Virus record (IMG/VR): IMGVR_UViG_3300030104_006170
DNA: 64,000 nucleotides
Strand: one strand, 5' to 3'
Source: a virus
Lineage: Duplodnaviria; Caudoviricetes
Shown: piece by piece, positions 1 through 64,000 of the stretch
How the letters are laid out: each line of letters starts with the position of its first letter
How positions within the stretch are numbered: the first letter of the stretch is position 1
Program-made: the position numbers and the translations under genes
Notes under the pieces: model-generated
What the model was told of the DNA's origin: nothing
Databases searched by the model: none
What the model saw: only the letters and a program-made list of their open reading frames with translations

Positions 1-31
1 TAACGAAGAAAATTCTATAAGTGATGAAAAA

Positions 32-559
32 ATGTTATCTCATTTAGGTGTAGATTCTAAAATGTTAAAGGATTTGGAAGACGAAACTGTTAAGTCTGCT
101 ATGGAGGGTGTGAAACCCGTAATCAAATATCAGAACAATTCTACAAACTTAGATTTATCTTACAAATATATAGACGATAGTGGTATGGATTTAAGAGCTA
201 ATCTAAAAGAACCTATGACACTTAAATCTTTAGAAAGAGGATTAGTACCTACAGGAATTCATTTTGAGTTACCCGAAAGTTTAGAAATCCAAGTTAGACC
301 TAGAAGTGGTCTAGCTATTAAAAGTGGGATAACCGTACTAAACACACCAGGTACTGTAGATAGAGGTTATAACGGAGAAATAAAAATTATTTTAATGAAC
401 TTAAGTAAAGATGATTTTGTTATTAATCATGGTGATAGAATAGCACAGGCGGTAGTTTCTCCAGTAATTTCAGGTAGGTGGGCTAGACTAGTAAAAGTAA
501 ATAACTTAACAAAAACCCAAAGGGGTGATGGTGGATTTGGGTCAACAGGTATAGAATAA
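32..559 (+). CDS. dut: dUTPase (trimeric family) with N-terminal extension; frame is open to the window edge so the true start may lie upstream
   Basis: Motifs SGMDL, RPRSGLAIK, GTVDRGYNGEI, RIAQ and C-terminal RGDGGFGSTG; no in-frame stop in positions 2-31. Confidence 0.95.
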   Translation: MLSHLGVDSKMLKDLEDETVKSAMEGVKPVIKYQNNSTNLDLSYKYIDDSGMDLRANLKEPMTLKSLERGLVPTGIHFELPESLEIQVRPRSGLAIKSGITVLNTPGTVDRGYNGEIKIILMNLSKDDFVINHGDRIAQAVVSPVISGRWARLVKVNNLTKTQRGDGGFGSTGIE

Positions 560-560
560 A

Positions 561-1658
561 ATGAGTTTATCGATAGTATTTAGTACAAAAAAAATAAATG
601 AAGATTTTGTTAAATTAATAAAGTCTACTTGTGGGGTACATAATGTTGAGGTTTTGCCTTACGAAAATCCTGGAAAATACTCACTTAATGAGGTCTATAA
701 CATGGGTTTAAAAAAAGCTACTAACGATAAAGTCGTATTTTGTCATGATGATATAAAATTTGATACGAAAAATTGGGGTAGAAAAATGTTAAAGAACTTT
801 TCTAAACATCCTGATTTTGGAATTATAGGCGTAGCAGGCACTAGATACCTTTCAACTACCGGTAGATGGTGGGACGACTTTTCAAAAATGCATGGTGCTG
901 TATACCACGAAAAAGATGGCAATAGGTGGTTAACAAGATATTCTAAAGATATAGGACTTAATTTAATGCCTGTAGTCTTAGTGGATGGGTTGTTTTTTGG
1001 GGTTTCTAAAAGTAAGTTAGTTAAACATTTTGACGAAAGTATAAAAGGATTTCACTTCTACGATGTAGAATTTTGTTTTTCTAATTTTTTAGAGAACGTT
1101 AAAATAGGTGTTTGTACTAATGTTAGAATAACTCATTTATCTATTGGTCAAACTAATGATGAATGGGAAAAAAACAGAGAGGTTTTTGCTGAAAAATATA
1201 AAGATAAGTTACCTGTTAAAATGAATAGACCTTTTTACGATAATGAAAAATTTGATATTTTAATTAGTACCGTATCTTTAAATGAAGAAATAATGGACCT
1301 ATCAATAAACATTAAGAAACTAGGGCATAATTTATCTTTATTATGTGAACACTCTAGTTCACATAAGAAATTTTTAAATAGAAAAGGTATCGATATTCAT
1401 CCTATTAATACACCCCCTGGTTTTAAAATGGGTGATGGGGAGTGGGCTTTGAGTGGGCCTAAAGGTCCTATCCAATCCGAAAAAGGTAAATTATATAAAA
1501 TGAAAGAGATTAAATTTGATGTTATACATACCACGGACAATCAAATTATGGAGTACATGAAAAATTTCTTTCCTAACACACCACAATTCAATAGTGATGA
1601 TGATGAGGGGTTAAAGGGTGATTTAATAAAAAAATATAAAAAAGTTTTAGAATGGTAA
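561..1658 (+). CDS. GT2-like glycosyltransferase with additional C-terminal domain
   Basis: SLNEVYNMGL, VFCHDDI, FGIIGVAG, VDGLFF, FHFYDVEFC match the Glyco_tranf_2_5-type pattern. Confidence 0.7.
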   Translation: MSLSIVFSTKKINEDFVKLIKSTCGVHNVEVLPYENPGKYSLNEVYNMGLKKATNDKVVFCHDDIKFDTKNWGRKMLKNFSKHPDFGIIGVAGTRYLSTTGRWWDDFSKMHGAVYHEKDGNRWLTRYSKDIGLNLMPVVLVDGLFFGVSKSKLVKHFDESIKGFHFYDVEFCFSNFLENVKIGVCTNVRITHLSIGQTNDEWEKNREVFAEKYKDKLPVKMNRPFYDNEKFDILISTVSLNEEIMDLSINIKKLGHNLSLLCEHSSSHKKFLNRKGIDIHPINTPPGFKMGDGEWALSGPKGPIQSEKGKLYKMKEIKFDVIHTTDNQIMEYMKNFFPNTPQFNSDDDEGLKGDLIKKYKKVLEW

Positions 1659-2437
1659 AAATAGTTTCTGGTTGGAGTAATCGTGGTGGTTCTACTTTCG
1701 CATTTATAAATCTTACAAATGCATTAAATAAAGCTGGTTATGATACTACATTTTATGGTCCTCATGAATGGCATTTAGATAAATGTAAATCTGGTAGGAT
1801 GAATGAAATAAACATGAGTAAAAATGATAATATGATTTTTCATTTTATACCTTTAAATGGTAGACCTGATGTTAGAAAAGTTTTGTTATCTTGTCACGAA
1901 AAGAATATTTTTGAAGTTGGTGATATCCCTCAGTATTGGGATGAGGTTGTTTTTTTAAATAAAAAACAAAGAGAATACCATAATAGATACAAAGGTAGAT
2001 ATAACATAATACCTAATCTTAAAGAAGTTTTAGAAAATAAACCTAAGTCAGCAACAGCAAAAGGTGTAGCAGGAATTATTGGTTCTATAGACGAAAATAA
2101 ACAAACTCATATTTCAATACAAAAAGCTGTAAAAGACGGATTTAAGAAAATTATGTTATTTGGTAATGTGACCGACCCTAACTATTATAATAATTTTGTA
2201 AAACCACTTATCGATGAAAAGGTGATAGAAAGAGGTTTTATTAGTGATAAACAAAAAATATATGATGAAGTAGAAGCTGTGTACCTATCATCAAATAGTG
2301 AAGTAGCTTCATTAGTAAAAGATGAGTGTGAAACTACTGGCACAAAATTTTATGGTAGTAAAGCTACTGAACATGATGTAATAAACCTATCTAATGATGA
2401 AATCATAAAAGAATGGGTTAAAGTTTTAGATTTATGA
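1652..2437 (+). CDS. GT-B/GT4-like glycosyltransferase
   Basis: N-terminal GWSNRGGST...LTNALNKAGYDTTFYG, IIPN, AGIIGSIDENK, YLSSNSE. Confidence 0.6.
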   Translation: MVKIVSGWSNRGGSTFAFINLTNALNKAGYDTTFYGPHEWHLDKCKSGRMNEINMSKNDNMIFHFIPLNGRPDVRKVLLSCHEKNIFEVGDIPQYWDEVVFLNKKQREYHNRYKGRYNIIPNLKEVLENKPKSATAKGVAGIIGSIDENKQTHISIQKAVKDGFKKIMLFGNVTDPNYYNNFVKPLIDEKVIERGFISDKQKIYDEVEAVYLSSNSEVASLVKDECETTGTKFYGSKATEHDVINLSNDEIIKEWVKVLDL

Positions 2438-3120
2438 TTATAGGTAATGGACTTATCGCTAAATCATTTTTAAAAAAACACGATAAAGATGATATTGTTA
2501 TTTTTGCGTCAGGAGTATCAAACTCAAAAGAAGATAATCCAAAAAATTTTAAAAGAGAAAAAGACTTATTACTAAAAACCCTAGAAACCCACCAAGAAAT
2601 AAAATTTATATATTTTAGTACTGTCCTTATTGGTTATAAACATAATCCATACTATTCACATAAAAAAGAAATGGAGAATTTAATAAGATTACACGCTAAA
2701 GATTATATCATATTTAGAGTTCCACAATTAATAGGTAGTTGTGGAAATAATAATAATCTTATAAACTATCTAGTGGGTAAGATAAAGTCAGGTGAGTCTT
2801 TTAAAGTTTATGGTAACCTTAAAAGAGCTGTGGTAGATATAGAAGATTTAGTTAATTTTGTTATGTATTGTGAAAACAAAATTAGTTGTAAAACTGTTTA
2901 TGTGGGGGGTATAGAACCTATTTCTGTTGTTGACTTATCAAAAATAATTCAATATTTTTTTAATGTTAATGATGGTAATTTAAAGATGGAAATTAAAGAT
3001 ACTAATGAAGATAATAGATGGACTTCATTGACAAGTCCCATTTTTAAAGATTATTTATCTGATTTTAGTATTGAGTCTAGGGGTTACACACAAAAAATAA
3101 TAGAAAAATATATAAAATAA
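2434..3120 (+). CDS. NAD-dependent epimerase/dehydratase/reductase (short SDR)
   Basis: IIGNGLIA Rossmann start, FASGVSNS, YFST, YxxxK (YYSHK), IFRVPQLIG. Confidence 0.7.
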   Translation: MIIGNGLIAKSFLKKHDKDDIVIFASGVSNSKEDNPKNFKREKDLLLKTLETHQEIKFIYFSTVLIGYKHNPYYSHKKEMENLIRLHAKDYIIFRVPQLIGSCGNNNNLINYLVGKIKSGESFKVYGNLKRAVVDIEDLVNFVMYCENKISCKTVYVGGIEPISVVDLSKIIQYFFNVNDGNLKMEIKDTNEDNRWTSLTSPIFKDYLSDFSIESRGYTQKIIEKYIK

Positions 3121-3126
3121 TAAATT

Positions 3127-3849
3127 ATGATAGTACTAACTGGTTTTTATAACGCTGAACAATATATAGAGCGTTGTCTTGCTACTATTCAGTCTCAAGA
3201 CTATAAAGATTTTACATGTTATATAACACATGACCATTCTACAGATAATTCAGTAAATTTAGTAAAAGAATTTATTAAAGATGACAAAAGATTTGTTCTA
3301 GTTGAGGAGAGTGATAAAAAATTATATCAAGCTGGAAACTTTGATACTGTTATTCGTAATAACCCTAATATAAAAGACAGTGATGTCCTAGTAGAGGTAG
3401 ATGGTGATGACTATCTTCCTGATAGAGGGGTTTTGAGTAGAATTAATAAACTTTACGAGGATGAAAATGTCTGGATTGCTAACGGTAGTTTTAGATATTC
3501 TAGTGGACAACCAGGATTTTCCCAAAAACAAACAGGTTTTGATAACTTGAGACAGGTTAGGTTTACAGCTTCTCATATTAGAACTTGGCGTGCATTTTTA
3601 TGGAGAAATATAAAAGAAGAAGACTTACGTGATGAAAATGGTGATTACTGGCAGTGGAGTGGTGATTTGTGTTTTATGTACCCAATGTTAGAAATGTCAG
3701 GAGAAGAACATTATAGATTTATGAATGAGGTAAATTACGTATATAACGAAACCAACCCAATAAATGAACACAAAATAGATATGACGATGGTTAATAACCA
3801 CGCATCAAGAATAAGAAGTAAAAAACCATATAAAAAATTAAAAATATGA
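3127..3849 (+). CDS. GT2 glycosyltransferase
   Basis: FYNAEQYIERCL, DHSTDNS, VDGDD (DxD). Confidence 0.85.
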   Translation: MIVLTGFYNAEQYIERCLATIQSQDYKDFTCYITHDHSTDNSVNLVKEFIKDDKRFVLVEESDKKLYQAGNFDTVIRNNPNIKDSDVLVEVDGDDYLPDRGVLSRINKLYEDENVWIANGSFRYSSGQPGFSQKQTGFDNLRQVRFTASHIRTWRAFLWRNIKEEDLRDENGDYWQWSGDLCFMYPMLEMSGEEHYRFMNEVNYVYNETNPINEHKIDMTMVNNHASRIRSKKPYKKLKI

Positions 3850-5147
3850 AAAAAATAGATAGTATATTACCAACACTGTTAAATTATTTACAGGAAAATA
3901 AACCAAAATACTTATACAACCAATCCTTTGTGCCTGGTGAAAGTCAAGTACTATATTCAGGACCTTACTGGGATGAGGAAGAAATTATGGCAGCCATTAA
4001 AACTTTTATAGAAGGTAAGTGGGTAGTTGCTGGAGAAAATGTAAATAAATTTGAACGTGCTTTTGGTAGAGTTTTTGGTGCAAAATTTGTACAAATGGTA
4101 AATTCTGGTAGTTCAGCTAATTTAGTTCTAATATCGGCTCTAAAAAAATATTTTGGTTGGGAGGATGGTGACGAAGTCATAGTTTCTCCCGTTGGATTCC
4201 CAACAACTATATCTGTTTTGGTGCAGAATGGTTTAAAACCAGTTTTTATAGATATAGAGTATGAAACACTTAACTTTGACATTACAAAAATAGAAGAAAA
4301 GATAACCCCTAAAACTAAAGCTATTTTTGTTTCTCCTGTCCTGGGTAATGTTCCTGACATGGACTTTTTAACTGAATTATGTAAAAAACACGACATAAGA
4401 TTAATTGGTGATAGTTGTGATAGTATTGGGTCTAAATGGGATGGTAAACACTTAAGTGAATATTACGAAGCGTGGACATCTTCTTTTTATCCTGCACACC
4501 ACATATCAACAGGAGAAGGTGGAGCTGTATGTACTAACATAGCACCATTAAAAAGATTATTTACTAGTTTTGCTTGGTGGGGTAGAGATTGTTATTGTGT
4601 TGGTTCTGCTAATTTATTATCGTGTGGTACTTGTGGTAAAAGATTCGATAAATGGTTAGATTCTTATGACGGAATAATTGACCACAAATATGTTTTTACT
4701 AATATGGGTTATAACCTAAAACCTATGGATTTACAAGGTTCTATTGGACTTATTCAGTTAAAGAAATTTGAGGAGATTGACAACAATAGAAAAAGAAGTA
4801 AAAATACCATAGAATCTATATTTTTAAAATATGTTGATGGGATTAAGGGTGTATCTATGTTACCTAAAGCTGACACTTGTTGGTTTGGTACTCCTTTTAT
4901 TTGTGATAATAAACAATTAAAAGATAAACTAGTTGCTTTTCTAGAAGAGAATAAAATACAAACTAGAAATTACTTTGCTGGAAACATACTAATGCACCCA
5001 GGTTATAAACATTTAGATGATTTAAATAAGTACCCAAACGCTAATACAGTTTTAGACAAAGTATTTTTTGTGGGGGCAGCACCACATTACACAGAAGAAG
5101 TTTTTGATTATATAGAAAGTATATTTGTTAATAAATGGGAAAATTAA
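3846..5147 (+). CDS. rfbH: E1-type (RfbH/DdhC-like) NDP-4-keto-6-deoxyhexose 3-dehydratase, DegT/DnrJ fold
   Basis: VNSGSSANL, SFYPAHHISTGEGG (His in place of the Schiff-base Lys), GRDCYC...CGTCGKRF Cys cluster, QTRNYFAGNI. Confidence 0.85.
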   Translation: MKKIDSILPTLLNYLQENKPKYLYNQSFVPGESQVLYSGPYWDEEEIMAAIKTFIEGKWVVAGENVNKFERAFGRVFGAKFVQMVNSGSSANLVLISALKKYFGWEDGDEVIVSPVGFPTTISVLVQNGLKPVFIDIEYETLNFDITKIEEKITPKTKAIFVSPVLGNVPDMDFLTELCKKHDIRLIGDSCDSIGSKWDGKHLSEYYEAWTSSFYPAHHISTGEGGAVCTNIAPLKRLFTSFAWWGRDCYCVGSANLLSCGTCGKRFDKWLDSYDGIIDHKYVFTNMGYNLKPMDLQGSIGLIQLKKFEEIDNNRKRSKNTIESIFLKYVDGIKGVSMLPKADTCWFGTPFICDNKQLKDKLVAFLEENKIQTRNYFAGNILMHPGYKHLDDLNKYPNANTVLDKVFFVGAAPHYTEEVFDYIESIFVNKWEN

Positions 5148-6541
5148 AAGTTTTAGTATTAGGTGATGGTTTACTAGGTTCGGAAATTGTTAAACAAACC
5201 GAATGGGACTATATTTCTAGAAAGAAAGATGGTTTTGATATTACTGATATGGAAACTTATCATTTACTAACAAATGTAGAATTTGGTGCTATACAACATT
5301 GTAAATATGATATTATTCTTAATTGTATTGCAAATACAGACACTTACAGTACTGATAAAGATTTACACTGGAAAGTTAATTACGAAGGTTTATCTAATCT
5401 AATTAAATTTTGTAATGACTGGAAAGTAAAATTAGTTCACATATCCACAGACTATGTTTATTCTGGTTCTGATACAGAGGCTACAGAAAATACCGTACCT
5501 GTTCACTGTAACAACTGGTATGGTTACACTAAGTTGTTAGGTGATGGTTTGGTTCAACTAAACTCAAATAATTACCTTTTATGTAGGTGTACTCACAAAC
5601 CTAAACCATTTCCTTATGATGGTGCTTGGATTGACCAGGTTGGTAATTTTGACTATGTCTCTAACATCTCAAAACTTATCATAGATATGATAACCAATAA
5701 TTTAAGTGGTTTATATAATGTGGGTACTGAAACTAAAACAATATATGAACTGGCTTCCGAAACAAGAAAAGTTAAAAAAATATATGCACCACAACAAGTA
5801 CCTAAAAATCTTTCTATGAATTTAGATAAATTACATAAAGGTTTAAATAAACCATTTTTTTCCATAGCTATACCAACTTATGGATACAATGGAAGAGGGG
5901 TTGAGTTTTTAGATTTTAGTTTAGAAATTATAAGTAAACAAACTTTTAAAGACTTTGAAGTTGTGTTATCAGACCATAGTGAAGATGATACTATAAAAGA
6001 GGTTTACGATAAGTGGGCTGACAAGTTAAATATCAAATATTTTAGGAATTCTAAAGGTAGGGGTATCATATCTCCTAATATAAATAACGCTATGAAGTTA
6101 TGTAACGGTAAATGGATTAAAGTTTTATTCCAAGACGATTTCCTATATAACGAAAACTCTTTAGAACTACAACACGAATTACTAAACGCTCAACCAAACA
6201 TAAGTTGGGTTATGACTAAATTCTATCATAGTAATGACGGTAAGTCGTTTTATAGACTATACAACCCAAGATGGAATAATATGATATGGACTGGAAATAA
6301 TACCATGGGATGTCCTACTGGTATGACCATTAAAAATAAAAATCTAATATTTTTTGACGAAGGTTTAAATTGGTTGATGGACGTAGATTATTACAAACGT
6401 ATGTTTGATTTACATGGTGAACCAACTATATTAGATGAAATAACAGTAGTTAATAGGACTTGGGGTAATAGACTTACTGATACCATACCTCAGTCTTTAA
6501 AAGATAAAGAATTTGAAATGTTAAAACTTAAATATGCTTAA
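5135..6541 (+). CDS. Fusion: RmlD-like NDP-sugar reductase + GT2 glycosyltransferase
   Basis: N-half VLGDGLLG, HISTDYVY, YGYTK; C-half SIAIPTY, LSDHSEDD, LFQDD, WLMDVDYY. Confidence 0.8.
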   Translation: MGKLKVLVLGDGLLGSEIVKQTEWDYISRKKDGFDITDMETYHLLTNVEFGAIQHCKYDIILNCIANTDTYSTDKDLHWKVNYEGLSNLIKFCNDWKVKLVHISTDYVYSGSDTEATENTVPVHCNNWYGYTKLLGDGLVQLNSNNYLLCRCTHKPKPFPYDGAWIDQVGNFDYVSNISKLIIDMITNNLSGLYNVGTETKTIYELASETRKVKKIYAPQQVPKNLSMNLDKLHKGLNKPFFSIAIPTYGYNGRGVEFLDFSLEIISKQTFKDFEVVLSDHSEDDTIKEVYDKWADKLNIKYFRNSKGRGIISPNINNAMKLCNGKWIKVLFQDDFLYNENSLELQHELLNAQPNISWVMTKFYHSNDGKSFYRLYNPRWNNMIWTGNNTMGCPTGMTIKNKNLIFFDEGLNWLMDVDYYKRMFDLHGEPTILDEITVVNRTWGNRLTDTIPQSLKDKEFEMLKLKYA

Positions 6542-7199
6542 TTTAAAAAATGTAACACTTATAGCCCTAAGTTCAATAAAACTAGAAAAAACCATTAAAG
6601 CTTTAGAGTATAGTTGTCGTGGAATTAGTTTTGGTGAGGTTAAATTAGTTTCTGACACAAGACCTGATAATTTACCTGATTTTATCACTCATGAATTTTG
6701 TCCTAAAATGTCCAATATAGATGAATGGAATTACGCTGCGATATATGAGTTACCTAAACATGTGTCTACGGAATTTGCTATGTTAATACATGATGATGGA
6801 TTTGTTGTTAACCCAGAATCTTGGCGTGATGAGTTTTTTGAGTATGATTATATAGGTGCTCCTTACCCACTACCACAAGATAATTTTTCGTATAGAGACA
6901 TAAATGGTAATCTGATAAGAGTTGGTAATAGTGTTTCTTTAAGAAGTAAAAAATTACTAGACTTACCTATAGAATTAGATTTGGAATGGAAAGCTTTTCA
7001 TGGATATTATAATGAAGACGGTTATATTTGTGTAAACTATCGACATAAGTATCTTGAACATGGTATGAAATTTGCTGATATAGACGTTGCCAAATATTTT
7101 TCACACGAAAATATGATGCCTGAGATTCAAGGAATAAAACCTTTTGCTTTCCATAGACACTATGGAACAAACTCTATTTACCCAAACTATGGAAAATAA
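6534..7199 (+). CDS. DUF5672-like putative glycosyltransferase-associated protein
   Basis: LIHDDGFVVNPESW, YDYIGAP, VGNSVSLRSKKLL, NEDGYIC, FSHE, FAFH. Confidence 0.65.
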   Translation: MLNLKNVTLIALSSIKLEKTIKALEYSCRGISFGEVKLVSDTRPDNLPDFITHEFCPKMSNIDEWNYAAIYELPKHVSTEFAMLIHDDGFVVNPESWRDEFFEYDYIGAPYPLPQDNFSYRDINGNLIRVGNSVSLRSKKLLDLPIELDLEWKAFHGYYNEDGYICVNYRHKYLEHGMKFADIDVAKYFSHENMMPEIQGIKPFAFHRHYGTNSIYPNYGK

Positions 7200-7923
7200 A
7201 AAAATACATACTAATTTTGTAGTCGCTAGTGATTACAATTGGTTACCTGAAAATCTAGAGGATTCCTGGGTACACCAATACACAGATAACTATTTAATCT
7301 ATGATAAATTTCATAGATTTGAAGAATCCGATAAAGTTAAACATCAACTAAATGTGGGTCAAAATATTTATGATATGTTTGATTTCATTGTTAGAAATTA
7401 TGATAACTTACCTGAATGTACTTTATTTTGTAGAGCATGTTTATTATGGCCAAAAGATACTGGTACACCTAGATTAGACGATAATGGGAATAGGTTGTCT
7501 AATGGTAATTGTGGGTTAGATAAATTCCATGAGTTGATGAATAACAATACATTTACAGAATTGCATGATTTTGGTCCTGAAGCACACAAAGGTCCTGGAA
7601 GTAAGATGGCTGAAGATGGTGGGTTTTTAGAAATTAATAACAGTTGGTATTTCCACCATGTACCATCTAGACACTTTAACAATACCAATGCTTTTCTACA
7701 GGACGTATTTGTAAATCCAGAATTACCAGAATATATAAGATTTTCACCTGGTGGAAACTATATAATACCTAAACACACTATATTAAAGTATAGTAAAAAC
7801 TTTTATGAACAAATAAGAAAAATACTTAACTGGGATGTTGTTGTTGGTGAAGCACATCTTATTGAGCGTTGTATATATACTTTTTTTACTTGTGACTATG
7901 AGGTAAACGAAAAATATAAATAA
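7189..7923 (+). CDS. DUF3431-like glycan-related protein (start moved to MENKK at 7189)
   Basis: W...Y.IYDK, NVGQN...FIVRNYDNLP..TLF, FSPGGNYIIPK..IL...FY, LIER. Confidence 0.5.
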   Translation: MENKKIHTNFVVASDYNWLPENLEDSWVHQYTDNYLIYDKFHRFEESDKVKHQLNVGQNIYDMFDFIVRNYDNLPECTLFCRACLLWPKDTGTPRLDDNGNRLSNGNCGLDKFHELMNNNTFTELHDFGPEAHKGPGSKMAEDGGFLEINNSWYFHHVPSRHFNNTNAFLQDVFVNPELPEYIRFSPGGNYIIPKHTILKYSKNFYEQIRKILNWDVVVGEAHLIERCIYTFFTCDYEVNEKYK

Positions 7924-8834
7924 TGTCAACAATCAGAGCTTTCATGTTTCACGATGTTAGGGATTTATCACAAACTGAGTACCCTAGCAGATATAATCTA
8001 AGGTCTTTTATAGATAAAAAGGAATTTAACCACCAACTAAACTTTATAAATAAAAATTATAAAATAATAAGTAGTTTGGAGGTGCCTAATTTAAATTTAG
8101 ATGATGGTAATATAAATTATGCTGTTTTAACTTTTGATGATGGGTTGGTCGACCATTTTTATGTTCACCAACAATTAAAAAAACTGAATATTAGTGGTAC
8201 TTTTCTAATACCTACGGCTCCTGTTGTTGAACAAAAAATGATTCACAGTCACACAATACAATTTATTTTAGCTGCGAGAGATGAAAAATTATTAACCAAA
8301 GAAATTTTATTAAACTTTGAGAACTCTTCTGACTTATGGATTAAGTATTCCCACACCAACTGGGTAGACAATTGGTGGACTAAAGAGATGATATTTGTTA
8401 CTAACTTTTTAAGACGGTACAAATCTCCGACTTTTAATAATTACCAGTATACGGAACATCTTTTCCAAAAATACGTTTCTAAAGATATCCATTCTTTCGC
8501 TTCTAACTTTTATCTTAACCCAAACCAAATAGAAGAAATGAGTTACAATAATATGGTTATAGGTGGACATGGTAATTCCTCAGACAATCTTTTACTGGTA
8601 GAAGATATCGAGGCTGATATAAATAGGTCACATTGGTTTGTTGAGCATTTTTCCGATGATTTTGTTTTTTCTTACCCTAATGGTGGTTTTAATCAAGAAA
8701 TAAAAAATACTTTAAAAAAGTATAAATGTAAGTTATCTTATACCGTAGTACCCCAAACCCTAACTTCATTAGATAATATAGACGTTTTAGAGTTTCCTCG
8801 TTACGATTCTCCACAAAGAATACCATTAAAATGA
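7923..8834 (+). CDS. Polysaccharide deacetylase (NodB/CE4 family)
   Basis: MFHDV, LTFDDG, IGGHGNSS, FSYPNG. Confidence 0.85.
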   Translation: MSTIRAFMFHDVRDLSQTEYPSRYNLRSFIDKKEFNHQLNFINKNYKIISSLEVPNLNLDDGNINYAVLTFDDGLVDHFYVHQQLKKLNISGTFLIPTAPVVEQKMIHSHTIQFILAARDEKLLTKEILLNFENSSDLWIKYSHTNWVDNWWTKEMIFVTNFLRRYKSPTFNNYQYTEHLFQKYVSKDIHSFASNFYLNPNQIEEMSYNNMVIGGHGNSSDNLLLVEDIEADINRSHWFVEHFSDDFVFSYPNGGFNQEIKNTLKKYKCKLSYTVVPQTLTSLDNIDVLEFPRYDSPQRIPLK

Positions 8835-9469
8835 AAATAGTTTATTATGGATATCGTGAATGGTCTTTTAAAATATTTAATAAACTTAAAGTAACAGACA
8901 AATATTTAGTCACACATAAAGATTATAGTATTATAGACACAATTAAACCAGACTTGGTTTTTTTTGTTGGGTGGAGCGATATTATACCCCAAGAAATAAT
9001 AGAAAATAATTTATGTGTTTGTTTACACCCATCACCCCTACCCAAATATAGAGGGGGTAGTCCTATACAAAACCAATTATTAAAAAATGAAAAAAATAGT
9101 ATGGTTAGTTTATTTGTTATGGATAAGGGTATTGACACTGGGGACATCCTATTTCAATCACCCATTAGTCTACTTGGTGAGTTAGATGATATTTTTAATG
9201 AAATAGTAAGAGAAGGAATCAAAGGTATTGACTTTATAGTGGACAATTTCCAAGAAATTCCTACTTTTAGAAAAAAGCAAGATTTAGATTCTGGTACTTT
9301 TTTTAATAGATTGAAACCGACTGATAGTGAGTTAAAGGTTGAGGATTTTATTGAGTACGGTCCAGAGTATTTTCATAACAAAATTAGAGGGTTATCTTCA
9401 CCTTACCCTAACGCTTATATAAAGTGTAAAAATGGTGAAAAACTATACATATTAAAAACAAGATATTAA
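8831..9469 (+). CDS. Formyltransferase, probably sugar N-formyltransferase
   Basis: LHPSPLPKYRGGSPIQ, MDKGIDTGDI; 212 aa; inside a sugar cluster. Confidence 0.8.
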   Translation: MKIVYYGYREWSFKIFNKLKVTDKYLVTHKDYSIIDTIKPDLVFFVGWSDIIPQEIIENNLCVCLHPSPLPKYRGGSPIQNQLLKNEKNSMVSLFVMDKGIDTGDILFQSPISLLGELDDIFNEIVREGIKGIDFIVDNFQEIPTFRKKQDLDSGTFFNRLKPTDSELKVEDFIEYGPEYFHNKIRGLSSPYPNAYIKCKNGEKLYILKTRY

Positions 9470-10395
9470 TGAGAAATGAAAAAATATTCATAACAGGTGG
9501 AGCGGGGTTTTTAGGTAGGAATCTCGTTAAAAGATTATATAAAGATAATGAAATAACAGTATATTCTAGAGACGAAGCTAAACATTATTACATGAAAAAA
9601 GATTATCCTTCTGTTAAGTTTGTTGTTGGGGATATAAGAAATAGAGATTTATTAATTAGAAAATCTAAAGGTCATACTGTTGGTATTTTTGCTGCGTCTT
9701 TAAAACAAATTGAGGCGTGTAATGACAATTACGAAGAGGCCGCTAAAACAATTGTAGACGGAGCCTTTAACTCAAGACTAGCAGCTGAACAAAATAATTT
9801 TAAGTCTGCTTGTTTTATTTCCACAGATAAGAGTAGAGCTGCCACAACATTATATGGTGCAATGAAATATGTCGCTGGTGAAGGTTTTGTGGTGGGTGAG
9901 TCTAATTGTAAGTTAACTACAGCTATATATGGAAATGTTACAAACTCTACTGGTTCTATAATACCATTAATTTGGAATTTCATTAATAAAAATGCAATAT
10001 TGTCATTATACGGCACTGAAATGACCAGATTTTTACTAGATGTAGATGATGCTGTAGATTTAATTATGAAGTCACCATCTTACGCTGGGTGTAATTTAAT
10101 TCCTATAGCAAAATCATTTAAGGTTAAAGACTTATTTGATATTTATTCGGAAGAATTTGGTTTACAATATAAAGTTACAGAACCTCGTACTGGTGAAAAA
10201 ATACATGAAATAATGGCATCCAATGAAGAGGTTAGGAGAATGGAATTAATAAAAAATGATGGAATCTATTTATTACACCCACAAAAAGACATACACCAAA
10301 TATCGTTTAAACATGGAGAATATTCCTCCAGAGACCACTGTCTTACTAAAAATGAATTATATAATTATTTAAAATCTAAAAATTTTTACAAATAA
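9469..10395 (+). CDS. PseB/FnlA(CapD)-family UDP-GlcNAc 4,6-dehydratase
   Basis: ITGGAGFLG, YSRDEAK, GDIRN, ISTDK, LYGAMK, YGNV..STGSIIP, MTRF, RTGEKIHE. Confidence 0.85.
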   Translation: MRNEKIFITGGAGFLGRNLVKRLYKDNEITVYSRDEAKHYYMKKDYPSVKFVVGDIRNRDLLIRKSKGHTVGIFAASLKQIEACNDNYEEAAKTIVDGAFNSRLAAEQNNFKSACFISTDKSRAATTLYGAMKYVAGEGFVVGESNCKLTTAIYGNVTNSTGSIIPLIWNFINKNAILSLYGTEMTRFLLDVDDAVDLIMKSPSYAGCNLIPIAKSFKVKDLFDIYSEEFGLQYKVTEPRTGEKIHEIMASNEEVRRMELIKNDGIYLLHPQKDIHQISFKHGEYSSRDHCLTKNELYNYLKSKNFYK

Positions 10396-11105
10396 TGAAA
10401 GTTTTAGTTTTAGGTCATAAAGGTATGTTGGGTCATATGGTATCAAAATACCTACGTGATAATAAGGTAGAGGTTGTCACTAGTGATGTGAGATGGCCAG
10501 AATCCCCTTTTAAACGAGATATTAAATTAGATTATGTTATTAACTGCATTGGTGCTATACCCCAAAGAACCAAAACTTTTGATATAAATTGGCACCTTCC
10601 GATATGGTTAGACTTTAATTCTCCTTGTAGAGTTATTCATCCTGGTACTGATTGTGAAATGGATGACGATGATTATGGTAAATCTAAAAAAACCGCTGCC
10701 GACTTTCTAAACTCAATTGGGACCCAAACTAAAATACTAAAGACTTCTATTATTGGTCCAGAACTAAACAGTAACTCTAGTTTATTGGAGTGGTTTTTAT
10801 CACAAAATGAAGATGTTTTTGGTTATACTAAAGCTATGTGGAATGGGAATACCACACTAGAGTGGGCAAAACAATGTCTTGCCCTTATGACTGTTTGGGA
10901 CGATTATCCAACGGAAACAATATTAGAAGGTCAATGTGTGAGTAAGTATGTATTGTTGGAGACTATTAATGGTGTTTTTGGGAAAGGGTTAACTATAAAT
11001 CCTAAGGAGGATGGTAAGGATAAATGTCTTACAGGTAGAATTAAAACTGACAATATCAAAGAACAATTAGAAGAACTAAAAAAATATTATTATGATAACA
11101 ACTAA
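10395..11105 (+). CDS. RmlD-like NDP-4-keto-6-deoxysugar reductase
   Basis: VLGHKGMLG, IHPGTDC, YGKSK, TSIIGPEL, LLEWFL, WNGNTTLE. Confidence 0.75.
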   Translation: MKVLVLGHKGMLGHMVSKYLRDNKVEVVTSDVRWPESPFKRDIKLDYVINCIGAIPQRTKTFDINWHLPIWLDFNSPCRVIHPGTDCEMDDDDYGKSKKTAADFLNSIGTQTKILKTSIIGPELNSNSSLLEWFLSQNEDVFGYTKAMWNGNTTLEWAKQCLALMTVWDDYPTETILEGQCVSKYVLLETINGVFGKGLTINPKEDGKDKCLTGRIKTDNIKEQLEELKKYYYDNN

Positions 11106-12003
11106 TTTAACGGGTAATTTAGGAAATCACATGTGGCAATATGCTGTTTGTAGAACTATAGCAGAAGAACTAGGGTATGAATGGGGTATTAACCCAACGC
11201 CTAGTCACGATTATTTTAACGGTGCAAATCAAATGGATTTTATGGATGTAGATTTTGGTATGGTGGTAAGTGGTATTGTTAACGAATATCATGAGCCTTG
11301 GAAAACCTACCACCATGTAGACGCTGTAAACATAACAATGTTAAACTCTAGTTTATATGAAATAGATGATAATACCATTTTAATAGGAGATAATGGAGCG
11401 AAAGGTGGTATATATCAATCTGAAGAATATATTAAAGATAGGAAGGATGATATTTTAAAGTGGTTTAAGATAAAAGACAATAAAAAGAAAGAATACAATA
11501 CTAAATTAAATGAACTAGGAGTTACCTTAGATGAAAATACTTGTATTATTAATTTTAGAGGTGGTGAATATAGAGGTATACCTAATGTTTTATTACGTAG
11601 AGAGTATTGGCGAGATTGTGTGAATTACATGTTAACTTTAAATCCAAATATGAATTTTGTGGTAGTTACTGATGACCCACCAACAGCCTCACAATTTATG
11701 CCTTTTCAAATGAAATGTATTCACATAGACGTAGGTTTTGATTATTATTGTGTTAACCAAGCTAAATGGTTAATCATATCCAACTCAACGTTTGGGTGGT
11801 GGGCTGCATGGTTAAATGAAACTTGTAACAAAATTATAGCTCCCAAATATTGGGCAAGACATAATGTTAGTGATGGTTATTGGGCAACAGGTGACGCTTA
11901 CACCTCATGTTTTAATTATATGGATAGAGAAGGTTCTGTATCTGATTTTGAAACTTGTAAATCTGAAGCATTAAATTATTATAAATTAAAAAATATTATT
12001 TAA
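11092..12003 (+). CDS. GT11 alpha-1,2-fucosyltransferase-like protein
   Basis: GNLGNHMWQYA, YQSEEY, INFRGGEY, IISNSTFGWWAAWL, IIAPKYW. Confidence 0.85.
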   Translation: MITTNLTGNLGNHMWQYAVCRTIAEELGYEWGINPTPSHDYFNGANQMDFMDVDFGMVVSGIVNEYHEPWKTYHHVDAVNITMLNSSLYEIDDNTILIGDNGAKGGIYQSEEYIKDRKDDILKWFKIKDNKKKEYNTKLNELGVTLDENTCIINFRGGEYRGIPNVLLRREYWRDCVNYMLTLNPNMNFVVVTDDPPTASQFMPFQMKCIHIDVGFDYYCVNQAKWLIISNSTFGWWAAWLNETCNKIIAPKYWARHNVSDGYWATGDAYTSCFNYMDREGSVSDFETCKSEALNYYKLKNII

Positions 12004-12867
12004 ATGGGAAAAATATATGATTGTTTTAATTTCTTTAATGAGTTAGACATTTTAGAACTAAGATTAAATATTCTCTACGAACATGTAGATTATTTTGTAA
12101 TTGTAGAATCTACAGTTACTCACTCTGGCCAACCTAAACCTTTTTACCTAGAAGAAAATAAGGAACGTTTTTCTAAGTTTTGGGACAAGATTATTAGTTT
12201 TAAAGTATCTGACACACCTGAAGATTTTGTTAACCTTACTAACACAGGATTTTTCGACGCTGAATTAGATAAGGTACACTACTATATCCGTACACAAACT
12301 AATAGGTTTGATAGGCGTACACAAGTAGATTATGGTAGAGATTTTTTTCAAAAAGAATCGGTTAGAAGAGCTCTAGTAAATTGTAATGAAGATGATATAA
12401 TTATTATATCAGATGCTGACGAAATACCAAACCCAGAAATACTTAAAGATTTAAAGTCTCTTTCTTTAGATAATACAATATATTCCCTCTCCCAACCAAT
12501 GTATTCTTATTACTTAAATATGTTAAGTGATTCGGACTGGCACGGTTCAAAAATGGGTCTATATAAAAACGTAAAAGAATTATCTTTTAACGAAATTAGG
12601 GGTGATTCAAACCTAACAACTAAATTGACTAATGGTGGATGGCATTTTAGTTTTATGGGTGGTGAAGAAATGGTGAAAACAAAAATAACATCTTATTCGG
12701 CTAGGGATTTAGTCAATGACCAAGTCCTATCAAGTATTAAGAGTAATATAGAAAATGACCAAGATGTTTTTTTTAGAGGTAAATTAACAAAAGTAAAATT
12801 AGACGAAAGTTTTCCAGAATACGTATTAAATAATATACCATATTATAGTAAAATGATTAAAGAGTAA
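12004..12867 (+). CDS. GT17 (MGAT3-like) beta-1,4-N-acetylglucosaminyltransferase family
   Basis: YDCFNFFNELDILELRL, VDYFVIVES..THSG..KP, ISDADEIP, GGWHFSFMGG. Confidence 0.85.
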   Translation: MGKIYDCFNFFNELDILELRLNILYEHVDYFVIVESTVTHSGQPKPFYLEENKERFSKFWDKIISFKVSDTPEDFVNLTNTGFFDAELDKVHYYIRTQTNRFDRRTQVDYGRDFFQKESVRRALVNCNEDDIIIISDADEIPNPEILKDLKSLSLDNTIYSLSQPMYSYYLNMLSDSDWHGSKMGLYKNVKELSFNEIRGDSNLTTKLTNGGWHFSFMGGEEMVKTKITSYSARDLVNDQVLSSIKSNIENDQDVFFRGKLTKVKLDESFPEYVLNNIPYYSKMIKE

Positions 12868-12871
12868 CTCT

Positions 12872-13648
12872 ATGATTATTAGTAAAATAATGGGTGGGCT
12901 AGGTAATCAAATGTTTCAGTATGCTTACGCAAGAAATTTATCTAATTTAAATAACACTAACTTTTATCTAGATACCTCGTTTTATAATAATCAAATTGGT
13001 GTGACCCCTAGAGTGTTTAGTTTAAATTCTTTCCCTAAAGCTTCTATAAATATAGAAATTCCACAAGTAGAAAGTATCCAAGTCATTAATGACAACTTTA
13101 AATATGATTCCACCAAATTAATTAAGGGTACCTGTCTATTACAAGGTTATTGGCAAAGCGAAAAATACTTTAATGACTCTAAAAATTTAGTACTAGAGGA
13201 CTTTTCTCCTGATGAAACCAATAGAAAAAAGTTACTTAAAAAATACCCTAAAGTAGGGGGTAATACAATATCTTTACATATTAGAAGAACAGATTATTTA
13301 ACATCTAATGGTTATCATCCAGTACAAACTATTGATTATTACAATAAAGCTATAGATATTTTAGGTACATATGAAAATATTTTTATATTTTCAGATGATA
13401 TAGACTGGTGTAAAAATAATTTAAATTTCAAAAATATGGTTTTTGTTGAGGGTAATAAAGATATAGAAGATTTATGGTTAATGTCTTTATGTAGAAATAA
13501 CATTATAGTTAATTCTTCTTTTAGTTGGTGGGGTGCTTATTTAAATAAGAATGTCGATAAAATAGTTATTGCTCCATCTAAGTGGTTTGGTGATGGTGTT
13601 ACCTTAAATACTGAGGACATACTACCAAAAAAATGGATTAAACTTTAA
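12872..13648 (+). CDS. GT11 alpha-1,2-fucosyltransferase
   Basis: GGLGNQMFQYA, GYWQSEKYF, LHIRRTDY, IFSDDIDWC, NSSFSWWGAYL. Confidence 0.92.
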   Translation: MIISKIMGGLGNQMFQYAYARNLSNLNNTNFYLDTSFYNNQIGVTPRVFSLNSFPKASINIEIPQVESIQVINDNFKYDSTKLIKGTCLLQGYWQSEKYFNDSKNLVLEDFSPDETNRKKLLKKYPKVGGNTISLHIRRTDYLTSNGYHPVQTIDYYNKAIDILGTYENIFIFSDDIDWCKNNLNFKNMVFVEGNKDIEDLWLMSLCRNNIIVNSSFSWWGAYLNKNVDKIVIAPSKWFGDGVTLNTEDILPKKWIKL

Positions 13649-13652
13649 TAAT

Positions 13653-14636
13653 ATGGGTACGAATAAAACAGCTTTAATAACAGGGATAAATGGTCAAGAT
13701 GGTTCATATCTTGCTGAACTACTTTTAAAAAAAGGTTACAATGTTTGGGGTATATTAAAAAGAAATTCTGTTTCTGAGAACCAGACAGCTAGAATACCGG
13801 AAAACATATACCAAAAACTTAATTTAGTTTATGGTGATTTATTAGACATCCCATCTTTAATTAATGTATTACAGAAATCTAAACCAGATGAGGTATATAA
13901 TTTGGCGGCACAATCACATGTGAGAATAAGTTTTGACCAACCAATTTACACAACCCAGGTCACAGGATTAGGTACTCTAAATTTATTAGAAGCTATAAGA
14001 TTAACCAACCCCAACATTAAAATATATCAGGCTAGTTCTTCTGAAATGTTTGGCAATAATATAGATAGTGATGGATACCAAAGAGAAACCACACCAATGG
14101 AACCGGTATCACCATATGGGTGTGCAAAAGTTTTTTCTTACAATATTTGTAAAAACTATAGAAACTCATATAATATGTTTATTTCAAATGGGATTCTATT
14201 TAACCATGAATCACCAAGGAGAGGTACAAACTTTGTAACTAATAAAGTCGTTAAAGAAGCTGTAAAAATAAAATTAGGGTTATCTAATGAACTTAAATTA
14301 GGTAATATGAACGCCAGTAGAGATTGGGGACACGCTAAAGATTATGTAAAAGCGATGTGGTTAATGTTACAAGAAGACTCCCCGGCTGACTACGTATGTT
14401 CTACAGGGATTTCACATACGGTTAAAGATTTGGTAGAATATGTATTTGGTTCATTAGAATTGGATTGGGAAAAATATGTGAGACAGGATAAAAAGTATTT
14501 ACGACCTGAAGAATTAGAACATTTAAAAGGCGACTGTTCAAAAATAAAATCAGAGTTGGGTTGGTCACCTAACTATAATTTCGAATCTATGTTAGATGAG
14601 ATGATTGAATATTGGTTAGAGTATTATGAAAAATGA
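13653..14636 (+). CDS. gmd: GDP-mannose 4,6-dehydratase
   Basis: ALITGINGQDGSYLAELLL, YNLAAQSHV..SF, YQASSSEMFG, NGILFNHESPRRG..FVT.K, RDWGHAKDYV. Confidence 0.97.
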   Translation: MGTNKTALITGINGQDGSYLAELLLKKGYNVWGILKRNSVSENQTARIPENIYQKLNLVYGDLLDIPSLINVLQKSKPDEVYNLAAQSHVRISFDQPIYTTQVTGLGTLNLLEAIRLTNPNIKIYQASSSEMFGNNIDSDGYQRETTPMEPVSPYGCAKVFSYNICKNYRNSYNMFISNGILFNHESPRRGTNFVTNKVVKEAVKIKLGLSNELKLGNMNASRDWGHAKDYVKAMWLMLQEDSPADYVCSTGISHTVKDLVEYVFGSLELDWEKYVRQDKKYLRPEELEHLKGDCSKIKSELGWSPNYNFESMLDEMIEYWLEYYEK

Positions 14637-15576
14637 TATGGAAATAATGGATGTTGGTGAGGTACATGTGAAAAGACCTAATTTATTAGTTACTGGTGGT
14701 CATGGTTTGGTCGGTAGCCAAATTAGTTCTGGTATAAAAATAGGTAGTATTGTAGATTTAAGAAATTCACAGATTTGTGATGCTTTTTTTAATGACACAA
14801 AACCCATAAACGTTGTTCATTGTGCAGCTAAAGTAGGTGGTTTAGGTGGTAATATGAATCTAAAGGGTGAGTTTTTTTACGACAATATCATGATAAATAC
14901 AAATGTGATAGAATCCTGTAGAAAATATGGGGTAAAAAAATTAGTTTGTTTTTTATCAACTTGTGTTTTTCCAGATAATGTAGAATACCCATTAACAGAA
15001 AAAAAGATACATCTAGGTGAACCCCATAACTCTAATTATCCGTATGCATATGCTAAAAGAATGGCAGATATACAAATTAGAGCATATAGAGAGCAATACG
15101 ATTTAAATTATGTATCTGTAATACCAACTAATATATATGGACCAAACGATAACTTTAACTTAGAAAATGGACATGTAATACCTTCATTAATCCACAAATG
15201 TTATTTAGCCAAAAAAAATAATACCCCTTTTAAAATATGGGGAAGTGGTAAACCACTTAGAGAATTTATATACTCAGAAGATGTTGCTAAGCTAACTGAA
15301 TGGGTTTTAGAGAATTATAATGAAGAAGAACCAATTATATTATCTACGTCTGAAGAAATATCTATTAGAGATGTTGTTAAATTAATAATTAAACATATGG
15401 ACTTTAAAGGTGATGTCATATGGGAAGATGAGAAACCTGATGGACAATTTAGGAAACCTAGTGATAATAGTAAATTAATGTCTTATTTACCAGATTTTAA
15501 ATTCACTAGTTTAGATGAAGGATTAAAAAAAACAGTTGATTGGTTTGTATCAAACTATAAATTATGTAGAAAATAA
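14626..15576 (+). CDS. fcl: GDP-L-fucose synthase (GDP-4-keto-6-deoxymannose epimerase/reductase)
   Basis: AAKVGGL..N, FLSTCVFP, YAYAKR, PTNIYGPNDNF, HVIPSLI, WGSGKPLREF, KPDGQ.RK. Confidence 0.95.
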   Translation: MKNDMEIMDVGEVHVKRPNLLVTGGHGLVGSQISSGIKIGSIVDLRNSQICDAFFNDTKPINVVHCAAKVGGLGGNMNLKGEFFYDNIMINTNVIESCRKYGVKKLVCFLSTCVFPDNVEYPLTEKKIHLGEPHNSNYPYAYAKRMADIQIRAYREQYDLNYVSVIPTNIYGPNDNFNLENGHVIPSLIHKCYLAKKNNTPFKIWGSGKPLREFIYSEDVAKLTEWVLENYNEEEPIILSTSEEISIRDVVKLIIKHMDFKGDVIWEDEKPDGQFRKPSDNSKLMSYLPDFKFTSLDEGLKKTVDWFVSNYKLCRK

Positions 15577-15586
15577 ATAATTAAAA

Positions 15587-16330
15587 ATGGGAAGAAGAAG
15601 TAAAAAATTAAGTAGAGAGGAACAAATGGAGGTAGAAGAATGGATTTACCAAAATAATACCGAAGAAAAAAGACTTTCGGACACTATGACGATTAGTGTT
15701 AAGTGTAAAACAGAAAACCAAAAATCTCTGGTTAACGCTATAAAAGAAAAAGAGGTCATAATTTGTTCTGGACCAGCTGGTACAGGTAAAACTTATTTAG
15801 CGTGTGCTGAAGCACTAAAACTAATCAAACGTTACGCTAAATATAAAAAAATTGTAATTGTAAAATCTGTAACCACATTAAAGAATGAGGAAATTGGGTT
15901 TCTTAAAGGTGGTTTAAGAGAAAAAATGGAACCTTTTATGTTTTCATTTGTACATAATTTTGAGAAGTTGGTGGGACAAGCTATAACTTCTAGACTTAGA
16001 GAATTAAAAACTATAGAAGAATTACCTATTGCTTATATGAGAGGTATTAATTTGGATAGGTCTATTATTATTATAGATGAGGCTCAAAATATATCACAAG
16101 AAAATATAAGAACTATTATGACTAGGTTAGGTAAAGATTCTAAAATGATATTCTTGGGTGATGAAAGACAACAAGATTCTAAAGGACATAATGGACTGAC
16201 CTTTTTAATGGACCACTTCCAAGACATAGAGGAGATTGGGTGTGTTCAGTTTAATAAATCAGACGTGGTAAGAAACCCATTAATAGCTAAAATAGAAAGG
16301 GTTTTTGATTCTTTACATATTGGTAGATAA
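15587..16330 (+). CDS. phoH: PhoH-family ATPase
   Basis: GPAGTGKTYLA, GFLKG, PIAYMRG, IIDEAQN, TRLG..SK..FLGD..Q.D, DVVRNPLI. Confidence 0.95.
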   Translation: MGRRSKKLSREEQMEVEEWIYQNNTEEKRLSDTMTISVKCKTENQKSLVNAIKEKEVIICSGPAGTGKTYLACAEALKLIKRYAKYKKIVIVKSVTTLKNEEIGFLKGGLREKMEPFMFSFVHNFEKLVGQAITSRLRELKTIEELPIAYMRGINLDRSIIIIDEAQNISQENIRTIMTRLGKDSKMIFLGDERQQDSKGHNGLTFLMDHFQDIEEIGCVQFNKSDVVRNPLIAKIERVFDSLHIGR

Positions 16331-16345
16331 TAATTAGGTTTAAAT

Positions 16346-16918
16346 ATGATAATTAGTGTAAGTATAAACGGTGTATTAAGAGATATTTTGGGTAAGTTCG
16401 AACAAATTTATGAAAAATATAGTGGTAAAGAGGTAAAATCTCCGGTAATAACACCTGACTTGATGGAGTATGTGGATTTTAAAGATGATGACGAATTATT
16501 AGATTTTTTATATAATGATGCAACTATGGAAATATTTGGTCAGGCAAAAGAAACAGAAAATAATGTTATTTCTCACTTAGTAGAACTTTACAAAGAAATG
16601 CCTGTAGATTATAAATTAAGAATAGTTAGTGATGATTTAGGTAAATCTAAATCTGCCACATTATGGTTTTTATCTAAATATGGTTTAGTTTGTGATGAAA
16701 TAGTTTTTTATACAACCGATACCATATCCGAATTATGGGATAAGAGTGATATTTTTATAACTGCAGATACAGACATAATAAATAATAAACCAAAAGATAA
16801 AAAATTAATAATAATAGATAAGTGTTATAATGAAGGAATGAAAAGTGACTTGAGGATTAACACACTAAGAAAAATAAAATCGTTAGAAAATGCCTTTGAA
16901 AAAAACACTATCATATAG
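16346..16918 (+). CDS. HAD-fold 5'(3')-nucleotidase-like protein with degenerate catalytic motif
   Basis: N-terminus ISVSINGVLRD aligns by eye with the I.IDIDGVL.D motif, but both Asp are replaced. Confidence 0.45.
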   Translation: MIISVSINGVLRDILGKFEQIYEKYSGKEVKSPVITPDLMEYVDFKDDDELLDFLYNDATMEIFGQAKETENNVISHLVELYKEMPVDYKLRIVSDDLGKSKSATLWFLSKYGLVCDEIVFYTTDTISELWDKSDIFITADTDIINNKPKDKKLIIIDKCYNEGMKSDLRINTLRKIKSLENAFEKNTII

Positions 16919-17192
16919 TAAACTAAGACTTAAGGTTGGTTCCGAACAACTTTATTTTGATGTTGATGAATTAATGACTAACATTGAAATGGCGGGAAGT
17001 AAGGATGGTAAACCTACTGTAGAAATAAATTTACCTAAATTTGAGTTTTTTAAACTTATGCTAGATACCACCTGTGGTATTGTGGAAGAGGCTGATGAGA
17101 ATTTAGGTGTGGTGTCAATGAATAAATTATCTTTACCTTATAAGTTGGCTCTTAATACATTAATAAAATATAATATAATTAAAAAACTATAA
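16890..17192 (+). CDS. hypothetical protein
   Basis: ORF tiles the operon; no recognised motif. Confidence 0.6.
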   Translation: MPLKKTLSYSKLRLKVGSEQLYFDVDELMTNIEMAGSKDGKPTVEINLPKFEFFKLMLDTTCGIVEEADENLGVVSMNKLSLPYKLALNTLIKYNIIKKL

Positions 17193-17196
17193 TTAA

Positions 17197-18264
17197 ATGG
17201 AAATGGAAAAACAATTATCCCAGTTAAAGTCTGGGTTGTCAAAAATGGAAAACAAAGAAGCTAAAATTTACTTTCTAACTCAGGATACGGAGGGTAGAGC
17301 GATAGCTTCTGTTAACTTAAACTATCAGTATGTAAAGTATTTAAAAGAAGCGGGATTTAACGCATACATTCTTTACGAGAAAAAAGAATACAAGGGTGTT
17401 GGTGATTGGTTACCTAAAGAGTATTCAGAATTACCACACGCTAACATAGAAAGTGGTGAACTTAAAGTAGGACCACAAGATTTTGTAATTATACCTGAAT
17501 TATATGGTCACGTATTAGAACAAATAAAAGATATGCCTTGTACTAAAATGATATTCTGTCAAGCTTATGACTATATTTTAGAAACTTTACAACCTGGATT
17601 TAGTTGGGTTAATTACGGTGTAACAAAATGTATTACAACTACTGAATCACAAAAAGAGTATATTTCTGGTCTTTTTCCTTCAGTAGAAGTTAGTGTTATA
17701 AAACCTTCTATACCTGAATACTTTAAACCTTCTAAAAAACCTAAAACTCCTTTAGTAGCTGTTCATACTCGTGACCCTAGAGAAACTATGAAAATTATAA
17801 AAGAATTTTATTTAAGAAATCCACAATTTAAATGGTTAACTTTTAGAGATATGAGAAATATGAGTAGAGAAGAATTTGCTAAAGTATTAGGTGAAGCTTG
17901 TGTTGGTGTTTGGGTGGATAGAATTAGTGGTTTTGGTACATTCCCTTTAGAGGCTATGAATTGTAATACACCTGTTATTGGTAACTTACCTATTTTAAAA
18001 CCTGATTGGATGTCCCAAGAAAATGGTTTATGGGTTTACGACGAATCTAAAATTGTTGAGGTTTTGGGTAACTACGTTAAGAACTGGTTGGAGGATAATT
18101 TACCATCTAAACTATATGAAGAAATGGCAAAAACAGTCGTCCCTTATAAAGAAGAAGATGAACGTAAATCAGTAATTTCTTATTTTACTAACTTATTTAA
18201 TGAAAAAACGGAAGAATTTAAAAATTCCATAAACAAATTATCCCCTGTGGGTGTAAACGCTTAA
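17197..18264 (+). CDS. GT4-like glycosyltransferase
   Basis: DFVIIPE.YG, FCQAYDY, SGFGTFPLEAMNCNTPVIG (E-x7-E-type region). Confidence 0.75.
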   Translation: MEMEKQLSQLKSGLSKMENKEAKIYFLTQDTEGRAIASVNLNYQYVKYLKEAGFNAYILYEKKEYKGVGDWLPKEYSELPHANIESGELKVGPQDFVIIPELYGHVLEQIKDMPCTKMIFCQAYDYILETLQPGFSWVNYGVTKCITTTESQKEYISGLFPSVEVSVIKPSIPEYFKPSKKPKTPLVAVHTRDPRETMKIIKEFYLRNPQFKWLTFRDMRNMSREEFAKVLGEACVGVWVDRISGFGTFPLEAMNCNTPVIGNLPILKPDWMSQENGLWVYDESKIVEVLGNYVKNWLEDNLPSKLYEEMAKTVVPYKEEDERKSVISYFTNLFNEKTEEFKNSINKLSPVGVNA

Positions 18265-18269
18265 AAGAT

Positions 18270-19067
18270 ATGAATAATAAAGATGTAACAGTTATATTAC
18301 CTATACATAGTGTAGATGGTAAATTTGATGAATGGTTTTCTAAAGCCATAAAAAGTTTAGAACAGACACAAGTAAAACCGGGTTATTTATATTTGGTTTG
18401 TGCTGATGATAAAGAAATTAAAAATTATATGGAATCCTGGACACAACCAGAAGGGTTAACAACTAAAATACTATATAATGGAGGAGAAACTGATTATTGT
18501 AGTCAAATAAATTTTGGTGTTGAGTCTTGTGAAACAGAATTTTTCTCTATTTTAGAATATGATGACGAATATTCAAATATTTGGTTTAAACAATTTAATG
18601 AATACGTAGAGGCTTATGAGGATGTTGATTTATTTTTCCCGTTAGTTGTAGATACTGATGAAAATGGACAGTTTATAGGTTTTACTAATGAGGCTTTATG
18701 GGCAATGGGATTCTCTGAAGATTTAGGATATTTGGATAATAACACACTATTAAAGTACCAAAATTTCCAAGTGAGTGGTATGATAATGAAAAAAGATAAG
18801 TTTGAAGAGGTTGGTGGTTTAAAACCTTCTATGAAACTAACCTTTAATTATGAATTTTTATTACGTGCTACATATAATGACACTGTTATCATGACCATAC
18901 CTAAGGTAGGTTACAAACACACTAATCAAAGAGCAGATTCTTTGTTCTGGGATTACAAATTTAATAAGGATAAACAACTAACACCAGATGAGGCTAAATT
19001 TTGGATTGAGTTGGCTAAAAAAGAGTATTTTTTTACTAAAGATAGGAAAGTAGAATATTCAGTATAG
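18270..19067 (+). CDS. GT2 glycosyltransferase
   Basis: VTVILPIH, YCSQINFGV, ILEYDDEY, DYEF/NYEFLLR-type motif. Confidence 0.75.
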   Translation: MNNKDVTVILPIHSVDGKFDEWFSKAIKSLEQTQVKPGYLYLVCADDKEIKNYMESWTQPEGLTTKILYNGGETDYCSQINFGVESCETEFFSILEYDDEYSNIWFKQFNEYVEAYEDVDLFFPLVVDTDENGQFIGFTNEALWAMGFSEDLGYLDNNTLLKYQNFQVSGMIMKKDKFEEVGGLKPSMKLTFNYEFLLRATYNDTVIMTIPKVGYKHTNQRADSLFWDYKFNKDKQLTPDEAKFWIELAKKEYFFTKDRKVEYSV

Positions 19068-19069
19068 TT

Positions 19070-19774
19070 ATGGGACGTAAACCACTAACTAAACAATATT
19101 TTGGGCCTGAACAGGAATTAGCTGTCCGTATATTTTTGACAGCTACTACCTGGGAAGAAAAAAATACTGTTTACAATACATTCCTTCGTGACCCCTTAAC
19201 TAAAATGATTGATAGTATTATTAGACGTTATAGGTTATATAGACCCAACATGGAATTTAGAGATATACATGTAGATACGTTGTCTTTTTTGGTTACTAAG
19301 ATGGAAAAATTTAAACCCGCAAAGGGAAAAAAGGCCTATTCTTATTTTGGCACTATTTGTAAAAACTACTTAATGGGTCAAATAATGAAAGATAATAGAG
19401 ATAGGAATAGAAAAATTTCATATGAAGACATATCTTATAGTTTAGAACAAGATGTGAAATATTCTTATGAAATATTAGAGGACGATGAATTACCTTTAGA
19501 AAAAATAATTCATTCATTAGTTGTAGAAATAAAACAGTTTATAAATGAAAATAGATTAAATATAAACGAAGAAAAAATAGGTTATTGCCTTATAGACGTG
19601 TTTGAAAATTATAAAACTATATTCATAGCTGGAAAAGGTAATAAATTTAATAAGAACGTAATACTTTATCAGTTACGTGAGATGAGTGGTCTAACGACAA
19701 AAGAAATTAGGGCTTCTTTAAAACCTTACAAAAATATATATAAAGATATCCTAGGGTCATTAGTAAACCAGTAA
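19070..19774 (+). CDS. Phage sigma factor, T4 gp55-like (candidate late sigma)
   Basis: Sigma region-2-like KFKPAKGKKAYSYFGTICKNYL; directly precedes the first late-motif gene. Confidence 0.7.
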   Translation: MGRKPLTKQYFGPEQELAVRIFLTATTWEEKNTVYNTFLRDPLTKMIDSIIRRYRLYRPNMEFRDIHVDTLSFLVTKMEKFKPAKGKKAYSYFGTICKNYLMGQIMKDNRDRNRKISYEDISYSLEQDVKYSYEILEDDELPLEKIIHSLVVEIKQFINENRLNINEEKIGYCLIDVFENYKTIFIAGKGNKFNKNVILYQLREMSGLTTKEIRASLKPYKNIYKDILGSLVNQ

Positions 19775-19779
19775 TAAGA

Positions 19780-19787
19780 TATTTATA
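19780..19787 (+). promoter_or_regulatory. candidate phage late promoter TATTTATA
   Basis: 3 nt before ATG 19791. Confidence 0.6.
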
Positions 19788-19790
19788 GGT

Positions 19791-20165
19791 ATGCCTAGAC
19801 CTAAAAGAAAAGAAATAAAATTAACTCATGAAAGTGCTGTATCTCTAATGCAAGAGATTTACAATGAATGTGTCGAGCAGCGTAGTACAGCCATTAGAAT
19901 CCAAAATAAAATGATTGGATTTATGAAAGAGGCTGCCGATATGGCTTTAATTGGTCCTGTACTTAAAGAACAACAAAAAATTATCGACTCTTCAATCGAT
20001 AAAAAACTACAATTATCAAAATTATTGGCTACTATTGTTTCTAAAAGTATGGAAGATGCTCAAAGTCCACATTCTTTAGGTGAAGATATTAAAGAATCCA
20101 TCAACCAGTTACTAACCCAATCAAAAGATGGTGATGGTGATAATACTATTAAATATAATATGTAA
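19791..20165 (+). CDS. hypothetical coiled-coil protein (small terminase subunit possible, unverified)
   Basis: Helical/coiled-coil composition; late motif 3 nt upstream. Confidence 0.55.
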   Translation: MPRPKRKEIKLTHESAVSLMQEIYNECVEQRSTAIRIQNKMIGFMKEAADMALIGPVLKEQQKIIDSSIDKKLQLSKLLATIVSKSMEDAQSPHSLGEDIKESINQLLTQSKDGDGDNTIKYNM

Positions 20166-22273
20166 TGGCCAATGATTCTATACAAACCCAAAAAGATATA
20201 TTCGCTGGAATTCAAGGTTTATTAGCTTTTTTAGATACAACTGATGAAAAAAAGAATAGGGAAAATTTAGAAGCTTGGAAAAATACTCTAGAGTCCTTAA
20301 GAAATATTACTAGTAATCCACTCCCATTTCTTCTAGAGTTACTCAAAGTCTTAAAACAAAAAAAGTCTAATGAAAAAGCTGGACAAAAGGCTAAAAAAAT
20401 GCGTGCCGCAAAACGTAAAAAAAGGAGAGGACAAAAAAATAAAACTGAAGATGGTAAATTTAAAGAGACTAAAAAATCTTTTGCTGAAAAATTCGGGTTA
20501 GATGTTTCTTCGGATGCTTGGTTAAGGATATTAAATCAAATAATTAGAGAGTCTATTATAGAGACACTACCCAAAGTTGATGATATACTCTATGAGGAGA
20601 TAATTAAAGCTTTTAATTGTGACCTTTCTATGTTGGTACCTGTAGATGGTGATGGTTTAAATGGTCCCATAGTTATTAACATTAGTGCGGTCGACCAGTT
20701 AAAACAATTATTTAATGACCCCAATAGTGAGGTCGGTAAGTTTATGTATGAACAAGACCAACTTAACTCTGGTGTGTATTCACCAGGTCAATCACCATAC
20801 CCGGTTAATAGATTTTTAAGAGATATAATTTTTAATAACGGCGCTTTAGTTTCAGGGGCAGCTGGTACAAAACAAACTATATATGGTAGAAGTGGGAGAG
20901 CTCTTTTTGATATTGAAGCGTTAAACGGTCAATTTCTTATTTATCCTTATTATAAATTTGAGCCTGGTAACGCTCAGTATGTTTCTGCTCCTTCAGTCGC
21001 TGGTCCCGTACCTGGAGCACAAAAATTTACTTTTGTAGAATTTCTAAAAGATTACTTCGGTAATATAAAACTTATTGAGTTACAAAACTTTTTAGGAGCT
21101 CTTATGGAAATACTAACAGGATTTATGAGTGTGAGAAATAAAAACTTTAGTATAGAGGATTTATTAGGTTTACAGAAATTTATGGCTTCGATTAATAAGA
21201 TGTTAGAATCTTGTGACGGGATGGAAATGCATACATCTACTGATTCATTAAATGCTTTATCTGAGTTACATCAGGACGATAGTTTTTTTGAGTTTACTGC
21301 TGAAGAAATTAAAAATATAGAAATAGAAACTGAAAAAAAATCTCAGAATGTAATTAGTTTATTAAGTTGTGGGGTTGTAGACGTACCTGTGGATAATGAT
21401 GTTATAGATGAGGGGGTCGACGCAATATTAGCAACTTTTAATAAAGACGAACAAATTAAAGAGTTTGATTTGGTTTTACAAAAATTTGCTAGTACTTCCG
21501 CTAAGAAATATGGTTTTCAGATTGATTTAGGTTCTTTATCTTTACCCGCAGAGATAGACTTTAAGGAAAATTTAATTAAAAAATTACCACAAATATTAAT
21601 GTATTGTGTTCTTAACCCTAAGGGTGTTCTACCTATTGTTTTAACAGCTAAAATGTTAAATCAAAATGGAGCGATACCTACAGGTATCGATGTTTGGGCA
21701 AAAATATTTAAAAGAGTTATAATAAGAGTAATTAAAGAATTTTTAGCCGCAGTAGCTAGAAGAATATTAGCTTTAGTTAAAGAAATACTTTTACGTTATA
21801 TAAGAGATTTAATAAAAAGAAAATTATCAGAAATGAATAAGAAGAAAATTAGAATGATTAGAAAATTATTAGACATTTTACTACCTCTTATTATAGCTTT
21901 ACAAGAAGCCAAAACATGTAAAGAAATATATGATATTTTATTAGCAACTTTGGCTGCTAATATGCCTGATATTCCTTTTGGGGTCCCACCTTTCTTAGTT
22001 TCTGCGGCAAGTCTACGTCCAGGAACTAGTGCTCTAGGTACTTTTGAAAAACTGATTGGTAAGCTACAGGACCAAGGAATACCTATCGGTGATATGCCTG
22101 ATGGTTCACCCAATTTATTTATGTTATCACAATTTTCATTAATTCAGGCACAAGATGAAGAAAAAACAGATAATGGTTCCGCACAAGGAGTTATAATGAA
22201 CGGACAAGTTATCCACCCATTAGGTCCCGGTATAATAAAACCTTTTACAAGAACTGATAGTATATTAAAATAA
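20165..22273 (+). CDS. large hypothetical protein, probably virion structural
   Basis: 702-aa ORF in late operon next to baseplate gene; basic patch KKMRAAKRKKRR. Confidence 0.6.
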   Translation: MANDSIQTQKDIFAGIQGLLAFLDTTDEKKNRENLEAWKNTLESLRNITSNPLPFLLELLKVLKQKKSNEKAGQKAKKMRAAKRKKRRGQKNKTEDGKFKETKKSFAEKFGLDVSSDAWLRILNQIIRESIIETLPKVDDILYEEIIKAFNCDLSMLVPVDGDGLNGPIVINISAVDQLKQLFNDPNSEVGKFMYEQDQLNSGVYSPGQSPYPVNRFLRDIIFNNGALVSGAAGTKQTIYGRSGRALFDIEALNGQFLIYPYYKFEPGNAQYVSAPSVAGPVPGAQKFTFVEFLKDYFGNIKLIELQNFLGALMEILTGFMSVRNKNFSIEDLLGLQKFMASINKMLESCDGMEMHTSTDSLNALSELHQDDSFFEFTAEEIKNIEIETEKKSQNVISLLSCGVVDVPVDNDVIDEGVDAILATFNKDEQIKEFDLVLQKFASTSAKKYGFQIDLGSLSLPAEIDFKENLIKKLPQILMYCVLNPKGVLPIVLTAKMLNQNGAIPTGIDVWAKIFKRVIIRVIKEFLAAVARRILALVKEILLRYIRDLIKRKLSEMNKKKIRMIRKLLDILLPLIIALQEAKTCKEIYDILLATLAANMPDIPFGVPPFLVSAASLRPGTSALGTFEKLIGKLQDQGIPIGDMPDGSPNLFMLSQFSLIQAQDEEKTDNGSAQGVIMNGQVIHPLGPGIIKPFTRTDSILK

Positions 22274-22275
22274 TT

Positions 22276-22458
22276 ATGGCTGAATTTTTTAAAGAATATA
22301 AAGAAAAATCTAATAATGAAATATTAGAAATAATGCAAAAACTAAAAGATGAGTTTGAGAGAAGTAAGGATATAATGATACAACTTACATATCATATAGA
22401 CGATGTTGAGAAGAAATTTAATTTATTAAATGATGAAATTAAAAAAAGAAAGGGGTAA
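22276..22458 (+). CDS. small coiled-coil hypothetical protein
   Basis: Fills operon gap; heptad-like pattern. Confidence 0.55.
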   Translation: MAEFFKEYKEKSNNEILEIMQKLKDEFERSKDIMIQLTYHIDDVEKKFNLLNDEIKKRKG

Positions 22459-22461
22459 AAA

Positions 22462-24261
22462 ATGGCTTTAGGATATCAAAATAGGGATAATGCACAGAAT
22501 TCTGTGGTAAGAAATAAGTTTATTACTTTTGCCACTTGTGTAAATAATTCTGACCCAAAAAGAGCTGGTAGAATTCGTGCTATACCATCAGAAGGTGAAA
22601 ATGTCACAATATCCAAGTGTGATGACCCAATTCAGTGTATAAAAATATATGATGAATTAGCTGCAAAAGGTGAACTTATTATTGGTGGTTCAAAACTACA
22701 GTACATACCCTGGGGTGTAAATGACCCATATGTGTTCCCATCTTTTTTACCACTTCCTATTAATGTTATACCTAAAGTAGGTGAAGGTGTAAAGTTAATA
22801 TCTTGGGAATCGGAAAAAAATCTAAACCAGGAGTATATTGGTCCCATGATTTCACAACCAGGTAGTATAGAATTAGAAAATTATAAAAGTGGTAAAGAAA
22901 ACACTGCTGCGGGGGTTAATAACTCACCTCTTATGCCTTATGCTGTACCGGTGGGCGATTCAAAAATAAACCCAATAAATTTACCACTCCCCCAAAGTAA
23001 AGGAAGTTTTGTGAATCCTGACGACATAGGAATTTATGGTAGAAATAATACAGATATTATTTTAGGTATGTCGGAAAATGCTGTAGAAGACGAAACTCCG
23101 GAAGATGTTGAGGCGTCTTATCCCCAGATACTTTTACGTTCTGGTAAATTAATTAAAAATACTTCTATTAGTTCGAGACCAACAACTAATTTTAAACCTA
23201 CTTTTATACAAATAAGCACCTTTCCACAAACTCTAACTAGAGTAGAAGTGGAAAAAGAAATAGTTACAACAGAAGATTTACCTTTAAATACTTTAATAGA
23301 ATATAAGATGGACCGTGCAGCCCTATGTCAATCACCAATGGTTTTTAATGGTGAAGTAGTGGTATATAAAATGCCCCCTAAAGATAGTGCAGGACAAGCA
23401 CCTATGTGTTGGCAGTCTACAAATTCAACCCCATACAATACTAGTGCACCCCCAGCACCTACTACACCACAGGTTGGTCTTACAATGAATTTTGTAAATG
23501 CTCCTTCTATAGAAGATATAGGTAGACAAATAAATTCTTTAATATCCCATATAGATAAAGAACAATGGAATAAGGTTTTAAAACAACCAAATGTTAGTTG
23601 GGCAACTAAAACATTTAGTAGTTCTGTAGATTTAAATAATCAAAATAATCTAGGTGCATTTTTAGGTAATACACACCCATTATATTTTAGACCTGAAGCC
23701 ACACTATTAGAAACAATGGAAGAAGGTGAACCTGCAGCTTGGCCTGTTCCTGGTACATTTGATGCTGTAAAAGAAGAAGTTACAAAATTAAAAGCTACTA
23801 TAGGTTTAGATGGGGTAAAAAATAAAGGTGGTGGTTTAGCTTTTGAGAATGCTGAAGGTAGTAGAGAGGTTAAACAAGAAACCAAAAAGGTAAAGGAGAC
23901 TGTACCTGGACCCCCAAAACCACAACAAGAAGGTATAATTACCGCGGCAGGTGAAAAAATATATTTATTTTCATATAACACGACTGATTTAAATGGTCCT
24001 ATTACATTAACCTCTAATTACGGAATACCCCAAGCAAAATTTATAGATGATATAGATAAAAAAACTAATTCCCTTGTTAGAGGAGAAAAACTTCTGGAAC
24101 TTTTAGTGAAAATGGCAGCGTTTCAAGCTAATCACACACACTCCTGTCCTGGAGTTGCTTCTTGTCCTACAGCACATGATGGTACAACCACCTCAGATAT
24201 AGATAAATTAATTAAAGAAGCTGGTGAAACTATCCTTAATAAAAATATAAGGATTAACTAG
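22462..24261 (+). CDS. gp5/VgrG-like baseplate hub-spike protein
   Basis: N-terminal OB-fold motif ATCVNNSDPKRAGRIRA; C-terminal LVRGEKL and spike-tip H-T-H (NHTHSC). Confidence 0.7.
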   Translation: MALGYQNRDNAQNSVVRNKFITFATCVNNSDPKRAGRIRAIPSEGENVTISKCDDPIQCIKIYDELAAKGELIIGGSKLQYIPWGVNDPYVFPSFLPLPINVIPKVGEGVKLISWESEKNLNQEYIGPMISQPGSIELENYKSGKENTAAGVNNSPLMPYAVPVGDSKINPINLPLPQSKGSFVNPDDIGIYGRNNTDIILGMSENAVEDETPEDVEASYPQILLRSGKLIKNTSISSRPTTNFKPTFIQISTFPQTLTRVEVEKEIVTTEDLPLNTLIEYKMDRAALCQSPMVFNGEVVVYKMPPKDSAGQAPMCWQSTNSTPYNTSAPPAPTTPQVGLTMNFVNAPSIEDIGRQINSLISHIDKEQWNKVLKQPNVSWATKTFSSSVDLNNQNNLGAFLGNTHPLYFRPEATLLETMEEGEPAAWPVPGTFDAVKEEVTKLKATIGLDGVKNKGGGLAFENAEGSREVKQETKKVKETVPGPPKPQQEGIITAAGEKIYLFSYNTTDLNGPITLTSNYGIPQAKFIDDIDKKTNSLVRGEKLLELLVKMAAFQANHTHSCPGVASCPTAHDGTTTSDIDKLIKEAGETILNKNIRIN

Positions 24262-24262
24262 A

Positions 24263-24270
24263 TATTTATA
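24263..24270 (+). promoter_or_regulatory. candidate phage late promoter TATTTATA
   Basis: 15 nt before ATG 24286. Confidence 0.55.
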
Positions 24271-24285
24271 GTAAAAGTAAAAAGA

Positions 24286-25779
24286 ATGATACACAGGTCA
24301 TATTTTAGCAAAAACAATACTCTACTTGCAAATAACGAAGTTAATACTGGGAGAAATCCAGTAACACAACTTTTTTACGGTAAGGGTGTAACTAATAGTT
24401 GTAGATTTACTGGTTCTGCTGACCACATATGTAATGGACAAACAGGATTTACTAAAAATTTAGATACTGGATTTAGTAGATTTATTTTTAATTTAGATTT
24501 AGAAGATTTAAGAGAAAAAATAAACAGTTGTTGTATACCCGCATTAACATCTTTAACTCACACCATAAAAATGACTAATACTTCTCATTTTGATGATACT
24601 TTGATGAATGATAAAATATTAGTTGATGGTACCAGACGTGCTACATCTTTTACTTTGATGTTATTTAAAGCTACTACTGGTAGCTCTTGGTCAGAAGGTG
24701 TTGGTTATGATTATCAAGTTGCTGATGGTATGTTTGCACCGGAATTTGATTTAACTCATTCTACAAGACCCAGTAATTGGTTTTCCTCGACAACTCTAAG
24801 TATGTGGGCTATTCCAGGTACCTATGATAATAATGATAATACAACTTATACTGTTTTAGACACGCAAGTTTTTGACCAAGGTAATGAAAATATAGAATTT
24901 AATAGTTTAGCACTTAATACGGAGATAAATAATTTACTAATTTTACCAACAGCAACTACTTCAGCTAACACATATGGGATTGCTTTTATTCCAGCTTTTG
25001 AAAATATAACCGGTTTAACAGAGGCTTATTCTGTTGGTTTTTTTAGTAGACACACTCAAACATTTTATGAACCTTTTTTAGAAACTACTTTTGATGATGT
25101 TATAAATGATGATAGGGGAGATTTTCATTTAGGGGTTAATAATAGATTATTTTTGTACGCTTATGACCATAATGGTCATCCAATATGTTTTGATTTATTA
25201 CCTACTGTAGATATTAAGGACTGTAATGAAAGTACGGTTGCTACTTACACCGCAACCCAATTAACTTGTGGTGTTTATTATATACCACTATCTTTAACTA
25301 GTGTAGCACAAAGTCCACCAGTTATATATACCGATACTTGGTCTAATTTATTTGTGGGTGGTATATCACAACCTAACGTAACAAATGAATTTATAATTTA
25401 TAATAATAATTTAAGTATTGGTTCAACCGCGGGTGAACCTAAAATATATGGTTATTCTGTATCTGGAATTAAAGAAGATGAAAAAGTAACTAATGGAGAA
25501 ACAAGAAAAGTATTTGTTTCAACCAGAGTTCCTTACACTGTAGATGAACAAGTTTTAGTCGATAATTTGCAATATCGTCTCTATGTAACCCAAGGTACCA
25601 CTCAAGTGGAGGTAATTCCTTGGACACCCATTAACAAGTCATTTACACACAATTATTTTATGTTAGATACAGGATGGATGATTCCTAATGAATATCACCT
25701 AGATATCAAAGCAACTTCTAACCAACAAGTAGATATTTATAGGAAAGTAATAAAATTTCAAGTAATTAATCAATTATGA
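24286..25779 (+). CDS. hypothetical virion structural protein (beta/Ser-Thr rich)
   Basis: Late motif upstream; S/T/aromatic-rich; follows baseplate gene. Confidence 0.55.
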   Translation: MIHRSYFSKNNTLLANNEVNTGRNPVTQLFYGKGVTNSCRFTGSADHICNGQTGFTKNLDTGFSRFIFNLDLEDLREKINSCCIPALTSLTHTIKMTNTSHFDDTLMNDKILVDGTRRATSFTLMLFKATTGSSWSEGVGYDYQVADGMFAPEFDLTHSTRPSNWFSSTTLSMWAIPGTYDNNDNTTYTVLDTQVFDQGNENIEFNSLALNTEINNLLILPTATTSANTYGIAFIPAFENITGLTEAYSVGFFSRHTQTFYEPFLETTFDDVINDDRGDFHLGVNNRLFLYAYDHNGHPICFDLLPTVDIKDCNESTVATYTATQLTCGVYYIPLSLTSVAQSPPVIYTDTWSNLFVGGISQPNVTNEFIIYNNNLSIGSTAGEPKIYGYSVSGIKEDEKVTNGETRKVFVSTRVPYTVDEQVLVDNLQYRLYVTQGTTQVEVIPWTPINKSFTHNYFMLDTGWMIPNEYHLDIKATSNQQVDIYRKVIKFQVINQL

Positions 25780-26261
25780 AAAAAATAAGAATATCTGAAA
25801 GTGAACTAGTAGATTTAATAGAAAAACTAGTTAAAGAAAATCTAAGTAATGGTACTGGATTTGACTTTGGTATGTTGGGTACACCTACATCAAAGTATAA
25901 GGATTTATACGAAGATGAAGATATGGAAGAGGAAAAAGAGTTAGATGAAGATGAAGTTAATGTGGATACAGCACAGACTGGTGATAAAACATTAAATGTT
26001 AATGTAATGAAACAAACTAACCAATCTGACTGGATGGGTGAAAATAAAATTACTGAATCTCAGTTAGTTAGAAGGTTATCAAAAAAATTACATGAAGCAG
26101 AAGGAAAAGGATGTGCTGAATCAGAAGGTGGTTCTGGTTGTATTAAAAAAAGAGGAGACGGCTGGGTTATATTAAATAACAAAAAAGGTGGTGTCTGGAG
26201 AAAATGTACTAGTGAAAAAGATTGTCAAGAACAATTAGACGCTTTTCACGCTAATAAATAA
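25776..26261 (+). CDS. putative head-internal protein with class-A leader
   Basis: N-terminus MKKIRISESELVDLIEKLVKE; acidic linker; small Cys-containing C-terminal domain. Confidence 0.55.
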   Translation: MKKIRISESELVDLIEKLVKENLSNGTGFDFGMLGTPTSKYKDLYEDEDMEEEKELDEDEVNVDTAQTGDKTLNVNVMKQTNQSDWMGENKITESQLVRRLSKKLHEAEGKGCAESEGGSGCIKKRGDGWVILNNKKGGVWRKCTSEKDCQEQLDAFHANK

Positions 26262-26281
26262 AACTTAAAAAATTAAAAATT

Positions 26282-26347
26282 ATGAAATGTGATTGTCAAA
26301 TATGTAAGTGTGGTACTAAATGTGACTGTACTTGTTGTGACTGTTAG
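26282..26347 (+). CDS. metallothionein-like 21-aa peptide MKCDCQICKCGTKCDCTCCDC (absent from ORF track)
   Basis: 9 Cys in 21 aa in CxC/CC patterns; A-rich leader with A at -3; followed by terminator. Confidence 0.7.
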   Translation: MKCDCQICKCGTKCDCTCCDC

Positions 26348-26377
26348 ATAACAGTTAATTAAAAAATAAAGATATAA

Positions 26378-26403
26378 AAAAACCACTCAAAAGAGTGGTT
26401 TTT
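26378..26403. terminator. bidirectional intrinsic terminator
   Basis: AAAAACCACTC-AAAA-GAGTGGTTTTT between convergent operons. Confidence 0.85.
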
Positions 26404-26408
26404 GTTTT

Positions 26409-26699
26409 TTAGATATCTTCCTCATCATAATCATATTCATGAGTTACAGTTGTTCTAGTTGGTTCTGGTTCTTCTTCCACAACAACCTCATCTTTCGGTG
26501 AGAAATTTTCTGCAGCTGTAAAACCAAGACCTGCCATTACAATCCATTGTAAAGACTCGAATAAATTATTGTCAATTGTGAAATCCCAAAAAAGATTTGC
26601 TGTGTAACCAATTAACATAAATAGAAGACATACGAAAGTAACAAATCTTTTACTAGAGACTTTACCTTCACTACTTAACATGTTTTTAAAGAAGTTCAT
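26409..26699 (-). CDS. two-TM membrane protein, holin-like (start moved to MNFFK at 26699)
   Basis: SSKRF followed by two hydrophobic helices and an acidic tail; late motif at 26712-26719 supports the later start. Confidence 0.5.
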   Translation of the reverse strand: MNFFKNMLSSEGKVSSKRFVTFVCLLFMLIGYTANLFWDFTIDNNLFESLQWIVMAGLGFTAAENFSPKDEVVVEEEPEPTRTTVTHEYDYDEEDI

Positions 26700-26711
26700 A
26701 AGCGTTTTTAT

Positions 26712-26719
26712 TATAAATA
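26712..26719 (-). promoter_or_regulatory. candidate phage late promoter TATTTATA
   Basis: Between capsid terminator and holin-like start. Confidence 0.6.
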
Positions 26720-26728
26720 TCAGTGCAT

Positions 26729-26755
26729 AAAAAAAAGCCCTCATAAAGAGGGCTT
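26729..26755 (-). terminator. intrinsic terminator after major capsid gene
   Basis: AAGCCCTC-ATAAA-GAGGGCTT with U-tract on the minus strand. Confidence 0.85.
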
Positions 26756-26780
26756 CTTTTATATATAACTTATTCAGTTA

Positions 26781-28613
26781 TTAGAATCTTTTCAATTCTC
26801 TTACATCAAATGTTCTAACTCCATCAACAGTGATTCTTCCATAGAATCTGTTGTTAACCATTTTCTTAGCGTATCTAGTCATGATACCTTTGATTGGTGT
26901 AAAGTTGAATGGGTTATACATTGTAGGTGTCAACTGTAATGGTACATATGGTGCGTAAACGTACCCAGTATCCAATAAAGATGTTCCTTTATGTCCAATT
27001 AACACTTGGTTAGCTGGGAAGTAAGGGTCTCTATATACAGTAAATCTACCTGATAAAGTACCTATTTTCTCAATACCCATGTTATATTGGTCTTGTTCTG
27101 GTGCTGCGTTTGAAACGTGGAAGTACTCCAAGTCATCAAATATTGCAGAAACTTCAGAAGAACATACAATCCAGTTAGCCCCACCTCTCAATGTTGACTT
27201 GTGAATTTGAGCTGATAACTGATTAATAGCAGTAATCAACGTTTGATTCCAGTCTTTTTGAGTGTAAGGTGCTTGACCTGCAGAGAATCTCTTCCATCCG
27301 TTGTAATCCCATCTTAAGTCCCAAGCTGCTCCTTTTCTAAGGTCTCTCAAGATTTCTCTATCGATTTCAGCTGCAACTTCTTCAGATAATAAAGCTGTTA
27401 ATTCAGCTTCAGCATCGATGTTATGGAATGCAGAAACATCTTGTGCAAGTTCTGGTGACCATTGTGCTCTTAATTTTCTTTCAGTAACAGAAACTGTAAC
27501 AGCTTGTAAGTCGAAAGAAACTTCACCCATTTGGTCTTCAAATTCAAGAGTTGAGTACTGTCTCCAAGTAGCTGTGATATTTTGTGACGCTGCTGTAGAA
27601 CCTACATAACCATCAATCGAACGATAAGATGTTTCACCACAATCAACACATGCTGGACATGAAGTATCAACTTCTAAATAAATATTTCCTTGTGAATCAC
27701 AAACGTCAGTTCTATCAACAATTCCAAAACCATACTTTTGTGTAACAACACGGAATAACATTGGTTTATCAACACCGTAAACCATTGTTCCACCTGAGTT
27801 TGCGTTAGTAGAAGAATTACAACACCATACTCCAGATGCGTTTGATAACGTTAATGAAGCTAAGAACTCTTCAGTATCTTGCTCATTTCCATCAGGTCCA
27901 GTTAATTTACCAACACCAGCAGTATTAAATCCTGCTAATTTAACGATAGCACTTCTTGTACCACCTTTTGGTATACCCACACCATAACCTAAAGTTGTAG
28001 TAGCGTTACATCCAGATAATGAGTTCATCGCTGCATAATCTTGTAATGTATTACCGTTCCAAATTACGTTTGTTGTAGAAGCTGCACTTGACGTGTAGTT
28101 ACCTTTTGAGTAGTCATAAAGACCGTCATCAGCTGCTGTAGGTGCGTTACCAGCATAGTACTCATCATATAATGAAGTAGATGCTGCAGAAAATGCTGCT
28201 CCTGGTGTAGTAGGTACATTAGGTGCAGTACCAGTTTCTGGTGCTCCATAAGGTGCATAGTGTGTTCCACCTGGTTGTGCTCCAATTTTAGGTACAAAGT
28301 AGAACAATTTACCGATTGGTAAGTTCATAGCTTGTACAGAAACGATATCGTTTGCCAATAATTTAGAGAAAACTCTTCTAATTATTGGGAAAACAACTGT
28401 TTCGAATGAACCTGAATCAGAAGCTGTAGTAGCTTCGTTGATTAGGTTTGTTGCTTGGTTTTCATATAGCTGAGCTATATTTTCTCTAACGTGACCTTTA
28501 AGTCCGTCTAGGAATCCAAGACCATCCCATTTTGCTAAGGTATCTTCTTTGATAACTTTTAGGTGTTTTAACCCAATGTTACCAACCATACCTGATTCTA
28601 ATAGTGCTCCCAT
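26781..28613 (-). CDS. major capsid protein, T4 gp23-like
   Basis: FPIIRRVF..LLAN.IVSVQ.M..P.G, VSFDL..VTV...RKLRAQWSPELAQD..AFH.IDAEAELT.LLS, YAPYVPL, GIMTRY. Confidence 0.95.
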   Translation of the reverse strand: MGALLESGMVGNIGLKHLKVIKEDTLAKWDGLGFLDGLKGHVRENIAQLYENQATNLINEATTASDSGSFETVVFPIIRRVFSKLLANDIVSVQAMNLPIGKLFYFVPKIGAQPGGTHYAPYGAPETGTAPNVPTTPGAAFSAASTSLYDEYYAGNAPTAADDGLYDYSKGNYTSSAASTTNVIWNGNTLQDYAAMNSLSGCNATTTLGYGVGIPKGGTRSAIVKLAGFNTAGVGKLTGPDGNEQDTEEFLASLTLSNASGVWCCNSSTNANSGGTMVYGVDKPMLFRVVTQKYGFGIVDRTDVCDSQGNIYLEVDTSCPACVDCGETSYRSIDGYVGSTAASQNITATWRQYSTLEFEDQMGEVSFDLQAVTVSVTERKLRAQWSPELAQDVSAFHNIDAEAELTALLSEEVAAEIDREILRDLRKGAAWDLRWDYNGWKRFSAGQAPYTQKDWNQTLITAINQLSAQIHKSTLRGGANWIVCSSEVSAIFDDLEYFHVSNAAPEQDQYNMGIEKIGTLSGRFTVYRDPYFPANQVLIGHKGTSLLDTGYVYAPYVPLQLTPTMYNPFNFTPIKGIMTRYAKKMVNNRFYGRITVDGVRTFDVRELKRF

Positions 28614-28643
28614 AGTTTTTTTATTTTTTTTAAAAAGCGTTTA

Positions 28644-30170
28644 TTATAATTTAGACATTAAGTCTTTCATCCTACTAAATTGAGGGTTTTCGTAAATTTT
28701 TGATTCCAATAATTTACCTCCACCACTAGTAGGTGATTTAGTAATTTTCTGCTCCACTGACTCAGAAATTGTTTTTGTAGGTTTAGCTACTTCCTGAGAA
28801 AGTTCTTCTTTGATTACCTTATACAACTCTTTAGAACCTTTTAATGAGTTTATCCCATCAAAACGTTTTAATATGTTGATTTTTTCCTGCTTGGTAGTTG
28901 AATGTTCAGTAAATAGACGTGTTACGTAAGCTAAGTTTGAATTAAACACACCCACTTCATTCAGTTTATCTCTAAAAGTTGTCAAAGCTTTCTTATAGTC
29001 AGAATTTTTAACTTTTAAAGTTTCTACCTCTTCTTTAAGAAGATTGTAGGACTTTCTTATACGACTTTCACCAAGGTTACGATTGTTAGTGATTCCTTTT
29101 CTAAAAGAAGGCTTGTGTTTTCCACCAGACTCTCTTCCAAACCCTAAAGTTCTTGAAGCTTCTTTCATTTCGTAATCTCTATGAGTTGCTGACTGGTCAC
29201 CTTTTTTAGCTCCACCTTCTTTTACTTCTTCGTAATCTAAATGTGTTGCTGATTGGTCCCCTTTTTTAGCTCCTCCTTCTTTCATTTCGTAATCTCTGTG
29301 AGTTGCAGATTGGTCTCCTTTTTTAGCACCCCCTTCCTTCATATAATCTCTATGTGTTGCTGATTGGTCTCCCTTCTTAGCACCACCTTCCTTCATATAA
29401 TCTCTGTGAGTTGCGGATTGGTCACCTTTTTTAGCTCCGCCTTCTTCCATATCTTCCATTTCCATCATGTCTCCACCTTCCTTTTCATAATCTTTAAGTT
29501 TCCTTTTCGATTCAGGTTGGTCTACGCCCATAACTTTACCATGTCCTTCGTCCATGTCATCCATTTCGTCTAGCTCAATTTCATAAACTATTTCTTCGTC
29601 CATTTCTTCCATCTCATCCATGTCATCCATTTCGTCCATGTTATCCATGTCCATTTCTGACACTTCTGTTTTGTTTTCGTTGACTGCTTTTTTCATAGTT
29701 TTTGTTTTTTTGCTTTCGTCTAATTTAATGATGTATTCAGTATCAGTAGTATTGTCGGTTAACTCAATTTCGTCATCGTCCTGTTGGATAATGATTCCAT
29801 CTTCGTCTCCCATTGCTTTAAATACTTTTAATACTTCTTCATCGGATGCTAATGTTAAATCTAGAGGTGGCAGTTCAGGTAACTCTACGTCGTCTGTCTC
29901 GTCCTCAATATCAAGTTCCATATCATCTCCCATTTCAGTTTCCATGTCCATTTCCATTTCGTCATCGTCCATGTCATCGTCTAGGTCAATCATATCAACT
30001 TCTTCTTCTTCTTGCTCCTTAAGGTAATCGTCTGTATTTAACGATTCTTTTACTAATTCGTGAATTTCTTCCTTCATTGTTGAAGCAAGTATTTCTTTTG
30101 CATTAGACTTCATAGTTTCTTCCAACTGTTCCGCCTCGAGCAACGCTTTTTCTAAAATTGATTCGCTCAC
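28644..30170 (-). CDS. prohead core/scaffold protein (gp22-like position), GTG start
   Basis: Between protease and capsid genes; highly acidic; C-terminal coiled coil; many [ILV]-x-E sites. Confidence 0.75.
   Translation of the reverse strand: MSESILEKALLEAEQLEETMKSNAKEILASTMKEEIHELVKESLNTDDYLKEQEEEEVDMIDLDDDMDDDEMEMDMETEMGDDMELDIEDETDDVELPELPPLDLTLASDEEVLKVFKAMGDEDGIIIQQDDDEIELTDNTTDTEYIIKLDESKKTKTMKKAVNENKTEVSEMDMDNMDEMDDMDEMEEMDEEIVYEIELDEMDDMDEGHGKVMGVDQPESKRKLKDYEKEGGDMMEMEDMEEGGAKKGDQSATHRDYMKEGGAKKGDQSATHRDYMKEGGAKKGDQSATHRDYEMKEGGAKKGDQSATHLDYEEVKEGGAKKGDQSATHRDYEMKEASRTLGFGRESGGKHKPSFRKGITNNRNLGESRIRKSYNLLKEEVETLKVKNSDYKKALTTFRDKLNEVGVFNSNLAYVTRLFTEHSTTKQEKINILKRFDGINSLKGSKELYKVIKEELSQEVAKPTKTISESVEQKITKSPTSGGGKLLESKIYENPQFSRMKDLMSKL
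29161..29444 (-). repeat. five in-frame tandem repeats (54-60 nt) encoding EGGAKKGDQSATHRDY(E)MK
   Basis: Repeats seen directly in DNA and protein, with synonymous differences between units. Confidence 0.95.
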
Positions 30171-30232
30171 GTTTTTTTATTTTTTTAAAAGTTTATTATT
30201 ATACCGCACCGCATACCGCAGCATGGTTTATT

Positions 30233-30240
30233 AATAAATA
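30233..30240 (-). promoter_or_regulatory. candidate phage late promoter TATTTATT (scaffold-capsid operon)
   Basis: About 62 nt before GTG 30170. Confidence 0.5.
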
Positions 30241-30287
30241 TAAACTTTTTGTAAAAAATCTTTATTTTGAGGTTTTTAGTGGGGAAT

Positions 30288-30980
30288 TTATCTATTTAAG
30301 AAATTGTCTAGTTTAGACATCATAGATAATGACTTGTTTACTGTATTAGATTTTGACGATTCTATCATTTCTGTTGGTTCATCTACACTGTCAGCTTTTT
30401 CGTCTTCTTTAAATAAATATGACCCTGGAGTTGATGGTGAAGAAACCAAATCGAAACAAATTAATTCAAAATCTTCTTGTACTTCATTATACTCTCCATT
30501 TTTAGTTAATGAACCCACACCTCTAGAAGAAATACCTAATGTTACACCTTGTCTTAATAAATTAGCGGCCATATCACCAACACACGATATTACACCTTCT
30601 TTTAAATAACCTGGAGATGTTAATAATTTAAGTTTACCTATTAATCTATTTCCATCCCACCAGGTTTCTGTAATTATGTGAGAAGCTCTATCTAAATCGA
30701 TAAGTGAAGATTCTGGGTGGTTAAGTTCTGATATTGCACCACCTCTTTTTATAACTTCCTGGTATCTTTCGTTTTCTCTTTTTAATATATTTTCTGGGTA
30801 TATTCTACCGTTTCTATTTGGGGTGTTATATTTTTGGAGTATTGCGTTCATATATATTTCACCATCGAAGTTGTCTTTTGCCATTTCTCTTAAGATTCCT
30901 TTGTTGTCATCTGGTGAAAGGTGTCCGTCATGCTCAACTAATATTCCATGACCGATTTCTCTTGCTTCTAATACTCTCAT
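30288..30980 (-). CDS. prohead protease, T4 gp21-like
   Basis: NRNGRIYP, ELNHP, SHII, GISSRGVGSL, FDLVSSPSTPG. Confidence 0.93.
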   Translation of the reverse strand: MRVLEAREIGHGILVEHDGHLSPDDNKGILREMAKDNFDGEIYMNAILQKYNTPNRNGRIYPENILKRENERYQEVIKRGGAISELNHPESSLIDLDRASHIITETWWDGNRLIGKLKLLTSPGYLKEGVISCVGDMAANLLRQGVTLGISSRGVGSLTKNGEYNEVQEDFELICFDLVSSPSTPGSYLFKEDEKADSVDEPTEMIESSKSNTVNKSLSMMSKLDNFLNR

Positions 30981-31027
30981 AATATTCTTTTTAAATAAAT
31001 AGTGGTGTTAGACAAAAAAATCTTATA

Positions 31028-31465
31028 TCACTTTTTAGATTTATAGAACTGAAATGTCTCGGAAGTTAGTAAAGTTTTATTTATTATCTCATTTGTGAGA
31101 TTATTAACTGATTCGGAAATAGAAGGTACTTTAATATCTTTATGTTTAAGGTCTTTAAGGAATAAGGTTATTTCACACCTAAGAAAACTTCTTTTACCTT
31201 TTTTTATCCCACTAGCTCTTAAATCTAAATCTACTATAGTTTTTGTTTTGAATGGGGTTTCTGACAATTTATTATATACTCTATGTTTTATATCGTTTTT
31301 TACTTTTTTAATAGGTCTTTCCCAGTTTAGTAAGTCTTCTTTTGGTTCTGCCCAACTAGATAAATTTAAGTATATAGATTTTAGTGAAGACACATCTACA
31401 GTGCCATAGGATGTTTTAAATACATCGGAAATTTTAGTGTTTATTTCTCGTCCTTGTTTTATCAT
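31028..31465 (-). CDS. hypothetical protein in head module
   Basis: ORF tiles region between portal and protease. Confidence 0.6.
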   Translation of the reverse strand: MIKQGREINTKISDVFKTSYGTVDVSSLKSIYLNLSSWAEPKEDLLNWERPIKKVKNDIKHRVYNKLSETPFKTKTIVDLDLRASGIKKGKRSFLRCEITLFLKDLKHKDIKVPSISESVNNLTNEIINKTLLTSETFQFYKSKK

Positions 31466-31507
31466 ACCATATATTTTTTATACTTTAAATATAAAAAATA
31501 CGTGTAG

Positions 31508-32248
31508 TTAGTTCAAGTCCTCTAGGAGACTCCTAACCCTAATATATGATTTTTTTGTAATATTTAACCCTCTTATTTCGTTTTTAACTTCCACTAACTT
31601 AGCTGATAAATTATCATCTTTAGACTCTTTTAATAAATCGTTAATTTTATTTAGGGTTATTTCTTTAACATTATTAAACTCAGAACTTAAATTATCTTCT
31701 GTCATTAACAATGTATTTTTTAAAATGGTTTGTTGGTTTTCACTTAGTGAATTTCCATATTCTTCTCCATAATTTTTAGATAAAACATGGGAAAGTATTT
31801 TAGGGTTTTTTATTTTACCTTGGGTTTTTTTGGTTTTTAGGGTATTTTCACTTAGTATATTTTTTGAATTACTAACACTCTCTAAGTTAATTATAGAATT
31901 ACTATAAACTATATTATCTATATTCTCATAAATAGTATTTGTTTTTTTGGTACATAGTTCTTTTCTATCAGAGATAATTTTATCTAGAATAGGACTAACT
32001 TTATTTAGTTTATGTTTGTTTCTTTTTAAAAAATCTACAGCTTCATTTATGTAGTTAACCGAATCTTTTTCATTTTTAAACTTTTTAGTCTCTATTTCAT
32101 TGTATAAAGTAAAGAATTCCCTCAATACCTTGGAGTACTTCATTGCTCCCATTACTACAGATAAATTTCTTTTAAATTTATTAGTATCAGTAAAGGAGTT
32201 TTCTAAAATACTGTCTATATTATTTTTGTAGTAACCGAAATTTTTCAT
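31508..32248 (-). CDS. hypothetical protein in head module
   Basis: ORF with late motif upstream. Confidence 0.6.
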   Translation of the reverse strand: MKNFGYYKNNIDSILENSFTDTNKFKRNLSVVMGAMKYSKVLREFFTLYNEIETKKFKNEKDSVNYINEAVDFLKRNKHKLNKVSPILDKIISDRKELCTKKTNTIYENIDNIVYSNSIINLESVSNSKNILSENTLKTKKTQGKIKNPKILSHVLSKNYGEEYGNSLSENQQTILKNTLLMTEDNLSSEFNNVKEITLNKINDLLKESKDDNLSAKLVEVKNEIRGLNITKKSYIRVRSLLEDLN

Positions 32249-32272
32249 AAGTGTCTTTTATAATAAATATAC

Positions 32273-34117
32273 TTAATCCTCTAATAATGAATCTACCTTA
32301 TCATTTATACTATCAATATTATTTTTTGTTCTATTTACTACCTCCTGTAACCCATCCAAAGATAGACCTTTTTCTTCCATTAATAATGGTAACCCTTTTT
32401 CTTTTTTAAACGATTCTGCTGCTGGAACTGGTTCTGTCACTTCATCTCCACCACCAGGAGCCTCAGTTTCAGGACCACCCATATCAAAATCTGCAACATC
32501 CTGACTTCCCGTATCTAGTCCTGGTTCATCACCTGCTGTATCTGCTCCACCTTCACCACCTTCCTCAGTTGGTGGTTCTCCGTATAATTTGTCAACAGTA
32601 TTAAATAATCCTGTTTTCTTAATAGTTTCTGCAGTTTTTTCTAATTCACCTGATAATGCTTTTTCAAATCTTTGTTGTTGTAAATCTAATTTAATTTCTT
32701 CATCACTCATCCCTAAAATAAATTTCTTTGCCCATGTTGCTGATACCGGAGCTATACCACTACCAGGGTCTCCTACAGCATCTTTATATAAAGTTATTTT
32801 AGTTTGCCATTGTTCTAACTTTAATAATTCAGCTTGTGTCGATGGGTTCGTCAATCCTAAAGAAAAATTCTCTAGTTCATCCTCAAAACCTAAAACATAT
32901 AAATGAATAATAGCTATTTTATTTAATTCTTGTATAATAGCTTTTTGAATCTTATTTATGGTTCTTGCAAATCTAATATCTAATAAAGCCAAATTTTTAC
33001 CTTCTCCAACAACCTCCTCAAAACCTAAAAATGCTTTTGGTATTCTAAGAGATGCTAGGAGTTTTTTCTGGATATATTCAATATCTGCAATTTCACTTAG
33101 GTTGGTTGCTCCAGGTAGTGTATCTATTGGACTTGCCGCTGCTTGGTCTCTTACAGGTATAAAATAATCTTGGTCAACAGCCATTTGATTCATTCTCAAA
33201 TCTACATTACCGTTTTGTGGGTCAACAATAGGGTCTCTTTTAAATTTATTTGCAACTTTTTGGATATAAGCTTCGACATCCTTATCATCCATATTACCAA
33301 CAAAAACTTTAAAAACTCTCCTTTCAGGTGCTCTAGAAGTTCTATAGACTAACATAGCGTCCTCAGCTAACAATAATTGTTTCCATATTCTTCTACATTT
33401 TTCCAACATTGACGTACCGTAAGGTAGTCTTCTATCATCACCTAGTAACCTAAAGTGAGCTACCTCCCAAGAATTGAATTTGATGTCTTTTTCTCTCCAA
33501 TTAAATTCTACTTTATGAGCGTTAGGGTCATCGTTACTTATCTGGTTTAACGCACTATGCCCCTCATTTCTTTCCAATTCAATATTAGGTAATTGATTAA
33601 CACCGATAATTCCTTTTTCCGGGTCAATTTTAAGATAAACAAAATTATCACCATATTTACACGTATTACGAATCCACATAGGTAAATTTGTATTAACATC
33701 TAATACGTTATTAAATAAATCACCTAAAATAGATTTAATTCTAGTGGACTCAGAGTATATGGACAACATGTAACCTTTTTCTGATGGTGTAGTTGCTTCT
33801 TCGGAGTATATATCTAACGCTGCTGATATTTCTGGTGTAAATTCCATTGATTCATAATCGTAATATGAAGCTAGTCTTGTTGGTTCATAGTATACTGATT
33901 TTGTATATAATTCATTATCTATTTTTTGCCATTGATTGGATAGATAAAGTGATTGTTGCATTTGAAGTTTTTCCTTTTCAAACTCATCTTTCGAGTCTGT
34001 TTTAAGGATATCTTTTGGTAACATCTTAAATTTTTGGTACGTTGGTTCCTCTTGTGTGGGGCCACCAGGTCCAAATAATTTACTCAGTCTTTGGTATATT
34101 GTTAAGTTATCTGCCAT
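32273..34117 (-). CDS. portal protein, T4 gp20-like
   Basis: EISAALDIY.EEAT, YGTSMLE..R..WKQL.L.EDA..VYR.SRAPERRVF.V.VGN, DYFIPVR, IDTLPG..NL.EI.DIEY. Confidence 0.95.
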   Translation of the reverse strand: MADNLTIYQRLSKLFGPGGPTQEEPTYQKFKMLPKDILKTDSKDEFEKEKLQMQQSLYLSNQWQKIDNELYTKSVYYEPTRLASYYDYESMEFTPEISAALDIYSEEATTPSEKGYMLSIYSESTRIKSILGDLFNNVLDVNTNLPMWIRNTCKYGDNFVYLKIDPEKGIIGVNQLPNIELERNEGHSALNQISNDDPNAHKVEFNWREKDIKFNSWEVAHFRLLGDDRRLPYGTSMLEKCRRIWKQLLLAEDAMLVYRTSRAPERRVFKVFVGNMDDKDVEAYIQKVANKFKRDPIVDPQNGNVDLRMNQMAVDQDYFIPVRDQAAASPIDTLPGATNLSEIADIEYIQKKLLASLRIPKAFLGFEEVVGEGKNLALLDIRFARTINKIQKAIIQELNKIAIIHLYVLGFEDELENFSLGLTNPSTQAELLKLEQWQTKITLYKDAVGDPGSGIAPVSATWAKKFILGMSDEEIKLDLQQQRFEKALSGELEKTAETIKKTGLFNTVDKLYGEPPTEEGGEGGADTAGDEPGLDTGSQDVADFDMGGPETEAPGGGDEVTEPVPAAESFKKEKGLPLLMEEKGLSLDGLQEVVNRTKNNIDSINDKVDSLLED

Positions 34118-34141
34118 GTTGTTTAATAATATTAATTATTT

Positions 34142-34149
34142 TATAAATA
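34142..34149 (-). promoter_or_regulatory. candidate phage late promoter TATTTATA (portal)
   Basis: 24 nt before ATG 34117. Confidence 0.55.
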
Positions 34150-34161
34150 GTAAATCATTTG

Positions 34162-35907
34162 TTATCGGACCTTCCCAAATAACCACCCGTAATCTTTATA
34201 CATCTGTTTTGCATCACTATTTTGATTTCCTGGTTGTCCAAAAATCCCTCTATTAGCTGGTGGTTTTCTATGTTCTGGTTCTTTACTTTCTCCATTTGCA
34301 CTCCCTGAAGTGGTCCAACTATCCAACATAGCTTTAGTTAAACTATCTGCTTTTTGTAGTTGTGAAAAAGAATTTTCCCCCACATATAAAGCCATTGCTA
34401 TTGCCATTATTAAATCATCGTGTTTTCCCTTCATATGATTAGGTTTACCATTTATATAGACAAAAGTATATAATTCGTTCAATAATCTTTTAGAACGTAT
34501 AGTAAATTTATGTCTTAATGACTCTTCAAATGCCGCTACAATTTGACTTCGTTTATTATTAAAAGCCAATCCTGGAGTTTTATTTCCATCATTAGGGTTG
34601 TATTTCCATTTATCAGCGGTATTCATACCTTCAACATATAGGTCTTTATACCCTAGTTCTTGTAGTTTTCTAGATGTTGCGACACCCATACCACCTGTAA
34701 TGTCAGTAACAACATAAGCATTGTACATACTCCCCCATTTATATACTATATCTGCTGCTAAATCTGGCGGTATCTTACCTAAATATTCTAAAACCTGACA
34801 CCTTTCATCAAAATCTATTATGATGATAGAAGTAAAATCTTCTGAGTCACCCCTACTAACATCACACCCCAAAATATATCTGTGACCTTCTTTAGGTTTT
34901 TCCCAAACCCATAACTGATTACCCACAAACATTTCTTCTGGGTCTCTGATATCTTCATTTTTTATTCTCTCTATTGTCTCTACTGGTATTACATTATCTC
35001 CTGAACCTAAAAAAGCACTTTCTAATTCTTGTGAAACTTTTCTTCTATCGTACTTAAGTTTTTTAACCATACTCTCAAACCAAGAAGAACAAGGTTTATA
35101 ACCATTCCTAATTAAATCCTCAAACTTATCTAAACTTTTTTCATGTATAAATTCATCCTCATTATAATCTTCCCTATTTAATAAAAAATGCACTATATCT
35201 TTACATTTAACCCAAAAAAGGTCTTTTGTAAATCTGGGGTCATTTTCCCAATGTAGTTCAGAAATATGAAAACTATTTAAACCTTTGATGGCTTGTTCAT
35301 ATATTTCATAATATATTTTATCATAACCATTAGGTGTAGATATCACTATTACTTTACCACCCGTGGATAAGGATGCCATACATGCCGCCCAAAAATCATC
35401 ACCAGCTTCAATATATGCAGCTTCGTCAAATATTAGTGTTGTTGGTGTGTATCCCCTTAATGCATCTACTGATGTTGCTACTGCTTTAACTTCACAACCA
35501 TTATTTAACTTGAAATGTTTTTGTGAGTCTTTTTCTTTAGAAAAACCTACGTTAATCCAATCAGGCCACTGATTTAAAAAACCTCTAACTTTATTTGCAA
35601 ATTCAGATGCAGTATCTAATTTATTTGCAATAATAAGTATTTTTTCTGGTTTAGTTTTAGAAGCAAATTGTAATTTTTTGGACACCCAAGCTGCTGTAGC
35701 TGTTGAAACTCCGGCTTGTCTATACTTTTTAGTTATGTTGTCACTATACTCATCAAAATTAGATAACATCATCTCCTGTTCAGGAAACAAATTAAAAGGT
35801 ACATATTTAGATTGTGTATTGTCGTATGTTTCTAGATATGTTTTAATAGCATAATTAGTATCTTGTAAGCATCTTGCATATTCTTTTATCAACTCTTGTT
35901 TGTCCAT
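34162..35907 (-). CDS. terminase large subunit, T4 gp17-like
   Basis: Walker A variant KYRQAGVST, Walker B LIFDEAAYI, ISTPNG, nuclease motifs GCDVSRG and HDDLIMA. Confidence 0.93.
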   Translation of the reverse strand: MDKQELIKEYARCLQDTNYAIKTYLETYDNTQSKYVPFNLFPEQEMMLSNFDEYSDNITKKYRQAGVSTATAAWVSKKLQFASKTKPEKILIIANKLDTASEFANKVRGFLNQWPDWINVGFSKEKDSQKHFKLNNGCEVKAVATSVDALRGYTPTTLIFDEAAYIEAGDDFWAACMASLSTGGKVIVISTPNGYDKIYYEIYEQAIKGLNSFHISELHWENDPRFTKDLFWVKCKDIVHFLLNREDYNEDEFIHEKSLDKFEDLIRNGYKPCSSWFESMVKKLKYDRRKVSQELESAFLGSGDNVIPVETIERIKNEDIRDPEEMFVGNQLWVWEKPKEGHRYILGCDVSRGDSEDFTSIIIIDFDERCQVLEYLGKIPPDLAADIVYKWGSMYNAYVVTDITGGMGVATSRKLQELGYKDLYVEGMNTADKWKYNPNDGNKTPGLAFNNKRSQIVAAFEESLRHKFTIRSKRLLNELYTFVYINGKPNHMKGKHDDLIMAIAMALYVGENSFSQLQKADSLTKAMLDSWTTSGSANGESKEPEHRKPPANRGIFGQPGNQNSDAKQMYKDYGWLFGKVR

Positions 35908-35911
35908 ATGC

Positions 35912-35919
35912 TATAAATA
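35912..35919 (-). promoter_or_regulatory. candidate phage late promoter TATTTATA (terminase)
   Basis: 4 nt before ATG 35907. Confidence 0.6.
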
Positions 35920-35938
35920 TCGTAAAAATATTAACTCT

Positions 35939-37258
35939 TTACAAGTTGTATAAAAAGTCTTTCTCGGCTTTTGTTAAAGAATCCATACCACTTTTATTTA
36001 TTTTGTCTAAAATAGTATCCATATCTAATTCTTCAACATCTGGAGTTGGCGGTGTGTCGTCTATTGGGGTGGGAGTTTCACCAGAAACATCTTCATAGTC
36101 TTCTTGTTTTAACTGTTTAACAATATCATCAACCATTTTCTTAACCTGGTCCTTACCTTTTTGACTACCGGACAATATTTCTTTAGCTAATTTAAGAAAT
36201 TCTTCAGCTTCTAGACTTACAAATTTAAAATAAAAGTAATTTTTAATTCTTTTTTGTTCCTCCATATCAAAAAAGTTATCTGGGTAAACTTCCAAAAATT
36301 TCTCCCAAATTACTGGTCCTAATCTTAAGTCCCATACTTCTGCTGGTAATGTATCTTCCATTCCAATTACCTCATCTGCCATTTCTGGGTCTGAAGGTAA
36401 ACCATGAGCTGATATATATTCCATAACACCCTTATATAATTCATGAACTAAAATAGGGAACATTAGTCCTGTTGCTTTAATTGTTGGTGGGTCTGTTTCT
36501 AGGTCTAGTTCTTCTTTTCCAGCCATTGCAGACTCTGCTCCTCCTCCACCCATCATACCTTCCATATCTGGCATCACCCAATAAAGTAAGTCATTTACTG
36601 ACATTACTATAGAATATAAACCAACTAAATCTGGATTAATATCATTCAATTTTTCATTAACTAAATGATACATATAGTGTGCTTTTTTTGCTGACCCTTG
36701 TATTAAAGAATTTATAAATCTTCTTTTTTGTTTTTCCAAATCTAATTTCTGAAGTCTTTTTGCGGCCTCATCTTCCATTTCAAAGTTAGGGAATTCTAGT
36801 TCTTTTTTCTTCTTTTTTTGAGGTTTCATTTGCATTCCAGAAGTGTCAGGTTTTTCTAATTTTGCGTCAAATTGTAAATCTCCTTCTGGTATACCCATTT
36901 CATCTACCACTAATTCTACAGCTAAATTTTCTAAAGTTTCTCTGTTTTGAGATTCTATTTGCATAATTCTTCTTGCTGCTTGCATTAACATTGGTTGTAA
37001 AGACATGAAAGTTTGTGGGTCAATATTTTCCACACCTGTCGCGTCTTTTACTTTTTGTACAACGTCTTGAAATCTTTGAGATGCGATTAATTCTTCAAAA
37101 TTATCTGGAATACCATCTTTATCTACATCTGGAAATGCTTGATGGCCACCTAGTGGGTGTTCCTGTGACCTTAACTTACGCTCAATGTCTGGTGACATTC
37201 TTTCTCTACCAGCACCATAATCAATAGGAGGTGCTTCATTAAGTTTTTTCTTAGCCAT
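35939..37258 (-). CDS. hypothetical late protein (N-terminal LNE|A site)
   Basis: Long ORF in late operon; MAKKKLNEA. Confidence 0.6.
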   Translation of the reverse strand: MAKKKLNEAPPIDYGAGRERMSPDIERKLRSQEHPLGGHQAFPDVDKDGIPDNFEELIASQRFQDVVQKVKDATGVENIDPQTFMSLQPMLMQAARRIMQIESQNRETLENLAVELVVDEMGIPEGDLQFDAKLEKPDTSGMQMKPQKKKKKELEFPNFEMEDEAAKRLQKLDLEKQKRRFINSLIQGSAKKAHYMYHLVNEKLNDINPDLVGLYSIVMSVNDLLYWVMPDMEGMMGGGGAESAMAGKEELDLETDPPTIKATGLMFPILVHELYKGVMEYISAHGLPSDPEMADEVIGMEDTLPAEVWDLRLGPVIWEKFLEVYPDNFFDMEEQKRIKNYFYFKFVSLEAEEFLKLAKEILSGSQKGKDQVKKMVDDIVKQLKQEDYEDVSGETPTPIDDTPPTPDVEELDMDTILDKINKSGMDSLTKAEKDFLYNL

Positions 37259-38330
37259 GTTGTGTTAGTGCTTTACCTAAATTAGTTGATTTTAACCAAT
37301 CCGGTAAAGAAGAGTCATTACCTCTAGCTTTAGGTTTTGGTTTGGTTTTTGGTTTTTCGAATGGTCCTCTTCTTTTCTTTTCTCCTGGTTTTGTTGGGGC
37401 TATGGTTGGTGTTTTTACTGGGGCAGTATCTACGGGAGCTCCTATATAGTCTCCTTCATCATCTCTATCAGTTTCACTTAATTCCATACCACCTACAGCA
37501 TTACCATTAAGTTTTATGTTACCTGATGGACAAATATTTAACTCTATAATTTGTTCGTTTTCTGGGTTTTGGAGGTACCCATTCATGTGTCCGTCATCAT
37601 CAAACCCATCAACTTCCACTGTCATAGGAGGTGTCATTTCTGAAGCGATATCCATAACCGTAGCAAATGAATCTTTTTGTGAATCAGTACCTATTGTATA
37701 TGGTGAATCCGTATCCACACCATTTAAATTTTCTTTTATAGTTTTTATAAAATTTCCTTTTGTAATTGTTGGTAGTTCCCTAGATTCCACTAACGACATT
37801 ATCCAACTCTCCAGAGCTTCTTGTTCATTTACATATTCAGGTAATTTTTCATAATCTGACTTACTCATCTTTGATGCTAATTTTTCTGCTGCTGCAGGGT
37901 TAACTGAGTATAAGTATTTTTGTTGAGCTTTGGAGGCAAATTTTTCTTCCACTTCTTGTGGTAGTTCAACTAACAATGGTTCTCCATCTATATCAACTTC
38001 TGGATTTCCCATTGGGTCGGTTTCTATATTTTTTTCTTCTTCGGTTTTATATTCTTCATTTGTAGTTACTGTTACCGAACCATCATCATTAGGTGTTACA
38101 GTACCGTCAACATTTAACCCACCATCATCCTGTTTCATTTTATCTACTTCTGATTTAGTATATGTTGTTTTTGTTACAGTTTTCTTTTCAGCTTCATTGA
38201 AGAGTTTTTTACTTAGTGCTTTTAACTGTGTGTCTGAAAATGAAGATAGGGTTCTATGAGTGAACCCTTCTTTTAAAAATCTTTTAACTAATTCTTTTCT
38301 ATTATTTAACATGCTCGAATTTTTTATCAA
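37251..38330 (-). CDS. hypothetical late protein with multiple [ILV]-x-E sites and Pro/Lys-rich tail (start may be 38312)
   Basis: Long ORF in late operon. Confidence 0.6.
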   Translation of the reverse strand: MIKNSSMLNNRKELVKRFLKEGFTHRTLSSFSDTQLKALSKKLFNEAEKKTVTKTTYTKSEVDKMKQDDGGLNVDGTVTPNDDGSVTVTTNEEYKTEEEKNIETDPMGNPEVDIDGEPLLVELPQEVEEKFASKAQQKYLYSVNPAAAEKLASKMSKSDYEKLPEYVNEQEALESWIMSLVESRELPTITKGNFIKTIKENLNGVDTDSPYTIGTDSQKDSFATVMDIASEMTPPMTVEVDGFDDDGHMNGYLQNPENEQIIELNICPSGNIKLNGNAVGGMELSETDRDDEGDYIGAPVDTAPVKTPTIAPTKPGEKKRRGPFEKPKTKPKPKARGNDSSLPDWLKSTNLGKALTQHG

Positions 38331-38709
38331 ATTTTAATATTATATCACGTGAATATAATTTATCTTTTACTTTTTGTAGTGTTTCCCCAAAATGAAAAAC
38401 TAACCTTTCTTCATCACCATTCTCATAGTCTTCTTCATATGTTTCCCACCCTAGAGCTATCACATTATCTAAAGCGTGTTCCATACTAAAATAATCTGAG
38501 TTTTGTACTAAATCTAAAGCTACTTTAGTATTATTTAATACTCCGACTGTTTCAATATATTGTAATTCTGGAGGTCCTGGTTTACCATGTGCTGGTATAG
38601 CGTCCCATTCATCACCCCATAATTCTTCTGTTTCACTACCAAAAATAAATTCATAAATGTTCTCATTTTTGTAATTGGGTCCTAGTTCATTTATGAATAA
38701 AAGTTTCAT
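38302..38709 (-). CDS. hypothetical protein
   Basis: ORF tiles operon. Confidence 0.6.
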   Translation of the reverse strand: MKLLFINELGPNYKNENIYEFIFGSETEELWGDEWDAIPAHGKPGPPELQYIETVGVLNNTKVALDLVQNSDYFSMEHALDNVIALGWETYEEDYENGDEERLVFHFGETLQKVKDKLYSRDIILKFDKKFEHVK

Positions 38710-38710
38710 C

Positions 38711-39904
38711 CTACTTTATACTACCATCTTTTTTTATAACTACTTTTTTGTTTGTGGATTCTAAAATTACATCCCCGTCCTTGTTTTCTTTATTTAATTT
38801 AATGTCCTGATTTTCTTTTAATACTTTTTTAATACTTAACTCTTGTTCTACTGTTTTAGCTACTTTAGTTAGTTTATTTTCTTTTAGTACATTTTTTAAT
38901 CTAGATTGTAAGTATTCTTTTGGGTCTACGGACTTAGTTTCTTTTTTTTTATCTTTTTTTGTAATATAAGATTCTAAAAGACTACCAACTCTTTGTTTTA
39001 GAGATTCCATAGCCATTTCTTCATCTTCCATATCCATATCCATATCTATCTCTTCATCACCCATATCCATGTCATCATCAGAACCTTCCATATCCATATC
39101 CATATCTACATCCATTTCTTCTTCATCACCATAACTTGTTTCATCCTCTTCAAATCTATCTAACACATCTTCTTTGTCCTCATCATCTAAATTATCTAAA
39201 TCAACAGCAGAAATGACAGAATTTAAAACATACTTAATATCTGAACTACCCATTTCTTCCTCAACGTCACGTAATTTTTGTCCTAACTTACCAGTTAACT
39301 TTTGGATTGATTTCATAAAACCTTCCATGTCTTCTTCGCCACCCATTTCATCTTCAACATCAACATCCATTTCTTCATCACCCATCTCATCTTCCATATC
39401 CATATCCATGTCAATATCGTCATCTCCCATATCGTCTTCCATATCCATGTCCATATCCATTTCTTCGTCACCACCTTCATTAGGTACATTTAAAACAAAT
39501 TTTTCTTGTTCATCCATTTCATTATAGGCTTCATCTACTTCATCATAAGCTTCATACATACTATCACCTTTTCCATCGTTATAAGCTTCGTTTAATGGTT
39601 TGAATATTAGATTCATTCTCTTAAGTGCAGCAGAATAACTTTTAAACCTATCTTTCTTTTTATTCATTCCACCACTTATATAGTCTAATTCAGATTCATT
39701 GATACCTGATTTTAAATAATAACCATCCTTTTCTTGGATTATAGCATATGTTTTACCGTCTGCTGCTTTTTTACTGAATGAATTAGTGTTAGTGTGATAC
39801 TCGTCATTTTTTTTGACTTCACCATAACGAGCAATTTCCATGATTCTTTTAATCTTGTCTTGTCCCGTTAATTTTTCACTTCCTATAGGTTTTAATTTTC
39901 CCAT
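38711..39904 (-). CDS. acidic Asp/Glu/Met low-complexity protein, putative head core component
   Basis: Two MDMDMDME-type tracts; several LxE sites. Confidence 0.55.
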   Translation of the reverse strand: MGKLKPIGSEKLTGQDKIKRIMEIARYGEVKKNDEYHTNTNSFSKKAADGKTYAIIQEKDGYYLKSGINESELDYISGGMNKKKDRFKSYSAALKRMNLIFKPLNEAYNDGKGDSMYEAYDEVDEAYNEMDEQEKFVLNVPNEGGDEEMDMDMDMEDDMGDDDIDMDMDMEDEMGDEEMDVDVEDEMGGEEDMEGFMKSIQKLTGKLGQKLRDVEEEMGSSDIKYVLNSVISAVDLDNLDDEDKEDVLDRFEEDETSYGDEEEMDVDMDMDMEGSDDDMDMGDEEIDMDMDMEDEEMAMESLKQRVGSLLESYITKKDKKKETKSVDPKEYLQSRLKNVLKENKLTKVAKTVEQELSIKKVLKENQDIKLNKENKDGDVILESTNKKVVIKKDGSIK

Positions 39905-39931
39905 TTTATTTATCTTTAATTTTAATTTATT

Positions 39932-40294
39932 TTAACTATTTTGTCCACCATTACCAATTATTGTTGGTTTCCATATATCGGAAGATGCACCTGAATAATT
40001 AACAGCTGATGGTGCTGTTATTCCGGACATTATTGATAGACAACTACAATCATAACATAGAAAATATACTCCAACAGGTGCAGCTGTTAGTTGTCCTGGA
40101 TTTAACAATAAATCTATATTTTCTGCTTCTCCTAGATTAAAAGTTACACCTCCTACTTGAAATGTGGCTGTGGTAGCACTAGCTACTACACCCGTACATG
40201 CATATGTTTTGTAGGTTGTATTTCTACTATCGTAAAGCGTAGTGCCTCCGATAGGTGTTGTTGGGATAGAACTTCCTCCGTAATTTCCTGCCAT
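39932..40294 (-). CDS. small G/S/T-rich late protein, possible capsid decoration
   Basis: Late motif upstream; LCYDCSC motif. Confidence 0.45.
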   Translation of the reverse strand: MAGNYGGSSIPTTPIGGTTLYDSRNTTYKTYACTGVVASATTATFQVGGVTFNLGEAENIDLLLNPGQLTAAPVGVYFLCYDCSCLSIMSGITAPSAVNYSGASSDIWKPTIIGNGGQNS

Positions 40295-40324
40295 AATTAA
40301 TTAATTATTTATTTATAAATATAC

Positions 40325-41068
40325 TTAAATACGAGAAACATTTTCATCTAATGTAAGATTTTTATCTATTAGATAATTTCTAACATCATTTAATTTCTTT
40401 AAGTATCCATTTCTACGTAAAAATTTAAATGTTAAATTTTCATATGAGTACTCTCCTTTATCTTCTAATCCAGCTCCCCTATACTTTTTTATTTTATTTT
40501 TAAACTTCTGTATGTCGTCTAATACCTCATCAGGTTCTTGTCTTCTAGAGTTAACTTCAAATTTGTCTATTTGGGACATCCAATTCTTTGACTTATTTAA
40601 TATTTTTTTGGAATCTATAGAAACTTCTTCTTCTTTTGGTTCTACTATCCAGTCATTATATAATACTGAATAAACACCACTAGCAAAATGTGGTTCCTTA
40701 CTATCTTGTACATATATCTCAACATCAAAACCTTTAACTGTCACATCTCGTAGTGAATTCCATATAATTCTTTTACTATCTAAATATTTTTTAAGTAATG
40801 GGTCAGTATTTTCAAAATCCATAAGTATGTGTAAATCAACATCAGAAAATTCAGACCAATTAAAATTAGATAAAGAACCGGTTAAAGTTATATCATCTAT
40901 ATCTAACTCTACATCTACAAAATCTTCATAATCTTTAACTATATCTAATAAAGAAATCCTAATTTCTGGTTTCATTTTATAGCTTTCGCCATCATAATAC
41001 CAAATATTAGGATTAAGTTCATCTTGTACTTTAAAGCTACTTATAATATTTTTGTTTGTAGTTTCCAT
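40325..41068 (-). CDS. Pol-beta superfamily nucleotidyltransferase
   Basis: ITLTGSLSNFNW..FSDVDLHI (GS...DxD) and VEIYVQ; late motif 4 nt upstream. Confidence 0.8.
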   Translation of the reverse strand: METTNKNIISSFKVQDELNPNIWYYDGESYKMKPEIRISLLDIVKDYEDFVDVELDIDDITLTGSLSNFNWSEFSDVDLHILMDFENTDPLLKKYLDSKRIIWNSLRDVTVKGFDVEIYVQDSKEPHFASGVYSVLYNDWIVEPKEEEVSIDSKKILNKSKNWMSQIDKFEVNSRRQEPDEVLDDIQKFKNKIKKYRGAGLEDKGEYSYENLTFKFLRRNGYLKKLNDVRNYLIDKNLTLDENVSRI

Positions 41069-41072
41069 ATAC

Positions 41073-41080
41073 TATAAATA
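41073..41080 (-). promoter_or_regulatory. candidate phage late promoter TATTTATA (nucleotidyltransferase)
   Basis: 4 nt before ATG 41068. Confidence 0.6.
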
Positions 41081-41094
41081 TAGTTAAGAAAAGT

Positions 41095-41340
41095 CTACGA
41101 CAATTTTTTGTATTTATAACTTTTAGAAATATTTTTAGAGAAGTAAGAACCTTGACTTTCCGCTAATCTCATTTGTGTGAATATCTTCATAGGTACTTTT
41201 TCATATGAATACTTACCCCCCTTTTTAAATTCAACAATTAGTTCACTGGTAATAGTATTATACTCGGAACTTTTTAAGTTGGAGGAATCGTATTCATTTA
41301 AAATTAATTTACCCACTATTTTTTCTTTTTTAATACTCAT
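41095..41340 (-). CDS. KTSC-domain protein (start moved to MSIKK at 41340)
   Basis: SSNLKS.EYN.....L.VEF..G..Y.Y..VP......M..A.S.G.YF...I. Confidence 0.85.
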   Translation of the reverse strand: MSIKKEKIVGKLILNEYDSSNLKSSEYNTITSELIVEFKKGGKYSYEKVPMKIFTQMRLAESQGSYFSKNISKSYKYKKLS

Positions 41341-41341
41341 T

Positions 41342-41776
41342 TTATTGTGGATTTTGTGCAGCTTGTACTTGTGGTTGTCCTGGACCATTATTAATTGGTG
41401 GTTGAGTTGGGATTTTACCGTTTATCTGTTGCATAGTTTGGTTCATTTGATTTAACAATAAAGTTAAGTTTTTAACCGTATTATGTAGTTGGTCGATTCT
41501 TTCCTCAAACCTTAGGGTCTTCATAGGTGTATTTTTAAAGTGATTAATTTTACCAATTAACTCTTCGGGTGTTCTAAAGTCTCTATTTGGTAACCAAATC
41601 TCTTCTTGCATTACAATAGTGGGTGTCATCCCAATACCGGTAATCCTAACTAATTCATTCCATTCTTTTTCGTTATCTTTAGCTACTACTTCTTCGTATT
41701 CTAATTCTGCATTATTAAGTTGTTCCTTAATTCTATTACAATAATGACATGTTGGGTTTGTGTATATTTTAAACAT
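41342..41776 (-). CDS. glutaredoxin-like protein with Q/P-rich tail
   Basis: IYTNPTCHYC (CxxC), TPTIV. Confidence 0.8.
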   Translation of the reverse strand: MFKIYTNPTCHYCNRIKEQLNNAELEYEEVVAKDNEKEWNELVRITGIGMTPTIVMQEEIWLPNRDFRTPEELIGKINHFKNTPMKTLRFEERIDQLHNTVKNLTLLLNQMNQTMQQINGKIPTQPPINNGPGQPQVQAAQNPQ

Positions 41777-41810
41777 AATTCTTTTTTTTTAAAATTTATA
41801 AATAAAAATA

Positions 41811-41840
41811 ATGAAAGGAAACTCTTTTGTTTCCTTTCAT
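41811..41840 (-). terminator. intrinsic terminator after dnaK
   Basis: ATGAAAGGAAAC-N6-GTTTCCTTTCAT perfect 12-bp stem, U-rich tail on minus strand. Confidence 0.75.
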
Positions 41841-41849
41841 TTAATTAAT

Positions 41850-43724
41850 TTACTTTACTTCTTCGTATTCTACATCTGTGGCGGATTCTTCAGAATTTCC
41901 TGTTGTGTCATCTGTCATATCTTGTTCGGTAGATTCATACATCTTAGTACTAATTTCTTGCCAAGTACTGTTTAATTTTTCTGTTAAATCTTCTACCCCT
42001 TCCATATCCTCTTCTTTACAAACTTCTCTAAGTTCTTTAATTGTGTTTTCTAGACGAGATTTATCGGTGTCTTCTAATTTATCCCCAAATTCCTTAATTT
42101 GTTTTTCAGTTTGGAACATCAGTGAGTCGGCCTCGTTTAACTTTTGAATCTTTTCTAGTTTTTTTGTATCTGCTTCTGAATTTGCCTCGGCTTCTTTTCT
42201 CATTCTCTCTATTTCATCGTCAGATAGACTACTTCCAGACTCAATCTTAATATTTTGTTGTTTACCAGTACCTTTATCTACAGCCTTAACATCTATAATA
42301 CCATTTGCGTCGATATCAAAAGTAACCTCTACTTGTGGAATACCTCTTGGTGATGGTGGTATGTCGGTTAGTTGGAATTTACCTAAAGTTCTATTGTCAG
42401 TGGCCATTGGTCTTTCACCTTGTAAGACATGAATGTCAACAGCTGGTTGGTTATCTACCGCTGTAGAGAAAACTTGTGATTTGGAGGTTGGGATTGTTGT
42501 GTTTGCATCTATTAATTTAGTCATTACCTGTCCCATAGTTTCAATACCTAAAGATAGTGGTGTTACATCTAATAATAAAACATCATTTACGTCACCCGCT
42601 AAAACACCTCCTTGAATGGCTGCTCCCATCGCTACCACTTCATCCGGATTAACCCCTTTAGATGGTTTTTTATTAAATAATTTTTCTACAGCTTCCTGTA
42701 CTGCTGGAATTCTAGTAGAACCCCCCACTAATAAAATTTCATCGATATCTGAAGCTTTTAATTTTGCGTCTTTTAAAGCTTTTCTACAGGGTGTTAAACT
42801 TTTTTTAACTAAATCACTAACCATAGACTCAAATTTTGCTCTAGATAAATTACGTACCAAATGTTTTGGTCCGGTATTGTCAGCTGTTATATATGGTAAA
42901 TTAATTTCGGTTGTATTTGAGTTTGATAGTTCTACTTTTGCTTTTTCTGCAGCCTCTCTAAGTCTTTGTAGTGCAGATGGGTCTTTAGATAGGTCCATAC
43001 CATTTTCATTATTAAACTCATCTAATAACCACTCGATTATTTTTTCATCAAAATTATCTCCACCTAAGTGAGTATCACCGTTAGTAGATTTTACTTCAAA
43101 CACACCGTCACCGAGTTCTAAGATTGACACGTCAAATGTACCACCACCTAGGTCATAAACAGCAACTGTCATATCTTTATTTTGTTTATCCATACCATAA
43201 GCTAATGCAGCAGCGGTAGGTTCATTTATAATTCTAAGTACTTCAAGACCGGCAATTTCTCCAGCTTCTTTTGTTGCTTTTCTTTGTTCGTCATTAAAAT
43301 AAGCTGGTACTGTTATTACAGCTTGGGTTACTTTTTCACCGAGATAGTCTTCGGCTGTCTTTTTTAGGTTTTGTAGTACTACTGCTGAAATTTCTTGTGG
43401 TACATACTTTTTATCATTCACGTCTATAGTTACAACACCTTTTGTTCCTTTAACTACTGAGTAAGGCATTTTTTTTGCTTCCTTACTAATTTCACTAAAT
43501 TTACTACCAATAAATCTTTTTACAGAATAAATAGTATTTTTAGGATTTGTAACTGCTTGTCTTTTTGCTGGGTCACCCACACTACGGTCACCATCTTTAA
43601 AAGATACAATAGAAGGTGTGGTTCTTTTTCCTTCTGCATTTACAATTATTTCTGGGTTTCCACCCTCTACCACAGAAACACACGAATTCGTTGTTCCTAA
43701 ATCAATTCCAATTACTTTTGTCAT
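41850..43724 (-). CDS. dnaK: Hsp70 chaperone DnaK
   Basis: [62 protein letters not shown]. Confidence 0.98.
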
Positions 43725-43782
43725 TTTTAATTAATTTTCTTTTTTTTATTTGTTTATGAAATTATTTTCATTAGTTTTGTAG

Positions 43783-43799
43783 TACAATTACTGTACCAA
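43783..43799 (-). promoter_or_regulatory. sigma54-like (-24/-12) element upstream of dnaK
   Basis: Minus strand TTGGTACAGTAATTGTA = GG-N10-GT, about 60 nt before the start. Confidence 0.45.
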
Positions 43800-43821
43800 A
43801 AGTAATAAATAATAAGTAAGA

Positions 43822-43855
43822 TGTCAAACCTGACATAACTAATGACATTTTGTCA
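43822..43855. promoter_or_regulatory. TGTCA/TGACA inverted-repeat cluster, candidate regulator binding site between dnaK and clpC
   Basis: TGTCA-N4-TGACA-N7-TGACA-N3-TGTCA. Confidence 0.55.
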
Positions 43856-43902
43856 GTGGTTGATTCTTATAAGAAATATAGTAAATTTAAATAAAAAAGA
43901 AT

Positions 43903-45939
43903 ATGATAGATTTTAGTGCGGACTCCGAAATGGAAGAAATTAGTGGGAAAGAGGAACCTACACAATCAAATAGTGAAAGTGGTACACCAATACTAGACAA
44001 TTTTTCACGTGATTTGACTGCTCTTGCAGCAAAAAATAGATTAGACCCAGTTATAGGTAGGGATGATGAAGTTAAAAGAATAGTGCAAATTCTTGCAAGA
44101 CGTAAAAAAAATAACCCAGTTCTTATAGGTGAACCGGGTGCGGGAAAAACTTCCGTAGTTGAGATGTTAGCGACAATGATTCATAAAGGTCAGTGTCCTA
44201 GAAAATTATTAAATAAAAGAATAGTTCTTTTAGAACTTTCTTCATTGGTTGCGGGTACCAAATATCGTGGTCAGTTTGAGGAGAGGATGAAAGCTATCAT
44301 AGATGAGTTAAGAGAAAATAAGGATGTTATTATTTTTATAGATGAAATTCATACTGTGGTTGGTACTGGAAATTCTTCTGGGAATTTGGATGCTGCTAAC
44401 ATTTTTAAACCGCCTTTAGCTAGAGGTGAAGTACAGTGTATTGGTGCAACAACAATGGATGAGTACCGTGAAAAAATTGAGAAAGATGGGGCCTTAGAAA
44501 GAAGGTTTCAAAAAGTAACTATAGAACCACCCACACTTAACGAAACTATTGAGATTTTAGAGAATATTAAGCATGTTTATGAAGACCATCATAATGTTAT
44601 ATATGATAAAAATTGTGTTGAGTTATGTGTTAAATTAGCGGATAGATATATAAGTGATAGAGCTTTTCCAGATAAAGCTATAGACATTATGGATGAGGTC
44701 GGTTCGATGGTACAAATAGATGTTAAAACCCCAAAATCTTTAGAGAAATTAAAAAATGATATTGGTGTATTAAAAAAGGAAAAGATTGATGTTGTTAAAT
44801 CACAAGACTACGAAAAAGCTGCTGACTTAAGGGATAAGGAACGTAAATTAACCACTAAATTAAAGACATTAACTCAGAATTGGGAGGAAAAACAATCTTT
44901 ACATAAAATTCCTGTCACAGTAGAGAATATAATGTCGGTGGTTTCTAAAATAACAAAAATTCCTTTAAGTAGAATGAATCAAAATGAAAAAAAGAATCTT
45001 CTTAATTTAGATAAGCATTTAAAAAAGAGTGTTGTCGGTCAAGATAAAGCGATTGATACTATTGTAAAATCTGTAAGAAGAAATTCTGTCGGGATTAAGG
45101 AGTTAGATAAACCTATTGGTTCTTTTATTTGTTTGGGACCTACTGGTGTTGGTAAAACTCATTTGGCAAAAAAATTAGCTGAACTAATGTTTGGTTCGGA
45201 AGAATCAATGATTAGAGTCGACATGTCCGAATACCAAGAAAAACATTCTGTATCAAGGTTAATAGGTTCTCCTCCAGGTTATGTTGGTTATAATGAAGGT
45301 GGTCAATTCACAGAAAAAGTTAGACAAAACCCATATTCTTTAATTCTTTTTGATGAGATAGAAAAGGGTCATCGTGAAATATTTAATATTTTATTACAAA
45401 TTTTAGATGATGGTTATGTGACTGATGCTTCTGGAAGAAAAATAAATTTTAAAAATACCTTAATAATGATGACCTCAAACATAGGTGTTAAAAACTCACA
45501 AGATTTTAGTAATAGTTTAGGATTCACAACCAAAGCCTCTCAACAAACTGATAAAGAAAGAGTTAGAACAATAATCTCAAAATCTCTTAAAAATACTTTT
45601 AACCCTGAATTCCTTAATAGGTTAGATGATATTATTATTTTTGAGACTTTAGATAAAGAGAGTATTAAGAAAATTGTTAAAATTGAGTTGTCACATTTAA
45701 CATCTAGATTAGTAGAAAAGGGGTATACAATTAAGTTTGGTCCTTCTATTGTTGACCATATATGTAAAATTGGTTATGATGAAAAATTTGGAGCTAGACC
45801 ATTAAAAAGGTCGATACAATCAGAAGTAGAAGATTTTATTGCAGCTCAAATACTTAAGAGTGATGTTACCGAAGGGAAAGTTTATAGTATGAGTTATAAT
45901 AAAACGACAGAAAAATTTAAATTGATTGAAAAACAATAG
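43903..45939 (+). CDS. clpC: ClpC-type Hsp100 AAA+ ATPase lacking the N-terminal Clp repeat domain
   Basis: GEPGAGKT, LVAGTKYRGQFEER, IFIDEIH, UVR-like QDYEKAADLRDKE, GPTGVGKT, LIGSPPGYVGY, GARPLKR. Confidence 0.9.
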   Translation: MIDFSADSEMEEISGKEEPTQSNSESGTPILDNFSRDLTALAAKNRLDPVIGRDDEVKRIVQILARRKKNNPVLIGEPGAGKTSVVEMLATMIHKGQCPRKLLNKRIVLLELSSLVAGTKYRGQFEERMKAIIDELRENKDVIIFIDEIHTVVGTGNSSGNLDAANIFKPPLARGEVQCIGATTMDEYREKIEKDGALERRFQKVTIEPPTLNETIEILENIKHVYEDHHNVIYDKNCVELCVKLADRYISDRAFPDKAIDIMDEVGSMVQIDVKTPKSLEKLKNDIGVLKKEKIDVVKSQDYEKAADLRDKERKLTTKLKTLTQNWEEKQSLHKIPVTVENIMSVVSKITKIPLSRMNQNEKKNLLNLDKHLKKSVVGQDKAIDTIVKSVRRNSVGIKELDKPIGSFICLGPTGVGKTHLAKKLAELMFGSEESMIRVDMSEYQEKHSVSRLIGSPPGYVGYNEGGQFTEKVRQNPYSLILFDEIEKGHREIFNILLQILDDGYVTDASGRKINFKNTLIMMTSNIGVKNSQDFSNSLGFTTKASQQTDKERVRTIISKSLKNTFNPEFLNRLDDIIIFETLDKESIKKIVKIELSHLTSRLVEKGYTIKFGPSIVDHICKIGYDEKFGARPLKRSIQSEVEDFIAAQILKSDVTEGKVYSMSYNKTTEKFKLIEKQ

Positions 45940-45947
45940 TGTATGGA

Positions 45948-45955
45948 TATTTATA
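45948..45955 (+). promoter_or_regulatory. candidate phage late promoter TATTTATA (zincin)
   Basis: 4 nt before ATG 45960. Confidence 0.6.
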
Positions 45956-45959
45956 GGCC

Positions 45960-47060
45960 ATGAAACTGATAATAACAAAAAAACAATCTAGACGATTAAT
46001 TAAAGAAGCTTTAGGTGTACCAAAATCTATAGAATTTTGGGTAGATACATTTTCTGATGTAGTAAATGATGGTTTGTTAATGTTATTATCTTCTGATGAT
46101 AAAGAAGTTTTTTTTACTGGAGATGATGTACAACAAAAAGCAGTTTCTAGAGGGTGGAATAGTTCCAATGATAAATTTTTAGACTTCCCATTAGCTGAAC
46201 CTCAGTTAAATCTAAAATTAGTAGTAGTACCTGATGAAAATATAAATACTGGTGACGATTACATAGACGCTGCCTCTTTTGATACTAGTGAAATTAATTT
46301 GGTTGACGCTACTTTTGATGATGGTAAGACCTTCCCTTTAGTTGTTGGTGGTATCATCAATATGGAAATTAATATCCCTGAGTCTTCATATGAAAATGGT
46401 TCGTTTATTGAACTTTATAATTCTGAAATCAAACCTTATGCAGAATCTATTTTGTTTCACGAACTAACTCATGTTTATGAATTTTACAAAAGAATATTAA
46501 GTAATTCGGCAAAACCAAATTTCGAACAGGTCGCTAATTTAACTCAGATGTTAAACAAGATGGGTGCTGTGGATGATTGGGACGAATTAATGTTCATGAT
46601 TTATCTACATTTAAGTTTTGAACTTAACGCTAGGATATCTGAAGTTTATGGTTTACTAAGAAATAAAAATATTAATTCCAAGGAAGAGTTTATAGAGTTT
46701 TTAAAGACTTCTAGGGCTTTTTCTTACGCTAAAAGACTTAATAACTTTAGTGCTGAAAAGTTTTTTGAGGACTTTGAACTTTCTCAGGAAACTATAGATA
46801 GAGTTAGAGAATACGATGGTAAAAAAACACCAATAGATGAGATAAAGAATGTGGTATTAGACCAACTAATTCAAAATTGGTCTGTGACATACGAAGATTT
46901 CCTAAAAGATTTTTCTGCTGATGAAACTATAAAGATACCTAACTTACCCACTAAAGTATTATCCTCACCTCAAAACTTCCTAAAATTTTGGGAGAAGCGG
47001 TTCAATAAAGCAGGTCACGATTCTTTAAGAAAAATTTCACGTTTATATTCGGCCATCTAA
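45960..47060 (+). CDS. class-A leader protein with zincin metalloprotease motif
   Basis: MKLIITKKQSRRLIKEA; LFHELTH (HExxH) plus downstream ELNA; late motif 4 nt upstream. Confidence 0.6.
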   Translation: MKLIITKKQSRRLIKEALGVPKSIEFWVDTFSDVVNDGLLMLLSSDDKEVFFTGDDVQQKAVSRGWNSSNDKFLDFPLAEPQLNLKLVVVPDENINTGDDYIDAASFDTSEINLVDATFDDGKTFPLVVGGIINMEINIPESSYENGSFIELYNSEIKPYAESILFHELTHVYEFYKRILSNSAKPNFEQVANLTQMLNKMGAVDDWDELMFMIYLHLSFELNARISEVYGLLRNKNINSKEEFIEFLKTSRAFSYAKRLNNFSAEKFFEDFELSQETIDRVREYDGKKTPIDEIKNVVLDQLIQNWSVTYEDFLKDFSADETIKIPNLPTKVLSSPQNFLKFWEKRFNKAGHDSLRKISRLYSAI

Positions 47061-47071
47061 TATTTTTTTCT

Positions 47072-47079
47072 TATCTTTG
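47072..47079 (+). promoter_or_regulatory. Bacteroidota-type -7 promoter (TAnnTTTG), 4 nt before ATG
   Basis: TATCTTTG-TAGT-ATG; TTCG 20 nt upstream. Confidence 0.7.
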
Positions 47080-47083
47080 TAGT

Positions 47084-47584
47084 ATGAAATTAGAAAAAGC
47101 AAGAAATATAGCCCTTAAATTGATGAGACAACACGGTCTCAATGACTACACTTTTAAGTGGGACAGAGCGGTTCGTAGATTTGGTTGCCACAATGGTAGA
47201 TTAAAAACACTTTCGCTTTCTAGACCTATGACTCAACACGAAACTAACGAAAAAAGAGTAATTAATACCATCCTTCATGAAATTGCACATGGACTAGATT
47301 ATAAAAACAGAGGATATTCAAATCATGATTCCGAGTGGAAAAGAGTGGCTAGGTCTATTGGTTGTAGTGGTGAAAGATGTAGTAGTGGGTCTGGTGTTGA
47401 CAAGTCTCAATTTATGAAATGGGTAGCTACTTGCCCTAATTGTGAAAGAGAAGTTTATTATGCAAGAAAAACAAAAGTAGAGAAAGCGTGTGGTAGTTGT
47501 TGTAAAAAACATAATAACAACAAATACACATCAAAGTATAAGTTTAACTGGGAATTAAATCCCAAAGTTGTAAAATATAGATAA
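47084..47584 (+). CDS. SprT-like zinc metalloprotease
   Basis: TILHEIAH, HDSEWK, CxxC...CxxC zinc ribbon. Confidence 0.9.
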   Translation: MKLEKARNIALKLMRQHGLNDYTFKWDRAVRRFGCHNGRLKTLSLSRPMTQHETNEKRVINTILHEIAHGLDYKNRGYSNHDSEWKRVARSIGCSGERCSSGSGVDKSQFMKWVATCPNCEREVYYARKTKVEKACGSCCKKHNNNKYTSKYKFNWELNPKVVKYR

Positions 47585-48114
47585 TGGAAAGACTACAATA
47601 TAAAATAAAAAATGGACCACGAGTAGAGTCGGTAAATGAATTTACTCTTAATGATAATACAATAGTTGCGATGTTTCAGGGATTTAGAGGTTCTTATCCT
47701 GAATTAGATTTTATTGTGAAGTATAAAGAACCAATAAAAAAATTAAGAACCCCATCTCATACTCACTGGATTGTTGACCTTCTGGTGAAAGCAGAATTTA
47801 ATAAAGAAATGGTTAGGGATTTTGTTCAAAAATATCTAGACCTATACGATGTTATGGTTCCTTTTGAGTCTCAAGAAGAACGTAATACATACGAACTACA
47901 ACATGTAGGAGGGTCTCTAACAGACTTTCAGGACCTAGATGGTCGTGGATACCTTAGTGTAGAATTTTTGTCCACAATCATCGAATTATTTATTCTATGT
48001 GAAAAACGTTCAGATGGTGCATTTATGTTTAAAGGTTTATTACAATTAGTAATTGACTTCTGTGATGGTAAGAGAGATTACTATCAAGTAGTGGGTTACT
48101 CTAAAAGAGTTTAA
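47584..48114 (+). CDS. hypothetical protein
   Basis: Translationally coupled to SprT gene; no family recognised. Confidence 0.6.
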   Translation: MERLQYKIKNGPRVESVNEFTLNDNTIVAMFQGFRGSYPELDFIVKYKEPIKKLRTPSHTHWIVDLLVKAEFNKEMVRDFVQKYLDLYDVMVPFESQEERNTYELQHVGGSLTDFQDLDGRGYLSVEFLSTIIELFILCEKRSDGAFMFKGLLQLVIDFCDGKRDYYQVVGYSKRV

Positions 48115-48115
48115 T

Positions 48116-48922
48116 ATGAAAGAAAAATTAAAAGAATTATTATCAATACCAACTAAGACTTGGGAGGAGGAAAGATTAATCAAATATCTTATAGGTCATT
48201 TCGAAGAAAAGGGTTATAAATATGAAAAAGATGATTTAGGTAATCTGTATGTAACAAAAGGGGTTTCTGATTATTATCCTTTAGTTCTTGCACATACTGA
48301 TAGTGTGCATGACATTGAGGAGATGGTTGTTGAAGAGGAGTATTTACCTAATTCCCAGGGAGAAAGTAAATTGGCTCTTAAGGCCTATAAAAAAGAAGAT
48401 GGTTCACCTACAGGTATAGGTGGTGATGATAAAGCTGGAGTTTTTATATGTTTACAATTACTGGAAAAATTTGACGTGATTAAGGGATTTTTTCCAGTTG
48501 CTGAAGAGACTGGATGTCATGGAAGTAGGGGTGCCAATGAAGAGTTTTTCAAGGATGTTGGTTACGCTATACAATTTGACTCTACTGAAAATGATACCAT
48601 GTCTCTTTCATTAATGGGTGTTCAATTATTTGAACAAAAATCTGAGTTCTTTAACAAAACTCGTAATATAATTTTAGAACATGGTTTTACTGAGTGGAGG
48701 CATCACCCATATACCGATACTATGGTTCTTAAAGATAAATTTAATTTTGCGTGTTTAAACTTCGCTGCGGGATATTACAATTACCATACTTCTAACGAAT
48801 ATGTTATCGTAGAAGATGTGAGAAATTCTATAAAGTTAGGTGAAAATGTTATAGGTAAATTAGGTAATTCTTTTTACGAATTTAAATCTACTAAGAAAGA
48901 GTCCGATTTTTGGTTTGACTAA
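48116..48922 (+). CDS. M20/M28-clan zinc peptidase
   Basis: LAHTDSVH, GGDDKAG, EETGCHGS, YHT..E. Confidence 0.85.
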   Translation: MKEKLKELLSIPTKTWEEERLIKYLIGHFEEKGYKYEKDDLGNLYVTKGVSDYYPLVLAHTDSVHDIEEMVVEEEYLPNSQGESKLALKAYKKEDGSPTGIGGDDKAGVFICLQLLEKFDVIKGFFPVAEETGCHGSRGANEEFFKDVGYAIQFDSTENDTMSLSLMGVQLFEQKSEFFNKTRNIILEHGFTEWRHHPYTDTMVLKDKFNFACLNFAAGYYNYHTSNEYVIVEDVRNSIKLGENVIGKLGNSFYEFKSTKKESDFWFD

Positions 48923-49430
48923 CAACCTCTTCTATCCAGTCTGCAACAGGTTTATAAACATAAGTATTCTCATCACCAAATATATTTGTAAAGTCTTCGT
49001 ACTCAACAAAACCCTTTTCTGCATTAGCTCTAAAGTCTATTTCTGGGTATAAACCTAATTTCTGTACATCAACTATCATCTCTGCAATTACACCAATTAA
49101 CCAAGCATTCATAAACTCATAATCACTCATCTTAATAACTCTTTTTTCTAGTGTTTCCCTCCAATTTTTGTCCAAATAATTTAAAAGGTAAAAATCCATT
49201 TTTTCCTGACTCATACCTTCAGTTAATTTTTCTTCCTTTAAAAGGTCATCTAAAAGTGTAATTGTGTACGGGTTCCAATCACTATCTTTATTGACAAAGT
49301 GTAAAACAGTAGCTACCTTACCATTAACTTCTAATATGTTAGAAATATTTTTAATTTGGTTTAAAGTATCACCTTCTGAGTTTTCAATAATACTATTAAC
49401 TCTATTTAGTAAGTGTTTAGTAGTGGTCAT
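48891..49430 (-). CDS. hypothetical late protein
   Basis: Late motif at 49442-49449; N-terminal IIE site. Confidence 0.55.
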   Translation of the reverse strand: MTTTKHLLNRVNSIIENSEGDTLNQIKNISNILEVNGKVATVLHFVNKDSDWNPYTITLLDDLLKEEKLTEGMSQEKMDFYLLNYLDKNWRETLEKRVIKMSDYEFMNAWLIGVIAEMIVDVQKLGLYPEIDFRANAEKGFVEYEDFTNIFGDENTYVYKPVADWIEEVVSQTKNRTLS

Positions 49431-49450
49431 TTATTTTTTATTATAAATAT

Positions 49451-49481
49451 TTTGATTATTAGAATAAGATACTTATATTTG
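49451..49481 (+). promoter_or_regulatory. Bacteroidota-type -33/-7 promoter for small ORF + tmRNA
   Basis: TTTG-N19-TATATTTG. Confidence 0.75.
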
Positions 49482-49506
49482 TAGAGAATTTAAATAATAA
49501 ATAGAT

Positions 49507-49704
49507 ATGCCAAAATCAAGAAATAGAAAAAACCATAAGAAAAAGGTTGCAGCACGTAATATGAAGTTAAAAGGTGAAGCTAAAAAAATGCAGGAGACTT
49601 TAGAAGCTGTACAAGAAGCTTATATTAAAAAAATGGCTGAAGACGCTAAAAATAAACCACAAGAAGATAGTGGTGAGGTACCTTTTACTTTCGGTAATAA
49701 ATAA
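49507..49704 (+). CDS. small basic hypothetical protein upstream of tmRNA
   Basis: MPKSRNRKNHKKK; stop 3 nt before tmRNA 5' end. Confidence 0.6.
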   Translation: MPKSRNRKNHKKKVAARNMKLKGEAKKMQETLEAVQEAYIKKMAEDAKNKPQEDSGEVPFTFGNK

Positions 49705-49707
49705 TAT

Positions 49708-50113
49708 GGGGATGACTGGAATTGATTGGCGTAAGTCGATTGGTGTCAGCACGTCAAGCCTGAATTAAGCTTGTAAAACTGATTCATTTTTTTAACTGGC
49801 AAAACAATTGCTAAGTTGGCGACTTTAGGACTTGTCCATGAGGAGTCAACAGTGGCTGTAGCGTAACTAGGTTACGACATAGCTCCATCTCTTCTAAAGA
49901 ATTTAAGATTTGTGTCTTTAGTTTTTGAGGTGTCAAATAGACAAATCGAACCCGGTAAGTTTCCCTCCGGTATACCTAGGGGACTTGGGACTGATTTGAA
50001 GGTTGTTTATTCTATAGAATTAAGTCCGACAACAAAAGAATAAACTAAACGTGTAGGATAGACGTTAGTTGAATGCGAACAAGACGTGGGTTCGAATCCC
50101 ACCATCTCCACCA
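49708..50113 (+). ncRNA. ssrA: tmRNA (406 nt); predicted tag (A)GKTIAKLATLGLVHEESTVAVA* at 49798-49866
   Basis: 5' GGGGATG pairs with 3' CATCTCC-ACCA including G3:U70; T-arm GTGGG-TTCGAAT-CCCAC; TAACT-GGC resume context. Confidence 0.93.
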
Positions 50114-50118
50114 AAAAG

Positions 50119-50141
50119 AAAAGGACCATTTAGGTCCTTTT
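50119..50141. terminator. bidirectional intrinsic terminator
   Basis: AAAAGGACC-ATTTA-GGTCCTTTT between tmRNA and a convergent operon. Confidence 0.85.
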
Positions 50142-50142
50142 T

Positions 50143-51267
50143 TTATTTTAATATTTTAGCTAAACCTATCGGTTCTTTTTGTAGTACTAAACCTAATCCC
50201 TCATTTACCGTTTCACTAATTATTTTACCATCTTTAACGGTAAATCTCACATCTTCAAAACCACCACCTGGACCAAATAATTTTATTATTCCAGATTCAT
50301 GGTTAGGGTCTAGTATTTCTGTACCTACCTCATCTCTTAATCTTGCATTAAGTGTTCTAGATGAGTCGTGCATTTTAATATCACTTACACTATCCACTTC
50401 ACCATTTTTATCTGTGTTTGGTGTGATTGAAAATTGACCTAGTGGTTGTGAGTCCCCACCATAAACTGTAAGTCTAGTAAAAGGAAATGTTCTGTTAGAG
50501 TCGTTTTTCTTAAATTTTGTTTTAAATATCGCTACGGTTAATGCGTTTGCAAATTCATTTATTAATTTTTGTGAAAATTGTCTAGTATAAAAACCTTTTT
50601 GGTTTTTTAAAAATATCCCTTTGGGTTTAATTTTTTCAATTAGGTCTTTCATACCCTCTTTTACTTGAAAGATGTGGTCATTGTCTATAGCTCCATTATC
50701 TATCCATTTTGCAATATCTGTGGTAGGTGATATCCATCCTTCATCCGTGGTATCTTCTTCACCAAAACAACCGTATCTCCCATTACAAAATAAGTATTTA
50801 TTTTCTACAGCTAATTCTTGTTCATACTCACAATTAATATCTACAACTCCTTCAGGTGCTTTGTTATCTACACAATCATTTGTTAAACAATAGTAATTTG
50901 TTGCCCCTGAGTCTAAACAACCGTATATAACTTCTGGTTCTTTTGCTGTTTCTCCACCACCACTTCCATTTTGTACTACGGTTTCTTCTTCTTCACCTAT
51001 AATTTCACAAAGTGGTTTTCTTAACTCTTTAATTACCCTTTGTTCAGCAGCACTTTGTTGTACGAATGGTGAACTCTCCATATCCTTTAATAAACCTTTT
51101 AAAGAACACGCTTGTGATTTGTCCTTAGAGTCAACTATTGATTTGTGGACATCCTTTACCTTTTTATCATTTAGGTTATCTACAGTTGCATCCTTAACCT
51201 TAAGATTAGCAGGGGTGGTAAAATCCCAAGAACTATGTGTGATATTTAAACAACTACAACTTGCCAT
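50143..51267 (-). CDS. hypothetical late protein with one YGCxDxxAxNY motif
   Basis: IYGCLDSGATNYYC; Cys-rich; last gene of a four-gene late operon. Confidence 0.55.
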   Translation of the reverse strand: MASCSCLNITHSSWDFTTPANLKVKDATVDNLNDKKVKDVHKSIVDSKDKSQACSLKGLLKDMESSPFVQQSAAEQRVIKELRKPLCEIIGEEEETVVQNGSGGGETAKEPEVIYGCLDSGATNYYCLTNDCVDNKAPEGVVDINCEYEQELAVENKYLFCNGRYGCFGEEDTTDEGWISPTTDIAKWIDNGAIDNDHIFQVKEGMKDLIEKIKPKGIFLKNQKGFYTRQFSQKLINEFANALTVAIFKTKFKKNDSNRTFPFTRLTVYGGDSQPLGQFSITPNTDKNGEVDSVSDIKMHDSSRTLNARLRDEVGTEILDPNHESGIIKLFGPGGGFEDVRFTVKDGKIISETVNEGLGLVLQKEPIGLAKILK

Positions 51268-51270
51268 ATT

Positions 51271-52974
51271 TTACATCATTTCTTTTACAATGTCCATTAC
51301 TACTTTCATTTTATCTTCACCTTCAGGCCAATCATCTAACATCCCACTTATGAAACCTTCATCTGTGTCTTCCACTTTATCTGGTTCTCCTTGTGTATAA
51401 ATATCAGGTGTGTTTTTTGCTACCGTTCTAGCAGCTGCATTAAAATCTAGTGGATTATACTTTCTTAAACAGTCATCGTAAGTTTTGCCCTCACAATTTT
51501 GCAGTAGTACTGCGAGTAAAGCACCGTCTATTGGTCCACGTTTTCTACTGTAGTACTTTATGTCACCATCCCTTAGAACACTTCTGTACCTTGGCCAATT
51601 TTTTCCTACTGTTTCCAGGTATTTTGTTCTATCTTCAACTGAAGATGATGTTGTCCATCTTTTACTCTCTAATTCATTTGCGACATCTTTTATTTGGGTA
51701 TCTCCCAAAAATCTTGATACTGGGTATGGTGATATTTTGACTGACATATCTTTAAGTGCATTTTCCAATGTACCTGTGGTCCCTGATACCTTATTTTCCC
51801 ACATATAACAAATCTGTGATGCTGCTAAAACACTAGGGGCATCATTATAGACCGCCATAACTGCTGTATCATCTACTGTGTTTGGTATAAGATTTCCTAC
51901 TAGTGCGTCTTGTATCTTTTCTGCTTGTTCTAAAGCCTCCGCATCTGTGTAACCACCGTATTCTTCCACAAACCTTTTATTTGCCATTACATCTATATAC
52001 ATATCTGGAGTTAAACCTGCTTTTGCTTTACCCATAGTATTGTATGCCCAATCCATAAAATAATTAATCCCAAGGGTTATCGTTACCCAACCAAGAAGTA
52101 CTCTTCCTTGTATTGTCGTAAATAACCAGTTAAGTAAATTTTTCCCTTTCAATGCAACATATTCCCAACCGGTTCGTTTTATCGCCTTTTGGTAAATACT
52201 TTTAACCAATGGGTCGTCAGATTTCCTACCCATCATTGTAGCTAAATCCCCAATTCCAAAATCTTCTCTAACTAGTCTTTGGAATTCCTTTGAGTTTTTT
52301 AATATTTTTATCATCTCATCTTGGTAGTTTGGGTGATTTATTAAAGCCCCGAATATATCTTCTAACCTGCCCTTTCCACCAATTGTACCTGAGGTACTTA
52401 TATTGTTCATAATTTTAGTTATCTGTTCTTCTGGTATTTCTATTTGTTTTAACACCATTCTAAACTCATCTAAATTTTTAACTTTAACTACACCTGAAAT
52501 TGCGTCAATTAATGGTTTTTGAAATTCCGATGGTTTTCCTTTGATTAAGATGGTTGATACGTCTTCCATTGTCTCTCTAGCTATACGGTTTATCGCTATC
52601 AAAAATTCATCTTCCCCTTTACTCCAAGACTTACCCAGAGAATTTGCCTGAGATTCACTTATTTCTATACCCGCACCTTTAAATCTTTTCTTAAGAGCTT
52701 GTCCATTATTTCTTATTACAGCATTTGTTTTTTCCATAACTTCAGATAACACCTCCACCATATTAGAATTTTTAACTAATTTAGTGATAGGTATAATTCC
52801 TACCGCATCTCCAAACTCTCTTTTTATAGTTTTACCTAGTGCTATCATAGGTGAGTCACCGGCCTTTAGTAAACCTCTAAAAAATCTTAGTAAACTAGAC
52901 TGTTCTAAAATTAAGGGTTTTAATCCCATTATTTTACGAGTTCGATTTATTTCAGTTAAAATTGTTTTTTTCAT
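51271..52974 (-). CDS. class-B leader protein with hydrophobic helix and weak annexin-like repeat
   Basis: MKKTILTEINRTRKIMGLKPLILEQ; VLLGWVTITLGINYF; AEKIQDALVG...DDTAV. Confidence 0.5.
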   Translation of the reverse strand: MKKTILTEINRTRKIMGLKPLILEQSSLLRFFRGLLKAGDSPMIALGKTIKREFGDAVGIIPITKLVKNSNMVEVLSEVMEKTNAVIRNNGQALKKRFKGAGIEISESQANSLGKSWSKGEDEFLIAINRIARETMEDVSTILIKGKPSEFQKPLIDAISGVVKVKNLDEFRMVLKQIEIPEEQITKIMNNISTSGTIGGKGRLEDIFGALINHPNYQDEMIKILKNSKEFQRLVREDFGIGDLATMMGRKSDDPLVKSIYQKAIKRTGWEYVALKGKNLLNWLFTTIQGRVLLGWVTITLGINYFMDWAYNTMGKAKAGLTPDMYIDVMANKRFVEEYGGYTDAEALEQAEKIQDALVGNLIPNTVDDTAVMAVYNDAPSVLAASQICYMWENKVSGTTGTLENALKDMSVKISPYPVSRFLGDTQIKDVANELESKRWTTSSSVEDRTKYLETVGKNWPRYRSVLRDGDIKYYSRKRGPIDGALLAVLLQNCEGKTYDDCLRKYNPLDFNAAARTVAKNTPDIYTQGEPDKVEDTDEGFISGMLDDWPEGEDKMKVVMDIVKEMM

Positions 52975-52984
52975 TTTTCTTTTT

Positions 52985-54235
52985 TTAATATGCTAACCCT
53001 GCTTCATCATAAATTTTATATAATGTTTCTATATCGGATTGTTTCTTACTTGTAAATAGTCTTGTAAAAACTTTACAATTTTTTAAATAGTTAGGGTATT
53101 TTGATATAAGTTCTGGTGCAACCTCCTGTATTAATTCATACACTATAACATATTCGTTTTGGTACCCATCAGGTCTCCATCCTTTTTGCCACTCTTTCCA
53201 AACATTATCTTCTGTAAAGTCTTTTGTTGGGTAATCTTGTTTCCAAGCAAATTCTATCGACATTTCTCCATCACCATCCCAAGTGTATACTTTTCCAGTA
53301 CAGTCAAATGGTGTAGTTGTAATAGCTCCTTTAACATTACCATTATTCTCTAAAATTTTATTCCATAAAATAAGTCCCAATTTAGGTTTATCTTTTAACC
53401 AATCAGAAAATGAATTCTTTCCAGCTATTACTTCAATAAGTTCTGCTGGTAGTTGTGGGTCATACCAACACATTTCTATAAAAATAACCAATGCTCTAAT
53501 TAAGTATTCTGCTCCACTCATCATAGTTTCAAGACCTGGTATACTACCGTAATAAGCTCTAGCTGTAGCTTTTGCTGCTGTAAAACCAGCCAATAGTTCT
53601 CTTGCTAAAGACTTAGGAAATATTTTTCTAGCTAATTTTACTTGTTTTGGTGTTAACTTGGCCACTTCTTGAGCTACTGTACGACTAATATTTTTTGACC
53701 CATTCCAAGCTGTTTTAAATATTATATTTAAAGGTGTTTTTAATGGTTTTGCGACATATTTAAGAGCTTCACCACCTGGTACAACAGCGAAAGCTAGTTG
53801 CATTCCTGCGGAATAATAATCATTCTTAGTATAAACATATAAAAGTGCATTACATATATCTGCAACAACTGATATTATACAACCAGCACCAGCAGTAAAA
53901 CCACAAAGTAAATAAGCTACAAAAGAAATAGCGTCAATAACATAGTGATACCATGAATCGGATGCACTTACACTAGAACTACTAGACTTACTAGTATTGT
54001 AATCTTTACCACCATACTGTAAATCAAAATAGGTGTCATAAACTGTTCTTTGTTCCCTAACTTCTTCTTTCCTTTTAGAATTGTCTTTTTCAGGTCCGTA
54101 CAATTTTTCTAGATTTCTTATCACCTCACGAAATTGTTCAGGGGAAGTTATTTTGTCTTCTTCTCTAATATCCATAATAGACTCAACTATTAAGTTAACC
54201 AGTTCCTTATGTGTTAATTTTATGGTATTTTTCAT
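52985..54235 (-). CDS. class-A leader protein with pre-toxin TG-like hydrophobic hairpin
   Basis: MKNTIKLTHKELVNLIVES; ADICNALLYV..KNDYYSAGMQLAFAVVPGG. Confidence 0.55.
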   Translation of the reverse strand: MKNTIKLTHKELVNLIVESIMDIREEDKITSPEQFREVIRNLEKLYGPEKDNSKRKEEVREQRTVYDTYFDLQYGGKDYNTSKSSSSSVSASDSWYHYVIDAISFVAYLLCGFTAGAGCIISVVADICNALLYVYTKNDYYSAGMQLAFAVVPGGEALKYVAKPLKTPLNIIFKTAWNGSKNISRTVAQEVAKLTPKQVKLARKIFPKSLARELLAGFTAAKATARAYYGSIPGLETMMSGAEYLIRALVIFIEMCWYDPQLPAELIEVIAGKNSFSDWLKDKPKLGLILWNKILENNGNVKGAITTTPFDCTGKVYTWDGDGEMSIEFAWKQDYPTKDFTEDNVWKEWQKGWRPDGYQNEYVIVYELIQEVAPELISKYPNYLKNCKVFTRLFTSKKQSDIETLYKIYDEAGLAY

Positions 54236-54236
54236 A

Positions 54237-54983
54237 TTAGTATAATGGATTTGCTTTACCTCTTCCTGGTTGATAAGAGTCTGACCATTTGGTATTTCCT
54301 AGTTGATTGGCCACACCTCTTGCTATTCCAGAATCCCAAACACCCATACTGGCTGTCCCAGCTCCTGCGGCATCATCAGATTCCCCACTTTCAGTCCCAG
54401 CCTCTTGTTCACCTAATTCATAATTCATAAGTATTTCAGAATCCTCAACTCCAGACATGTAACTATCTTCTGGACCATCACTATCAAAATTATAACCTTT
54501 TTTAATTTTAGAGTAGTTAGTTTCTGGCTCAGTAAAACCTTCATCACCTAATTCTGGTTGGGAACCTAGAGCTCCCTTACTTTGGAAATCATATGCGTTA
54601 TCACCTTCTGAGTCATCTGCGTATCCACCTTGTAGACCAGACATTATTTCTTCTCCTAAATCTAGTGTTATTACTTCTTCTTCATGATGGTCTTCGTGTT
54701 CGTCATAATCAAATGAGTTGGCTACACTGTCTATATTATCCGCCATTTGTGCAATTTTAGACTCCATCCAATCTTCTAACTGTTCATTATCCCCCAATCT
54801 ATCATGAACACTTTGTGCTTTTTTAGCGATATTATAAAGTTGTTGTTTTGCCATATAAGAACCGTGGTGTTTTTTTTCGTGTTTTGGTTTAACGTCACCA
54901 CACCCCTCATTTATCTGGTTTTCCGATGAGGTACCAAATATAAGTTCCTTAACTCTAGCAATTTCTTCTTGTATAGTAGGCAT
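54237..54983 (-). CDS. class-B leader protein, acidic, with helical domain and W..(S)..RG.AN.L double motif
   Basis: MPTIQEEIARVKELIFG; YMAKQQL...WMESKI; VWDSGIARGVANQL and KWSDSYQPGRGKANPL. Confidence 0.55.
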   Translation of the reverse strand: MPTIQEEIARVKELIFGTSSENQINEGCGDVKPKHEKKHHGSYMAKQQLYNIAKKAQSVHDRLGDNEQLEDWMESKIAQMADNIDSVANSFDYDEHEDHHEEEVITLDLGEEIMSGLQGGYADDSEGDNAYDFQSKGALGSQPELGDEGFTEPETNYSKIKKGYNFDSDGPEDSYMSGVEDSEILMNYELGEQEAGTESGESDDAAGAGTASMGVWDSGIARGVANQLGNTKWSDSYQPGRGKANPLY

Positions 54984-55003
54984 ATTATAATATATTATAT
55001 ATA

Positions 55004-55011
55004 TATAAATA
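55004..55011 (-). promoter_or_regulatory. candidate phage late promoter TATTTATA (four-gene leader operon)
   Basis: 20 nt before ATG 54983. Confidence 0.55.
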
Positions 55012-55041
55012 TAACAAAGGTGGACTAATTGCCTACCTTAT

Positions 55042-55320
55042 CTAAAATATTAAGTTTCGGTTTTGATTTACGTAAATACTTAAACCCTCTTTTAATTCAT
55101 ACGGGTTTATTTTTCTTTGTAATTGTAGGTATCCGGTGTCATCATCTTCAGAGTCATACCAGTCAACTTCATCAAATAAATCACAGACATCAACTAATTC
55201 TTCAAATAAAATTTCTAAGGTTGCGGTAGTTTCCACTTCATCTTCTACCACAGTAAATTCAACTTCTACTGTTTCTCTTTGTTCATTCACAAAAAATGAA
55301 TGTATTTCTTCTATTACCAT
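55042..55320 (-). CDS. acidic hypothetical protein
   Basis: ORF tiles region. Confidence 0.55.
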   Translation of the reverse strand: MVIEEIHSFFVNEQRETVEVEFTVVEDEVETTATLEILFEELVDVCDLFDEVDWYDSEDDDTGYLQLQRKINPYELKEGLSIYVNQNRNLIF

Positions 55321-55367
55321 AATATTAAATCTTTTGTAATTTAAATATTATGTAATATTAAAAAATC

Positions 55368-55778
55368 TTAAAGTCTTCTAGATTTTAACCAGAAAATTTC
55401 TCTACCAGCACGAGTTTCTAAAGCTCTTAATTTTTGTTTAGACCTTTTTAAATTTAAATCTTCAGACTTTTCTAAATCTTCCATTAAAAAAGATGTGAAC
55501 TCCAGTACGTCAGCATTTAATTCTTCTACATATTGTACCCTATCTTGGAGTTGCATAATTTGTTCTTCCATTAAACCCATTATTTCTTCAGGGGAAAGAA
55601 TTTGTTCTATTTCATCTTCTAACGCTTCTAAATCAGCATCCACCATTTCATCGTCTTCTAGGGTTGGGTCGTCACCACGAAGAGTAGCTAACACTTCATC
55701 GTCACCTAATTCTTGTTCTACAATTTTTTTAATAAGTCCAGTTAACTGTGCTTCTGTTAAGGTTAATTTTTTTGCCAT
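55368..55778 (-). CDS. class-A leader protein, acidic coiled coil
   Basis: MAKKLTLTEAQLTGLIKKIVEQE; late motif upstream. Confidence 0.6.
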   Translation of the reverse strand: MAKKLTLTEAQLTGLIKKIVEQELGDDEVLATLRGDDPTLEDDEMVDADLEALEDEIEQILSPEEIMGLMEEQIMQLQDRVQYVEELNADVLEFTSFLMEDLEKSEDLNLKRSKQKLRALETRAGREIFWLKSRRL

Positions 55779-55820
55779 TGTTAATTATTTTATATACATA
55801 TAAATATACCCATCTTTTTG

Positions 55821-55851
55821 TTTGGTGTTGTATTTATTTTTTGTATCTTTG
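55821..55851 (+). promoter_or_regulatory. Bacteroidota-type -33/-7 promoter
   Basis: TTTG-N19-TATCTTTG, then TAAGT-ATG (55857). Confidence 0.7.
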
Positions 55852-55856
55852 TAAGT

Positions 55857-56018
55857 ATGAAAGAAAAATTAAAAACACATAAATTAGTAGGAGTATCTTT
55901 AAGTGACCATCAAAAAAATGTGGCTATCGGAAAGTTAAAACAAAAAGGTTTAGCTCACGATGCTTACTGGAGTATGGGAAAGTCCTACTATTGGATTAAA
56001 CGAGGAAATAAAATTTAA
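55857..56018 (+). CDS. small basic hypothetical protein (start moved to 55857)
   Basis: ATG 5 nt after the -7 element. Confidence 0.5.
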   Translation: MKEKLKTHKLVGVSLSDHQKNVAIGKLKQKGLAHDAYWSMGKSYYWIKRGNKI

Positions 56019-56031
56019 AAATAACTTAAAA

Positions 56032-56232
56032 ATGGGACATTGGGAAGACTTTTGGTATGAAATCACCGAAGACATTAATAAAAAAGGTTTAAAAAAAGAA
56101 TTTGATGCTCAATTAGCAAAAATGAATAATCAAGACAAACATAAATACAAAGATTCTAGGGGCAGATGGGATTATGCATATCATAAGGTCATAAAACTTT
56201 ATGAAAATAAAAAATCAAAAACTGTTGTATAA
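56032..56232 (+). CDS. small hypothetical protein (start moved to MGHWEDFW at 56032)
   Basis: A-rich initiation context; followed by terminator. Confidence 0.55.
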   Translation: MGHWEDFWYEITEDINKKGLKKEFDAQLAKMNNQDKHKYKDSRGRWDYAYHKVIKLYENKKSKTVV

Positions 56233-56235
56233 TAA

Positions 56236-56261
56236 AAAACCCTGACCGAAGTCAGGGTTTT
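56236..56261. terminator. bidirectional intrinsic terminator
   Basis: AAAACCCTGAC-CGAA-GTCAGGGTTTT. Confidence 0.88.
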
Positions 56262-56282
56262 CTAATCTATATGCCCTACTAA

Positions 56283-56708
56283 TTAGAACTTGTACGAGAA
56301 ACCTAGATTGAAAGTTCCCTCTCTCTCACCAGCTTCATCTTCTTTTAATCCCATACTGTATCTTGGCTCAACATTAAGACCTTTCCATACATTGTAAGAA
56401 TAACCGACACCAACAGTCATGTTGTCCATCATTTCTTCCGTAGGAGCTTGAAGAGATACGAATGTGTTAGCATTCCAGTTGTATCTTCCCCATAAGTCAT
56501 AAGTCATTTCACCTTCAGCATCTTCGCCAGCTTGAATCATACCCACAGTCCAAGTGTCATTCAATGCATAACCAAAACCTAAGTTTTGAGTTACTTTGTC
56601 CATTGTTTCTTCTTGGTCACCGTCATAGGTTCCTATGACCATGAAATTCTGAGCTGATGCAAATAACGTTGATAAGGCTACAGCGGATGTTAAAATCAAT
56701 TTTTTCAT
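56283..56708 (-). CDS. small outer-membrane beta-barrel protein
   Basis: Signal peptide MKKLILTSAVALSTLFASA-Q; alternating amphipathic strands; C-terminal FNLGFSYKF beta-signal. Confidence 0.8.
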   Translation of the reverse strand: MKKLILTSAVALSTLFASAQNFMVIGTYDGDQEETMDKVTQNLGFGYALNDTWTVGMIQAGEDAEGEMTYDLWGRYNWNANTFVSLQAPTEEMMDNMTVGVGYSYNVWKGLNVEPRYSMGLKEDEAGEREGTFNLGFSYKF

Positions 56709-56790
56709 TTGTTTTTTTTCTTTTAACTTTTATACTCTTGATTTTACTTATTTAACGAGACACTCAAAAGTAGGAGCCTCTTTTTTTTAC

Positions 56791-57015
56791 TTACTTTTTA
56801 GTAAAAAATGATGCTAATAACACTAATACTACAAGTCCTACAAACCCACCTTCTCCAAGTGAAGTAATAAGTGCAGTAAGGTTAGCTACCACATCCATGT
56901 TGAAAATAGCACCACCGGTTAATACATACCATAGGATTGATACTGGGATAACTGCCATCATAATACCACCTAAACCAGCGAAAAATCCTGTTACATATTT
57001 CATTACTGAATCCAT
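56791..57015 (-). CDS. small two-TM inner-membrane protein
   Basis: Two long hydrophobic stretches; KK C-terminus; upstream of barrel gene on the same strand. Confidence 0.7.
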   Translation of the reverse strand: MDSVMKYVTGFFAGLGGIMMAVIPVSILWYVLTGGAIFNMDVVANLTALITSLGEGGFVGLVVLVLLASFFTKK

Positions 57016-57061
57016 AATTTAAAATTTTTAAATTCGTTTATATCTTTTAAGTTCCGGTAAC

Positions 57062-57069
57062 CAAAAGAT
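57062..57069 (-). promoter_or_regulatory. Bacteroidota-type -7 element for the membrane-protein pair
   Basis: Minus strand TATCTTTG about 47 nt before ATG 57015. Confidence 0.5.
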
Positions 57070-57265
57070 AACTATCATAATTTGGATATCCTCTTTGTGA
57101 TAGTCTTGTTAATATGTACCGCTTAATTTTAAAAAGTCAATATATTTTAAAAAAATAGGGTTTTGGGGTCAAAATATGGTAAAAATTAAGCTGTATGGGG
57201 TGGATTATACGATAAATCTCTATTGATTTTTGAGTAAATTTGTGTTATTTTTTAATAAAAATGCT

Positions 57266-58228
57266 ATGGGATTAAAGAATATTAAGAAACAAAATAAAGG
57301 TTATGATATCTCCATTTTAGATTTATTGAGGTTATTAGACCCATCTAAAACTGGAAAATTTATGTCGATTTTACTAAGTGAGTTGAAGTCTATTCCTGCT
57401 CATGAGTATGGAGATTATACAGATAATTTAGAAGTTAATACTGAACATTTACCTCCAGTAGCAAGAGTAATGCTTAACTATCTAGTAGAATTAGTTGGTG
57501 GTTTAGAGTCGGTAAATTCACTACACAAGTTTAATGCTTTACTAGATAGAAAATTAATAAAACAGAATGATATACAAAAGTACCCAAATCTTAATGAGAT
57601 TGTAGATGTGGTATATAAGAAAGAATTGGAGTTGGCGGATAAGAGTTTAGATGGTCATCATGATGTACTTTTAGATGATGATTTTTTAATTATAAAGCCC
57701 TTAAATATTATATCTAGTAGAAAATATGGTGCGTCTACTAAGTGGTGCACATCGTCTAATAATCCAGAAACATTTTATGATTATTCTCGTAGAGGAATTA
57801 TTTTATATGTTATAAATAGAGATACTAACGAGAAGATTGGTGTTTATTATGAACTTAAAACCAACGAATTGTCTTGGTGGGATAGTAAAGATGATAGGAT
57901 AGATGGTTTAATGGTTAATTTACCTAAAAACGTAAAAAACTTCATTTTAGAGTATATTTTAAACGAAAAACACCCAAATAGTCATTATTTTAACACAGAA
58001 ACTAAAGAATTGTCAAATAAACCTACAAATGAAATGGTTTTACCTAACACAACAGGACGTTTCGCTAACCCAATACCATTTAGTGGTGTGTGGCGTAACT
58101 CTACTGACAGTCCTACCTGGACCCCTACTACTACTAATGATGAAAAAATAGATGAATTAGTTTGTAAAACTATGGAATACCATTATACTATTAAAGCTTT
58201 AAAAGAAGGTGGTGAAGAAATGAGTTAA
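57266..58228 (+). CDS. hypothetical phage protein with YG..T.WC motif (start moved to 57266)
   Basis: IIKPLN..SSRKYGASTKWCTS; TAAATTTG at 57235-57242. Confidence 0.6.
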   Translation: MGLKNIKKQNKGYDISILDLLRLLDPSKTGKFMSILLSELKSIPAHEYGDYTDNLEVNTEHLPPVARVMLNYLVELVGGLESVNSLHKFNALLDRKLIKQNDIQKYPNLNEIVDVVYKKELELADKSLDGHHDVLLDDDFLIIKPLNIISSRKYGASTKWCTSSNNPETFYDYSRRGIILYVINRDTNEKIGVYYELKTNELSWWDSKDDRIDGLMVNLPKNVKNFILEYILNEKHPNSHYFNTETKELSNKPTNEMVLPNTTGRFANPIPFSGVWRNSTDSPTWTPTTTNDEKIDELVCKTMEYHYTIKALKEGGEEMS

Positions 58229-58543
58229 TTAACTCATGTAGTATTTTAACTTTTCAGAATATACATTTTCTGGTTGTACACCCTGTAATGTCTCCATTAC
58301 ATCTCCTTTTTTAAAGATTTTTACACTAGGAATTCCTCTTATACCATATCTAGCCGCTACCTCTCTTTGTACATCTACATTAACTTTATATACGTTATCT
58401 GGAAAGGTTTGGGAGAGTTTACTTATCGTTGGGGTCAACATTCTGCATGGTCCACACCATGGGGCCCAAAAATCAATTAGTACAGCTTTTTTTTCAGTAT
58501 CATTTATAATTGAGTCAAATTGTTTTGTTGTTGTAATATCCAT
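58229..58543 (-). CDS. trxA: thioredoxin
   Basis: DFWAPWCGPCR, VNVD, YGIRGIP. Confidence 0.95.
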   Translation of the reverse strand: MDITTTKQFDSIINDTEKKAVLIDFWAPWCGPCRMLTPTISKLSQTFPDNVYKVNVDVQREVAARYGIRGIPSVKIFKKGDVMETLQGVQPENVYSEKLKYYMS

Positions 58544-58598
58544 AATTATTTTTTTTTAAAACTACTAATACTTTAACTAATAATAAATAGACTTTTAA

Positions 58599-58629
58599 TT
58601 GTTTAAATCATTTAATTTTATTATCTTTG
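58599..58629 (+). promoter_or_regulatory. Bacteroidota-type -33/-7 promoter, 4 nt before ATG
   Basis: TTG-N20-TATCTTTG-TAGT-ATG. Confidence 0.72.
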
Positions 58630-58633
58630 TAGT

Positions 58634-59236
58634 ATGAAAACAATAATAACTACATTACTAATTTTACTAGGGTTGAATACTTACTCACAAACGTGTGAGG
58701 TTGGTTTAATGGTTAATGGTAAGTTAACTTACTTTGAGTACGATTGTAACAATAAGGAACATGGTATAGATAGTATTAAGATAGCTAATTATAATTTTTT
58801 GACTTTATCTGAATTAAAAGAGTTGGACTTGTTAGTTTTTAGGTATGTTAACGAACATAGAATTAAAAATGGTCTAGGTAAACTACCTTGGGATTCGGAA
58901 CTTTATAAAATTACTGAGTCTCATACTAAATACCAGTTTGATAATGGTGTGGTAGAACACGAACAAAATGGAAAATCTTATGAAGAAAGAGTAAGAGAAA
59001 ATGGAATCTATATGGGTGAGTGTGTTTTGTTAACTGGTCCATGTGTTAATATAGATGATAAGGCTAGAAAAATTGTTCGTCAGTGGGTTGAGAGTCCAAC
59101 CCATAACCGTATATTGTTAGATATTAAAGCTAAGTCTATTTCGGTTTCCACAAAACTAGGTACTTTTTACTGTTCCTGGGATAATAATAAATTATATTTG
59201 GGTTCTGGCGTTTCTACTTTAAATGTTAGATATTAA
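58634..59236 (+). CDS. secreted CAP (SCP/PR-1) domain protein 1
   Basis: Signal peptide ending TYS-Q; VNEHR.KNGL..L.WD.EL...TE.H; WVESPTHNRILL. Confidence 0.85.
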   Translation: MKTIITTLLILLGLNTYSQTCEVGLMVNGKLTYFEYDCNNKEHGIDSIKIANYNFLTLSELKELDLLVFRYVNEHRIKNGLGKLPWDSELYKITESHTKYQFDNGVVEHEQNGKSYEERVRENGIYMGECVLLTGPCVNIDDKARKIVRQWVESPTHNRILLDIKAKSISVSTKLGTFYCSWDNNKLYLGSGVSTLNVRY

Positions 59237-60864
59237 CTGGTTTTATCCTCACTTTCACATTTTAAACCTATTGTGTATTGAGTAGTACTTAATGGTGCTA
59301 TAGCTTCTATTTTTACATTAGGTTTACCATAAACTTTGTTTATTGTTACACTCTGAGGTTTTCCAACTACCCCCTGTAAAAGTAATTTTTTAATTTCAGG
59401 GTCACTAGCATACTCAGATGCTCTATTGAGTAGTTGGTTATATGAACCACCACCTAATTCTTTAATTTTTTCCTCGTCTAACTCATAAACTTTTTTTTCT
59501 TTATTATAACTAATTAATTTACTTTTTCGGGCTTTTTTAAAGAATTTATTACTGGATATTTTTCCCATAACTTTATCCCTAACGTCTTTCCATTGATTAT
59601 ACTCACCACATTCTATATCAAAACCTAATTCATTAGCTTTTTTATATGCATAGTTAGTTATTGCCTCACTCCATCCCCAATACTCTTTAAACCATTCTCT
59701 ATTAGTCATACCTCTACGTGCTTCCCCATTAATATCCTTTAACTTACAAAAATGAAAAACACTCAAAGGTGTATTTTTCTTTTTACCATACTGACTTCTA
59801 ATCTTTTGTAATACATCTTTAGTCTCTTGAGGTATAGTACTTATTAATCTTTTTTCGATTTCGTCAATTTTTTGTTGAGCGGCTAAATGGTTTTCTACTT
59901 CTTTTCTAAGTGGGCCTAACTCAATCGTGACATCAATTTTATCACCTGTTTTTTTGTTTGTTCCCGCATTTGGTATTGTTACAAATGGGTCATCCATTTG
60001 TTCTGGATTGTTACTTGTAAAAGGAACATAAGTTACCTCACCATTATAAGTGATTTTAAAAGCGTCAGGAACAAGCCAAGGGTTAAACTGCAAAGTTATT
60101 TTACCTTCAGTATATTTTCCTAGATTTAAATTACCTTCTTTATCTAATTTTACTCCTGATTTCTCTTGTGGTTCTAAAGTTGCAATCCAATTATTATTTT
60201 TATCACCTTGTTTACCCTTAACACTTAATTTTTTCCCACAACCATAAATTGCGCGACCTTTTACTTTTTTGGTTCCCTCTACATTTATCGCCACAAATTT
60301 TGTAGAATTTGTTTGTGGGTTGGCTTTTACTAGTGCCGATAATTCTTTCCAGTTTTCATTAACTTTATCTTGGTCAAGATTATTATACTTTCCACCCCAT
60401 TTTTTAGATATAAATTTATTTAGTAATTCTAAAATTACTTCCCCTCGTTTTCTAGCTAATATTTTATTGTCTGGTTCTTCATTCCCATATGAAAAATCTA
60501 CTTGTTCTTGGGAATATCCTTTAGGGACCGCTCTGTTAGCTGGGGTTGGTGAGGCTCCTGAATCAATAGATATACTTTTTGGTGTGTAATCTGCAGCTAA
60601 ATTCTTTTTTAATTTTATAATAAAGTCTTTTAAAGAAGGTAACATATTTTTCATTGTAATTCGTGAAACATCAGTGACACCTTCATTACCTTTTGCTATA
60701 GGTAGTACTATATTATCTGGGAATGTAATAGGTGTCATACTATTACCAACTAATACATCCACGTCCGGTAAAGTTCTTACTACATTTCTAGATTGTTCCA
60801 ATAAAACTTCTAGACCCATAATTTCTTTAACTCTATTAATTTCTGATATAATATTCTTTTCCAT
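59233..60864 (-). CDS. class-B leader protein with OmpA_C-like segment
   Basis: MEKNIISEINRVKEIMGLEVLLEQ; ISIDSGAS...DNKILARKRGE.I...L. Confidence 0.5.
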   Translation of the reverse strand: MEKNIISEINRVKEIMGLEVLLEQSRNVVRTLPDVDVLVGNSMTPITFPDNIVLPIAKGNEGVTDVSRITMKNMLPSLKDFIIKLKKNLAADYTPKSISIDSGASPTPANRAVPKGYSQEQVDFSYGNEEPDNKILARKRGEVILELLNKFISKKWGGKYNNLDQDKVNENWKELSALVKANPQTNSTKFVAINVEGTKKVKGRAIYGCGKKLSVKGKQGDKNNNWIATLEPQEKSGVKLDKEGNLNLGKYTEGKITLQFNPWLVPDAFKITYNGEVTYVPFTSNNPEQMDDPFVTIPNAGTNKKTGDKIDVTIELGPLRKEVENHLAAQQKIDEIEKRLISTIPQETKDVLQKIRSQYGKKKNTPLSVFHFCKLKDINGEARRGMTNREWFKEYWGWSEAITNYAYKKANELGFDIECGEYNQWKDVRDKVMGKISSNKFFKKARKSKLISYNKEKKVYELDEEKIKELGGGSYNQLLNRASEYASDPEIKKLLLQGVVGKPQSVTINKVYGKPNVKIEAIAPLSTTQYTIGLKCESEDKTS

Positions 60865-60868
60865 ATAA

Positions 60869-60876
60869 TATAAATA
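60869..60876 (-). promoter_or_regulatory. candidate phage late promoter TATTTATA
   Basis: 4 nt before ATG 60864. Confidence 0.6.
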
Positions 60877-60921
60877 CTGGTAACCTGTATTAAAATACCT
60901 CGTATAATTAAGTACAATTCA

Positions 60922-60953
60922 TTTGGTCATTTAATTTAAATTTATTATCTTTG
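60922..60953 (+). promoter_or_regulatory. Bacteroidota-type -33/-7 promoter, 4 nt before ATG
   Basis: TTTG-N20-TATCTTTG-TAGT-ATG. Confidence 0.75.
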
Positions 60954-60957
60954 TAGT

Positions 60958-61497
60958 ATGAAAAATATAACAACAACCATATTATTAGTTTTACTATCTT
61001 TATTAAGTTATTCTCAAGAGTACTACAGAGACACTACTATAGAACGAGCTGTTTTTAACGAAGTAAACCGACACAGAGATAGTCTGGGATTACACATGGT
61101 AAAATTTAACTCGGATAATATCCTAGCTTCTCCATGGGCAGAGACATTAACTAAACACGACTTAGAGACAGGTGGAAAGATTTATCATTGTGGTTGTAAT
61201 CCTGGTGTTGAGATTATTGCTATTAAGGTTATTGGTGATGAGGATAGAGTAACGATGGGTATAGATGAAATAGCTAAAAAAATAGTTCTAGCGTGGGATA
61301 ATTCTCCTTCTCATAAAGAAGGTATGGAAGATATTAATATGAAAAGAGGTTTCAATGCTGTGTACGTATTCAAAAGTAAAAGATACGGAGGTAAGTACGT
61401 GGCGTTATCAGTGTACCAATTTATTAGAGATAAAGAATATTATGTAAACTTAGACTGGGACGAAAATAAAAAAGTACCTAACCAATTCTTAGATTAA
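60958..61497 (+). CDS. secreted CAP (SCP/PR-1) domain protein 2
   Basis: Signal peptide ending SYS-Q; VNRHRDSLGL; AWDNSPSHKEGM. Confidence 0.8.
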   Translation: MKNITTTILLVLLSLLSYSQEYYRDTTIERAVFNEVNRHRDSLGLHMVKFNSDNILASPWAETLTKHDLETGGKIYHCGCNPGVEIIAIKVIGDEDRVTMGIDEIAKKIVLAWDNSPSHKEGMEDINMKRGFNAVYVFKSKRYGGKYVALSVYQFIRDKEYYVNLDWDENKKVPNQFLD

Positions 61498-61500
61498 TAA

Positions 61501-61525
61501 AAAAAGGACCGTATGGTCCTTTTTT
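61501..61525. terminator. bidirectional intrinsic terminator
   Basis: AAAAAGGACC-GTAT-GGTCCTTTTT; same stem as at 50119. Confidence 0.85.
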
Positions 61526-61554
61526 ATATTAGTATATTATAATTTATTGTGATG

Positions 61555-62754
61555 TTACTTCATAGCTATAATCACCTCTTCTGCTTCTTTTTTAACAACA
61601 GATTTCTTTCTTGGTGACTTTTGACTCTTCCAAGTAATTTTGCCTGGAATATAAACTACCATACTGACGATAATTCCTTGTCCTGCCATATCTGTTTCTG
61701 TTCCAGTTTCTGTACCTACAGTTCTACCTGGTGTCCCTTCTCTAGCTGGTTGTTCTGTACTTACTATAACATCAGCTCTCATTTCGTCACCACCAACAGA
61801 ATACTTATAAGAATCTACCTTAATACCTACTTTTTCTAACTCTTTACCTAAATTCTGTGCTCTTAAATAAGCTAGTACCTGATTACCTGTTTTTGGTTGT
61901 GTAAACTTACCTGTAGTATTTGTAGTAATTTGTTCATCCGTAAAATTAGAATACTTATCACCAACATTCTTTCTCCACACCGCTACATTAGCGATTGGTT
62001 CATCTGAAGCTACACCATTAATTATTACGTTTGTTACCACATTACCTTTTGAAGCTGAGTTTTGGATTTGTTTGATTAGTTGTTTCATTTTTCCTGGGTC
62101 AGGAATAACTTCTAAAACATTAAATGCTGAACCTCCTGGGATTGGCTCACCTTCCGATGCTACACTTCCTTCTGTACCCCCTTTAGTAACTGACTGGTAT
62201 GTCTTTTTTAATCTCGACGTTGAGAATTGTATTAGTTCGTCTGTTATGGCTTCGATATTTGTTTCGGTTTCTGATTCTCCTTCATTATAAGACCACCCCA
62301 CTATTTGTCTTGTTCCGAAATTTTTAAAATTAAACTCGTTAAGTTTTATACACCACTTATTAGGTGTATATTCTCTACCATCATCAATAACTACTAAATC
62401 ACTAGAATCTTCTGACTGTACTAACCTCACTTTTTCATTTATACCATCATCTGAATCTAACATATCTGGTCTTAACATCCAAGCCATATATTGCCATTCT
62501 CTACCCATTTTTGACAAATTGTCACCTTTAAATACTTTCATAAGGGACCTTCTTAAATCAGTAGCCCAAGATTCAAAATCATATCCTCCTGCTATGTTTG
62601 GTCTTACTTTTTCTACATTATCGTATAACTCACCTTTATAAGTTTCTAAAAAATCTGTCCATTTAGATATACTTCTGTAAAAATTTTCCTTTATTAAGTC
62701 AAGGCCCATTATTTCACGAGCTCTGTTTACTTCATTTAATATTTCTTTTTTCAT
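61555..62754 (-). CDS. class-B leader protein with OmpA_C-like domain
   Basis: MKKEILNEVNRAREIMGLDLIKEN; VIINGVASD...GNQVLAYLRAQNL...L...RADVIV. Confidence 0.55.
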   Translation of the reverse strand: MKKEILNEVNRAREIMGLDLIKENFYRSISKWTDFLETYKGELYDNVEKVRPNIAGGYDFESWATDLRRSLMKVFKGDNLSKMGREWQYMAWMLRPDMLDSDDGINEKVRLVQSEDSSDLVVIDDGREYTPNKWCIKLNEFNFKNFGTRQIVGWSYNEGESETETNIEAITDELIQFSTSRLKKTYQSVTKGGTEGSVASEGEPIPGGSAFNVLEVIPDPGKMKQLIKQIQNSASKGNVVTNVIINGVASDEPIANVAVWRKNVGDKYSNFTDEQITTNTTGKFTQPKTGNQVLAYLRAQNLGKELEKVGIKVDSYKYSVGGDEMRADVIVSTEQPAREGTPGRTVGTETGTETDMAGQGIIVSMVVYIPGKITWKSQKSPRKKSVVKKEAEEVIIAMK

Positions 62755-62787
62755 ATTCTTTTTTTTTAATAAATATTTAATTTATCG

Positions 62788-63270
62788 TTAATTCCACAAT
62801 ACGTGGACTGTTTTATCATTAAAGTCTATTTCTAACCCTGTCGGAAACACACTGTGTGAGAATAGTTCATCCGACATTTGGTCTTCGTAATGCCACTTAC
62901 CTTCTTCATCACTACTAAATCCACCCATGTCGTCTACCATTAATTCGATTTCTTTTTCTACCTCTACTTTGGTGTAATCTTCATCATATATTTCTACCAT
63001 CGCATTTATAATTACACTAGTGGTGTAAACACTCACGTCTTTGATTCCCCAACTTCTTACATCCATATCATATCTCCATTTAACATAACAGTTTGTATAT
63101 GTTACATCCATATCCTGACCACTATACTCGGTGAAATATTTTTCTAACCCGTAAAAACTAACATCTTGGACTTCAGTATTAAATGCGTTTGGGTCATCTG
63201 AATATTGTTCTTTTATTACCTTCTCAGTAATATTAACTAATTGACTTTCCTTTACGATTATTTTTTTCAT
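62788..63270 (-). CDS. class-A leader protein, acidic cargo
   Basis: MKKIIVKESQLVNITEKVIKEQ; three late motifs upstream. Confidence 0.6.
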   Translation of the reverse strand: MKKIIVKESQLVNITEKVIKEQYSDDPNAFNTEVQDVSFYGLEKYFTEYSGQDMDVTYTNCYVKWRYDMDVRSWGIKDVSVYTTSVIINAMVEIYDEDYTKVEVEKEIELMVDDMGGFSSDEEGKWHYEDQMSDELFSHSVFPTGLEIDFNDKTVHVLWN

Positions 63271-63272
63271 AT

Positions 63273-63335
63273 TATAAATAGCTTTTAAAGCTGCTAGCTT
63301 GCATATAAATAAATATAAGCAATATACTATAAATA
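63273..63335 (-). promoter_or_regulatory. three copies of candidate late promoter TATTTATA (63273, 63304, 63328)
   Basis: Nearest copy 2 nt before ATG 63270. Confidence 0.55.
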
Positions 63336-63362
63336 TTAATATAATTTTATTATTATTATAGC

Positions 63363-63704
63363 ATGAAAAATTTAATTTTATGTTTATTACTTTTTGTTAT
63401 TGCCCAGACCATGGTTTGGTTACAATTAAATGGTCAGTTTGTGTGGGACTCTTTTAGAAAATATGAATGGGTTCTTATTCTTTTCGGACTCCCTATTAGT
63501 TGGGTATTTTTAGAAGCTACTAGACAGGGTGTTGCTGCATTTGATGGTCTCTTATGGCCACAAAGATTTTTAGCTTTTGCTTGTGGGATTATTATTTTTA
63601 GTTTATTTACTTGGATTCTAAAAGGTGAAGGTATTAACACTAAAACCCTTATTTCACTGTGTTTGGCAAGTTGTCTGGTTTTGATTCAGATTTTCTGGAA
63701 ATAA
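63363..63704 (+). CDS. small multi-TM membrane protein (SMR/DMT-like size)
   Basis: 113 aa with about four hydrophobic helices. Confidence 0.6.
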   Translation: MKNLILCLLLFVIAQTMVWLQLNGQFVWDSFRKYEWVLILFGLPISWVFLEATRQGVAAFDGLLWPQRFLAFACGIIIFSLFTWILKGEGINTKTLISLCLASCLVLIQIFWK

Positions 63705-63732
63705 ACACTTACCATGATAGTATTTATATAAT

Positions 63733-64000
63733 ATGAATACCACATTTAAAGATATATTAACCGAGGATTATAAAGGAAACGTTATAACAAAAGCGTTACC
63801 CAAAGAACTCGATAATACCCTTTTTACACTCATTCATATACTCGGTGGATTCGATACCTCAGATGTTATTAACTTTGCAAGGAATGCAAACCATAGAGAG
63901 AAGAAGCTGCTAAATAAGATGGTTAATGACTTACATTTATATGATAAAGTGGGGGTCCGTGGTTTCGACAAAGAAAGTATAAAAAATTCTTCTAGATACC
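63733..64000 (+). CDS. partial ORF running off the window (MNTTFKDILTEDY...)
   Basis: ATG 4 nt after TATTTATA; no stop to window end; ILTE site. Confidence 0.6.
   Translation, partial: MNTTFKDILTEDYKGNVITKALPKELDNTLFTLIHILGGFDTSDVINFARNANHREKKLLNKMVNDLHLYDKVGVRGFDKESIKNSSRY

Follow-up and report, generated by a model that had tools for sequence, protein, structure and literature searches.

The 64,000-nt stretch of DNA analysed here (the window) belongs to an uncultured marine jumbo phage, distantly T4-like, and carries at positions 561-19067 a single co-oriented array of about 19 genes, none of them for a membrane protein, whose products are predicted to synthesise unusual activated sugars and to join these in a chain. 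Judged from its genes, the locus would assemble a glycan in the cytoplasm with no membrane protein of its own. Virion proteins are the single most likely acceptor of this glycan, a reading that we hold at somewhat less than an even chance.

Layout and gene content of the array

The phage was identified as tailed from its major head protein, portal and large terminase at 26.8-35.9 kb, and is of marine provenance. Gene functions were assigned from Pfam, NCBIfam and PDB matches, AF2 models, Foldseek and Atlas cluster scores. Every ORF from 2 to 26261 lies on the + strand, and neighbouring ORFs overlap by up to 56 nt or are separated by at most 16 nt. The array holds at least ten glycosyltransferase (GT) domains (four GT2-type, two GT-B, two GT11, one GT17 and a DUF5672 protein with a GT-A fold) together with gmd, fcl, an E1/RfbH-type 3-dehydrase, a Mg534/PseB-type dehydratase, short reductases, a deacetylase and a formyltransferase. 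With gaps of at most 16 nt, it matches the initial annotation, which had described a tight, co-oriented array of soluble glycosylation enzymes in a tailed phage. The PhoH gene lies inside the array with two further GTs downstream of it, and the locus itself begins upstream of the window with one additional conserved GT of 412 aa. The features are as follows.

2..559, +, dUTPase (Pfam dUTPase 5.9e-26); conserved left flank of the variable region, adjoining the GT2_5 gene in relatives
561..1658, +, GT2_5-type glycosyltransferase, a conserved gene that opens the island (Pfam PF13712, Glyco_tranf_2_5, 1.5e-26); 41-98% identity across relatives
1652..2437, +, short GT-B-like (Glycos_transf_1/GT4-type) partner of the GT2_5 protein (nearest named Atlas clusters Glycos_transf_1, score 0.96, viral; no match in the Pfam search)
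2434..3120, +, short SDR-type sugar-nucleotide epimerase/reductase (Pfam Epimerase 5.4e-6)
3127..3849, +, GT2 glycosyltransferase (Pfam PF00535 4e-15)
3846..5147, +, E1/RfbH-type PMP-dependent NDP-4-keto-6-deoxyhexose 3-dehydrase of the DegT family (best PDB match the E1 3-dehydrase 3bcx, 4.7e-80; NCBIfam RfbH 5.5e-109)
5135..6541, +, fusion of an RmlD-like 4-ketoreductase (Pfam RmlD_sub_bind 1.8e-20, residues 5-152) and a GT2 glycosyltransferase (1.3e-12, residues 243-394)
6534..7199, +, DUF5672 protein with GT-A fold, probable glycosyltransferase (Pfam DUF5672 2.3e-10; AF2 pLDDT 94.1)
7144..7923, +, DUF3431-like protein, no function call (Pfam DUF3431 3.8e-7); translation probably begins further downstream than the listed TTG
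7923..8834, +, polysaccharide deacetylase family, de-N-acetylase or deformylase (Pfam PF01522 1e-6); confined to the closest relatives
8831..9469, +, short formyltransferase (Pfam Formyl_trans_N 2.8e-15; PDB 1zgh 1.1e-24; sugar N-formyltransferases in PDB at ~1e-7)
9469..10395, +, PseB/FnlA (Mg534)-type dehydratase (Pfam Polysacc_synt_2 2.7e-39; best PDB match 4tqg, 4.9e-39; NCBIfam PseB 4.5e-48)
10395..11105, +, short Rossmann protein, putative 4-reductase partner of the dehydratase, a weak call made from its position beside it (Pfam Epimerase 6.4e-4; PDB RfbD homologue E=0.026)
11092..12003, +, GT11-like, alpha-1,2-fucosyltransferase family (Pfam PF01531 1.4e-5); 63-99% identity in relatives
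12004..12867, +, GT17-family glycosyltransferase (Pfam PF04724 2.5e-26)
12872..13648, +, GT11, alpha-1,2-fucosyltransferase family (Pfam PF01531 6.6e-27)
13653..14636, +, GDP-mannose 4,6-dehydratase, gmd (Pfam 4.6e-120; NCBIfam gmd 6e-119); many copies at 82-91% identity on 200-424 kb contigs
14626..15576, +, GDP-L-fucose synthase, fcl (NCBIfam GDP-L-fucose synthase 2e-70, under the equivalog cut-off; Pfam Epimerase 4.2e-51)
15587..16330, +, PhoH-like ATPase (Pfam PhoH 1e-58); conserved right flank of the variable region
16346..17192, +, two small conserved genes, one weakly NT5C/HAD-like (Pfam NT5C E=0.0097), the other for a 100-aa protein without function call
17197..18264, +, lineage-core GT-B glycosyltransferase (AF2 pLDDT 88.7; best Foldseek matches AmGGT 8xsg/8xsh, TM 0.74-0.77, E 4e-15)
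18270..19067, +, lineage-core GT2 glycosyltransferase (own Pfam GT2 match E=0.014 only; homologues carry PF00535 or PF10111)
19070..19774, +, putative gp55-like sigma factor, a weak call (Sigma70_r2 E=0.038; phrog_234 late sigma E=0.017; no match in PDB and NCBIfam searches); 62-99% identity in relatives
19779..19787, +, earliest + strand occurrence of ATATTTATA, a motif found ahead of structural genes; it closes the motif-free array

In the 3846 protein, His occupies the PLP-lysine position, aligned to His220 of E1, and the Fe-S cysteine motif is retained. The top Foldseek matches of the DUF5672 model were GT6 enzymes and other GT-A transferases (TM 0.5-0.6). In the relatives L023, L024 and G003 the GT2_5 gene is fused with the gene that follows it, and the fused G003 homologue gave a Glyco_transf_4 match of 1.3e-11.

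Conserved framework, exchanged cassettes and predicted sugars

A framework of four GTs was found in all relatives examined; it comprises the 412-aa GT that lies ahead of the window, GT2_5 together with its GT-B partner, and the two GTs downstream of PhoH, a GT-B (17197) and a GT2 (18270). Their identity is 45-99% in the relatives covering them (15 of 15), and they are also present in G002 and G003. PhoH and both small genes at 16346..17192 are likewise kept in all 15 relatives covering the region. Among metagenomic sequences, 2406 homologues of the core GT-B (E<=0.001) and 948 of the core GT2 were found, and many homologues of the framework GTs lie on 200-420 kb contigs. This conservation and spread suit a core phage function better than an accessory moron. 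Relatives exchange what lies between dUTPase and PhoH in the form of cassettes, and G003 and the window, which are close relatives, differ by replacement of the entire middle part. This arrangement of conserved end GTs around a cassette-swapped middle is new here.

In module (i), gmd and fcl would convert host GDP-mannose to GDP-L-fucose. In module (ii) the E1/RfbH-type 3-dehydrase adjoins SDR reductases, including one in fusion with a GT2, and the probable product is a 3,6-dideoxyhexose that could be passed to this fused GT2. Module (iii), of Mg534 type with deacetylase and formyltransferase, is predicted to yield a 2-acetamido-2,6-dideoxy-L-hexose, which may become an N-formyl sugar. On a conserved inner glycan built by the framework GTs, the cassette GTs would then place a variable, fucosylated outer part of deoxy sugars.

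Acceptor of the glycan

As in chloroviruses, mimiviruses and some mycobacteriophages, the likeliest acceptors are the phage's own virion proteins, which would receive the glycan in the cytoplasm while particles assemble or earlier. To our knowledge, all experimentally resolved virus-encoded soluble multi-GT clusters target the virion or DNA. A Kyte-Doolittle 19-residue scan of the island gave no convincing membrane segment, the one marginal stretch (1.76) lying inside the GT2_5 domain. The search for export genes was extended beyond the window to relatives, among which G002 (88% complete) lacks Wzx, a polyprenyl-phosphate transferase (Bac_transf), GT9 and any protein with multiple membrane spans; no Kdo, phosphoglycosyl transferase, flippase or ligase gene was found in the relatives. 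These absences favour virion proteins, and the self-contained soluble set proposed in the initial annotation is supported, with Wzx and its like absent from both the locus and G002.

The further step taken there, from missing Wzx and Wzy to a cytoplasmic acceptor, is not a valid one, because extension of the LPS core is possible without Wzx, Wzy or WaaL and most O-antigen and LPS-core GTs are soluble. Soluble GTs are also usual in LPS/O-antigen synthesis, which counts against virion proteins. Bacteroidota homologues of the GT17 sit in GT4-GT2-GT9-FkbM-GT17 loci, an LPS-core-like context that also lacks Wzx/Wzy, so a surface-bound product needs no phage membrane genes and host machinery could export it. 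Remodelling of the host envelope is a serious alternative, to which we give about one chance in three. Here the substrates of the soluble phage GTs, on the cytoplasmic side of the inner membrane, would be host lipid A-core (lipooligosaccharide) or the undecaprenyl-linked precursors of O-antigen, of capsule or of the general O-glycan of Bacteroidota, and the altered glycan would be exported by host MsbA, Wzx or ABC exporters. Receptors would be changed, blocking superinfection or the adsorption of progeny to infected cells and debris. The wholesale swap of the middle between close relatives resembles serotype loci, and RfbH, the best NCBIfam match of the E1 enzyme, is an LPS enzyme. However, the four GTs are core to the entire lineage, which is unusual for exclusion or serotype genes, and the relatives lack the GT9, Kdo, phosphoglycosyl transferase, flippase and ligase genes. 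We also know of no experimental demonstration that a strictly lytic phage remodels host glycans. Synechococcus myoviruses hold very similar clusters (GT17 beside GT11, gmd, DegT, GT2, FkbM) that have been read as host-surface modification (PMC1079782; PMC7824862 section 3.4.10; PMC12801897), and published accounts of such analogous clusters weigh against virion proteins (PMC1079782, PMC7824862).

The best solved relative of the dehydratase, 4TQG, is Megavirus Mg534 (PMC10117803), from a fibril-glycosylation cluster, which would suit a virion target. In structure the modelled core GT-B comes nearest AmGGT, which is soluble and homologous to the Agt enzymes of Actinobacillus, extenders of glucose on glycopeptides (PMC12159676). 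Likeness among GT4-type folds is a poor guide to the acceptor. AmGGT itself takes free oligosaccharides and not glycopeptides (PMC12159676), which is compatible with another cytoplasmic target, such as host or phage non-structural proteins (a defence disarmed or an enzyme retargeted) or an oligosaccharide that is free or linked to a small molecule. The soluble enzymes and the lack of carrier machinery would fit this as well, but cassette variability points to an exposed, selected surface, and we consider such a target improbable. We know of no precedent for a system of more than ten GTs in such a role.

Expression of the array bears on both the virion and the envelope. The ATATTTATA motif occurs 15 times against 5.05 expected, with no + strand copy in 1-19778, and its first copy lies at the same position in relatives, with the sigma-like gene as the last gene ahead of it. 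Its absence from the array is a new point of this analysis. The block of genes with this structural-gene motif abuts the array, which favours virion proteins; the island itself lacks it, which counts against them, whereas Mimivirus glycosylation genes have late promoters (PMC10117803). The lack of a late-type motif and co-transcription with dUTPase and PhoH fit early or middle expression and the host envelope. The link to a late sigma factor drawn in the initial annotation stands as regards co-orientation, but late expression is not implied, the sigma call being weak and the island free of ATATTTATA.

The position of the core GTs among nucleotide-metabolism genes raises DNA hypermodification, in which some or all GTs, chiefly the two core GTs near dUTPase, the NT5C-like gene and PhoH, would glycosylate modified bases against restriction. 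Core GTs of T4-like phages classically glucosylate hmC-DNA. DNA glucosylation has also been listed as an option for moraphages (PMC12619734). Against this, the G002 thymidylate synthase is canonical, its dUMP-specific Asn (FNIAS) being present, and G002 has neither a further TS nor a hydroxymethylase homologue; T4 DNA glucosyltransferase is absent from the titles of the 50 best Foldseek matches of the GT-B; and more than ten GTs with fucose, dideoxyhexose and N-acyl sugars go far beyond known DNA glycans. DNA is accordingly a very improbable acceptor.

Virion proteins remain the leading option, and to this extent the glycan coat proposed in the initial annotation is retained. Against it, Ser/Thr-rich tracts or acceptor tails are lacking from the window's virion proteins, and no initiating protein GT was recognised, with no GT41/NGT present.

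Comparison with known systems

The idea put forward in the initial annotation is not a new one for phages; this kind of locus is already known from the cyanomyovirus "LPS" clusters (Sullivan 2005; Iyer 2021), discussed in T4-like cyanophages since 2005 (PMC1079782, PMC7824862), and in 2025 core GTs were described for "moraphages", jumbo phages with predicted Bacteroidota hosts (PMC12619734). The serotype-converting Gtr/O-antigen systems of temperate phages share with it phage genes that alter a glycan, but they use GtrA/GtrB and type-specific membrane GTs with periplasmic action, none of which the window locus encodes.

Giant-virus glycosylation (the chlorovirus capsid protein, Mimivirus/Megavirus fibrils) likewise combines sugar-nucleotide pathways with many soluble GTs in clade-specific gene sets, and among solved structures the window dehydratase is nearest Megavirus Mg534. 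These viruses are eukaryotic, with chemically proven virion glycans and late genes, whereas for the window locus the virion is a candidate acceptor and a late-type motif is lacking. Glycosylating mycobacteriophages have few GTs, located beside structural genes. Their virion O-glycosylation (Che8 and others; Freeman et al. 2023), as summarised in PMC12619734 and PMC12801897, involves a tailed phage, soluble GTs and no membrane machinery, with the virion as proven target. The window locus has many more genes and adds sugar-nucleotide synthesis, and its virion proteins show no Ser/Thr-rich tails, whereas the mycobacteriophage glycans are described at the C-termini of capsid and tail-tube subunits (as outlined in PMC12619734).

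The 'LPS / cell-wall modification' clusters (predicted function) of the T4-like cyanomyoviruses P-SSM2, S-SCSM1, S-SCSM2R, S-B05 and RN05-S (PMC1079782; PMC7824862; PMC12801897) are similar in lying in a large T4-like phage as 15-24 co-oriented genes without flippase or polymerase, and in having gmd, SDR epimerases/reductases, a DegT-family enzyme, GT2, GT11 and a GT17 directly beside GT11. These phages are only distant kin (terminase <30% identity), the best GT17 identity is 29%, and the host of the window phage is probably not cyanobacterial. The window lineage has its four-GT framework and a fixed insertion site between dUTPase and PhoH, whereas the cyanophage clusters are described as sporadic; the E1-type dehydrase and the Mg534-type module with deacetylase and formyltransferase also set it apart.

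The moraphages (Perez-Hernandez et al. 2025) are aquatic jumbo phages with predicted Bacteroidota hosts and genomes to ~307 kb (PMC12619734). They are mainly from fresh water whereas the window phage is marine, and their description gives no locus architecture or sugar pathways (PMC12619734). As published, they are alike in having T4-like structural genes and, in the core genome, PhoH, a sigma factor and four glycosyltransferase orthogroups (PMC12619734), and their size is close to that implied for the window phage (82.8 kb at 26% completeness).

Gene content of the glycan cluster

Every long ORF of window 2-26261 lies on the + strand, with adjacent genes overlapping by up to 56 nt or separated by no more than 16 nt. 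The glycan cluster within this run (561-19067, +) comprises 22 ORFs, 19 of which are related to glycan synthesis. Using Pfam, PDB and NCBIfam, followed by closer examination of four weaker calls, at least ten glycosyltransferase (GT) domains were identified in it, and a Kyte-Doolittle scan gave only one marginal membrane stretch, inside the catalytic domain of the GT2_5 protein. With these co-oriented genes and an essentially blank membrane scan, the soluble multi-GT glycosylation island described in the initial annotation was confirmed.

Genes assigned by the Pfam, PDB and NCBIfam survey (start coordinate in the window, strand, product)
561, +, GT2_5
2434, +, short SDR
3127, +, GT2
3846, +, DegT family, E1/RfbH type (top PDB match 3bcx, 4.7e-80; top NCBIfam match RfbH)
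5135, +, RmlD-like reductase fused to GT2
7923, +, polysaccharide deacetylase
8831, +, short formyltransferase
9469, +, Mg534-type dehydratase (top solved relative 4tqg)
10395, +, short SDR
11092, +, GT11
12004, +, GT17
12872, +, GT11
13653, +, gmd (4.6e-120)
14626, +, fcl (top NCBIfam match GDP-L-fucose synthase, 2e-70)

Alignment of 3846 to 3bcx showed 'YPAHHI' to be common to both, the H220K mutant 3bb8 having a lysine at that column, and the cysteines of 'WGRDCYC...C..C' to be retained. This histidine, we take it, replaces the PLP-binding lysine of aminotransferases and the cysteine motif presumably holds a [2Fe-2S] cluster. Carrying both features, 3846 is predicted to be a 3-dehydrase of the E1/RfbH/AscC type. 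No E3 reductase partner and no CDP-glucose synthase or 4,6-dehydratase was found within the island; the SDRs adjoining 3846 may stand in for these partners, or 3846 may act on what gmd makes. The closest solved relative of the 9469 dehydratase, 4tqg, is Mg534 of Megavirus chilensis, the opening enzyme of UDP-L-RhaNAc/L-QuiNAc synthesis (PMC10117803), and PDB sequence searches with GT2_5 (561) and the 10395 reductase gave no significant match.

17197 was modelled with confidence as a GT-B fold (pLDDT 88.7), and homologues of 18270 bear PF00535 or PF10111. The product of 1652 was likened to viral Glycos_transf_1 clusters, and in three relatives it is joined with GT2_5 in one fused gene, the fused part of which matches Glyco_transf_4. 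PhoH (15587) and two small conserved genes split the array ahead of the last two GTs. The DUF5672 protein (6534) has a GT-A fold (pLDDT 94.1) with GT6 and other GT-A enzymes as top matches (TM 0.5-0.6). A blood-group-like glycan, considered from this GT6 likeness and the GT11 genes, was dropped, as a TM score near 0.55 has too little specificity within the GT-A folds. A literature search on DUF5672 and DUF3431 gave nothing useful.

In Bacteroidota, a conserved GT4-GT2-GT9-FkbM-GT17-methyltransferase-GT2 locus lies beside an ECF sigma gene, without Wzx or Wzy (L052:3664-10661, a Marinoscillum chromosome; also L049, L053 and L054). It is probably an LPS-core-type locus, and it is a possible source of the phage GT17.

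Conserved framework, exchangeable middle and transcription signals

The stretch derives from a jumbo phage of roughly 250-320 kb. A major head protein (26781-28613; phrog_138, 2.2e-67), portal (phrog_213, 1.2e-63) and large terminase (3e-40), all of a distant T4 type, are encoded at 26.8-35.9 kb of the window. The nearest record is a viral contig of 82.8 kb (99% identity) with an estimated completeness of 26%, and a 240-kb contig bears proteins identical to those of the window. All or part of the stretch was found in 20 public runs from 14 studies, mostly labelled as marine, seawater or sponge metagenomes, none of those listed being an RNA run. A near-identity DNA search of GenBank phages with the island gave no match, and the best 120 gmd homologues, from which no host could be inferred, were metagenomic or phage-size contigs.

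Several other features of these genomes were observed. The window has a phage-encoded tmRNA gene (49708-50113, +) with the predicted tag peptide AKLATLGLVHEESTVAVA. Between structural blocks lie two neighbouring genes, one a full-length match to phrog_22485, of unknown function (41850-43724, -; E 7e-262), and the other encoding a Lon/AAA-type ATP-dependent protease (43903-45939, +; phrog_4871, 1e-235). In the related record G005, the thymidylate synthase Pfam model matches as three pieces within a single 780-aa open frame (L043-L045, G005:C1:42059-44356), which suggests an intein or other large insertion. Long ORFs of (GVAVID)n-like hexapeptide repeats in another related record, G002 (10012-11742, 80931-81770 and 269999-end, one at the contig end; L027, L031 and L041), probably reflect repeat-containing genes read in the wrong frame or on the wrong strand.

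Twenty-two related loci were compared, 15 of which cover the region from PhoH to the sigma-like gene. The block PhoH/NT5C-like/100-aa ORF/GT-B/GT2/sigma-like/next gene was present in all 15, its two GTs having 45-99% identity. Homologues of these two 3' GTs numbered 2406 and 948 (E<=0.001), many of them on 200-420 kb contigs. Also kept is the 412-aa GT whose gene precedes the window (phrog_7162, 6.5e-38), with 69% identity in G003 and 52% in G002.

The interval between dUTPase and PhoH varies greatly. In G002, a 270-kb record that is 88% complete and has a sigma-like gene 62% identical to that of the window, the whole island is syntenic, with a DegT aminotransferase (30% identity) in the place of the E1 dehydrase. 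G002 has neither gmd/fcl nor the cassette of deacetylase, formyltransferase, dehydratase and reductase genes, a set of four that move as a unit and are confined to the closest relatives. In G003, whose sigma-like gene is 80% identical, the interval shares only the GT2_5 gene and gmd with the window, its other glycan genes encoding FkbM and other methyltransferases, GT2, a GT-D-like protein, an APH-type kinase, a DegT aminotransferase, an FdtA isomerase and an HMGL-cytidylyltransferase fusion. Because the block is universal in the covering loci, the 412-aa GT is kept and the middles of G002 and G003 differ, the locus is read from these sequences as four conserved GTs forming a framework around an exchangeable middle at a fixed site.

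The 'soluble' description of the island extends to the nearly complete G002, in which, once repeat artefacts are set aside, the predicted membrane segments number at most about five in any ORF, and no ORF resembles Wzx or Wzy. Searches of five related records with Polysacc_synt (Wzx, PF01943), Bac_transf (PF02397) and Glyco_transf_9 gave no match, with positive controls matching. The flippase and phosphoglycosyl transferase of Wzx/Wzy-dependent O-antigen or capsule systems were not found in the island or the related records, nor was a polymerase in the island or G002, and membrane-segment scans of the island and G002 detected neither the small multi-segment flippase nor the GT-C-like protein of a Gtr-type system.

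The motif ATATTTATA occurs 15 times (5.05 expected), and about a dozen copies sit a few to ~40 nt upstream of co-oriented starts, including those of the terminase and other structural-region genes. It is a candidate late promoter and would mark late genes.

Copies of ATATTTATA (start in the window)
19779, 24262, 25733, 35912, 40314, 41073, 45947, 49442, 55004, 55799, 63328 and others

The array lies directly upstream of genes bearing this motif, yet its own coding strand has no copy. None occurs on the + strand of 1-19778, the first being at 19779, directly after the sigma-like gene, a placement seen in seven of ten relatives checked. Neither sigma-70-like promoters (103, with 116 expected) nor intrinsic terminators (10, with 6.4 expected) exceed chance inside the island. 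For these reasons the island appears to form, with PhoH and the sigma-like gene, a single long unit that lacks the structural-gene motif. The sigma assignment is itself weak (E=0.038 and 0.017), and neither a 10-sequence profile against PDB nor NCBIfam gave a match. PHROGs, Pfam and PDB searches were blank for the genes that follow (19791-26261), so the promoter-like motif is what assigns them a structural role.

Other promoter-like sequences were also noted. A perfect TTGACA-17-TATAAT (L002:2124-2152) lies ~1.7 kb upstream of the window start, just before the gene of the 412-aa GT, with which the co-oriented array begins. L021 and L025 have this promoter-like sequence at the same place and G002 does not, and its presence is odd if the host belongs to the Bacteroidota. 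The sequence TTATTATCTTTGTAGT is identical at 47072-47082, 58622-58632 and 60946-60956 (+), directly before the ATG of three genes, and includes TAnnTTTG, the form of the Bacteroidota -7 promoter box, at a position too near the start codon for a leader of the usual kind. A leader unlike ATATTTATA, ATAATAATAAAC...TTTTAAAAAAAATAAAAAAAC, is shared by the major capsid gene and its upstream neighbour (28614-28680 and 30171-30235, -) and may belong to another class of promoter, one serving genes expressed at very high levels.

Predicted sugars and the acceptor

The sugar chemistry can be outlined from the gene assignments. Gmd and Fcl would convert host GDP-mannose to GDP-L-fucose for use by the two GT11-family enzymes. 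The E1-type dehydrase and neighbouring reductase would yield a 3,6-dideoxyhexose, handed straight to the GT2 of the RmlD-GT2 fusion, as the fusion itself suggests. The Mg534-type dehydratase and the 10395 reductase would convert UDP-GlcNAc to a 2-acetamido-2,6-dideoxy-L-hexose, on which the adjoining deacetylase and formyltransferase may swap N-acetyl for N-formyl.

As the acceptor of these sugars we tentatively favour the virion, giving it a little less than an even chance. It is favoured by the retention of the framework across the lineage, the lack of carrier machinery, the Mg534-like dehydratase and the precedent that every virus-encoded multi-GT system worked out by experiment is, to our knowledge, directed at the virion or DNA. 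The core GT-B (17197) is a further argument, as its nearest solved fold in Foldseek is AmGGT (TM 0.74-0.77, 20-22% identity; other matches TM <=0.62), a soluble homologue of the Agt enzymes, which extend glucose on glycopeptides (PMC12159676). Against the virion are the lack of a Ser/Thr-rich acceptor stretch (at most 11 Ser/Thr per 30 residues across 45 ORFs at 19.8-63.7 kb), the absence of GT41 (PF13844, the HMW1C-like/NGT initiator) from five related records, and the lack of a late-type motif in the island.

DNA, the other precedented target, is very improbable here. The single thymidylate-synthase homologue of G002 scores high as ThyA and, with its dUMP-specific Asn, is of the canonical kind, the top 50 Foldseek matches of the core GT-B are GT4-type by entry title, with no T4 DNA glucosyltransferase among them, and the sugar repertoire is far too rich when compared with known DNA glycans.

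It had also been argued in the initial annotation that the missing flippase makes the acceptor cytoplasmic. This argument does not hold, as Bacteroidota homologues of the GT17 occur in GT4-GT2-GT9-FkbM-GT17 loci that likewise lack Wzx and Wzy, in an LPS-core-like context. In such a context soluble GTs work on lipid A-core and the host's MsbA exports the product, so that no Wzx or Wzy is needed. These loci also speak for the host envelope as acceptor, as do close analogues in cyanomyoviruses, where GT17 adjoins GT11 along with gmd, DegT, GT2 and FkbM, in clusters read as surface-modifying systems (PMC1079782, PMC7824862, PMC12801897). We regard the host envelope as a serious possibility, if a rather doubtful one. 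Modification of some other cytoplasmic target is improbable, and our estimates for the virion, host envelope, other cytoplasmic targets and DNA leave a remainder that is undefined.

Keeping to the virion, it is possible, though rather doubtful, that this widespread lineage of marine tailed jumbo phages covers its virions in a complex glycan made up of fucose, a 3,6-dideoxyhexose and a 6-deoxy-L-HexNAc (perhaps N-formylated), with phage enzymes in the cytoplasm doing all of the synthesis. The framework GTs would build the conserved inner part and the exchangeable cassettes an outer 'serotype' that differs from phage to phage. Such a lineage would be the bacterial-virus counterpart of giant-virus autonomous glycosylation.

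Significance and relation to known clusters

The purpose of large glycan clusters in big T4-like phages has been a question since 2005. In this abundant marine lineage, part of the machinery is lineage core and the remainder comes in cassettes exchanged at one fixed position, and carrier-lipid and export genes do not accompany the locus even in a nearly complete relative. If the virion is the target, tailed phages, like giant viruses, would carry serotype-like glycan coats that they make themselves, which would matter for adsorption, grazing, stability and how hosts recognise them; if the host envelope is the target, the surface of the host would be rewritten in the course of infection by a strictly lytic jumbo phage. 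Small, soluble and easily expressed, the four framework GTs offer a good entry for biochemistry although the phage is uncultured.

Compared by description, the lineage fits the moraphages in size and core content, these phages reaching up to 307 kb, with predicted Bacteroidota hosts and a core that has PhoH, a sigma factor and four GT orthogroups (PMC12619734), but moraphages are mostly from fresh water whereas the present stretch comes mostly from marine runs. With the cytoplasmic NGT/Agt N-glycosylation of Actinobacillus and Haemophilus, it shares an Agt-family fold as top match, but the five related records have no GT41 initiator.

The kind of locus is already known. The 'LPS-type' cluster of P-SSM2 also sits in a large T4-like myovirus genome and brings together several GT families, shared with the island, and NDP-sugar enzymes, and in Synechococcus phage RN05-S GT17 adjoins GT11, with gmd, DegT and GT2, as it does here. 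New are the pairing of a conserved framework with variable cassettes in a marine lineage outside the cyanophages, the search for carrier machinery in a nearly complete relative, the boundary drawn by the promoter motif and the specific set of sugar modules. Clusters of the P-SSM2 type are described as sporadic and accessory in distribution, whereas here the framework GTs and the insertion site were found in all relatives examined and only the middle varies.

Follow-up and report, generated by a model that had tools for sequence, protein, structure and literature searches.

In bacteriophage T4, a 10-residue N-terminal capsid-targeting sequence (CTS) sends unrelated internal proteins into the core and is cut off by gp21, and T-even phages have diverse internal proteins, with the CTS alone conserved (PMC9026906, PMC3012670). 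The principle of loading a protein into the head and then clipping it is known from T4, and by analogy the leaders described here, which come from an uncultured marine T4-like jumbo phage, look like an enlarged version of it. Like the CTS, they are short N-terminal tags that end in [L/I]-x-E and precede unrelated proteins; as in T4, a gp21-family protease lies within a gp20-core-gp21-gp22-gp23 head module, and close strains differ in cargo genes while keeping the tag. Unlike the CTS, they are 20–25 aa rather than 10 aa long, have no sequence similarity to MKTYQEFIAE, fall into two distinct and strongly conserved classes, occur on many more genes (5–25 class A copies per related jumbo-phage record, approximate counts given crude gene calls taken as the longest ATG open reading frames), recur internally in polyprotein-like genes and are known from sequence alone. 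In 1996, Mullaney and Black reportedly described the T4 CTS on IPI, IPII, IPIII and Alt, with removal by gp21.

Published work on phiKZ, 201phi2-1 and SPN3US, which are likewise jumbo phages, describes propeptide processing of head and inner-body or ejection proteins, in which a gp21-related protease cuts many head-internal proteins at a short motif whose last residue is Glu (PMC5694885, PMC7411985, PMC10052503). The clade studied here is T4-like, which the phiKZ group is not. Cleavage sites in those three phages are reported to read S/A/G-x-E, and we know of no single conserved 20-aa leader on unrelated proteins in any of them. In encapsulins, a short conserved terminal peptide directs diverse cargo into an HK97-fold shell; such peptides are usually C-terminal, uncleaved and bind the shell directly. 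The present tag differs in being N-terminal, in having a protease-site motif and in belonging to a virus.

Leader-bearing genes in the window

The window is the whole stretch of DNA analysed, 64,000 nucleotides in length. The original prediction had placed class A leaders on five of its genes and class B leaders on four. All nine open reading frames were present (9/9), and each opens with the corresponding leader peptide (Table 1). The claim that the bodies are unrelated was upheld by all-against-all BLASTP, in which similarity was confined to the first ~25–60 residues (E 1e-3 to 1e-5); the nine bodies gave no match to Pfam or PHROG families above the cut-off.

Table 1. Leader-bearing genes and head-module genes of the window (a slash marks the junction following the leader).
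Feature	Coordinates	Strand	Length	Remarks
A1	25776..26261	+	161 aa	class A leader aa 1-21 (..KLVKE/N)
A2	45960..47060	+	366 aa	divergent class A leader (..RRLIKE/A); invariant HExxH motif in body
A3	52985..54235	-	416 aa	class A leader (..NLIVE/S)
A4	55368..55778	-	136 aa	class A leader (..KKIVE/Q); pI 4.1
A5	62788..63270	-	160 aa	class A leader (..KVIKE/Q)
B1	51271..52974	-	567 aa	class B leader (..IMGLKPLILE/Q)
B2	54237..54983	-	248 aa	acidic body behind a divergent class B leader
B3	59233..60864	-	543 aa	class B leader (..IMGLEVLLE/Q); basic body, pI 9.4
B4	61555..62754	-	399 aa	class B leader (..IMGLDLIKE/N); possible OmpA-like fold aa ~200-334
Major capsid protein (gp23 family)	26781..28613	-		family match
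Scaffold/core candidate, gp22 position	28644..30170	-		position and composition only; no family match
Prohead protease, T4 gp21 family (Peptidase_S77)	30288..30980	-		PF03420 90.5 bits vs cut-off 27
Portal (gp20 family)	32273-34117	-		TATTTATA motif upstream, as for leader genes
Large terminase	34162-35907	-		TATTTATA motif upstream, as for leader genes

In A1, the leader is followed by an acidic linker, a second class A copy at aa 91–111 (..KLHE/A) and a small Cys-rich C-terminal domain; A1 orthologs adjoin the head module in two related records (G002 and G004). A3 has a single hydrophobic, transmembrane-like segment at aa 99–117. The body of A4 is very acidic, rich in [LIV]xE and kept across the clade, and in these sequence features it appears core- or scaffold-like. 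The B2 ortholog in locus L031 has a leader closer to the class B canon. An OmpA-like segment had been thought common to B3 and B4. This was borne out only in part, as the B3/B4 alignment gave E 7.4 and neither protein matches Pfam OmpA; a possible OmpA-like fold is indicated for B4, in which nearly all top Foldseek matches to residues ~200–334 are OmpA/MotB peptidoglycan-binding domains (E ~5e-3, TM by target 0.45–0.55) in a model that is poor overall (pLDDT 48.9) but reaches 70–85 at aa 200–334.

The A2 family has three different leaders (..RLIKE/A, ..RLISE/E and ..TRINE/A), all with [LI]xE 2–3 residues ahead of the conserved body start GVP..EFWVD. In the AlphaFold2 model of A2 (pLDDT 85.6 overall), residues 1–17 score <50, the prediction is confident from residue ~20 and scores exceed 90 from about residue 21, a profile consistent with a leader detached from the fold and a junction at the fold boundary. 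The body is a putative zinc peptidase; fold searches of the PDB and AFDB clusters gave no convincing match, with weak M48/DUF922 hints, and in the ESM Atlas A2 and B3 matched unnamed viral clusters alone. A search of the remaining genes on contig L090, from which the leader MKH..TRINE/A comes, did not find it again. Apparently leaderless A2 homologues of 349 aa were rejected as examples of natural tag loss, since a leader and a TATTTAT motif are present in the DNA upstream and the short forms are gene-call artefacts. The A2 gene lies directly downstream of that for a ClpB-like ATPase, in a neighbourhood that also encodes an SprT-like protease and could equally point to a cytoplasmic proteostasis role.

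Leader families, junctions and upstream motifs

The consensus sequences are MKKxxLTESxLxxIVKRVIxEQ for class A and MKKxILxEINRxREIMGLxx[LI]xEQ for class B. For the leader-profile scan suggested with the original prediction, a class B profile built from four leaders and searched against 1.84 billion proteins (E<=1e-3) matched 131 cluster representatives, nearly all at residues 1–25. The matched proteins are 29–1031 aa long, and the 71 full-length matches fall into 26 body groups; 31 class A proteins fall into 25. The class B family has no Pfam or PHROG match. Its core pattern has 24 confirmed loci in IMG/VR; across 596 Gb of cellular genomes it turned up three times, and none of these instances was confirmed. 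Together with the 131 metagenomic matches, these figures argue that the leader is more than chance.

Among 50,697 GenBank phages, no match was obtained with a 32-aa class B leader or B1 (tblastn) or with the head module (megablast). A word-indexed search with B4 residues 1–40 returned two orthologues and nothing further. Neither leader class was found in Flavobacterium phage immuto, a cultured relative with S77. A full-text search gave no paper containing the string REIMGL, and searches for CTS work in metagenomes or T4-like phages found only studies of T4, SPN3US and P1.

Tagged relatives carry PG_binding_1, M23 peptidase and PPK2+lysozyme domains and, in one case, a Peptidase_S74 fibre-chaperone domain. 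Proteins of 868–1031 aa have internal class B copies, complete and with L-x-E-Q after them, that separate two modules, the downstream one resembling stand-alone tagged proteins. At identical leader residues, the codons differ in 51% of pairs for class B and 34% for class A, and the synonymous changes include switches between Arg CGN and AGR and between Ser TCN and AGY. Judged from these codon differences at identical residues, selection acts on the leader peptide at the protein level. In the class A-like sub-family MKYLITESQL.., 10 of 11 members are without the [LIV]xE end, and some of the class A signal may thus be a general N-terminal helix.

Most leaders were said to end in [ILV]-x-E, and all nine window proteins do have [LIV]xE ending at residues 14–27; given that the same holds for 29–42% of all proteins in these phages, the motif by itself is weak and unspecific evidence. 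Within 8 aa past ..IMGL, [LIVM]xE is found in 125 of 126 class B leaders versus 10% of control windows, a count that is partly circular because the profile spanned that stretch. Of these leaders, 115 have L or I at P3 and 81 have Q at P1'. The density of [LIV]xE per 100 aa is 3.5–3.9 in the scaffold candidate (3.6), A1, A4 and g36, as compared with 0.7–1.7 in folded bodies and 1.9 overall.

All leader genes were said to lie in operons headed by TATTTAT. The motif occurs <=45 nt upstream of seven of the nine; the remaining two, A3 and B1, come after B2 in one tightly packed operon. At the same distance it precedes 28/42 leader genes versus 179/776 other genes (p=7e-9), and it is also found ahead of the genes for terminase, portal and protease and ahead of g36.

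Comparison with G001, a record 97–99% identical to the window phage, bears on the proposal that the tags are swappable. DNA homology at B4 covers the first ~16 codons and then ends, the G001 body being unrelated; tags and bodies have been exchanged between near-identical strains, with the break falling at the leader end. The B3 cassette is an indel, B3 and the neighbouring CAP gene being missing from G001. The cargo genes are polymorphic between close strains and the tag is kept. The suggested polymorphic effector set fits only in part: A1, A4 and B2 are very acidic, are kept across the clade and look more core-like.

Head module and S77 protease

Homologues of gp23, gp21 (S77), gp20 and gp17 follow the T4 gene order. 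In the S77 protease, His88 and the Ser of GISSRG are invariant across 43 homologues. The protein is encoded in nine of ten leader-bearing IMG/VR records, all of which belong to one phage clade, so that the link between S77 and the leaders is not phylogenetically independent. The scaffold candidate is acidic and has a probable GTG start at 30170. The stretch of the capsid protein that corresponds to the T4 gp23 maturation site has the conserved [LIV]xE sites VRE44, LYE51 and INE60. A complex prediction for the protease with a class B leader scored 0.00, with a partner pLDDT of ~40, and does not bear on binding either way. Scans of g35, g36, g40, g41, g43, g55 and g59 against PHROG gave no functional annotation. 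The position of the leader genes relative to this module varies: in G004 the capsid gene is followed directly by class B genes, and in G003 most class A genes are 30–50 kb away from the head module.

Propeptide reading and its rivals

By analogy with T4, both leaders are probably N-terminal propeptides of the CTS kind (probability roughly 0.6). Here, an amphipathic helix of ~15 residues would lead to an exposed [L/I/V]-x-E site, with a Gly-Leu break between the two in class B. This helix would confer affinity for the prohead core during assembly; the S77 protease would then cut after the Glu and release the mature body within the head. Cleavage, targeting, packaging and ejection are all steps that we infer. 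A1, A4 and B2, which are acidic (A1 and A4 also being rich in internal [LIV]xE), look less like injected effectors than like core components of the prohead, and would probably be degraded. A2, B4 and the basic B3, together with the relatives that have PG_binding_1, M23 peptidase or PPK2+lysozyme domains, would probably be retained in the head and exit with the DNA. T4 internal proteins are small and basic and the bodies here are mostly acidic or have cell-wall-binding or lytic domains; that most mature tagged bodies are acidic counts against the CTS reading, as do the length and sequence of the leaders, their absence from phage immuto and the distance of most G003 class A genes from the head module.

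The tags might instead be uncleaved helices that dock variable proteins onto a different hub, for example the tail or baseplate, the outside of the portal or a site of assembly at a membrane. They would then be comparable to the conserved anchors at the N termini of exchangeable tail fibres and spikes, with [LI]xE simply part of the helix end. The recurrence of cell-wall-directed domains (PG_binding_1, M23 peptidase, lysozyme and the possible OmpA-like fold), the one Peptidase_S74 domain and the strain-swapped C termini behind a conserved N terminus, which is the usual pattern of receptor-binding proteins, would all suit such anchors. Persistence of the [LI]xE junction despite leader replacement and varied spacing does not, nor do the unpacked leader in the A2 model, the internal copies placed like polyprotein junctions, or the small, acidic, scaffold-like nature of several tagged proteins; in addition, no tail genes were identified adjoining the tagged genes. 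On balance, docking seems rather unlikely.

That a phage chaperone or modifying enzyme (for example, the Hsp70/ClpB pair or a RiPP-like maturase) recognises the tags, which would then not be a capsid address, we regard as distinctly improbable. The window does encode Hsp70 (877 bits) in addition to the ClpB-like and SprT-like proteins near A2, and the basic, hydrophobic character of the class A helix would be DnaK-binding-like. Hsp70, however, is found in only three of ten leader-bearing records and is missing from G003, the record richest in class A genes, whose completeness is 82%; radical-SAM (PF04055) is found in 0/5 records versus 14/14 control genomes. The S77 protease, by contrast, has the distribution given above. 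Equally little credence, or slightly less, is given to a view in which the leaders are left over from a mobile promoter-plus-5'-coding cassette, or from old paralogy, have spread through recombination and have no dedicated peptide function. Mobile regulatory cassettes that shuffle genomes have reportedly been described in T4-type phages, a conserved upstream motif accompanies the leaders and recombination breakpoints fall at them; against this, synonymous divergence is heavy while amino acids are kept, the same peptide is retained in 131 clusters, which differ from one another by >50% identity, and the internal in-frame copies are likewise conserved.

An extension of the propeptide reading, which we hold only tentatively and consider doubtful, is that the two tags are orthogonal addresses sorting a large, fast-changing protein set: class A for the lumen and core, including degraded components, and class B for peptidoglycan-binding or lytic ejection proteins bound for the host periplasm, with polyproteins cut at internal tags. 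If so, the virion-delivered arsenal would be far larger and more modular than the three internal proteins of T4. If the tags are capsid-loading propeptides at all, a simple sequence profile would suffice to pick out which proteins of an abundant, uncultured clade of 280–300 kb marine phages are packaged and possibly injected, dozens of protein families without an assigned function would become candidate factors for early host takeover or for crossing the cell wall, and the T4 CTS principle would be seen to scale up in jumbo phages. The suggested use as a protein-delivery tool is already established with T4 CTS fusions; for this reason, and because the host of the clade is uncultured, its value here is limited. 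More than 6,000 database proteins are related to the S77 protease at E<=1e-10, and many of these come from Tara samples.

Leader families and their carriers

The original prediction described nine ORFs whose products share one of two N-terminal leaders (class A, proteins A1–A5; class B, proteins B1–B4) of about 25 residues, most of them ending in [LIV]xE, and look unrelated thereafter apart from an OmpA-like segment common to B3 and B4. All nine ORFs start as claimed, and BLASTP among them returned matches to the N-terminal 25–60 residues only, so this observation is confirmed. No Pfam or PHROG family was found above cut-off for any of the nine bodies, i.e. the protein beyond the leader. An additional class A copy lies within A1, at residues 91–111.

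Features of the window (start positions only for leader-bearing ORFs)
Feature	Position	Strand	Remarks
PhoH	15587-16330	+	199 bits
A1	25776	+	class A leader
Capsid protein, gp23-family	26781-28613	-	PF07068, 251 bits
Scaffold candidate, acidic	28644-30170	-	head module
Prohead protease, gp21-family	30288-30980	-	Peptidase_S77, 90.5 bits
g36 and g35, two small ORFs	between portal and prohead protease	-	head module
Portal, gp20-family	32273-34117	-	PF07230, 260 bits
Large terminase	34162-35907	-	head module
Hsp70/DnaK, full-length	41850-43724	-	877 bits
ClpB-like double-AAA ATPase	43903-45939	+	adjoins A2
A2	45960	+	class A leader; between ClpB-like and SprT-like genes
SprT-like zinc protease	47084-47584	+
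B1	52974	-	class B leader
A3	54235	-	class A leader
B2	54983	-	class B leader
A4	55778	-	class A leader
B3	60864	-	class B leader
B4	62754	-	class B leader
A5	63270	-	class A leader

A profile of the four class B leaders, searched against 1.84 billion representative proteins, gave 131 matches at E ≤ 1e-3, almost all at residues 1–25 of proteins of 29–1031 residues. The consensus is MKKxILxEINRxREIMGLxx[LI]xEQ, and the family has no Pfam or PHROG counterpart. The 71 matches of at least 200 residues fell into 26 body clusters (BLASTP E < 1e-3), and only four of them had a Pfam match, Peptidase_M23 and Peptidase_S74 included. The class B core pattern marks 24 IMG/VR loci. In cellular genomes it is virtually absent, with three raw matches across 596 Gb, none of which was confirmed.

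For class A, iterated profiles over the window and four related records converged on MKKxxLTESxLxxIVKRVIxEQ, with 6–25 genes per record. Five additional records carry 2–13 each, and the raw pattern occurs in at least 592 IMG/VR stretches. Clustering 31 class A proteins by body gave 25 groups; [LIVM]xE falls at residues 16–27 in 25 of these proteins. Small paralogues beginning MKYLITESQL.. resemble class A, lack the [LIVM]xE ending in 10 of 11 cases and should be held separate as a look-alike sub-family. A tandem array of ∼11 small ORFs (92–136 residues), all beginning MKY[LI]ITES[QK].. and including at least five clear paralogues, was detected by the class A profile at 2.5–9.2 kb of a related record (G003, locus L039); here too, 10 of 11 do not end in [LIV]xE. 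Within the window, leader-like N-termini below profile thresholds were observed on the ORFs at 38711-39904 (-; ..DKIKRIMEIA..) and 37251-38312 (-; ..SDTQLKALSKKLFNE..); these may be divergent tags or chance.

The closest of the records compared is G001, a contig of 82.8 kb from IMG/VR (CheckV completeness 26%) with 97–99% identity over most of the window. Within B4, DNA homology between the two ends after ∼16 codons. The G001 counterpart shares the leader (72% over 25 residues), but its body is unrelated. G001 lacks B3 and the adjoining CAP gene; the remaining orthologues in relatives retain their own leader class. Signal-peptide CAP/SCP-like proteins lie convergent to class B genes at 58634-59236 (+; on the basis of PF00188) and 60958-61497 (+) in the window and at 63118-63627 in G001. 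The CAP and class B pair behaves as a cassette, with gain, loss or replacement among strains of 97–99% identity.

The [LIV]xE junction and the tagged bodies

An [LIVM]xE tripeptide occurs within eight residues after ..IMGL in 125 of 126 class B leaders, a figure that is partly circular because the search profile included that stretch. The offset is five residues in 86 leaders and six in 22; P3 is Leu or Ile in 115 and P1' is Gln in 81. Control windows of the same proteins gave a rate of 10%, and 29–42% of all proteins in these phages have [LIV]xE ending at residues 14–27. In proteins of 868–1031 residues, a complete class B copy lies internally with L-x-E-Q behind it. The segment downstream is similar to proteins that carry a tag on their own, a layout that polyproteins processed at their tags would be expected to have.

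The A2 family provides stronger junction evidence than the class B count. HExxH is invariant in the body of all 91 homologues, and the family has three different leaders (..RLIKE/A, ..RLISE/E and ..TRINE/A, with the slash at the proposed cut), each of which retains [LI]xE 2–3 residues ahead of the conserved body start. The AlphaFold2 model of A2 (pLDDT 85.6, pTM 0.81) has pLDDT values below 50 at residues 1–17 and above 90 from about residue 21, so that the leader forms a detached extension with its junction at the fold boundary. A fold search with A2 gave no convincing match and weak M48 hints only. Together with its Hsp70, ClpB-like and SprT-like neighbors, A2 looks like part of a proteostasis cluster; the ClpB-A2-SprT synteny is retained on a 286-kb relative.

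Among the other bodies, residues ∼200–334 of B4 are predicted to adopt an OmpA/MotB-like fold, from a model that is poor elsewhere, and A1, A4 and B2 are acidic and conserved clade-wide. PG_binding_1 was found on class A relatives, Peptidase_M23 on class B relatives, and PPK2 plus lysozyme on a relative with a class B-like variant leader. A hydrophobic signal-peptide-like N-terminus, judged by eye, was seen on none of the nine window proteins. A cell-wall-binding domain without a Sec signal makes sense if the periplasm is reached from the virion, and a tail location would explain this too.

Leaders as candidate capsid-targeting propeptides

The first 10 residues of T4 IPIII are enough for head targeting; within this capsid targeting sequence (CTS), positions 4 and 7 are important for targeting, 8 and 10 for processing, and Asp at position 10 prevents the cut while leaving targeting intact. 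Among the diverse T-even internal proteins the CTS alone is conserved (PMC9026906; PMC3012670). The leaders behave alike on every point tested. They differ from the T4 CTS in tag length and sequence, in falling into two classes, in how many genes are tagged and in what kind of cargo is carried. The original proposal of capsid loading, with the leaders as CTS-like propeptides, is plausible and the best available reading, to which we assign a probability of roughly 60%; we infer all of its functional steps.

Other origins of the leaders were considered. At residues identical between paralogous leaders, 51% of codon pairs differ in class B and 34% in class A, and the codon differences include Arg CGN/AGR and Ser TCN/AGY switches. 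Such synonymous divergence speaks against the leaders being a DNA repeat of recent origin or a cassette with a regulatory role only; selection acts on the peptide rather than the DNA. Recognition by a radical-SAM maturase is disfavored, given that no radical-SAM enzyme was found in five records. Docking to Hsp70, which is encoded near A2, is likewise weakened, since Hsp70 is present in only 3 of 10 records and is missing from the record richest in class A.

Returning to capsid loading, Peptidase_S77, the gp21-type prohead protease family, was found in nine of the ten IMG/VR records that carry leaders; the remaining one is 52% complete. This co-occurrence is not independent evidence, because the records form one clade. 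Flavobacterium phage immuto has S77, and neither leader was found in it. When the capsid protein was aligned to mature T4 gp23, the T4 maturation site fell near residue 44, in a stretch containing VRE44, LYE51 and INE60; these are largely conserved in three relatives, one of which has GRE for VRE44. The density of [LIV]xE per 100 residues is 3.5–3.9 in the scaffold candidate, A1, A4 and g36, and 0.7–1.7 in folded bodies (window average, 1.9). This contrast is reminiscent of T4, whose core proteins are cut to pieces and whose internal proteins are cleaved at the CTS only.

Of 42 leader genes, 28 have TATTTAT in the 45 nt upstream; for other genes the figure is 179 of 776 (odds ratio 6.7, p = 7e-9). 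The motif is also found ahead of the terminase, portal, protease and g36 genes. In a related record (G004), two class B genes lie directly behind the capsid gene. The TATTTATA motif (e.g. at 35912, 34142, 45948, 60869 and 63273) corresponds to the T4 late promoter TATAAATA in reverse complement. It ends only 3–35 nt ahead of many start codons, the distance being 5 nt for A2, B3 and the terminase. Should it serve as a late promoter -10 element, transcripts would be all but leaderless.

Genomic setting

The T4-type head module occupies 26.8–35.9 kb on the minus strand, with gene order as in T4, in a window of ∼31% GC. For the scaffold candidate, GTG 30170 is the probable start (region 30114-30170, -); the in-frame peptide upstream (SESILEKALLEAEQLEE), which G003 and G004 share, has [LI]xE sites of its own. 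Relatives of the protease sit on 280–298 kb contigs, many of them from Tara samples, and the virus is therefore an uncultured marine jumbo T4-like phage, the host of which is probably a marine member of the Flavobacteriia. No close GenBank phage was found; the best capsid matches, at only ∼42% identity, were a 484-kb uncultured phage, Microcystis phage Mel-JY01 and immuto.

Positions 1-19000 (+) hold a long co-oriented series of glycosyltransferase- and sugar-nucleotide enzyme-like ORFs, then PhoH, and neither leader occurs on any ORF of this run. Past the window's right end, G001 has a single ORF of 5090 residues (67399-82671, -) that probably encodes a giant fibre or structural protein; the same region of a related locus (L007) holds ORFs of 1443 residues and longer, one with a weak Peptidase_S74 match.

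Follow-up and report, generated by a model that had tools for sequence, protein, structure and literature searches.

A predicted family of metallothionein-like nine-cysteine peptides encoded by uncultured marine phages

The nine-Cys beta-domain of vertebrate metallothionein and the fungal Cu(I) metallothioneins of the Neurospora crassa type each form one small domain that carries 7–9 Cys in CxC, CxxC, and CC arrangements. These domains lack aromatic residues, wrap one cluster each (M(II)3S9 or Cu(I)6), and are comparable in size to, or slightly larger than, the peptide described here. Plant metallothioneins (PF01439; Ec-1, 2KAK) have 45–85 residues in two or three Cys domains joined by linkers, and Ec-1 also uses His. 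Among prokaryotes, SmtA and BmtA (PF02069) bind zinc or cadmium. In marine cyanobacteria, BmtA has an important part in the zinc economy (PMC9337993). Polycysteine short ORFs are also documented in a different role, as Cys-responsive operon attenuators in mycobacteria (bioRxiv 10.1101/834739). In the literature, we found no description of a phage-encoded metallothionein or of the nine-Cys peptide family reported here.

We analyzed a stretch of 64,000 nucleotides, referred to as the window, from the IMG/VR virus record IMGVR_UViG_3300030104_006170 (Caudoviricetes). A nine-Cys peptide gene of 21 codons plus TAG is located on its plus strand at 26282..26347, with the ATG at 26282 and the TAG at 26345–26347. 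The translation, MKCDCQICKCGTKCDCTCCDC, contains Cys at 9 of its 21 residues (43%), at positions 3, 5, 8, 10, 14, 16, 18, 19, and 21, and these form a CxCxxCxC half and a CxCxCCxC half of four and five Cys, respectively, connected by the linker G-T-K. The ORF is placed within a 147-nt gap between the stop of a plus-strand gene for a 161-aa protein on one side and the end of a convergent minus-strand gene on the other. Its ATG starts 20 nt past the 161-aa gene, and a bidirectional terminator begins 30 nt past its TAG. The original prediction had described a 21-aa ORF with 9 of 21 residues Cys, preceded by an A-rich leader, too short for the ORF track, and immediately followed by a terminator. 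The first three of these points were confirmed, and so was the presence of the hairpin; only "immediately" was slightly generous. The ORF was listed by the ORF finder at a min_aa of 20 only, and it would therefore be missed by ordinary gene callers. The maximum number of in-frame TGY codons per 19-codon stretch of the window was nine, reached at the peptide locus alone, and elsewhere the number did not exceed seven. In 100 dinucleotide-preserving shuffles of the window the maximum was 4–7, and none reached nine. A second Cys-codon-dense stretch, at 35428 (+), was rejected; it is antisense to a terminase-like gene and contains stops. A small palindrome, ACTGTT-AGAT-AACAGT, covers the stop codon of the peptide gene at 26337–26352 (+); the closest relatives retain it, whereas the wider family does not.

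The window belongs to a divergent T4-like phage of about 31% G+C that encodes a gp23-type capsid protein and a gp21-type prohead protease. Among named phages it is closest to Flavobacterium phage immuto and Microcystis phage Mel-JY01, with capsid identities of about 41–43%. A Shine-Dalgarno (SD)-like motif was detected in only 2 of 69 window genes, and the leaders average 50% A. The sequence TTATCTTTGTAGT abuts the ATG of three plus-strand genes (47071–47083, 58621–58633, and 60945–60957) and contains what we take to be the Bacteroidota -7 promoter element, TAnnTTTG; this arrangement suggests that early mRNAs are possibly leaderless or near-leaderless. Since the leaders are SD-poor with about 50% A and TTATCTTTGTAGT is TAnnTTTG-like, the host is likely to be a member of the Bacteroidota. 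At 3846–16330 (+), this T4-like phage carries a sizeable glycan-synthesis island, in which successive sugar-modifying genes encode an aminotransferase together with four or more nucleotide-sugar epimerase/dehydratase-like proteins (phrog_3139, phrog_540). The original prediction had assigned the ORF to the end of a late structural operon. This assignment was not borne out: the three large upstream genes (702, 599, and 497 aa) had no family or cultured-phage match, and further upstream lies the cluster of nucleotide-sugar enzymes.

The gene directly upstream of the peptide gene encodes the 161-aa acidic protein (25776..26261, +; ORF list and translation), which had no Pfam, PHROG, or NCBIfam match. 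A promoter-like motif, ATATTTATA, is located 35 nt upstream of that gene at 25733..25741 (+). ATATTTATA occurs 15 times in the window against 5.05 expected, a three-fold excess, and none of 100 shuffles reached 15. It is found upstream of many window genes in the orientation of the gene, head and tail module genes included; sites are present, for example, at 19779, 24262, and 25733 (+) and at 26720, 35920, 40322, and 41081 (-). ATATTTATA is probably a phage late-type promoter, distinct from TATAAATA of T4, and its copy at 25733 is the probable start signal of a two-gene unit that ends in the peptide gene. Late expression of the peptide gene is suggested solely by this motif, common to it and the head and tail genes. 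The A-rich leader between the two genes, aacttaaaaaattaaaaatt (26262..26281, +), contains no SD motif and would act as the translation-initiation region of the peptide gene. The context of the peptide ATG scored 8.2 bits in a start-context matrix made from 65 window genes, a value that exceeds 78% of true starts and is matched by 0.27% of other ATGs.

Downstream of the peptide gene, a bidirectional intrinsic terminator (26378..26413) was called on both strands by an independent scan. It has a stem of 11 pairs (26378–26403) with a 4-nt loop and T-runs on both sides, and it is common to the peptide unit and the convergent minus-strand gene. A terminator is also kept in relatives, where a second clade has a different stem sequence (the two stems being CCACTC/GAGTGG and GGTCC/GGACC). 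The promoter, the 161-aa gene, the peptide gene, and the terminator, in this order, probably constitute one co-transcribed unit. The product of the convergent gene (26409–26744, -) is a small protein that combines two hydrophobic segments with a very acidic tail; ATATTTATA at 26712–26720 suggests that the true start of the gene is an internal ATG near 26699, giving about 96 aa. This gene is conserved beside the peptide gene only within the clade of the window. Contigs from 4 marine metatranscriptome runs covered only the neighboring capsid gene, together with one terminator fragment of a relative, and have no bearing on expression of the ORF; a few sequence words of the region also occur in 16 marine metatranscriptome runs.

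We collected 24 loci from IMG/VR with the 161-aa neighbor as the query, so that ascertainment was independent of the peptide. The peptide ORF was present at the same place, with all nine Cys kept, in 9 of the 24. Synonymous changes were found among these sequences (TGT/TGC, GGT/GGC, ACT/ACA/ACG, and GAT/GAC), and the replacements were conservative (D/E, K/E, I/V, and T/S/N). The stop codon is TAG or TAA, and a terminator then follows. The arrangement CxCxxCxCxxxCxCxCCxC was kept in all 10 anchor-ascertained sequences, which comprise eight distinct core DNA sequences. Across these eight cores, 3, 2, and 12 sites were variable at the first, second, and third codon positions, respectively, and pairwise dN was 0.02–0.125, with dS ranging from 0.12 to saturation (>2). 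The median dN/dS was 0.09 in the Cys frame versus 1.51 in the overlapping +2 frame, and the +3 frame was closed. Conserved Cys together with synonymous variation in related phages was the outcome that the original prediction had called for, and the relatives showed it. The comparison shows that the peptide ORF is a real coding gene under strong purifying selection. In the other 15 loci, which do not have the ORF, the upstream gene reaches the terminator after 10–45 nt. The peptide gene is therefore a clean presence/absence polymorphism at one site among close relatives. The N-terminal domain of the 161-aa protein has two paralogues on one 53.8-kb viral contig, IMGVR_UViG_3300025141_009405 (L005, L014), one at each end, and the peptide gene follows just one of them.

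These data also bear on the reading that the locus is no gene at all but a tract of TGT-rich simple sequence or a structured RNA at the 3' end of the operon. In favor of this reading, the +2 frame was likewise open in 132 of 136 family members, although only because TGT-rich DNA rarely yields stops there. The 154-nt intergenic RNA (26262–26415) folds better than its shuffles (z = -3.8), a signal due mostly to the terminator hairpin, which is the strongest one in the fold, and Rfam matches were all below threshold and driven by the terminator. On the other hand, substitutions gather at third positions of the Cys frame, with the difference in dN/dS between the two frames given above, the start and stop positions are fixed, and no shuffle reached nine in-frame Cys codons. 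Simple-sequence noise, which the original prediction had named as its possible refutation, is excluded by the shuffles and by the dN/dS of the Cys frame. We consider a non-coding origin extremely unlikely, and the comparative data effectively rule it out.

Pattern scans of IMG/VR and marine metagenomes yielded a family with at least 136 distinct nucleotide contexts and at least 116 distinct peptides of 20–23 aa. A degenerate DNA pattern retrieved 26 viral contigs. A Cys-only pattern retrieved more divergent viral members and one bacterial member amid much poly-Cys and TGC-repeat noise, and a pattern with Gly and a stop gave at least 120 matches in marine metagenomes, Tara and JGI marine samples included. 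Since metagenome sequences are interrelated, these context counts exceed the number of independent events. The family follows the pattern M-x(0-3)-CxCxxCxCGxxCxCxCCxC-stop, with the consensus MKCNCxxCxCGTSCxCxCCxC. In 133 of 136 contexts, a Met codon, which the patterns did not demand, stands 0–3 codons ahead of the first Cys. Two scans used a pattern without a stop, and in these a stop came right after the last Cys in every match that was not of low complexity, and Gly followed the fourth Cys in most matches of the scans that did not demand Gly. Invariance of the nine Cys in the alignment of 113 sequences is partly imposed by the search pattern, and the bias-free set is that of the ten anchor-ascertained sequences. 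Besides Cys, constraint was seen at Gly11, inside the CxC pairs, where the residue is acidic or amide (D/N/E), and at position 4 (K/Q/T).

Most family members are on marine viral and metagenomic contigs, with many unrelated neighbors. When 50,697 cultured or deposited phage records were searched with the region by megablast and with the peptide by tblastn and blastn, no meaningful match emerged, the blastn matches being noise from the A-rich leader, and no cultured phage carrying the peptide gene was identified among these records. The only true bacterial member among the matches listed, within an under-sampled bacterial distribution, is at L166:3695-3922 (-) on the Cryomorphaceae MAG contig JBELHE010000051.1, in a normal chromosomal neighborhood. 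There, the peptide gene abuts (TAA then ATG) a 53-aa membrane ORF, which itself overlaps a VOC/glyoxalase-family gene. Flavodoxin and DUF2237 genes are also located near this copy. It may have been transferred from a phage, because the Cryomorphaceae genome was the only match in 401 Flavobacteriales genomes. The peptide gene thus belongs to a large unannotated family whose 20–23-residue products are metallothionein-like in sequence and which many uncultured marine phages carry.

The gene neighborhoods of the family are highly diverse. The neighbors seen in the window are common to only about 17 of 120 members, and most other members are placed between same-strand genes of unrelated families. 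We scanned about 45 neighbor proteins, consisting of cluster representatives, single neighbors of family members, and the genes around the bacterial copy. Matches included a COG2509-like flavoprotein, GP88, a PD-(D/E)XK nuclease, glycosyltransferases, a YadA-like repeat/fiber protein, a SegE-type GIY-YIG homing endonuclease, and many unknowns. None of the proteins scanned was a metal transporter, sensor, or metalloregulator. Dozens of unrelated phage contexts carry the peptide gene as a free-standing accessory cassette. The original prediction had proposed that the peptide supplies metal to Cys/His-rich virion proteins such as the spike tip, and this proposal found no support, the neighbors across about 120 contexts being unrelated and none of those scanned a metal gene.

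Anti-host micro-proteins of phages typically travel as stand-alone accessory genes. The peptide might be read as a metal-stabilized mini-domain that binds a macromolecule of the host or of the phage. It could, for instance, inhibit a host enzyme or defense protein, or serve as a small virion or assembly factor; its Cys would then hold a structural metal, and its function would be other than metal homeostasis. The stand-alone placement in unrelated phage contexts with no metal genes nearby is compatible with such a role, and so is the constraint on the non-Cys positions, namely Gly after the fourth Cys, the acidic or amide interior of the CxC pairs, and K/Q/T at position 4. However, once the Cys and Gly are fixed, a chain of 21 residues has hardly any surface left for specific recognition, its variable positions accept many polar residues, net charge across the family ranges from -4 to +3, and no constant partner gene was found across the contexts scanned. 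We consider this reading unlikely.

A terminator-like site was found within 130 nt after the peptide gene in 48 of 127 members versus 85 of 919 control ORF ends. The peptide gene thus often, but not always, closes a transcription unit. A short ORF dense in Cys codons and followed by a terminator, as in the window, together with this excess of terminators over control ORF ends, is what would be expected of a Cys-sensing leader peptide modeled on the mycobacterial polycysteine ORFs. In such a leader, a shortage of Cys-tRNA would halt ribosomes at the nine Cys codons and thereby alter the folding of the downstream terminator. Several observations do not fit such a leader. In the window there is no same-strand gene past the terminator, the next gene being convergent, and the same is true in the window's clade. 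No nearby terminator was found in 79 of 127 members, the gene that follows the bacterial copy begins at the stop codon, and where a terminator is present its distance from the stop varies widely, from 8 to 59 nt. No alternative antiterminator pairing was evident in the minimum-free-energy fold or in the hairpin-terminator arrangement of the flavoprotein lineage described below. Moreover, the spacing of the Cys, the Gly, the start, and the stop are conserved with a dN/dS of 0.09, indicating that the constraint is on the peptide and not merely on its codon content. A regulatory leader is therefore very improbable.

In one lineage of the family (30 loci, 66–98% identity), a gene for a 431-aa flavoprotein is located about 115 nt downstream of the peptide gene. 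The flavoprotein has a Rossmann motif of the pyridine-nucleotide-disulphide-oxidoreductase type without a CxxC redox pair, and no solved-structure relative was detectable by sequence. A conserved hairpin and a strong terminator are present between the two genes, and the peptide and flavoprotein genes are therefore separate transcription units. The flavoprotein was dropped as a candidate functional partner because the terminator separates the genes and the CxxC pair is lacking. The hairpin of this lineage, found 11–28 nt past the peptide stop, has an invariant 9-nt loop, ATTCATAGC, and is present at L293:120-234 and at about 30 other loci (for example L236, L264, L287, L310, L329, and L352). 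Its stems covary clearly (CTG/CAG, CCG/CGG, TCG/CGA, and TAG/CTA), and the hairpin is a conserved structured element. It is followed by an A-rich spacer, the strong terminator, CGTATATT, and then the flavoprotein gene.

The proximity of this flavoprotein gene and the extreme Cys content of the peptide would both suit a metal-free thiol-rich peptide, acting as a scavenger of oxidants or electrophiles, as a disulfide-knotted peptide, or as a RiPP precursor. Against this, the flavoprotein belongs to a separate transcription unit and has no CxxC, and no flavoprotein gene is present beside the ORF of the window. The peptides have an odd number of Cys (nine), no signal peptide, and no leader/core organization, with only 0–3 residues before the first Cys, and no maturase-type gene recurred among the neighbors scanned. 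A metal-free role is, in our estimation, quite improbable.

We then compared the peptides with the sequence-level part of the operational definition of metallothioneins given by Kagi and co-workers. This definition asks for a low mass in a single short chain, a very high Cys content with conserved CxC, CxxC, and CC motifs, and absent or scarce aromatic residues and His, and beyond the sequence for a high content of metal held in metal-thiolate clusters. The chain has 21 aa in the window and 20–23 aa in the 113 members, and nearly every second residue of the window peptide is Cys in such motifs. Across the 113 peptides, Cys accounts for 44.9% of the composition, aromatic residues and His make up 0.04% each of the non-initiator residues, and the rest is N, K, T, D, S, G, and E. 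Profile searches gave resemblance rather than assignment. The window peptide had no match in Pfam at E up to 0.1 or up to 10. When the 113 members were searched against Pfam, only PF01439 (Metallothio_2) was matched, by 28 of 113 members with a best E of 0.33, below significance, and PF02069 gave no match at E up to 10. NCBIfam returned nothing for the family, and the sole PDB match of the family profile was the wheat Ec-1 metallothionein 2KAK at E=5, also below significance. The curated thresholds of named metallothionein families (PF01439, PF02069, PF00131, and others) were not reached. Thus the original designation of the ORF as a metallothionein stands as far as composition and motifs are concerned, and falls short where a significant match to a named family is concerned. 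Judged by its sequence, the nine-Cys peptide can be called metallothionein-like, with resemblance to the named families but not membership in them, and from its chemistry metal binding is likely.

Taken as a whole, the observations are best explained by a genuine translated micro-gene whose reduced thiolates wrap a small metal-thiolate cluster, an account that we consider reasonably probable. In this account, transcription would begin at the ATATTTATA-type promoter at 25733, pass through the 161-aa gene, and end at the bidirectional terminator at 26378–26413. Translation would start from the A-rich leader without an SD motif, as it presumably does for the other genes of the phage. The predicted product is a 21-residue cytoplasmic peptide with nine invariant Cys in two CxC-rich halves around a Gly turn, and the reduced thiolates of the two halves may wrap a small metal-thiolate cluster, plausibly as a hairpin that encloses one cluster. 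If the nine-Cys domains of metallothioneins are a guide, nine thiolates would hold about three Zn(II) or Cd(II) (M(II)3S9) or four to six Cu(I). We infer, then, that the peptide is translated, that it is made late, and that it binds metal with a stoichiometry of this order. As a guess, the benefit to the phage during infection could be buffering or hoarding of trace metals or protection of thiols. A bolder version, which we put forward tentatively and regard as possible, is that this mobile cassette of marine phages is the smallest ribosomal metallothionein yet seen (20–23 residues, nine Cys), made in infection to capture or buffer scarce or toxic Zn, Cd, Co, or Cu.

If the mobile-cassette reading is true, abundant ocean bacteria have their trace-metal economy rewired directly by viral infection. 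Should the peptide bind metal, it would represent a new and exceptionally small metallothionein family, the first that is mainly phage-borne, which is widespread in ocean viromes yet hidden from gene callers that ignore ORFs of fewer than about 30 codons. Metal binding would also connect viral infection with trace-metal cycling in seawater in a testable way, and would give metallobiology a minimal nine-thiolate scaffold that is easily synthesized. Whatever its function, the family shows how much conserved coding sequence sits under annotation thresholds in phage genomes.

Among known systems, the plant-type metallothioneins resemble the phage peptide in the order C-x-C-G-x-x-C-x-C followed by a further C-x-C, and both are Cys-rich with polar spacers and without aromatic residues. 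Unlike the multi-domain plant proteins, the phage peptide consists of one 21-residue unit that has a CC pair and ends in Cys, and E values of 0.33 and 5 do not imply common descent. The vertebrate beta-domain and the Neurospora crassa-type metallothioneins differ in Cys spacing, have no sequence relationship to the peptide, and are eukaryotic and metal-regulated, whereas the phage peptide is phage-borne, shorter (20–23 aa), and 43–45% Cys. SmtA and BmtA are, like the phage peptide, small, prokaryotic, and Cys-rich, but they have about 55 residues, His ligands, a zinc-finger-like fold, and control by ArsR/SmtB or Zur, and no regulator accompanies the phage peptide gene. The leaderless polycysteine short ORFs of mycobacteria resemble the phage ORF in being very short, unannotated, packed with Cys codons, and missed by gene callers. 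The mycobacterial ORFs form the first cistron of an operon and work by stalling ribosomes, and their peptide sequence is unimportant (bioRxiv 10.1101/834739), whereas the phage ORF is usually a last or internal cistron whose amino-acid pattern is under strong purifying selection.

Follow-up and report, generated by a model that had tools for sequence, protein, structure and literature searches.

The protein P0001 is encoded on the minus strand of a 64,000-nucleotide stretch of DNA, referred to as the window, and the coordinates of its gene, its modules and the related features are collected in Table 1. The window derives from an uncultured marine T4-like jumbo phage of low GC content (~31%) and carries T4-type head genes together with a prohead protease gene. 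The same stretch is present in the marine metagenomes of at least 10 studies besides the likely source study. At 41850–45939, the window encodes a full-length DnaK/Hsp70 (877 bits) and, divergently, a ClpB-like double AAA+ ATPase. The DnaK is 63–66% identical to DnaK proteins of Bacteroidota (Saprospiraceae, Flavobacteriales), a similarity that gives a hint of a Bacteroidota host. A run of ~28 genes on one strand (1–26261, plus strand) encodes, among others, a DegT-type aminotransferase and an RmlD-like/GT2 fusion and resembles a cluster for sugar modification. A phage-encoded SprT-like zinc metalloprotease (47084–47584, plus strand) and three small proteins with hydrophobic N-terminal signal-like peptides (56283–56708, minus strand; 58634–59236 and 60958–61497, plus strand) were also found, and one of the three small proteins shows weak similarity to an outer-membrane beta-barrel.

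The start codon of P0001 lies one base after the stop codon of the upstream 248-aa gene, which couples the two genes in translation and makes the region from 54983 down to 50143 one four-gene operon. The operon is conserved in a related locus (L001), where a homologue 41% identical to the 567-aa product of gene 3 is found at the same position. In L088, the locus of a more distant phage, the gene order is retained and the similarity is weak. Searches of Pfam, PHROGs and NCBIfam with P0001 and its three operon partners gave no matches. The original prediction had remarked that no immunity gene is evident beside P0001, and we came to the same result: there is no small immunity-like gene downstream, the next gene encoding the 567-aa protein, which itself bears a leader. 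A tmRNA gene, whose tag peptide ends in VAVA, is located directly beside the operon (49708–50113, plus strand). Two short contigs from a marine metatranscriptome library are identical to positions 53009–53166 and 50779–50946 of the window; they hint weakly at transcription in the sea, and the library may contain carried-over DNA.

Table 1. Positions in the window of the P0001 gene, its modules, its operon and the T4-type head genes.
Feature	Residues of P0001	Position	Strand	Remarks
Whole ORF (P0001)	1–416	52985–54235	minus	416 aa, ATG start, stop codon included
Leader	1–25	54161–54235	minus	Two I-x-E sites, I-V-E18 and I-R-E25; candidate capsid-targeting propeptide
Variable N-terminal part	26–94	53954–54160	minus	Segment conserved in close relatives, then variable Ser-rich linker; pLDDT <50
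Hairpin module	95–160	53756–53953	minus	Two hydrophobic Gly-rich helices, DYY.AG turn, AF..VPGGE cap
Basic region	161–297	53345–53755	minus	Basic amphipathic helical region, net charge ~+9
C-terminal domain	298–416	52988–53344	minus	C312/C387 pair, W..GWRP motif, pLDDT 75–92
Operon gene 1		54237–54983	minus	248 aa, acidic, class-B-like leader; homologue at same position in L001
Operon gene 3		51271–52974	minus	567 aa, class-B leader ending I-L-E-Q
Operon gene 4		50143–51267	minus	374 aa
Promoter-like motif TATATTTAT		55005–55013	minus	21 nt before first start codon of operon
Gp23-type capsid protein		26781–28613		T4-type head gene
Prohead protease, T4 gp21-type (Peptidase_S77)		30288–30980	minus	90.5 bits, cut-off 27
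Portal		32273–34117		T4-type head gene
Large terminase		34162–35907		T4-type head gene

Word-indexed and exhaustive profile searches yielded 18 clusters of close homologues of P0001 and 37 representative clusters. The members are all metagenomic and without informative names, the only Pfam annotation in the family is PG_binding_1 in distant members, and a tblastn search of 50,697 phage records gave no match to P0001 among cultured phages. The family is an uncharacterized, phage-only (ORFan) and modular one, known from marine phage metagenome sequences only. The alignments showed five modules: a leader of ~25 residues, a variable N-terminal part, the hairpin, the basic amphipathic helices, and a C-terminal domain. 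Distant members retain the leader and the hairpin, and the N- and C-terminal modules are freely swapped among relatives. The variable N-terminal part extends to hundreds of residues in relatives and can include a domain that is encoded in the window as a separate gene (48891–49430, minus strand, 179 aa); in relatives, this domain forms the N-terminus of 634–974-aa proteins with the hairpin core (L001 5942–8134; P0012), and L001 encodes the hairpin core both within such a fusion and in a separate hairpin gene. In another locus, L087, two tandem hairpin genes adjoin baseplate hub and wedge genes. The hairpin gene of L002 (1339–3064, on a contig with 3x coverage) appears as two overlapping ORFs, 255 and 333 aa long, a split that points to a frameshift or an error of assembly; the gene that follows them (692 aa) is a paralogue of the hairpin core. 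When a profile of the short-type members was used for searching, no further architectures came up.

The class-A leader described in the original prediction was borne out. An HMM made solely of residues 1–30 of 16 family members matched the extreme N-termini of three unrelated proteins of the window, encoded at 25776–26261 (E = 9e-5), 55368–55778 (E = 0.002), and 62788–63270 (E = 0.22). The leader is conserved down to members that are only ~25% identical, and its conservation exceeds that of the residues after it. Judged from the sequence comparisons, the leader is a real and portable N-terminal tag. In most of the divergent members listed it ends in I/L-x-E(Q), and an I/L-x-E end has the form of sites cut by T4-related prohead proteases; such tripeptides are common by chance, which counts against the cleavage reading. 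The leader would be cut after I-x-E by a prohead protease, and the S77 protease of the window is presumably the enzyme that takes it off P0001. A second type of leader (..EINR.KEIMGL...L.EQ) was found on four further proteins of the window (51271–52974, 59233–60864, 61555–62754, and 54237–54983, all on the minus strand); it also heads the distant hairpin proteins P0033 and P0053 and the product of a 613-aa gene of L088.

A TATTTAT core is present 10–45 nt before the protease, portal and terminase genes, the P0001 operon, and six other leader genes. The core also precedes 31508–32248, where the full 9-mer TATATTTAT occurs; the full 9-mer was not seen before the protease, portal or terminase genes. 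The presence of one motif before both the operon and the head genes fits their co-expression, and the operon would then be expressed late. The motif also resembles the −7 promoter box of Bacteroidota and may therefore not mark late timing.

Of the 34 aligned members, 32 retain the C-terminal domain, and it is homologous in every one of them. Position 312 is Cys in 32/32 aligned sequences and position 387 in 31/32, and of the 33 members with this domain, 30 have an even number of Cys residues in it (2 or 4). The Cys pair and the even counts are consistent with an extracytoplasmic domain that has one or two disulfides, and the domain is probably disulfide-bonded. Two distant members, P0049 (47.8 bits) and P0053 (46.8 bits), end in PG_binding_1 instead of this domain. 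P0053, which combines the hairpin with PG_binding_1, occupies the same place in a collinear four-gene set of L088 that has weak similarity to the window genes, and can thus be regarded as the positional counterpart of P0001.

The hydrophobic peptide quoted in the original prediction is a real part of the ORF product and comprises P0001 residues 99–154 (56 residues). The hairpin module, present in a single copy in the window, has the consensus H..ID..S..AY..C..T.G.GC..SV..D..NA.LY...DYY.AG...AF..VPGGE..K. It is the best conserved part of the protein in 13 homologues with 39–92% identity to P0001 (22 invariant columns, S122–Y160), and in the 22-sequence module alignment only G118, Y133, D139, A143, G144, and P153 (P0001 numbering) are at least 90% conserved. 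The Kyte-Doolittle 19-residue mean reaches 2.0 in residues 95–137, the sole such stretch in P0001. Neither helix of the hairpin alone attains canonical transmembrane scores, each has a conserved Asp or Asn, and an approximate insertion energy of 0.5 kcal/mol was obtained for P0001 only with a segment spanning the turn. The relatives P0030 and P0036 are more hydrophobic, with two clear transmembrane segments and values of −0.8 to 0.9, whereas the distant short-type members gave 3–4.5 kcal/mol or no candidate segment, and no membrane span was predicted for them. By hydrophobicity, P0001 is a borderline case of a protein with true membrane spans, some relatives are clear cases, and the short-type members are weak ones. 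A match of P0030 to an XK-related Pfam family (24.4 bits, cut-off 24.8) was put down to membrane-like composition; P0030 also has a weak SLT match (E = 0.0023).

An AF2 model of residues 88–416, made with 34 sequences, is almost wholly helical (pLDDT 80, pTM 0.54); a first model of the full-length protein with 13 sequences (pLDDT 56) was set aside. In the model, the hairpin is predicted to consist of helices 95–109 and 117–137, and the end domain to be compact and mostly helical. Foldseek and VIA-align searches gave no significant fold match in any library searched, of solved or predicted structures, and a PDB sequence search with the module profile gave chance matches only (E ≥ 0.5). The colicin-type pore-forming domain, a ten-helix bundle with a buried hydrophobic hairpin, has a likeness of design only to P0001: no match to such a bundle was found in the PDB by Foldseek or VIA-align, and the reading of P0001 as a pore-former is without a supporting fold match.

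In a two-helix hairpin, both ends face one and the same side of the membrane, and the PG-binding swap together with the probable disulfide suggests that this side would be the periplasm. Since P0001 has no signal peptide and has ~95 charged residues ahead of the hairpin, entry from outside, after release from a virion, is the simplest account. The explanation that we favor, tentatively and at slightly less than an even chance, is that P0001 is a head-packaged, protease-trimmed and envelope-acting ejection protein, loaded as T4-style head cargo. P0001 would be made together with the head genes and taken into the prohead by its leader, which the gp21-type protease would remove after an I-x-E site. 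The mature protein would leave the virion with the DNA. In the periplasm, the ~40-residue Gly-rich hydrophobic hairpin would enter a membrane, the basic amphipathic helices would rest on the lipid surface, and the disulfide-stabilized end domain, in whose place distant relatives have a peptidoglycan-binding domain, would remain outside the cytoplasm. Alone or with its three operon partners, P0001 would thereby help to open, hold or seal the passage for DNA. The original prediction had likewise proposed a virion-delivered protein acting at the membrane, and this part of it gains indirect support from the leader with the S77 protease, the shared motif, the PG_binding_1 swap, the Cys pair, and the baseplate neighbors in L087.

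It is unlikely, although the hydrophobic hairpin invites the idea, that P0001 is produced in the infected cell as a membrane protein that acts there, its hairpin holding it in the inner membrane from the side of the cytoplasm. It might then serve in superinfection exclusion, in the timing of lysis or as a platform for assembly, and its N-terminal helix would be a normal structural part of the protein. If both ends were cytoplasmic, the strongly basic region that follows the hairpin would agree with the positive-inside rule, and the two clear transmembrane segments of P0030 and P0036 also count in favor of this reading; however, PG_binding_1 and the invariant Cys pair would be in the wrong compartment. 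A leader that is common to unrelated proteins, and better conserved than what follows it, also argues against this possibility, as does the presence of the operon's upstream motif before head genes.

We regard it as decidedly unlikely that P0001 is a fixed part of the virion, situated in the head interior, neck or baseplate, with the disulfides stabilizing the particle and the PG-binding variants aiding the grip of the tail on the wall. Owing to the weak insertion scores and the conserved Asp/Asn residues, the hairpin could be a buried core, and such an arrangement is consistent with a short-type module that is not predicted to span a membrane and with a model that packs as a helical protein. 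Baseplate genes adjoin the hairpin genes in L087, but in the window a long distance separates the gene of P0001 from the head genes, and nothing was recognized nearby as a tail or baseplate gene. Further, no structural-protein family or fold was matched, and free swapping of modules would be unusual for a fixed lattice component.

The original prediction had related the hairpin, on the basis of a D..NA..Y...GDY pattern, to the pre-toxin domain PT-TG (PF14449) and, as one of two alternatives, P0001 to polymorphic toxins. PT-TG is a helical domain with a conserved TG motif, found just before the toxin domains of Gram-positive bacteria (PMC3113570), and its best conserved part is a loop of ~15 residues with Gly, Asp, Arg, and TG (PMC13483458). 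The results showed that PF14449 (cut-off 23.5 bits) matches none of 13 members at E ≤ 10 and none of 10 more at E ≤ 1, nor anything in a close relative record (G001) at E ≤ 10, under conditions where a Bacillus subtilis control was positive. The TG motif and the conserved Arg are absent from the hairpin module in the 22-sequence alignment. Neither did P0001 display the architecture of a polymorphic toxin, as no toxin family was detected, no immunity gene was present, and the C-termini are conserved among close relatives. With no PF14449 match and with conserved C-termini, the two outcomes that the original prediction had named as speaking against it, the toxin reading is largely refuted, and P0001 is not a recognizable bacterial-type polymorphic toxin.

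What stood of the pattern is a local likeness to PT-TG-like proteins. The comparison set consisted of three sub-threshold proteins, namely two independent PT-TG-like proteins scoring 17.6–18.4 bits, just under the Pfam cut-off, and one homologue. Against the PT-TG alignment of this set, hhalign gave the module a probability of 66% (P = 5.6e-5) over 23 columns, covering only the part after the TG loop. The second half of the module aligns to the same GDY..G....PG site (~23–30 residues) in all three sequences; local-composition shuffling attained the alignment scores in 0, 0, and 3 of 3000 trials, and these scores are far above the 3.6-bit noise of the six frames of the window. One PT-TG-like protein has a 570-aa homologue that is LXG-like as judged by eye. 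Searches from one sub-threshold PT-TG protein returned only its own homologue, and none in plasmids; the SPbeta phage has no PT-TG, and ~1,240 genomes of one Bacillota-related phylum, mostly small ones, contained only two sub-threshold PT-TG matches. A language-model search with residues 90–300 returned PT-TG at 0.83, a level that shuffled proteins sometimes reach, and a PT-TG protein was ranked eighth among the AFDB Foldseek rows at a chance-level E of 0.5. With residues 298–416, the TNT, TreTu, and Tox-ART-HYD1 clusters were returned at 0.84–0.90, also within a range that shuffled proteins sometimes reach; PF14021 did not match any member, and no TNT, ART-type or other toxin fold was among the Foldseek rows.

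The GDY..G....PG likeness is regarded here as a motif-level resemblance, an unproven lead that lacks the defining feature of PT-TG and may or may not reflect common descent. PT-TG and the hairpin are both Gly-rich and helical and of about the same size, and a role of PT-TG at the envelope of the target cell has been proposed (PMC3113570, PMC13483458). Unlike PT-TG proteins, P0001 has no profile match, no TG/Gly-Asp-Arg loop, no swappable toxin domains, no immunity gene, and no LXG/WXG trafficking domain; PT-TG is found mostly in Gram-positive bacteria, whereas the P0001 family is found in marine phage metagenomes only. That the phage hairpin and bacterial PT-TG are distant branches of one membrane-engaging device is, in our estimate, very unlikely. 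If it were true, phage proteins delivered from the head would have an element homologous to one in type VII/polymorphic toxins with which both engage or cross the membrane of the target cell, and PT-TG would gain a testable role, the first functional handle on that widespread domain. It is highly improbable that P0001 is a toxin effector with a divergent PT-TG and an NADase- or ADP-ribosyltransferase-like C-terminal domain, delivered from the head as is T4 Alt, a packaged ADP-ribosyltransferase: the local PT-TG likeness, the database rows naming toxin families and the precedent of Alt speak for it, but the aligned part omits the very loop that defines PT-TG, neither Pfam profile matched any member, the language-model scores are all within the range of shuffled proteins, and the end domain is modeled as mostly helical with good pLDDT (Table 1) and no toxin fold, is conserved with no immunity gene beside it, and is swapped in P0049 and P0053 for a wall-binding domain and not for other toxins.

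The head-packaged ejection protein, which we prefer, has its closest counterpart in the cargo of T4 heads. T4 loads internal proteins by means of a capsid-targeting sequence, and in IPI–III and Alt this tag is cut off by the prohead protease gp21 (PMC3012670). As in these proteins, a short N-terminal tag ending in hydrophobic-x-Glu is found in the window on otherwise unrelated proteins, the cargo behind the tag varies widely, and a protease of the gp21 family (S77) is encoded in a T4-type head module. P0001 fits T4-type capsid-targeted cargo on two features, a tag common to unrelated proteins and an S77 protease matched by a hydrophobic-x-Glu end of the tag. The leader differs in sequence from the T4 tag, and the packaging and cleavage of P0001 are predictions. 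Neither a hydrophobic hairpin like that of P0001 nor an end domain of apparently extracytoplasmic location occurs in any T4 internal protein. What T4-type phages load into their heads is thought to be soluble anti-defense proteins and enzymes, and, to our knowledge, head-loaded membrane proteins have not been described for T4-type myoviruses.

The giant myoviruses phiKZ, 201phi2-1, and SPN3US resemble the phage of the window in having many head-borne proteins. Giant phages process ejection proteins at x-E sites; in these three, a related protease trims propeptides off after Glu, and the E proteins are believed to accompany the DNA into the cell (PMC5694885). The E proteins have no sequence or fold similarity to P0001, their protease belongs to S80 and not to S77, and hairpin modules are not known in them. 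The same job as that proposed for P0001 is performed by the pilot or ejection proteins of podoviruses and siphoviruses, which have no homology to P0001: gp7, gp16, and gp20 of P22, gp14–16 of T7, and Pb2 of T5 are virion proteins that leave with the DNA, insert in the host envelope and make or guard the passage for DNA.

As kinds of system, T4-type tagged head cargo and phage ejection proteins are known already. What is new is an unnamed family in which a tagged cargo combines a membrane-type hairpin with a wall- or periplasm-directed end domain, a combination not described for T4-type phages. As it stands, this is an uncharacterized phage-only family with a reasoned, putative role. Its clear modules and its recurrence in marine metagenomes make it a defined target for expression and membrane assays. 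A protein that is loaded into the head, enters a membrane and holds on to the wall would be a new class of cargo beside the soluble cargo of T4-type heads, and a possible DNA-entry helper of giant marine phages of Bacteroidota.
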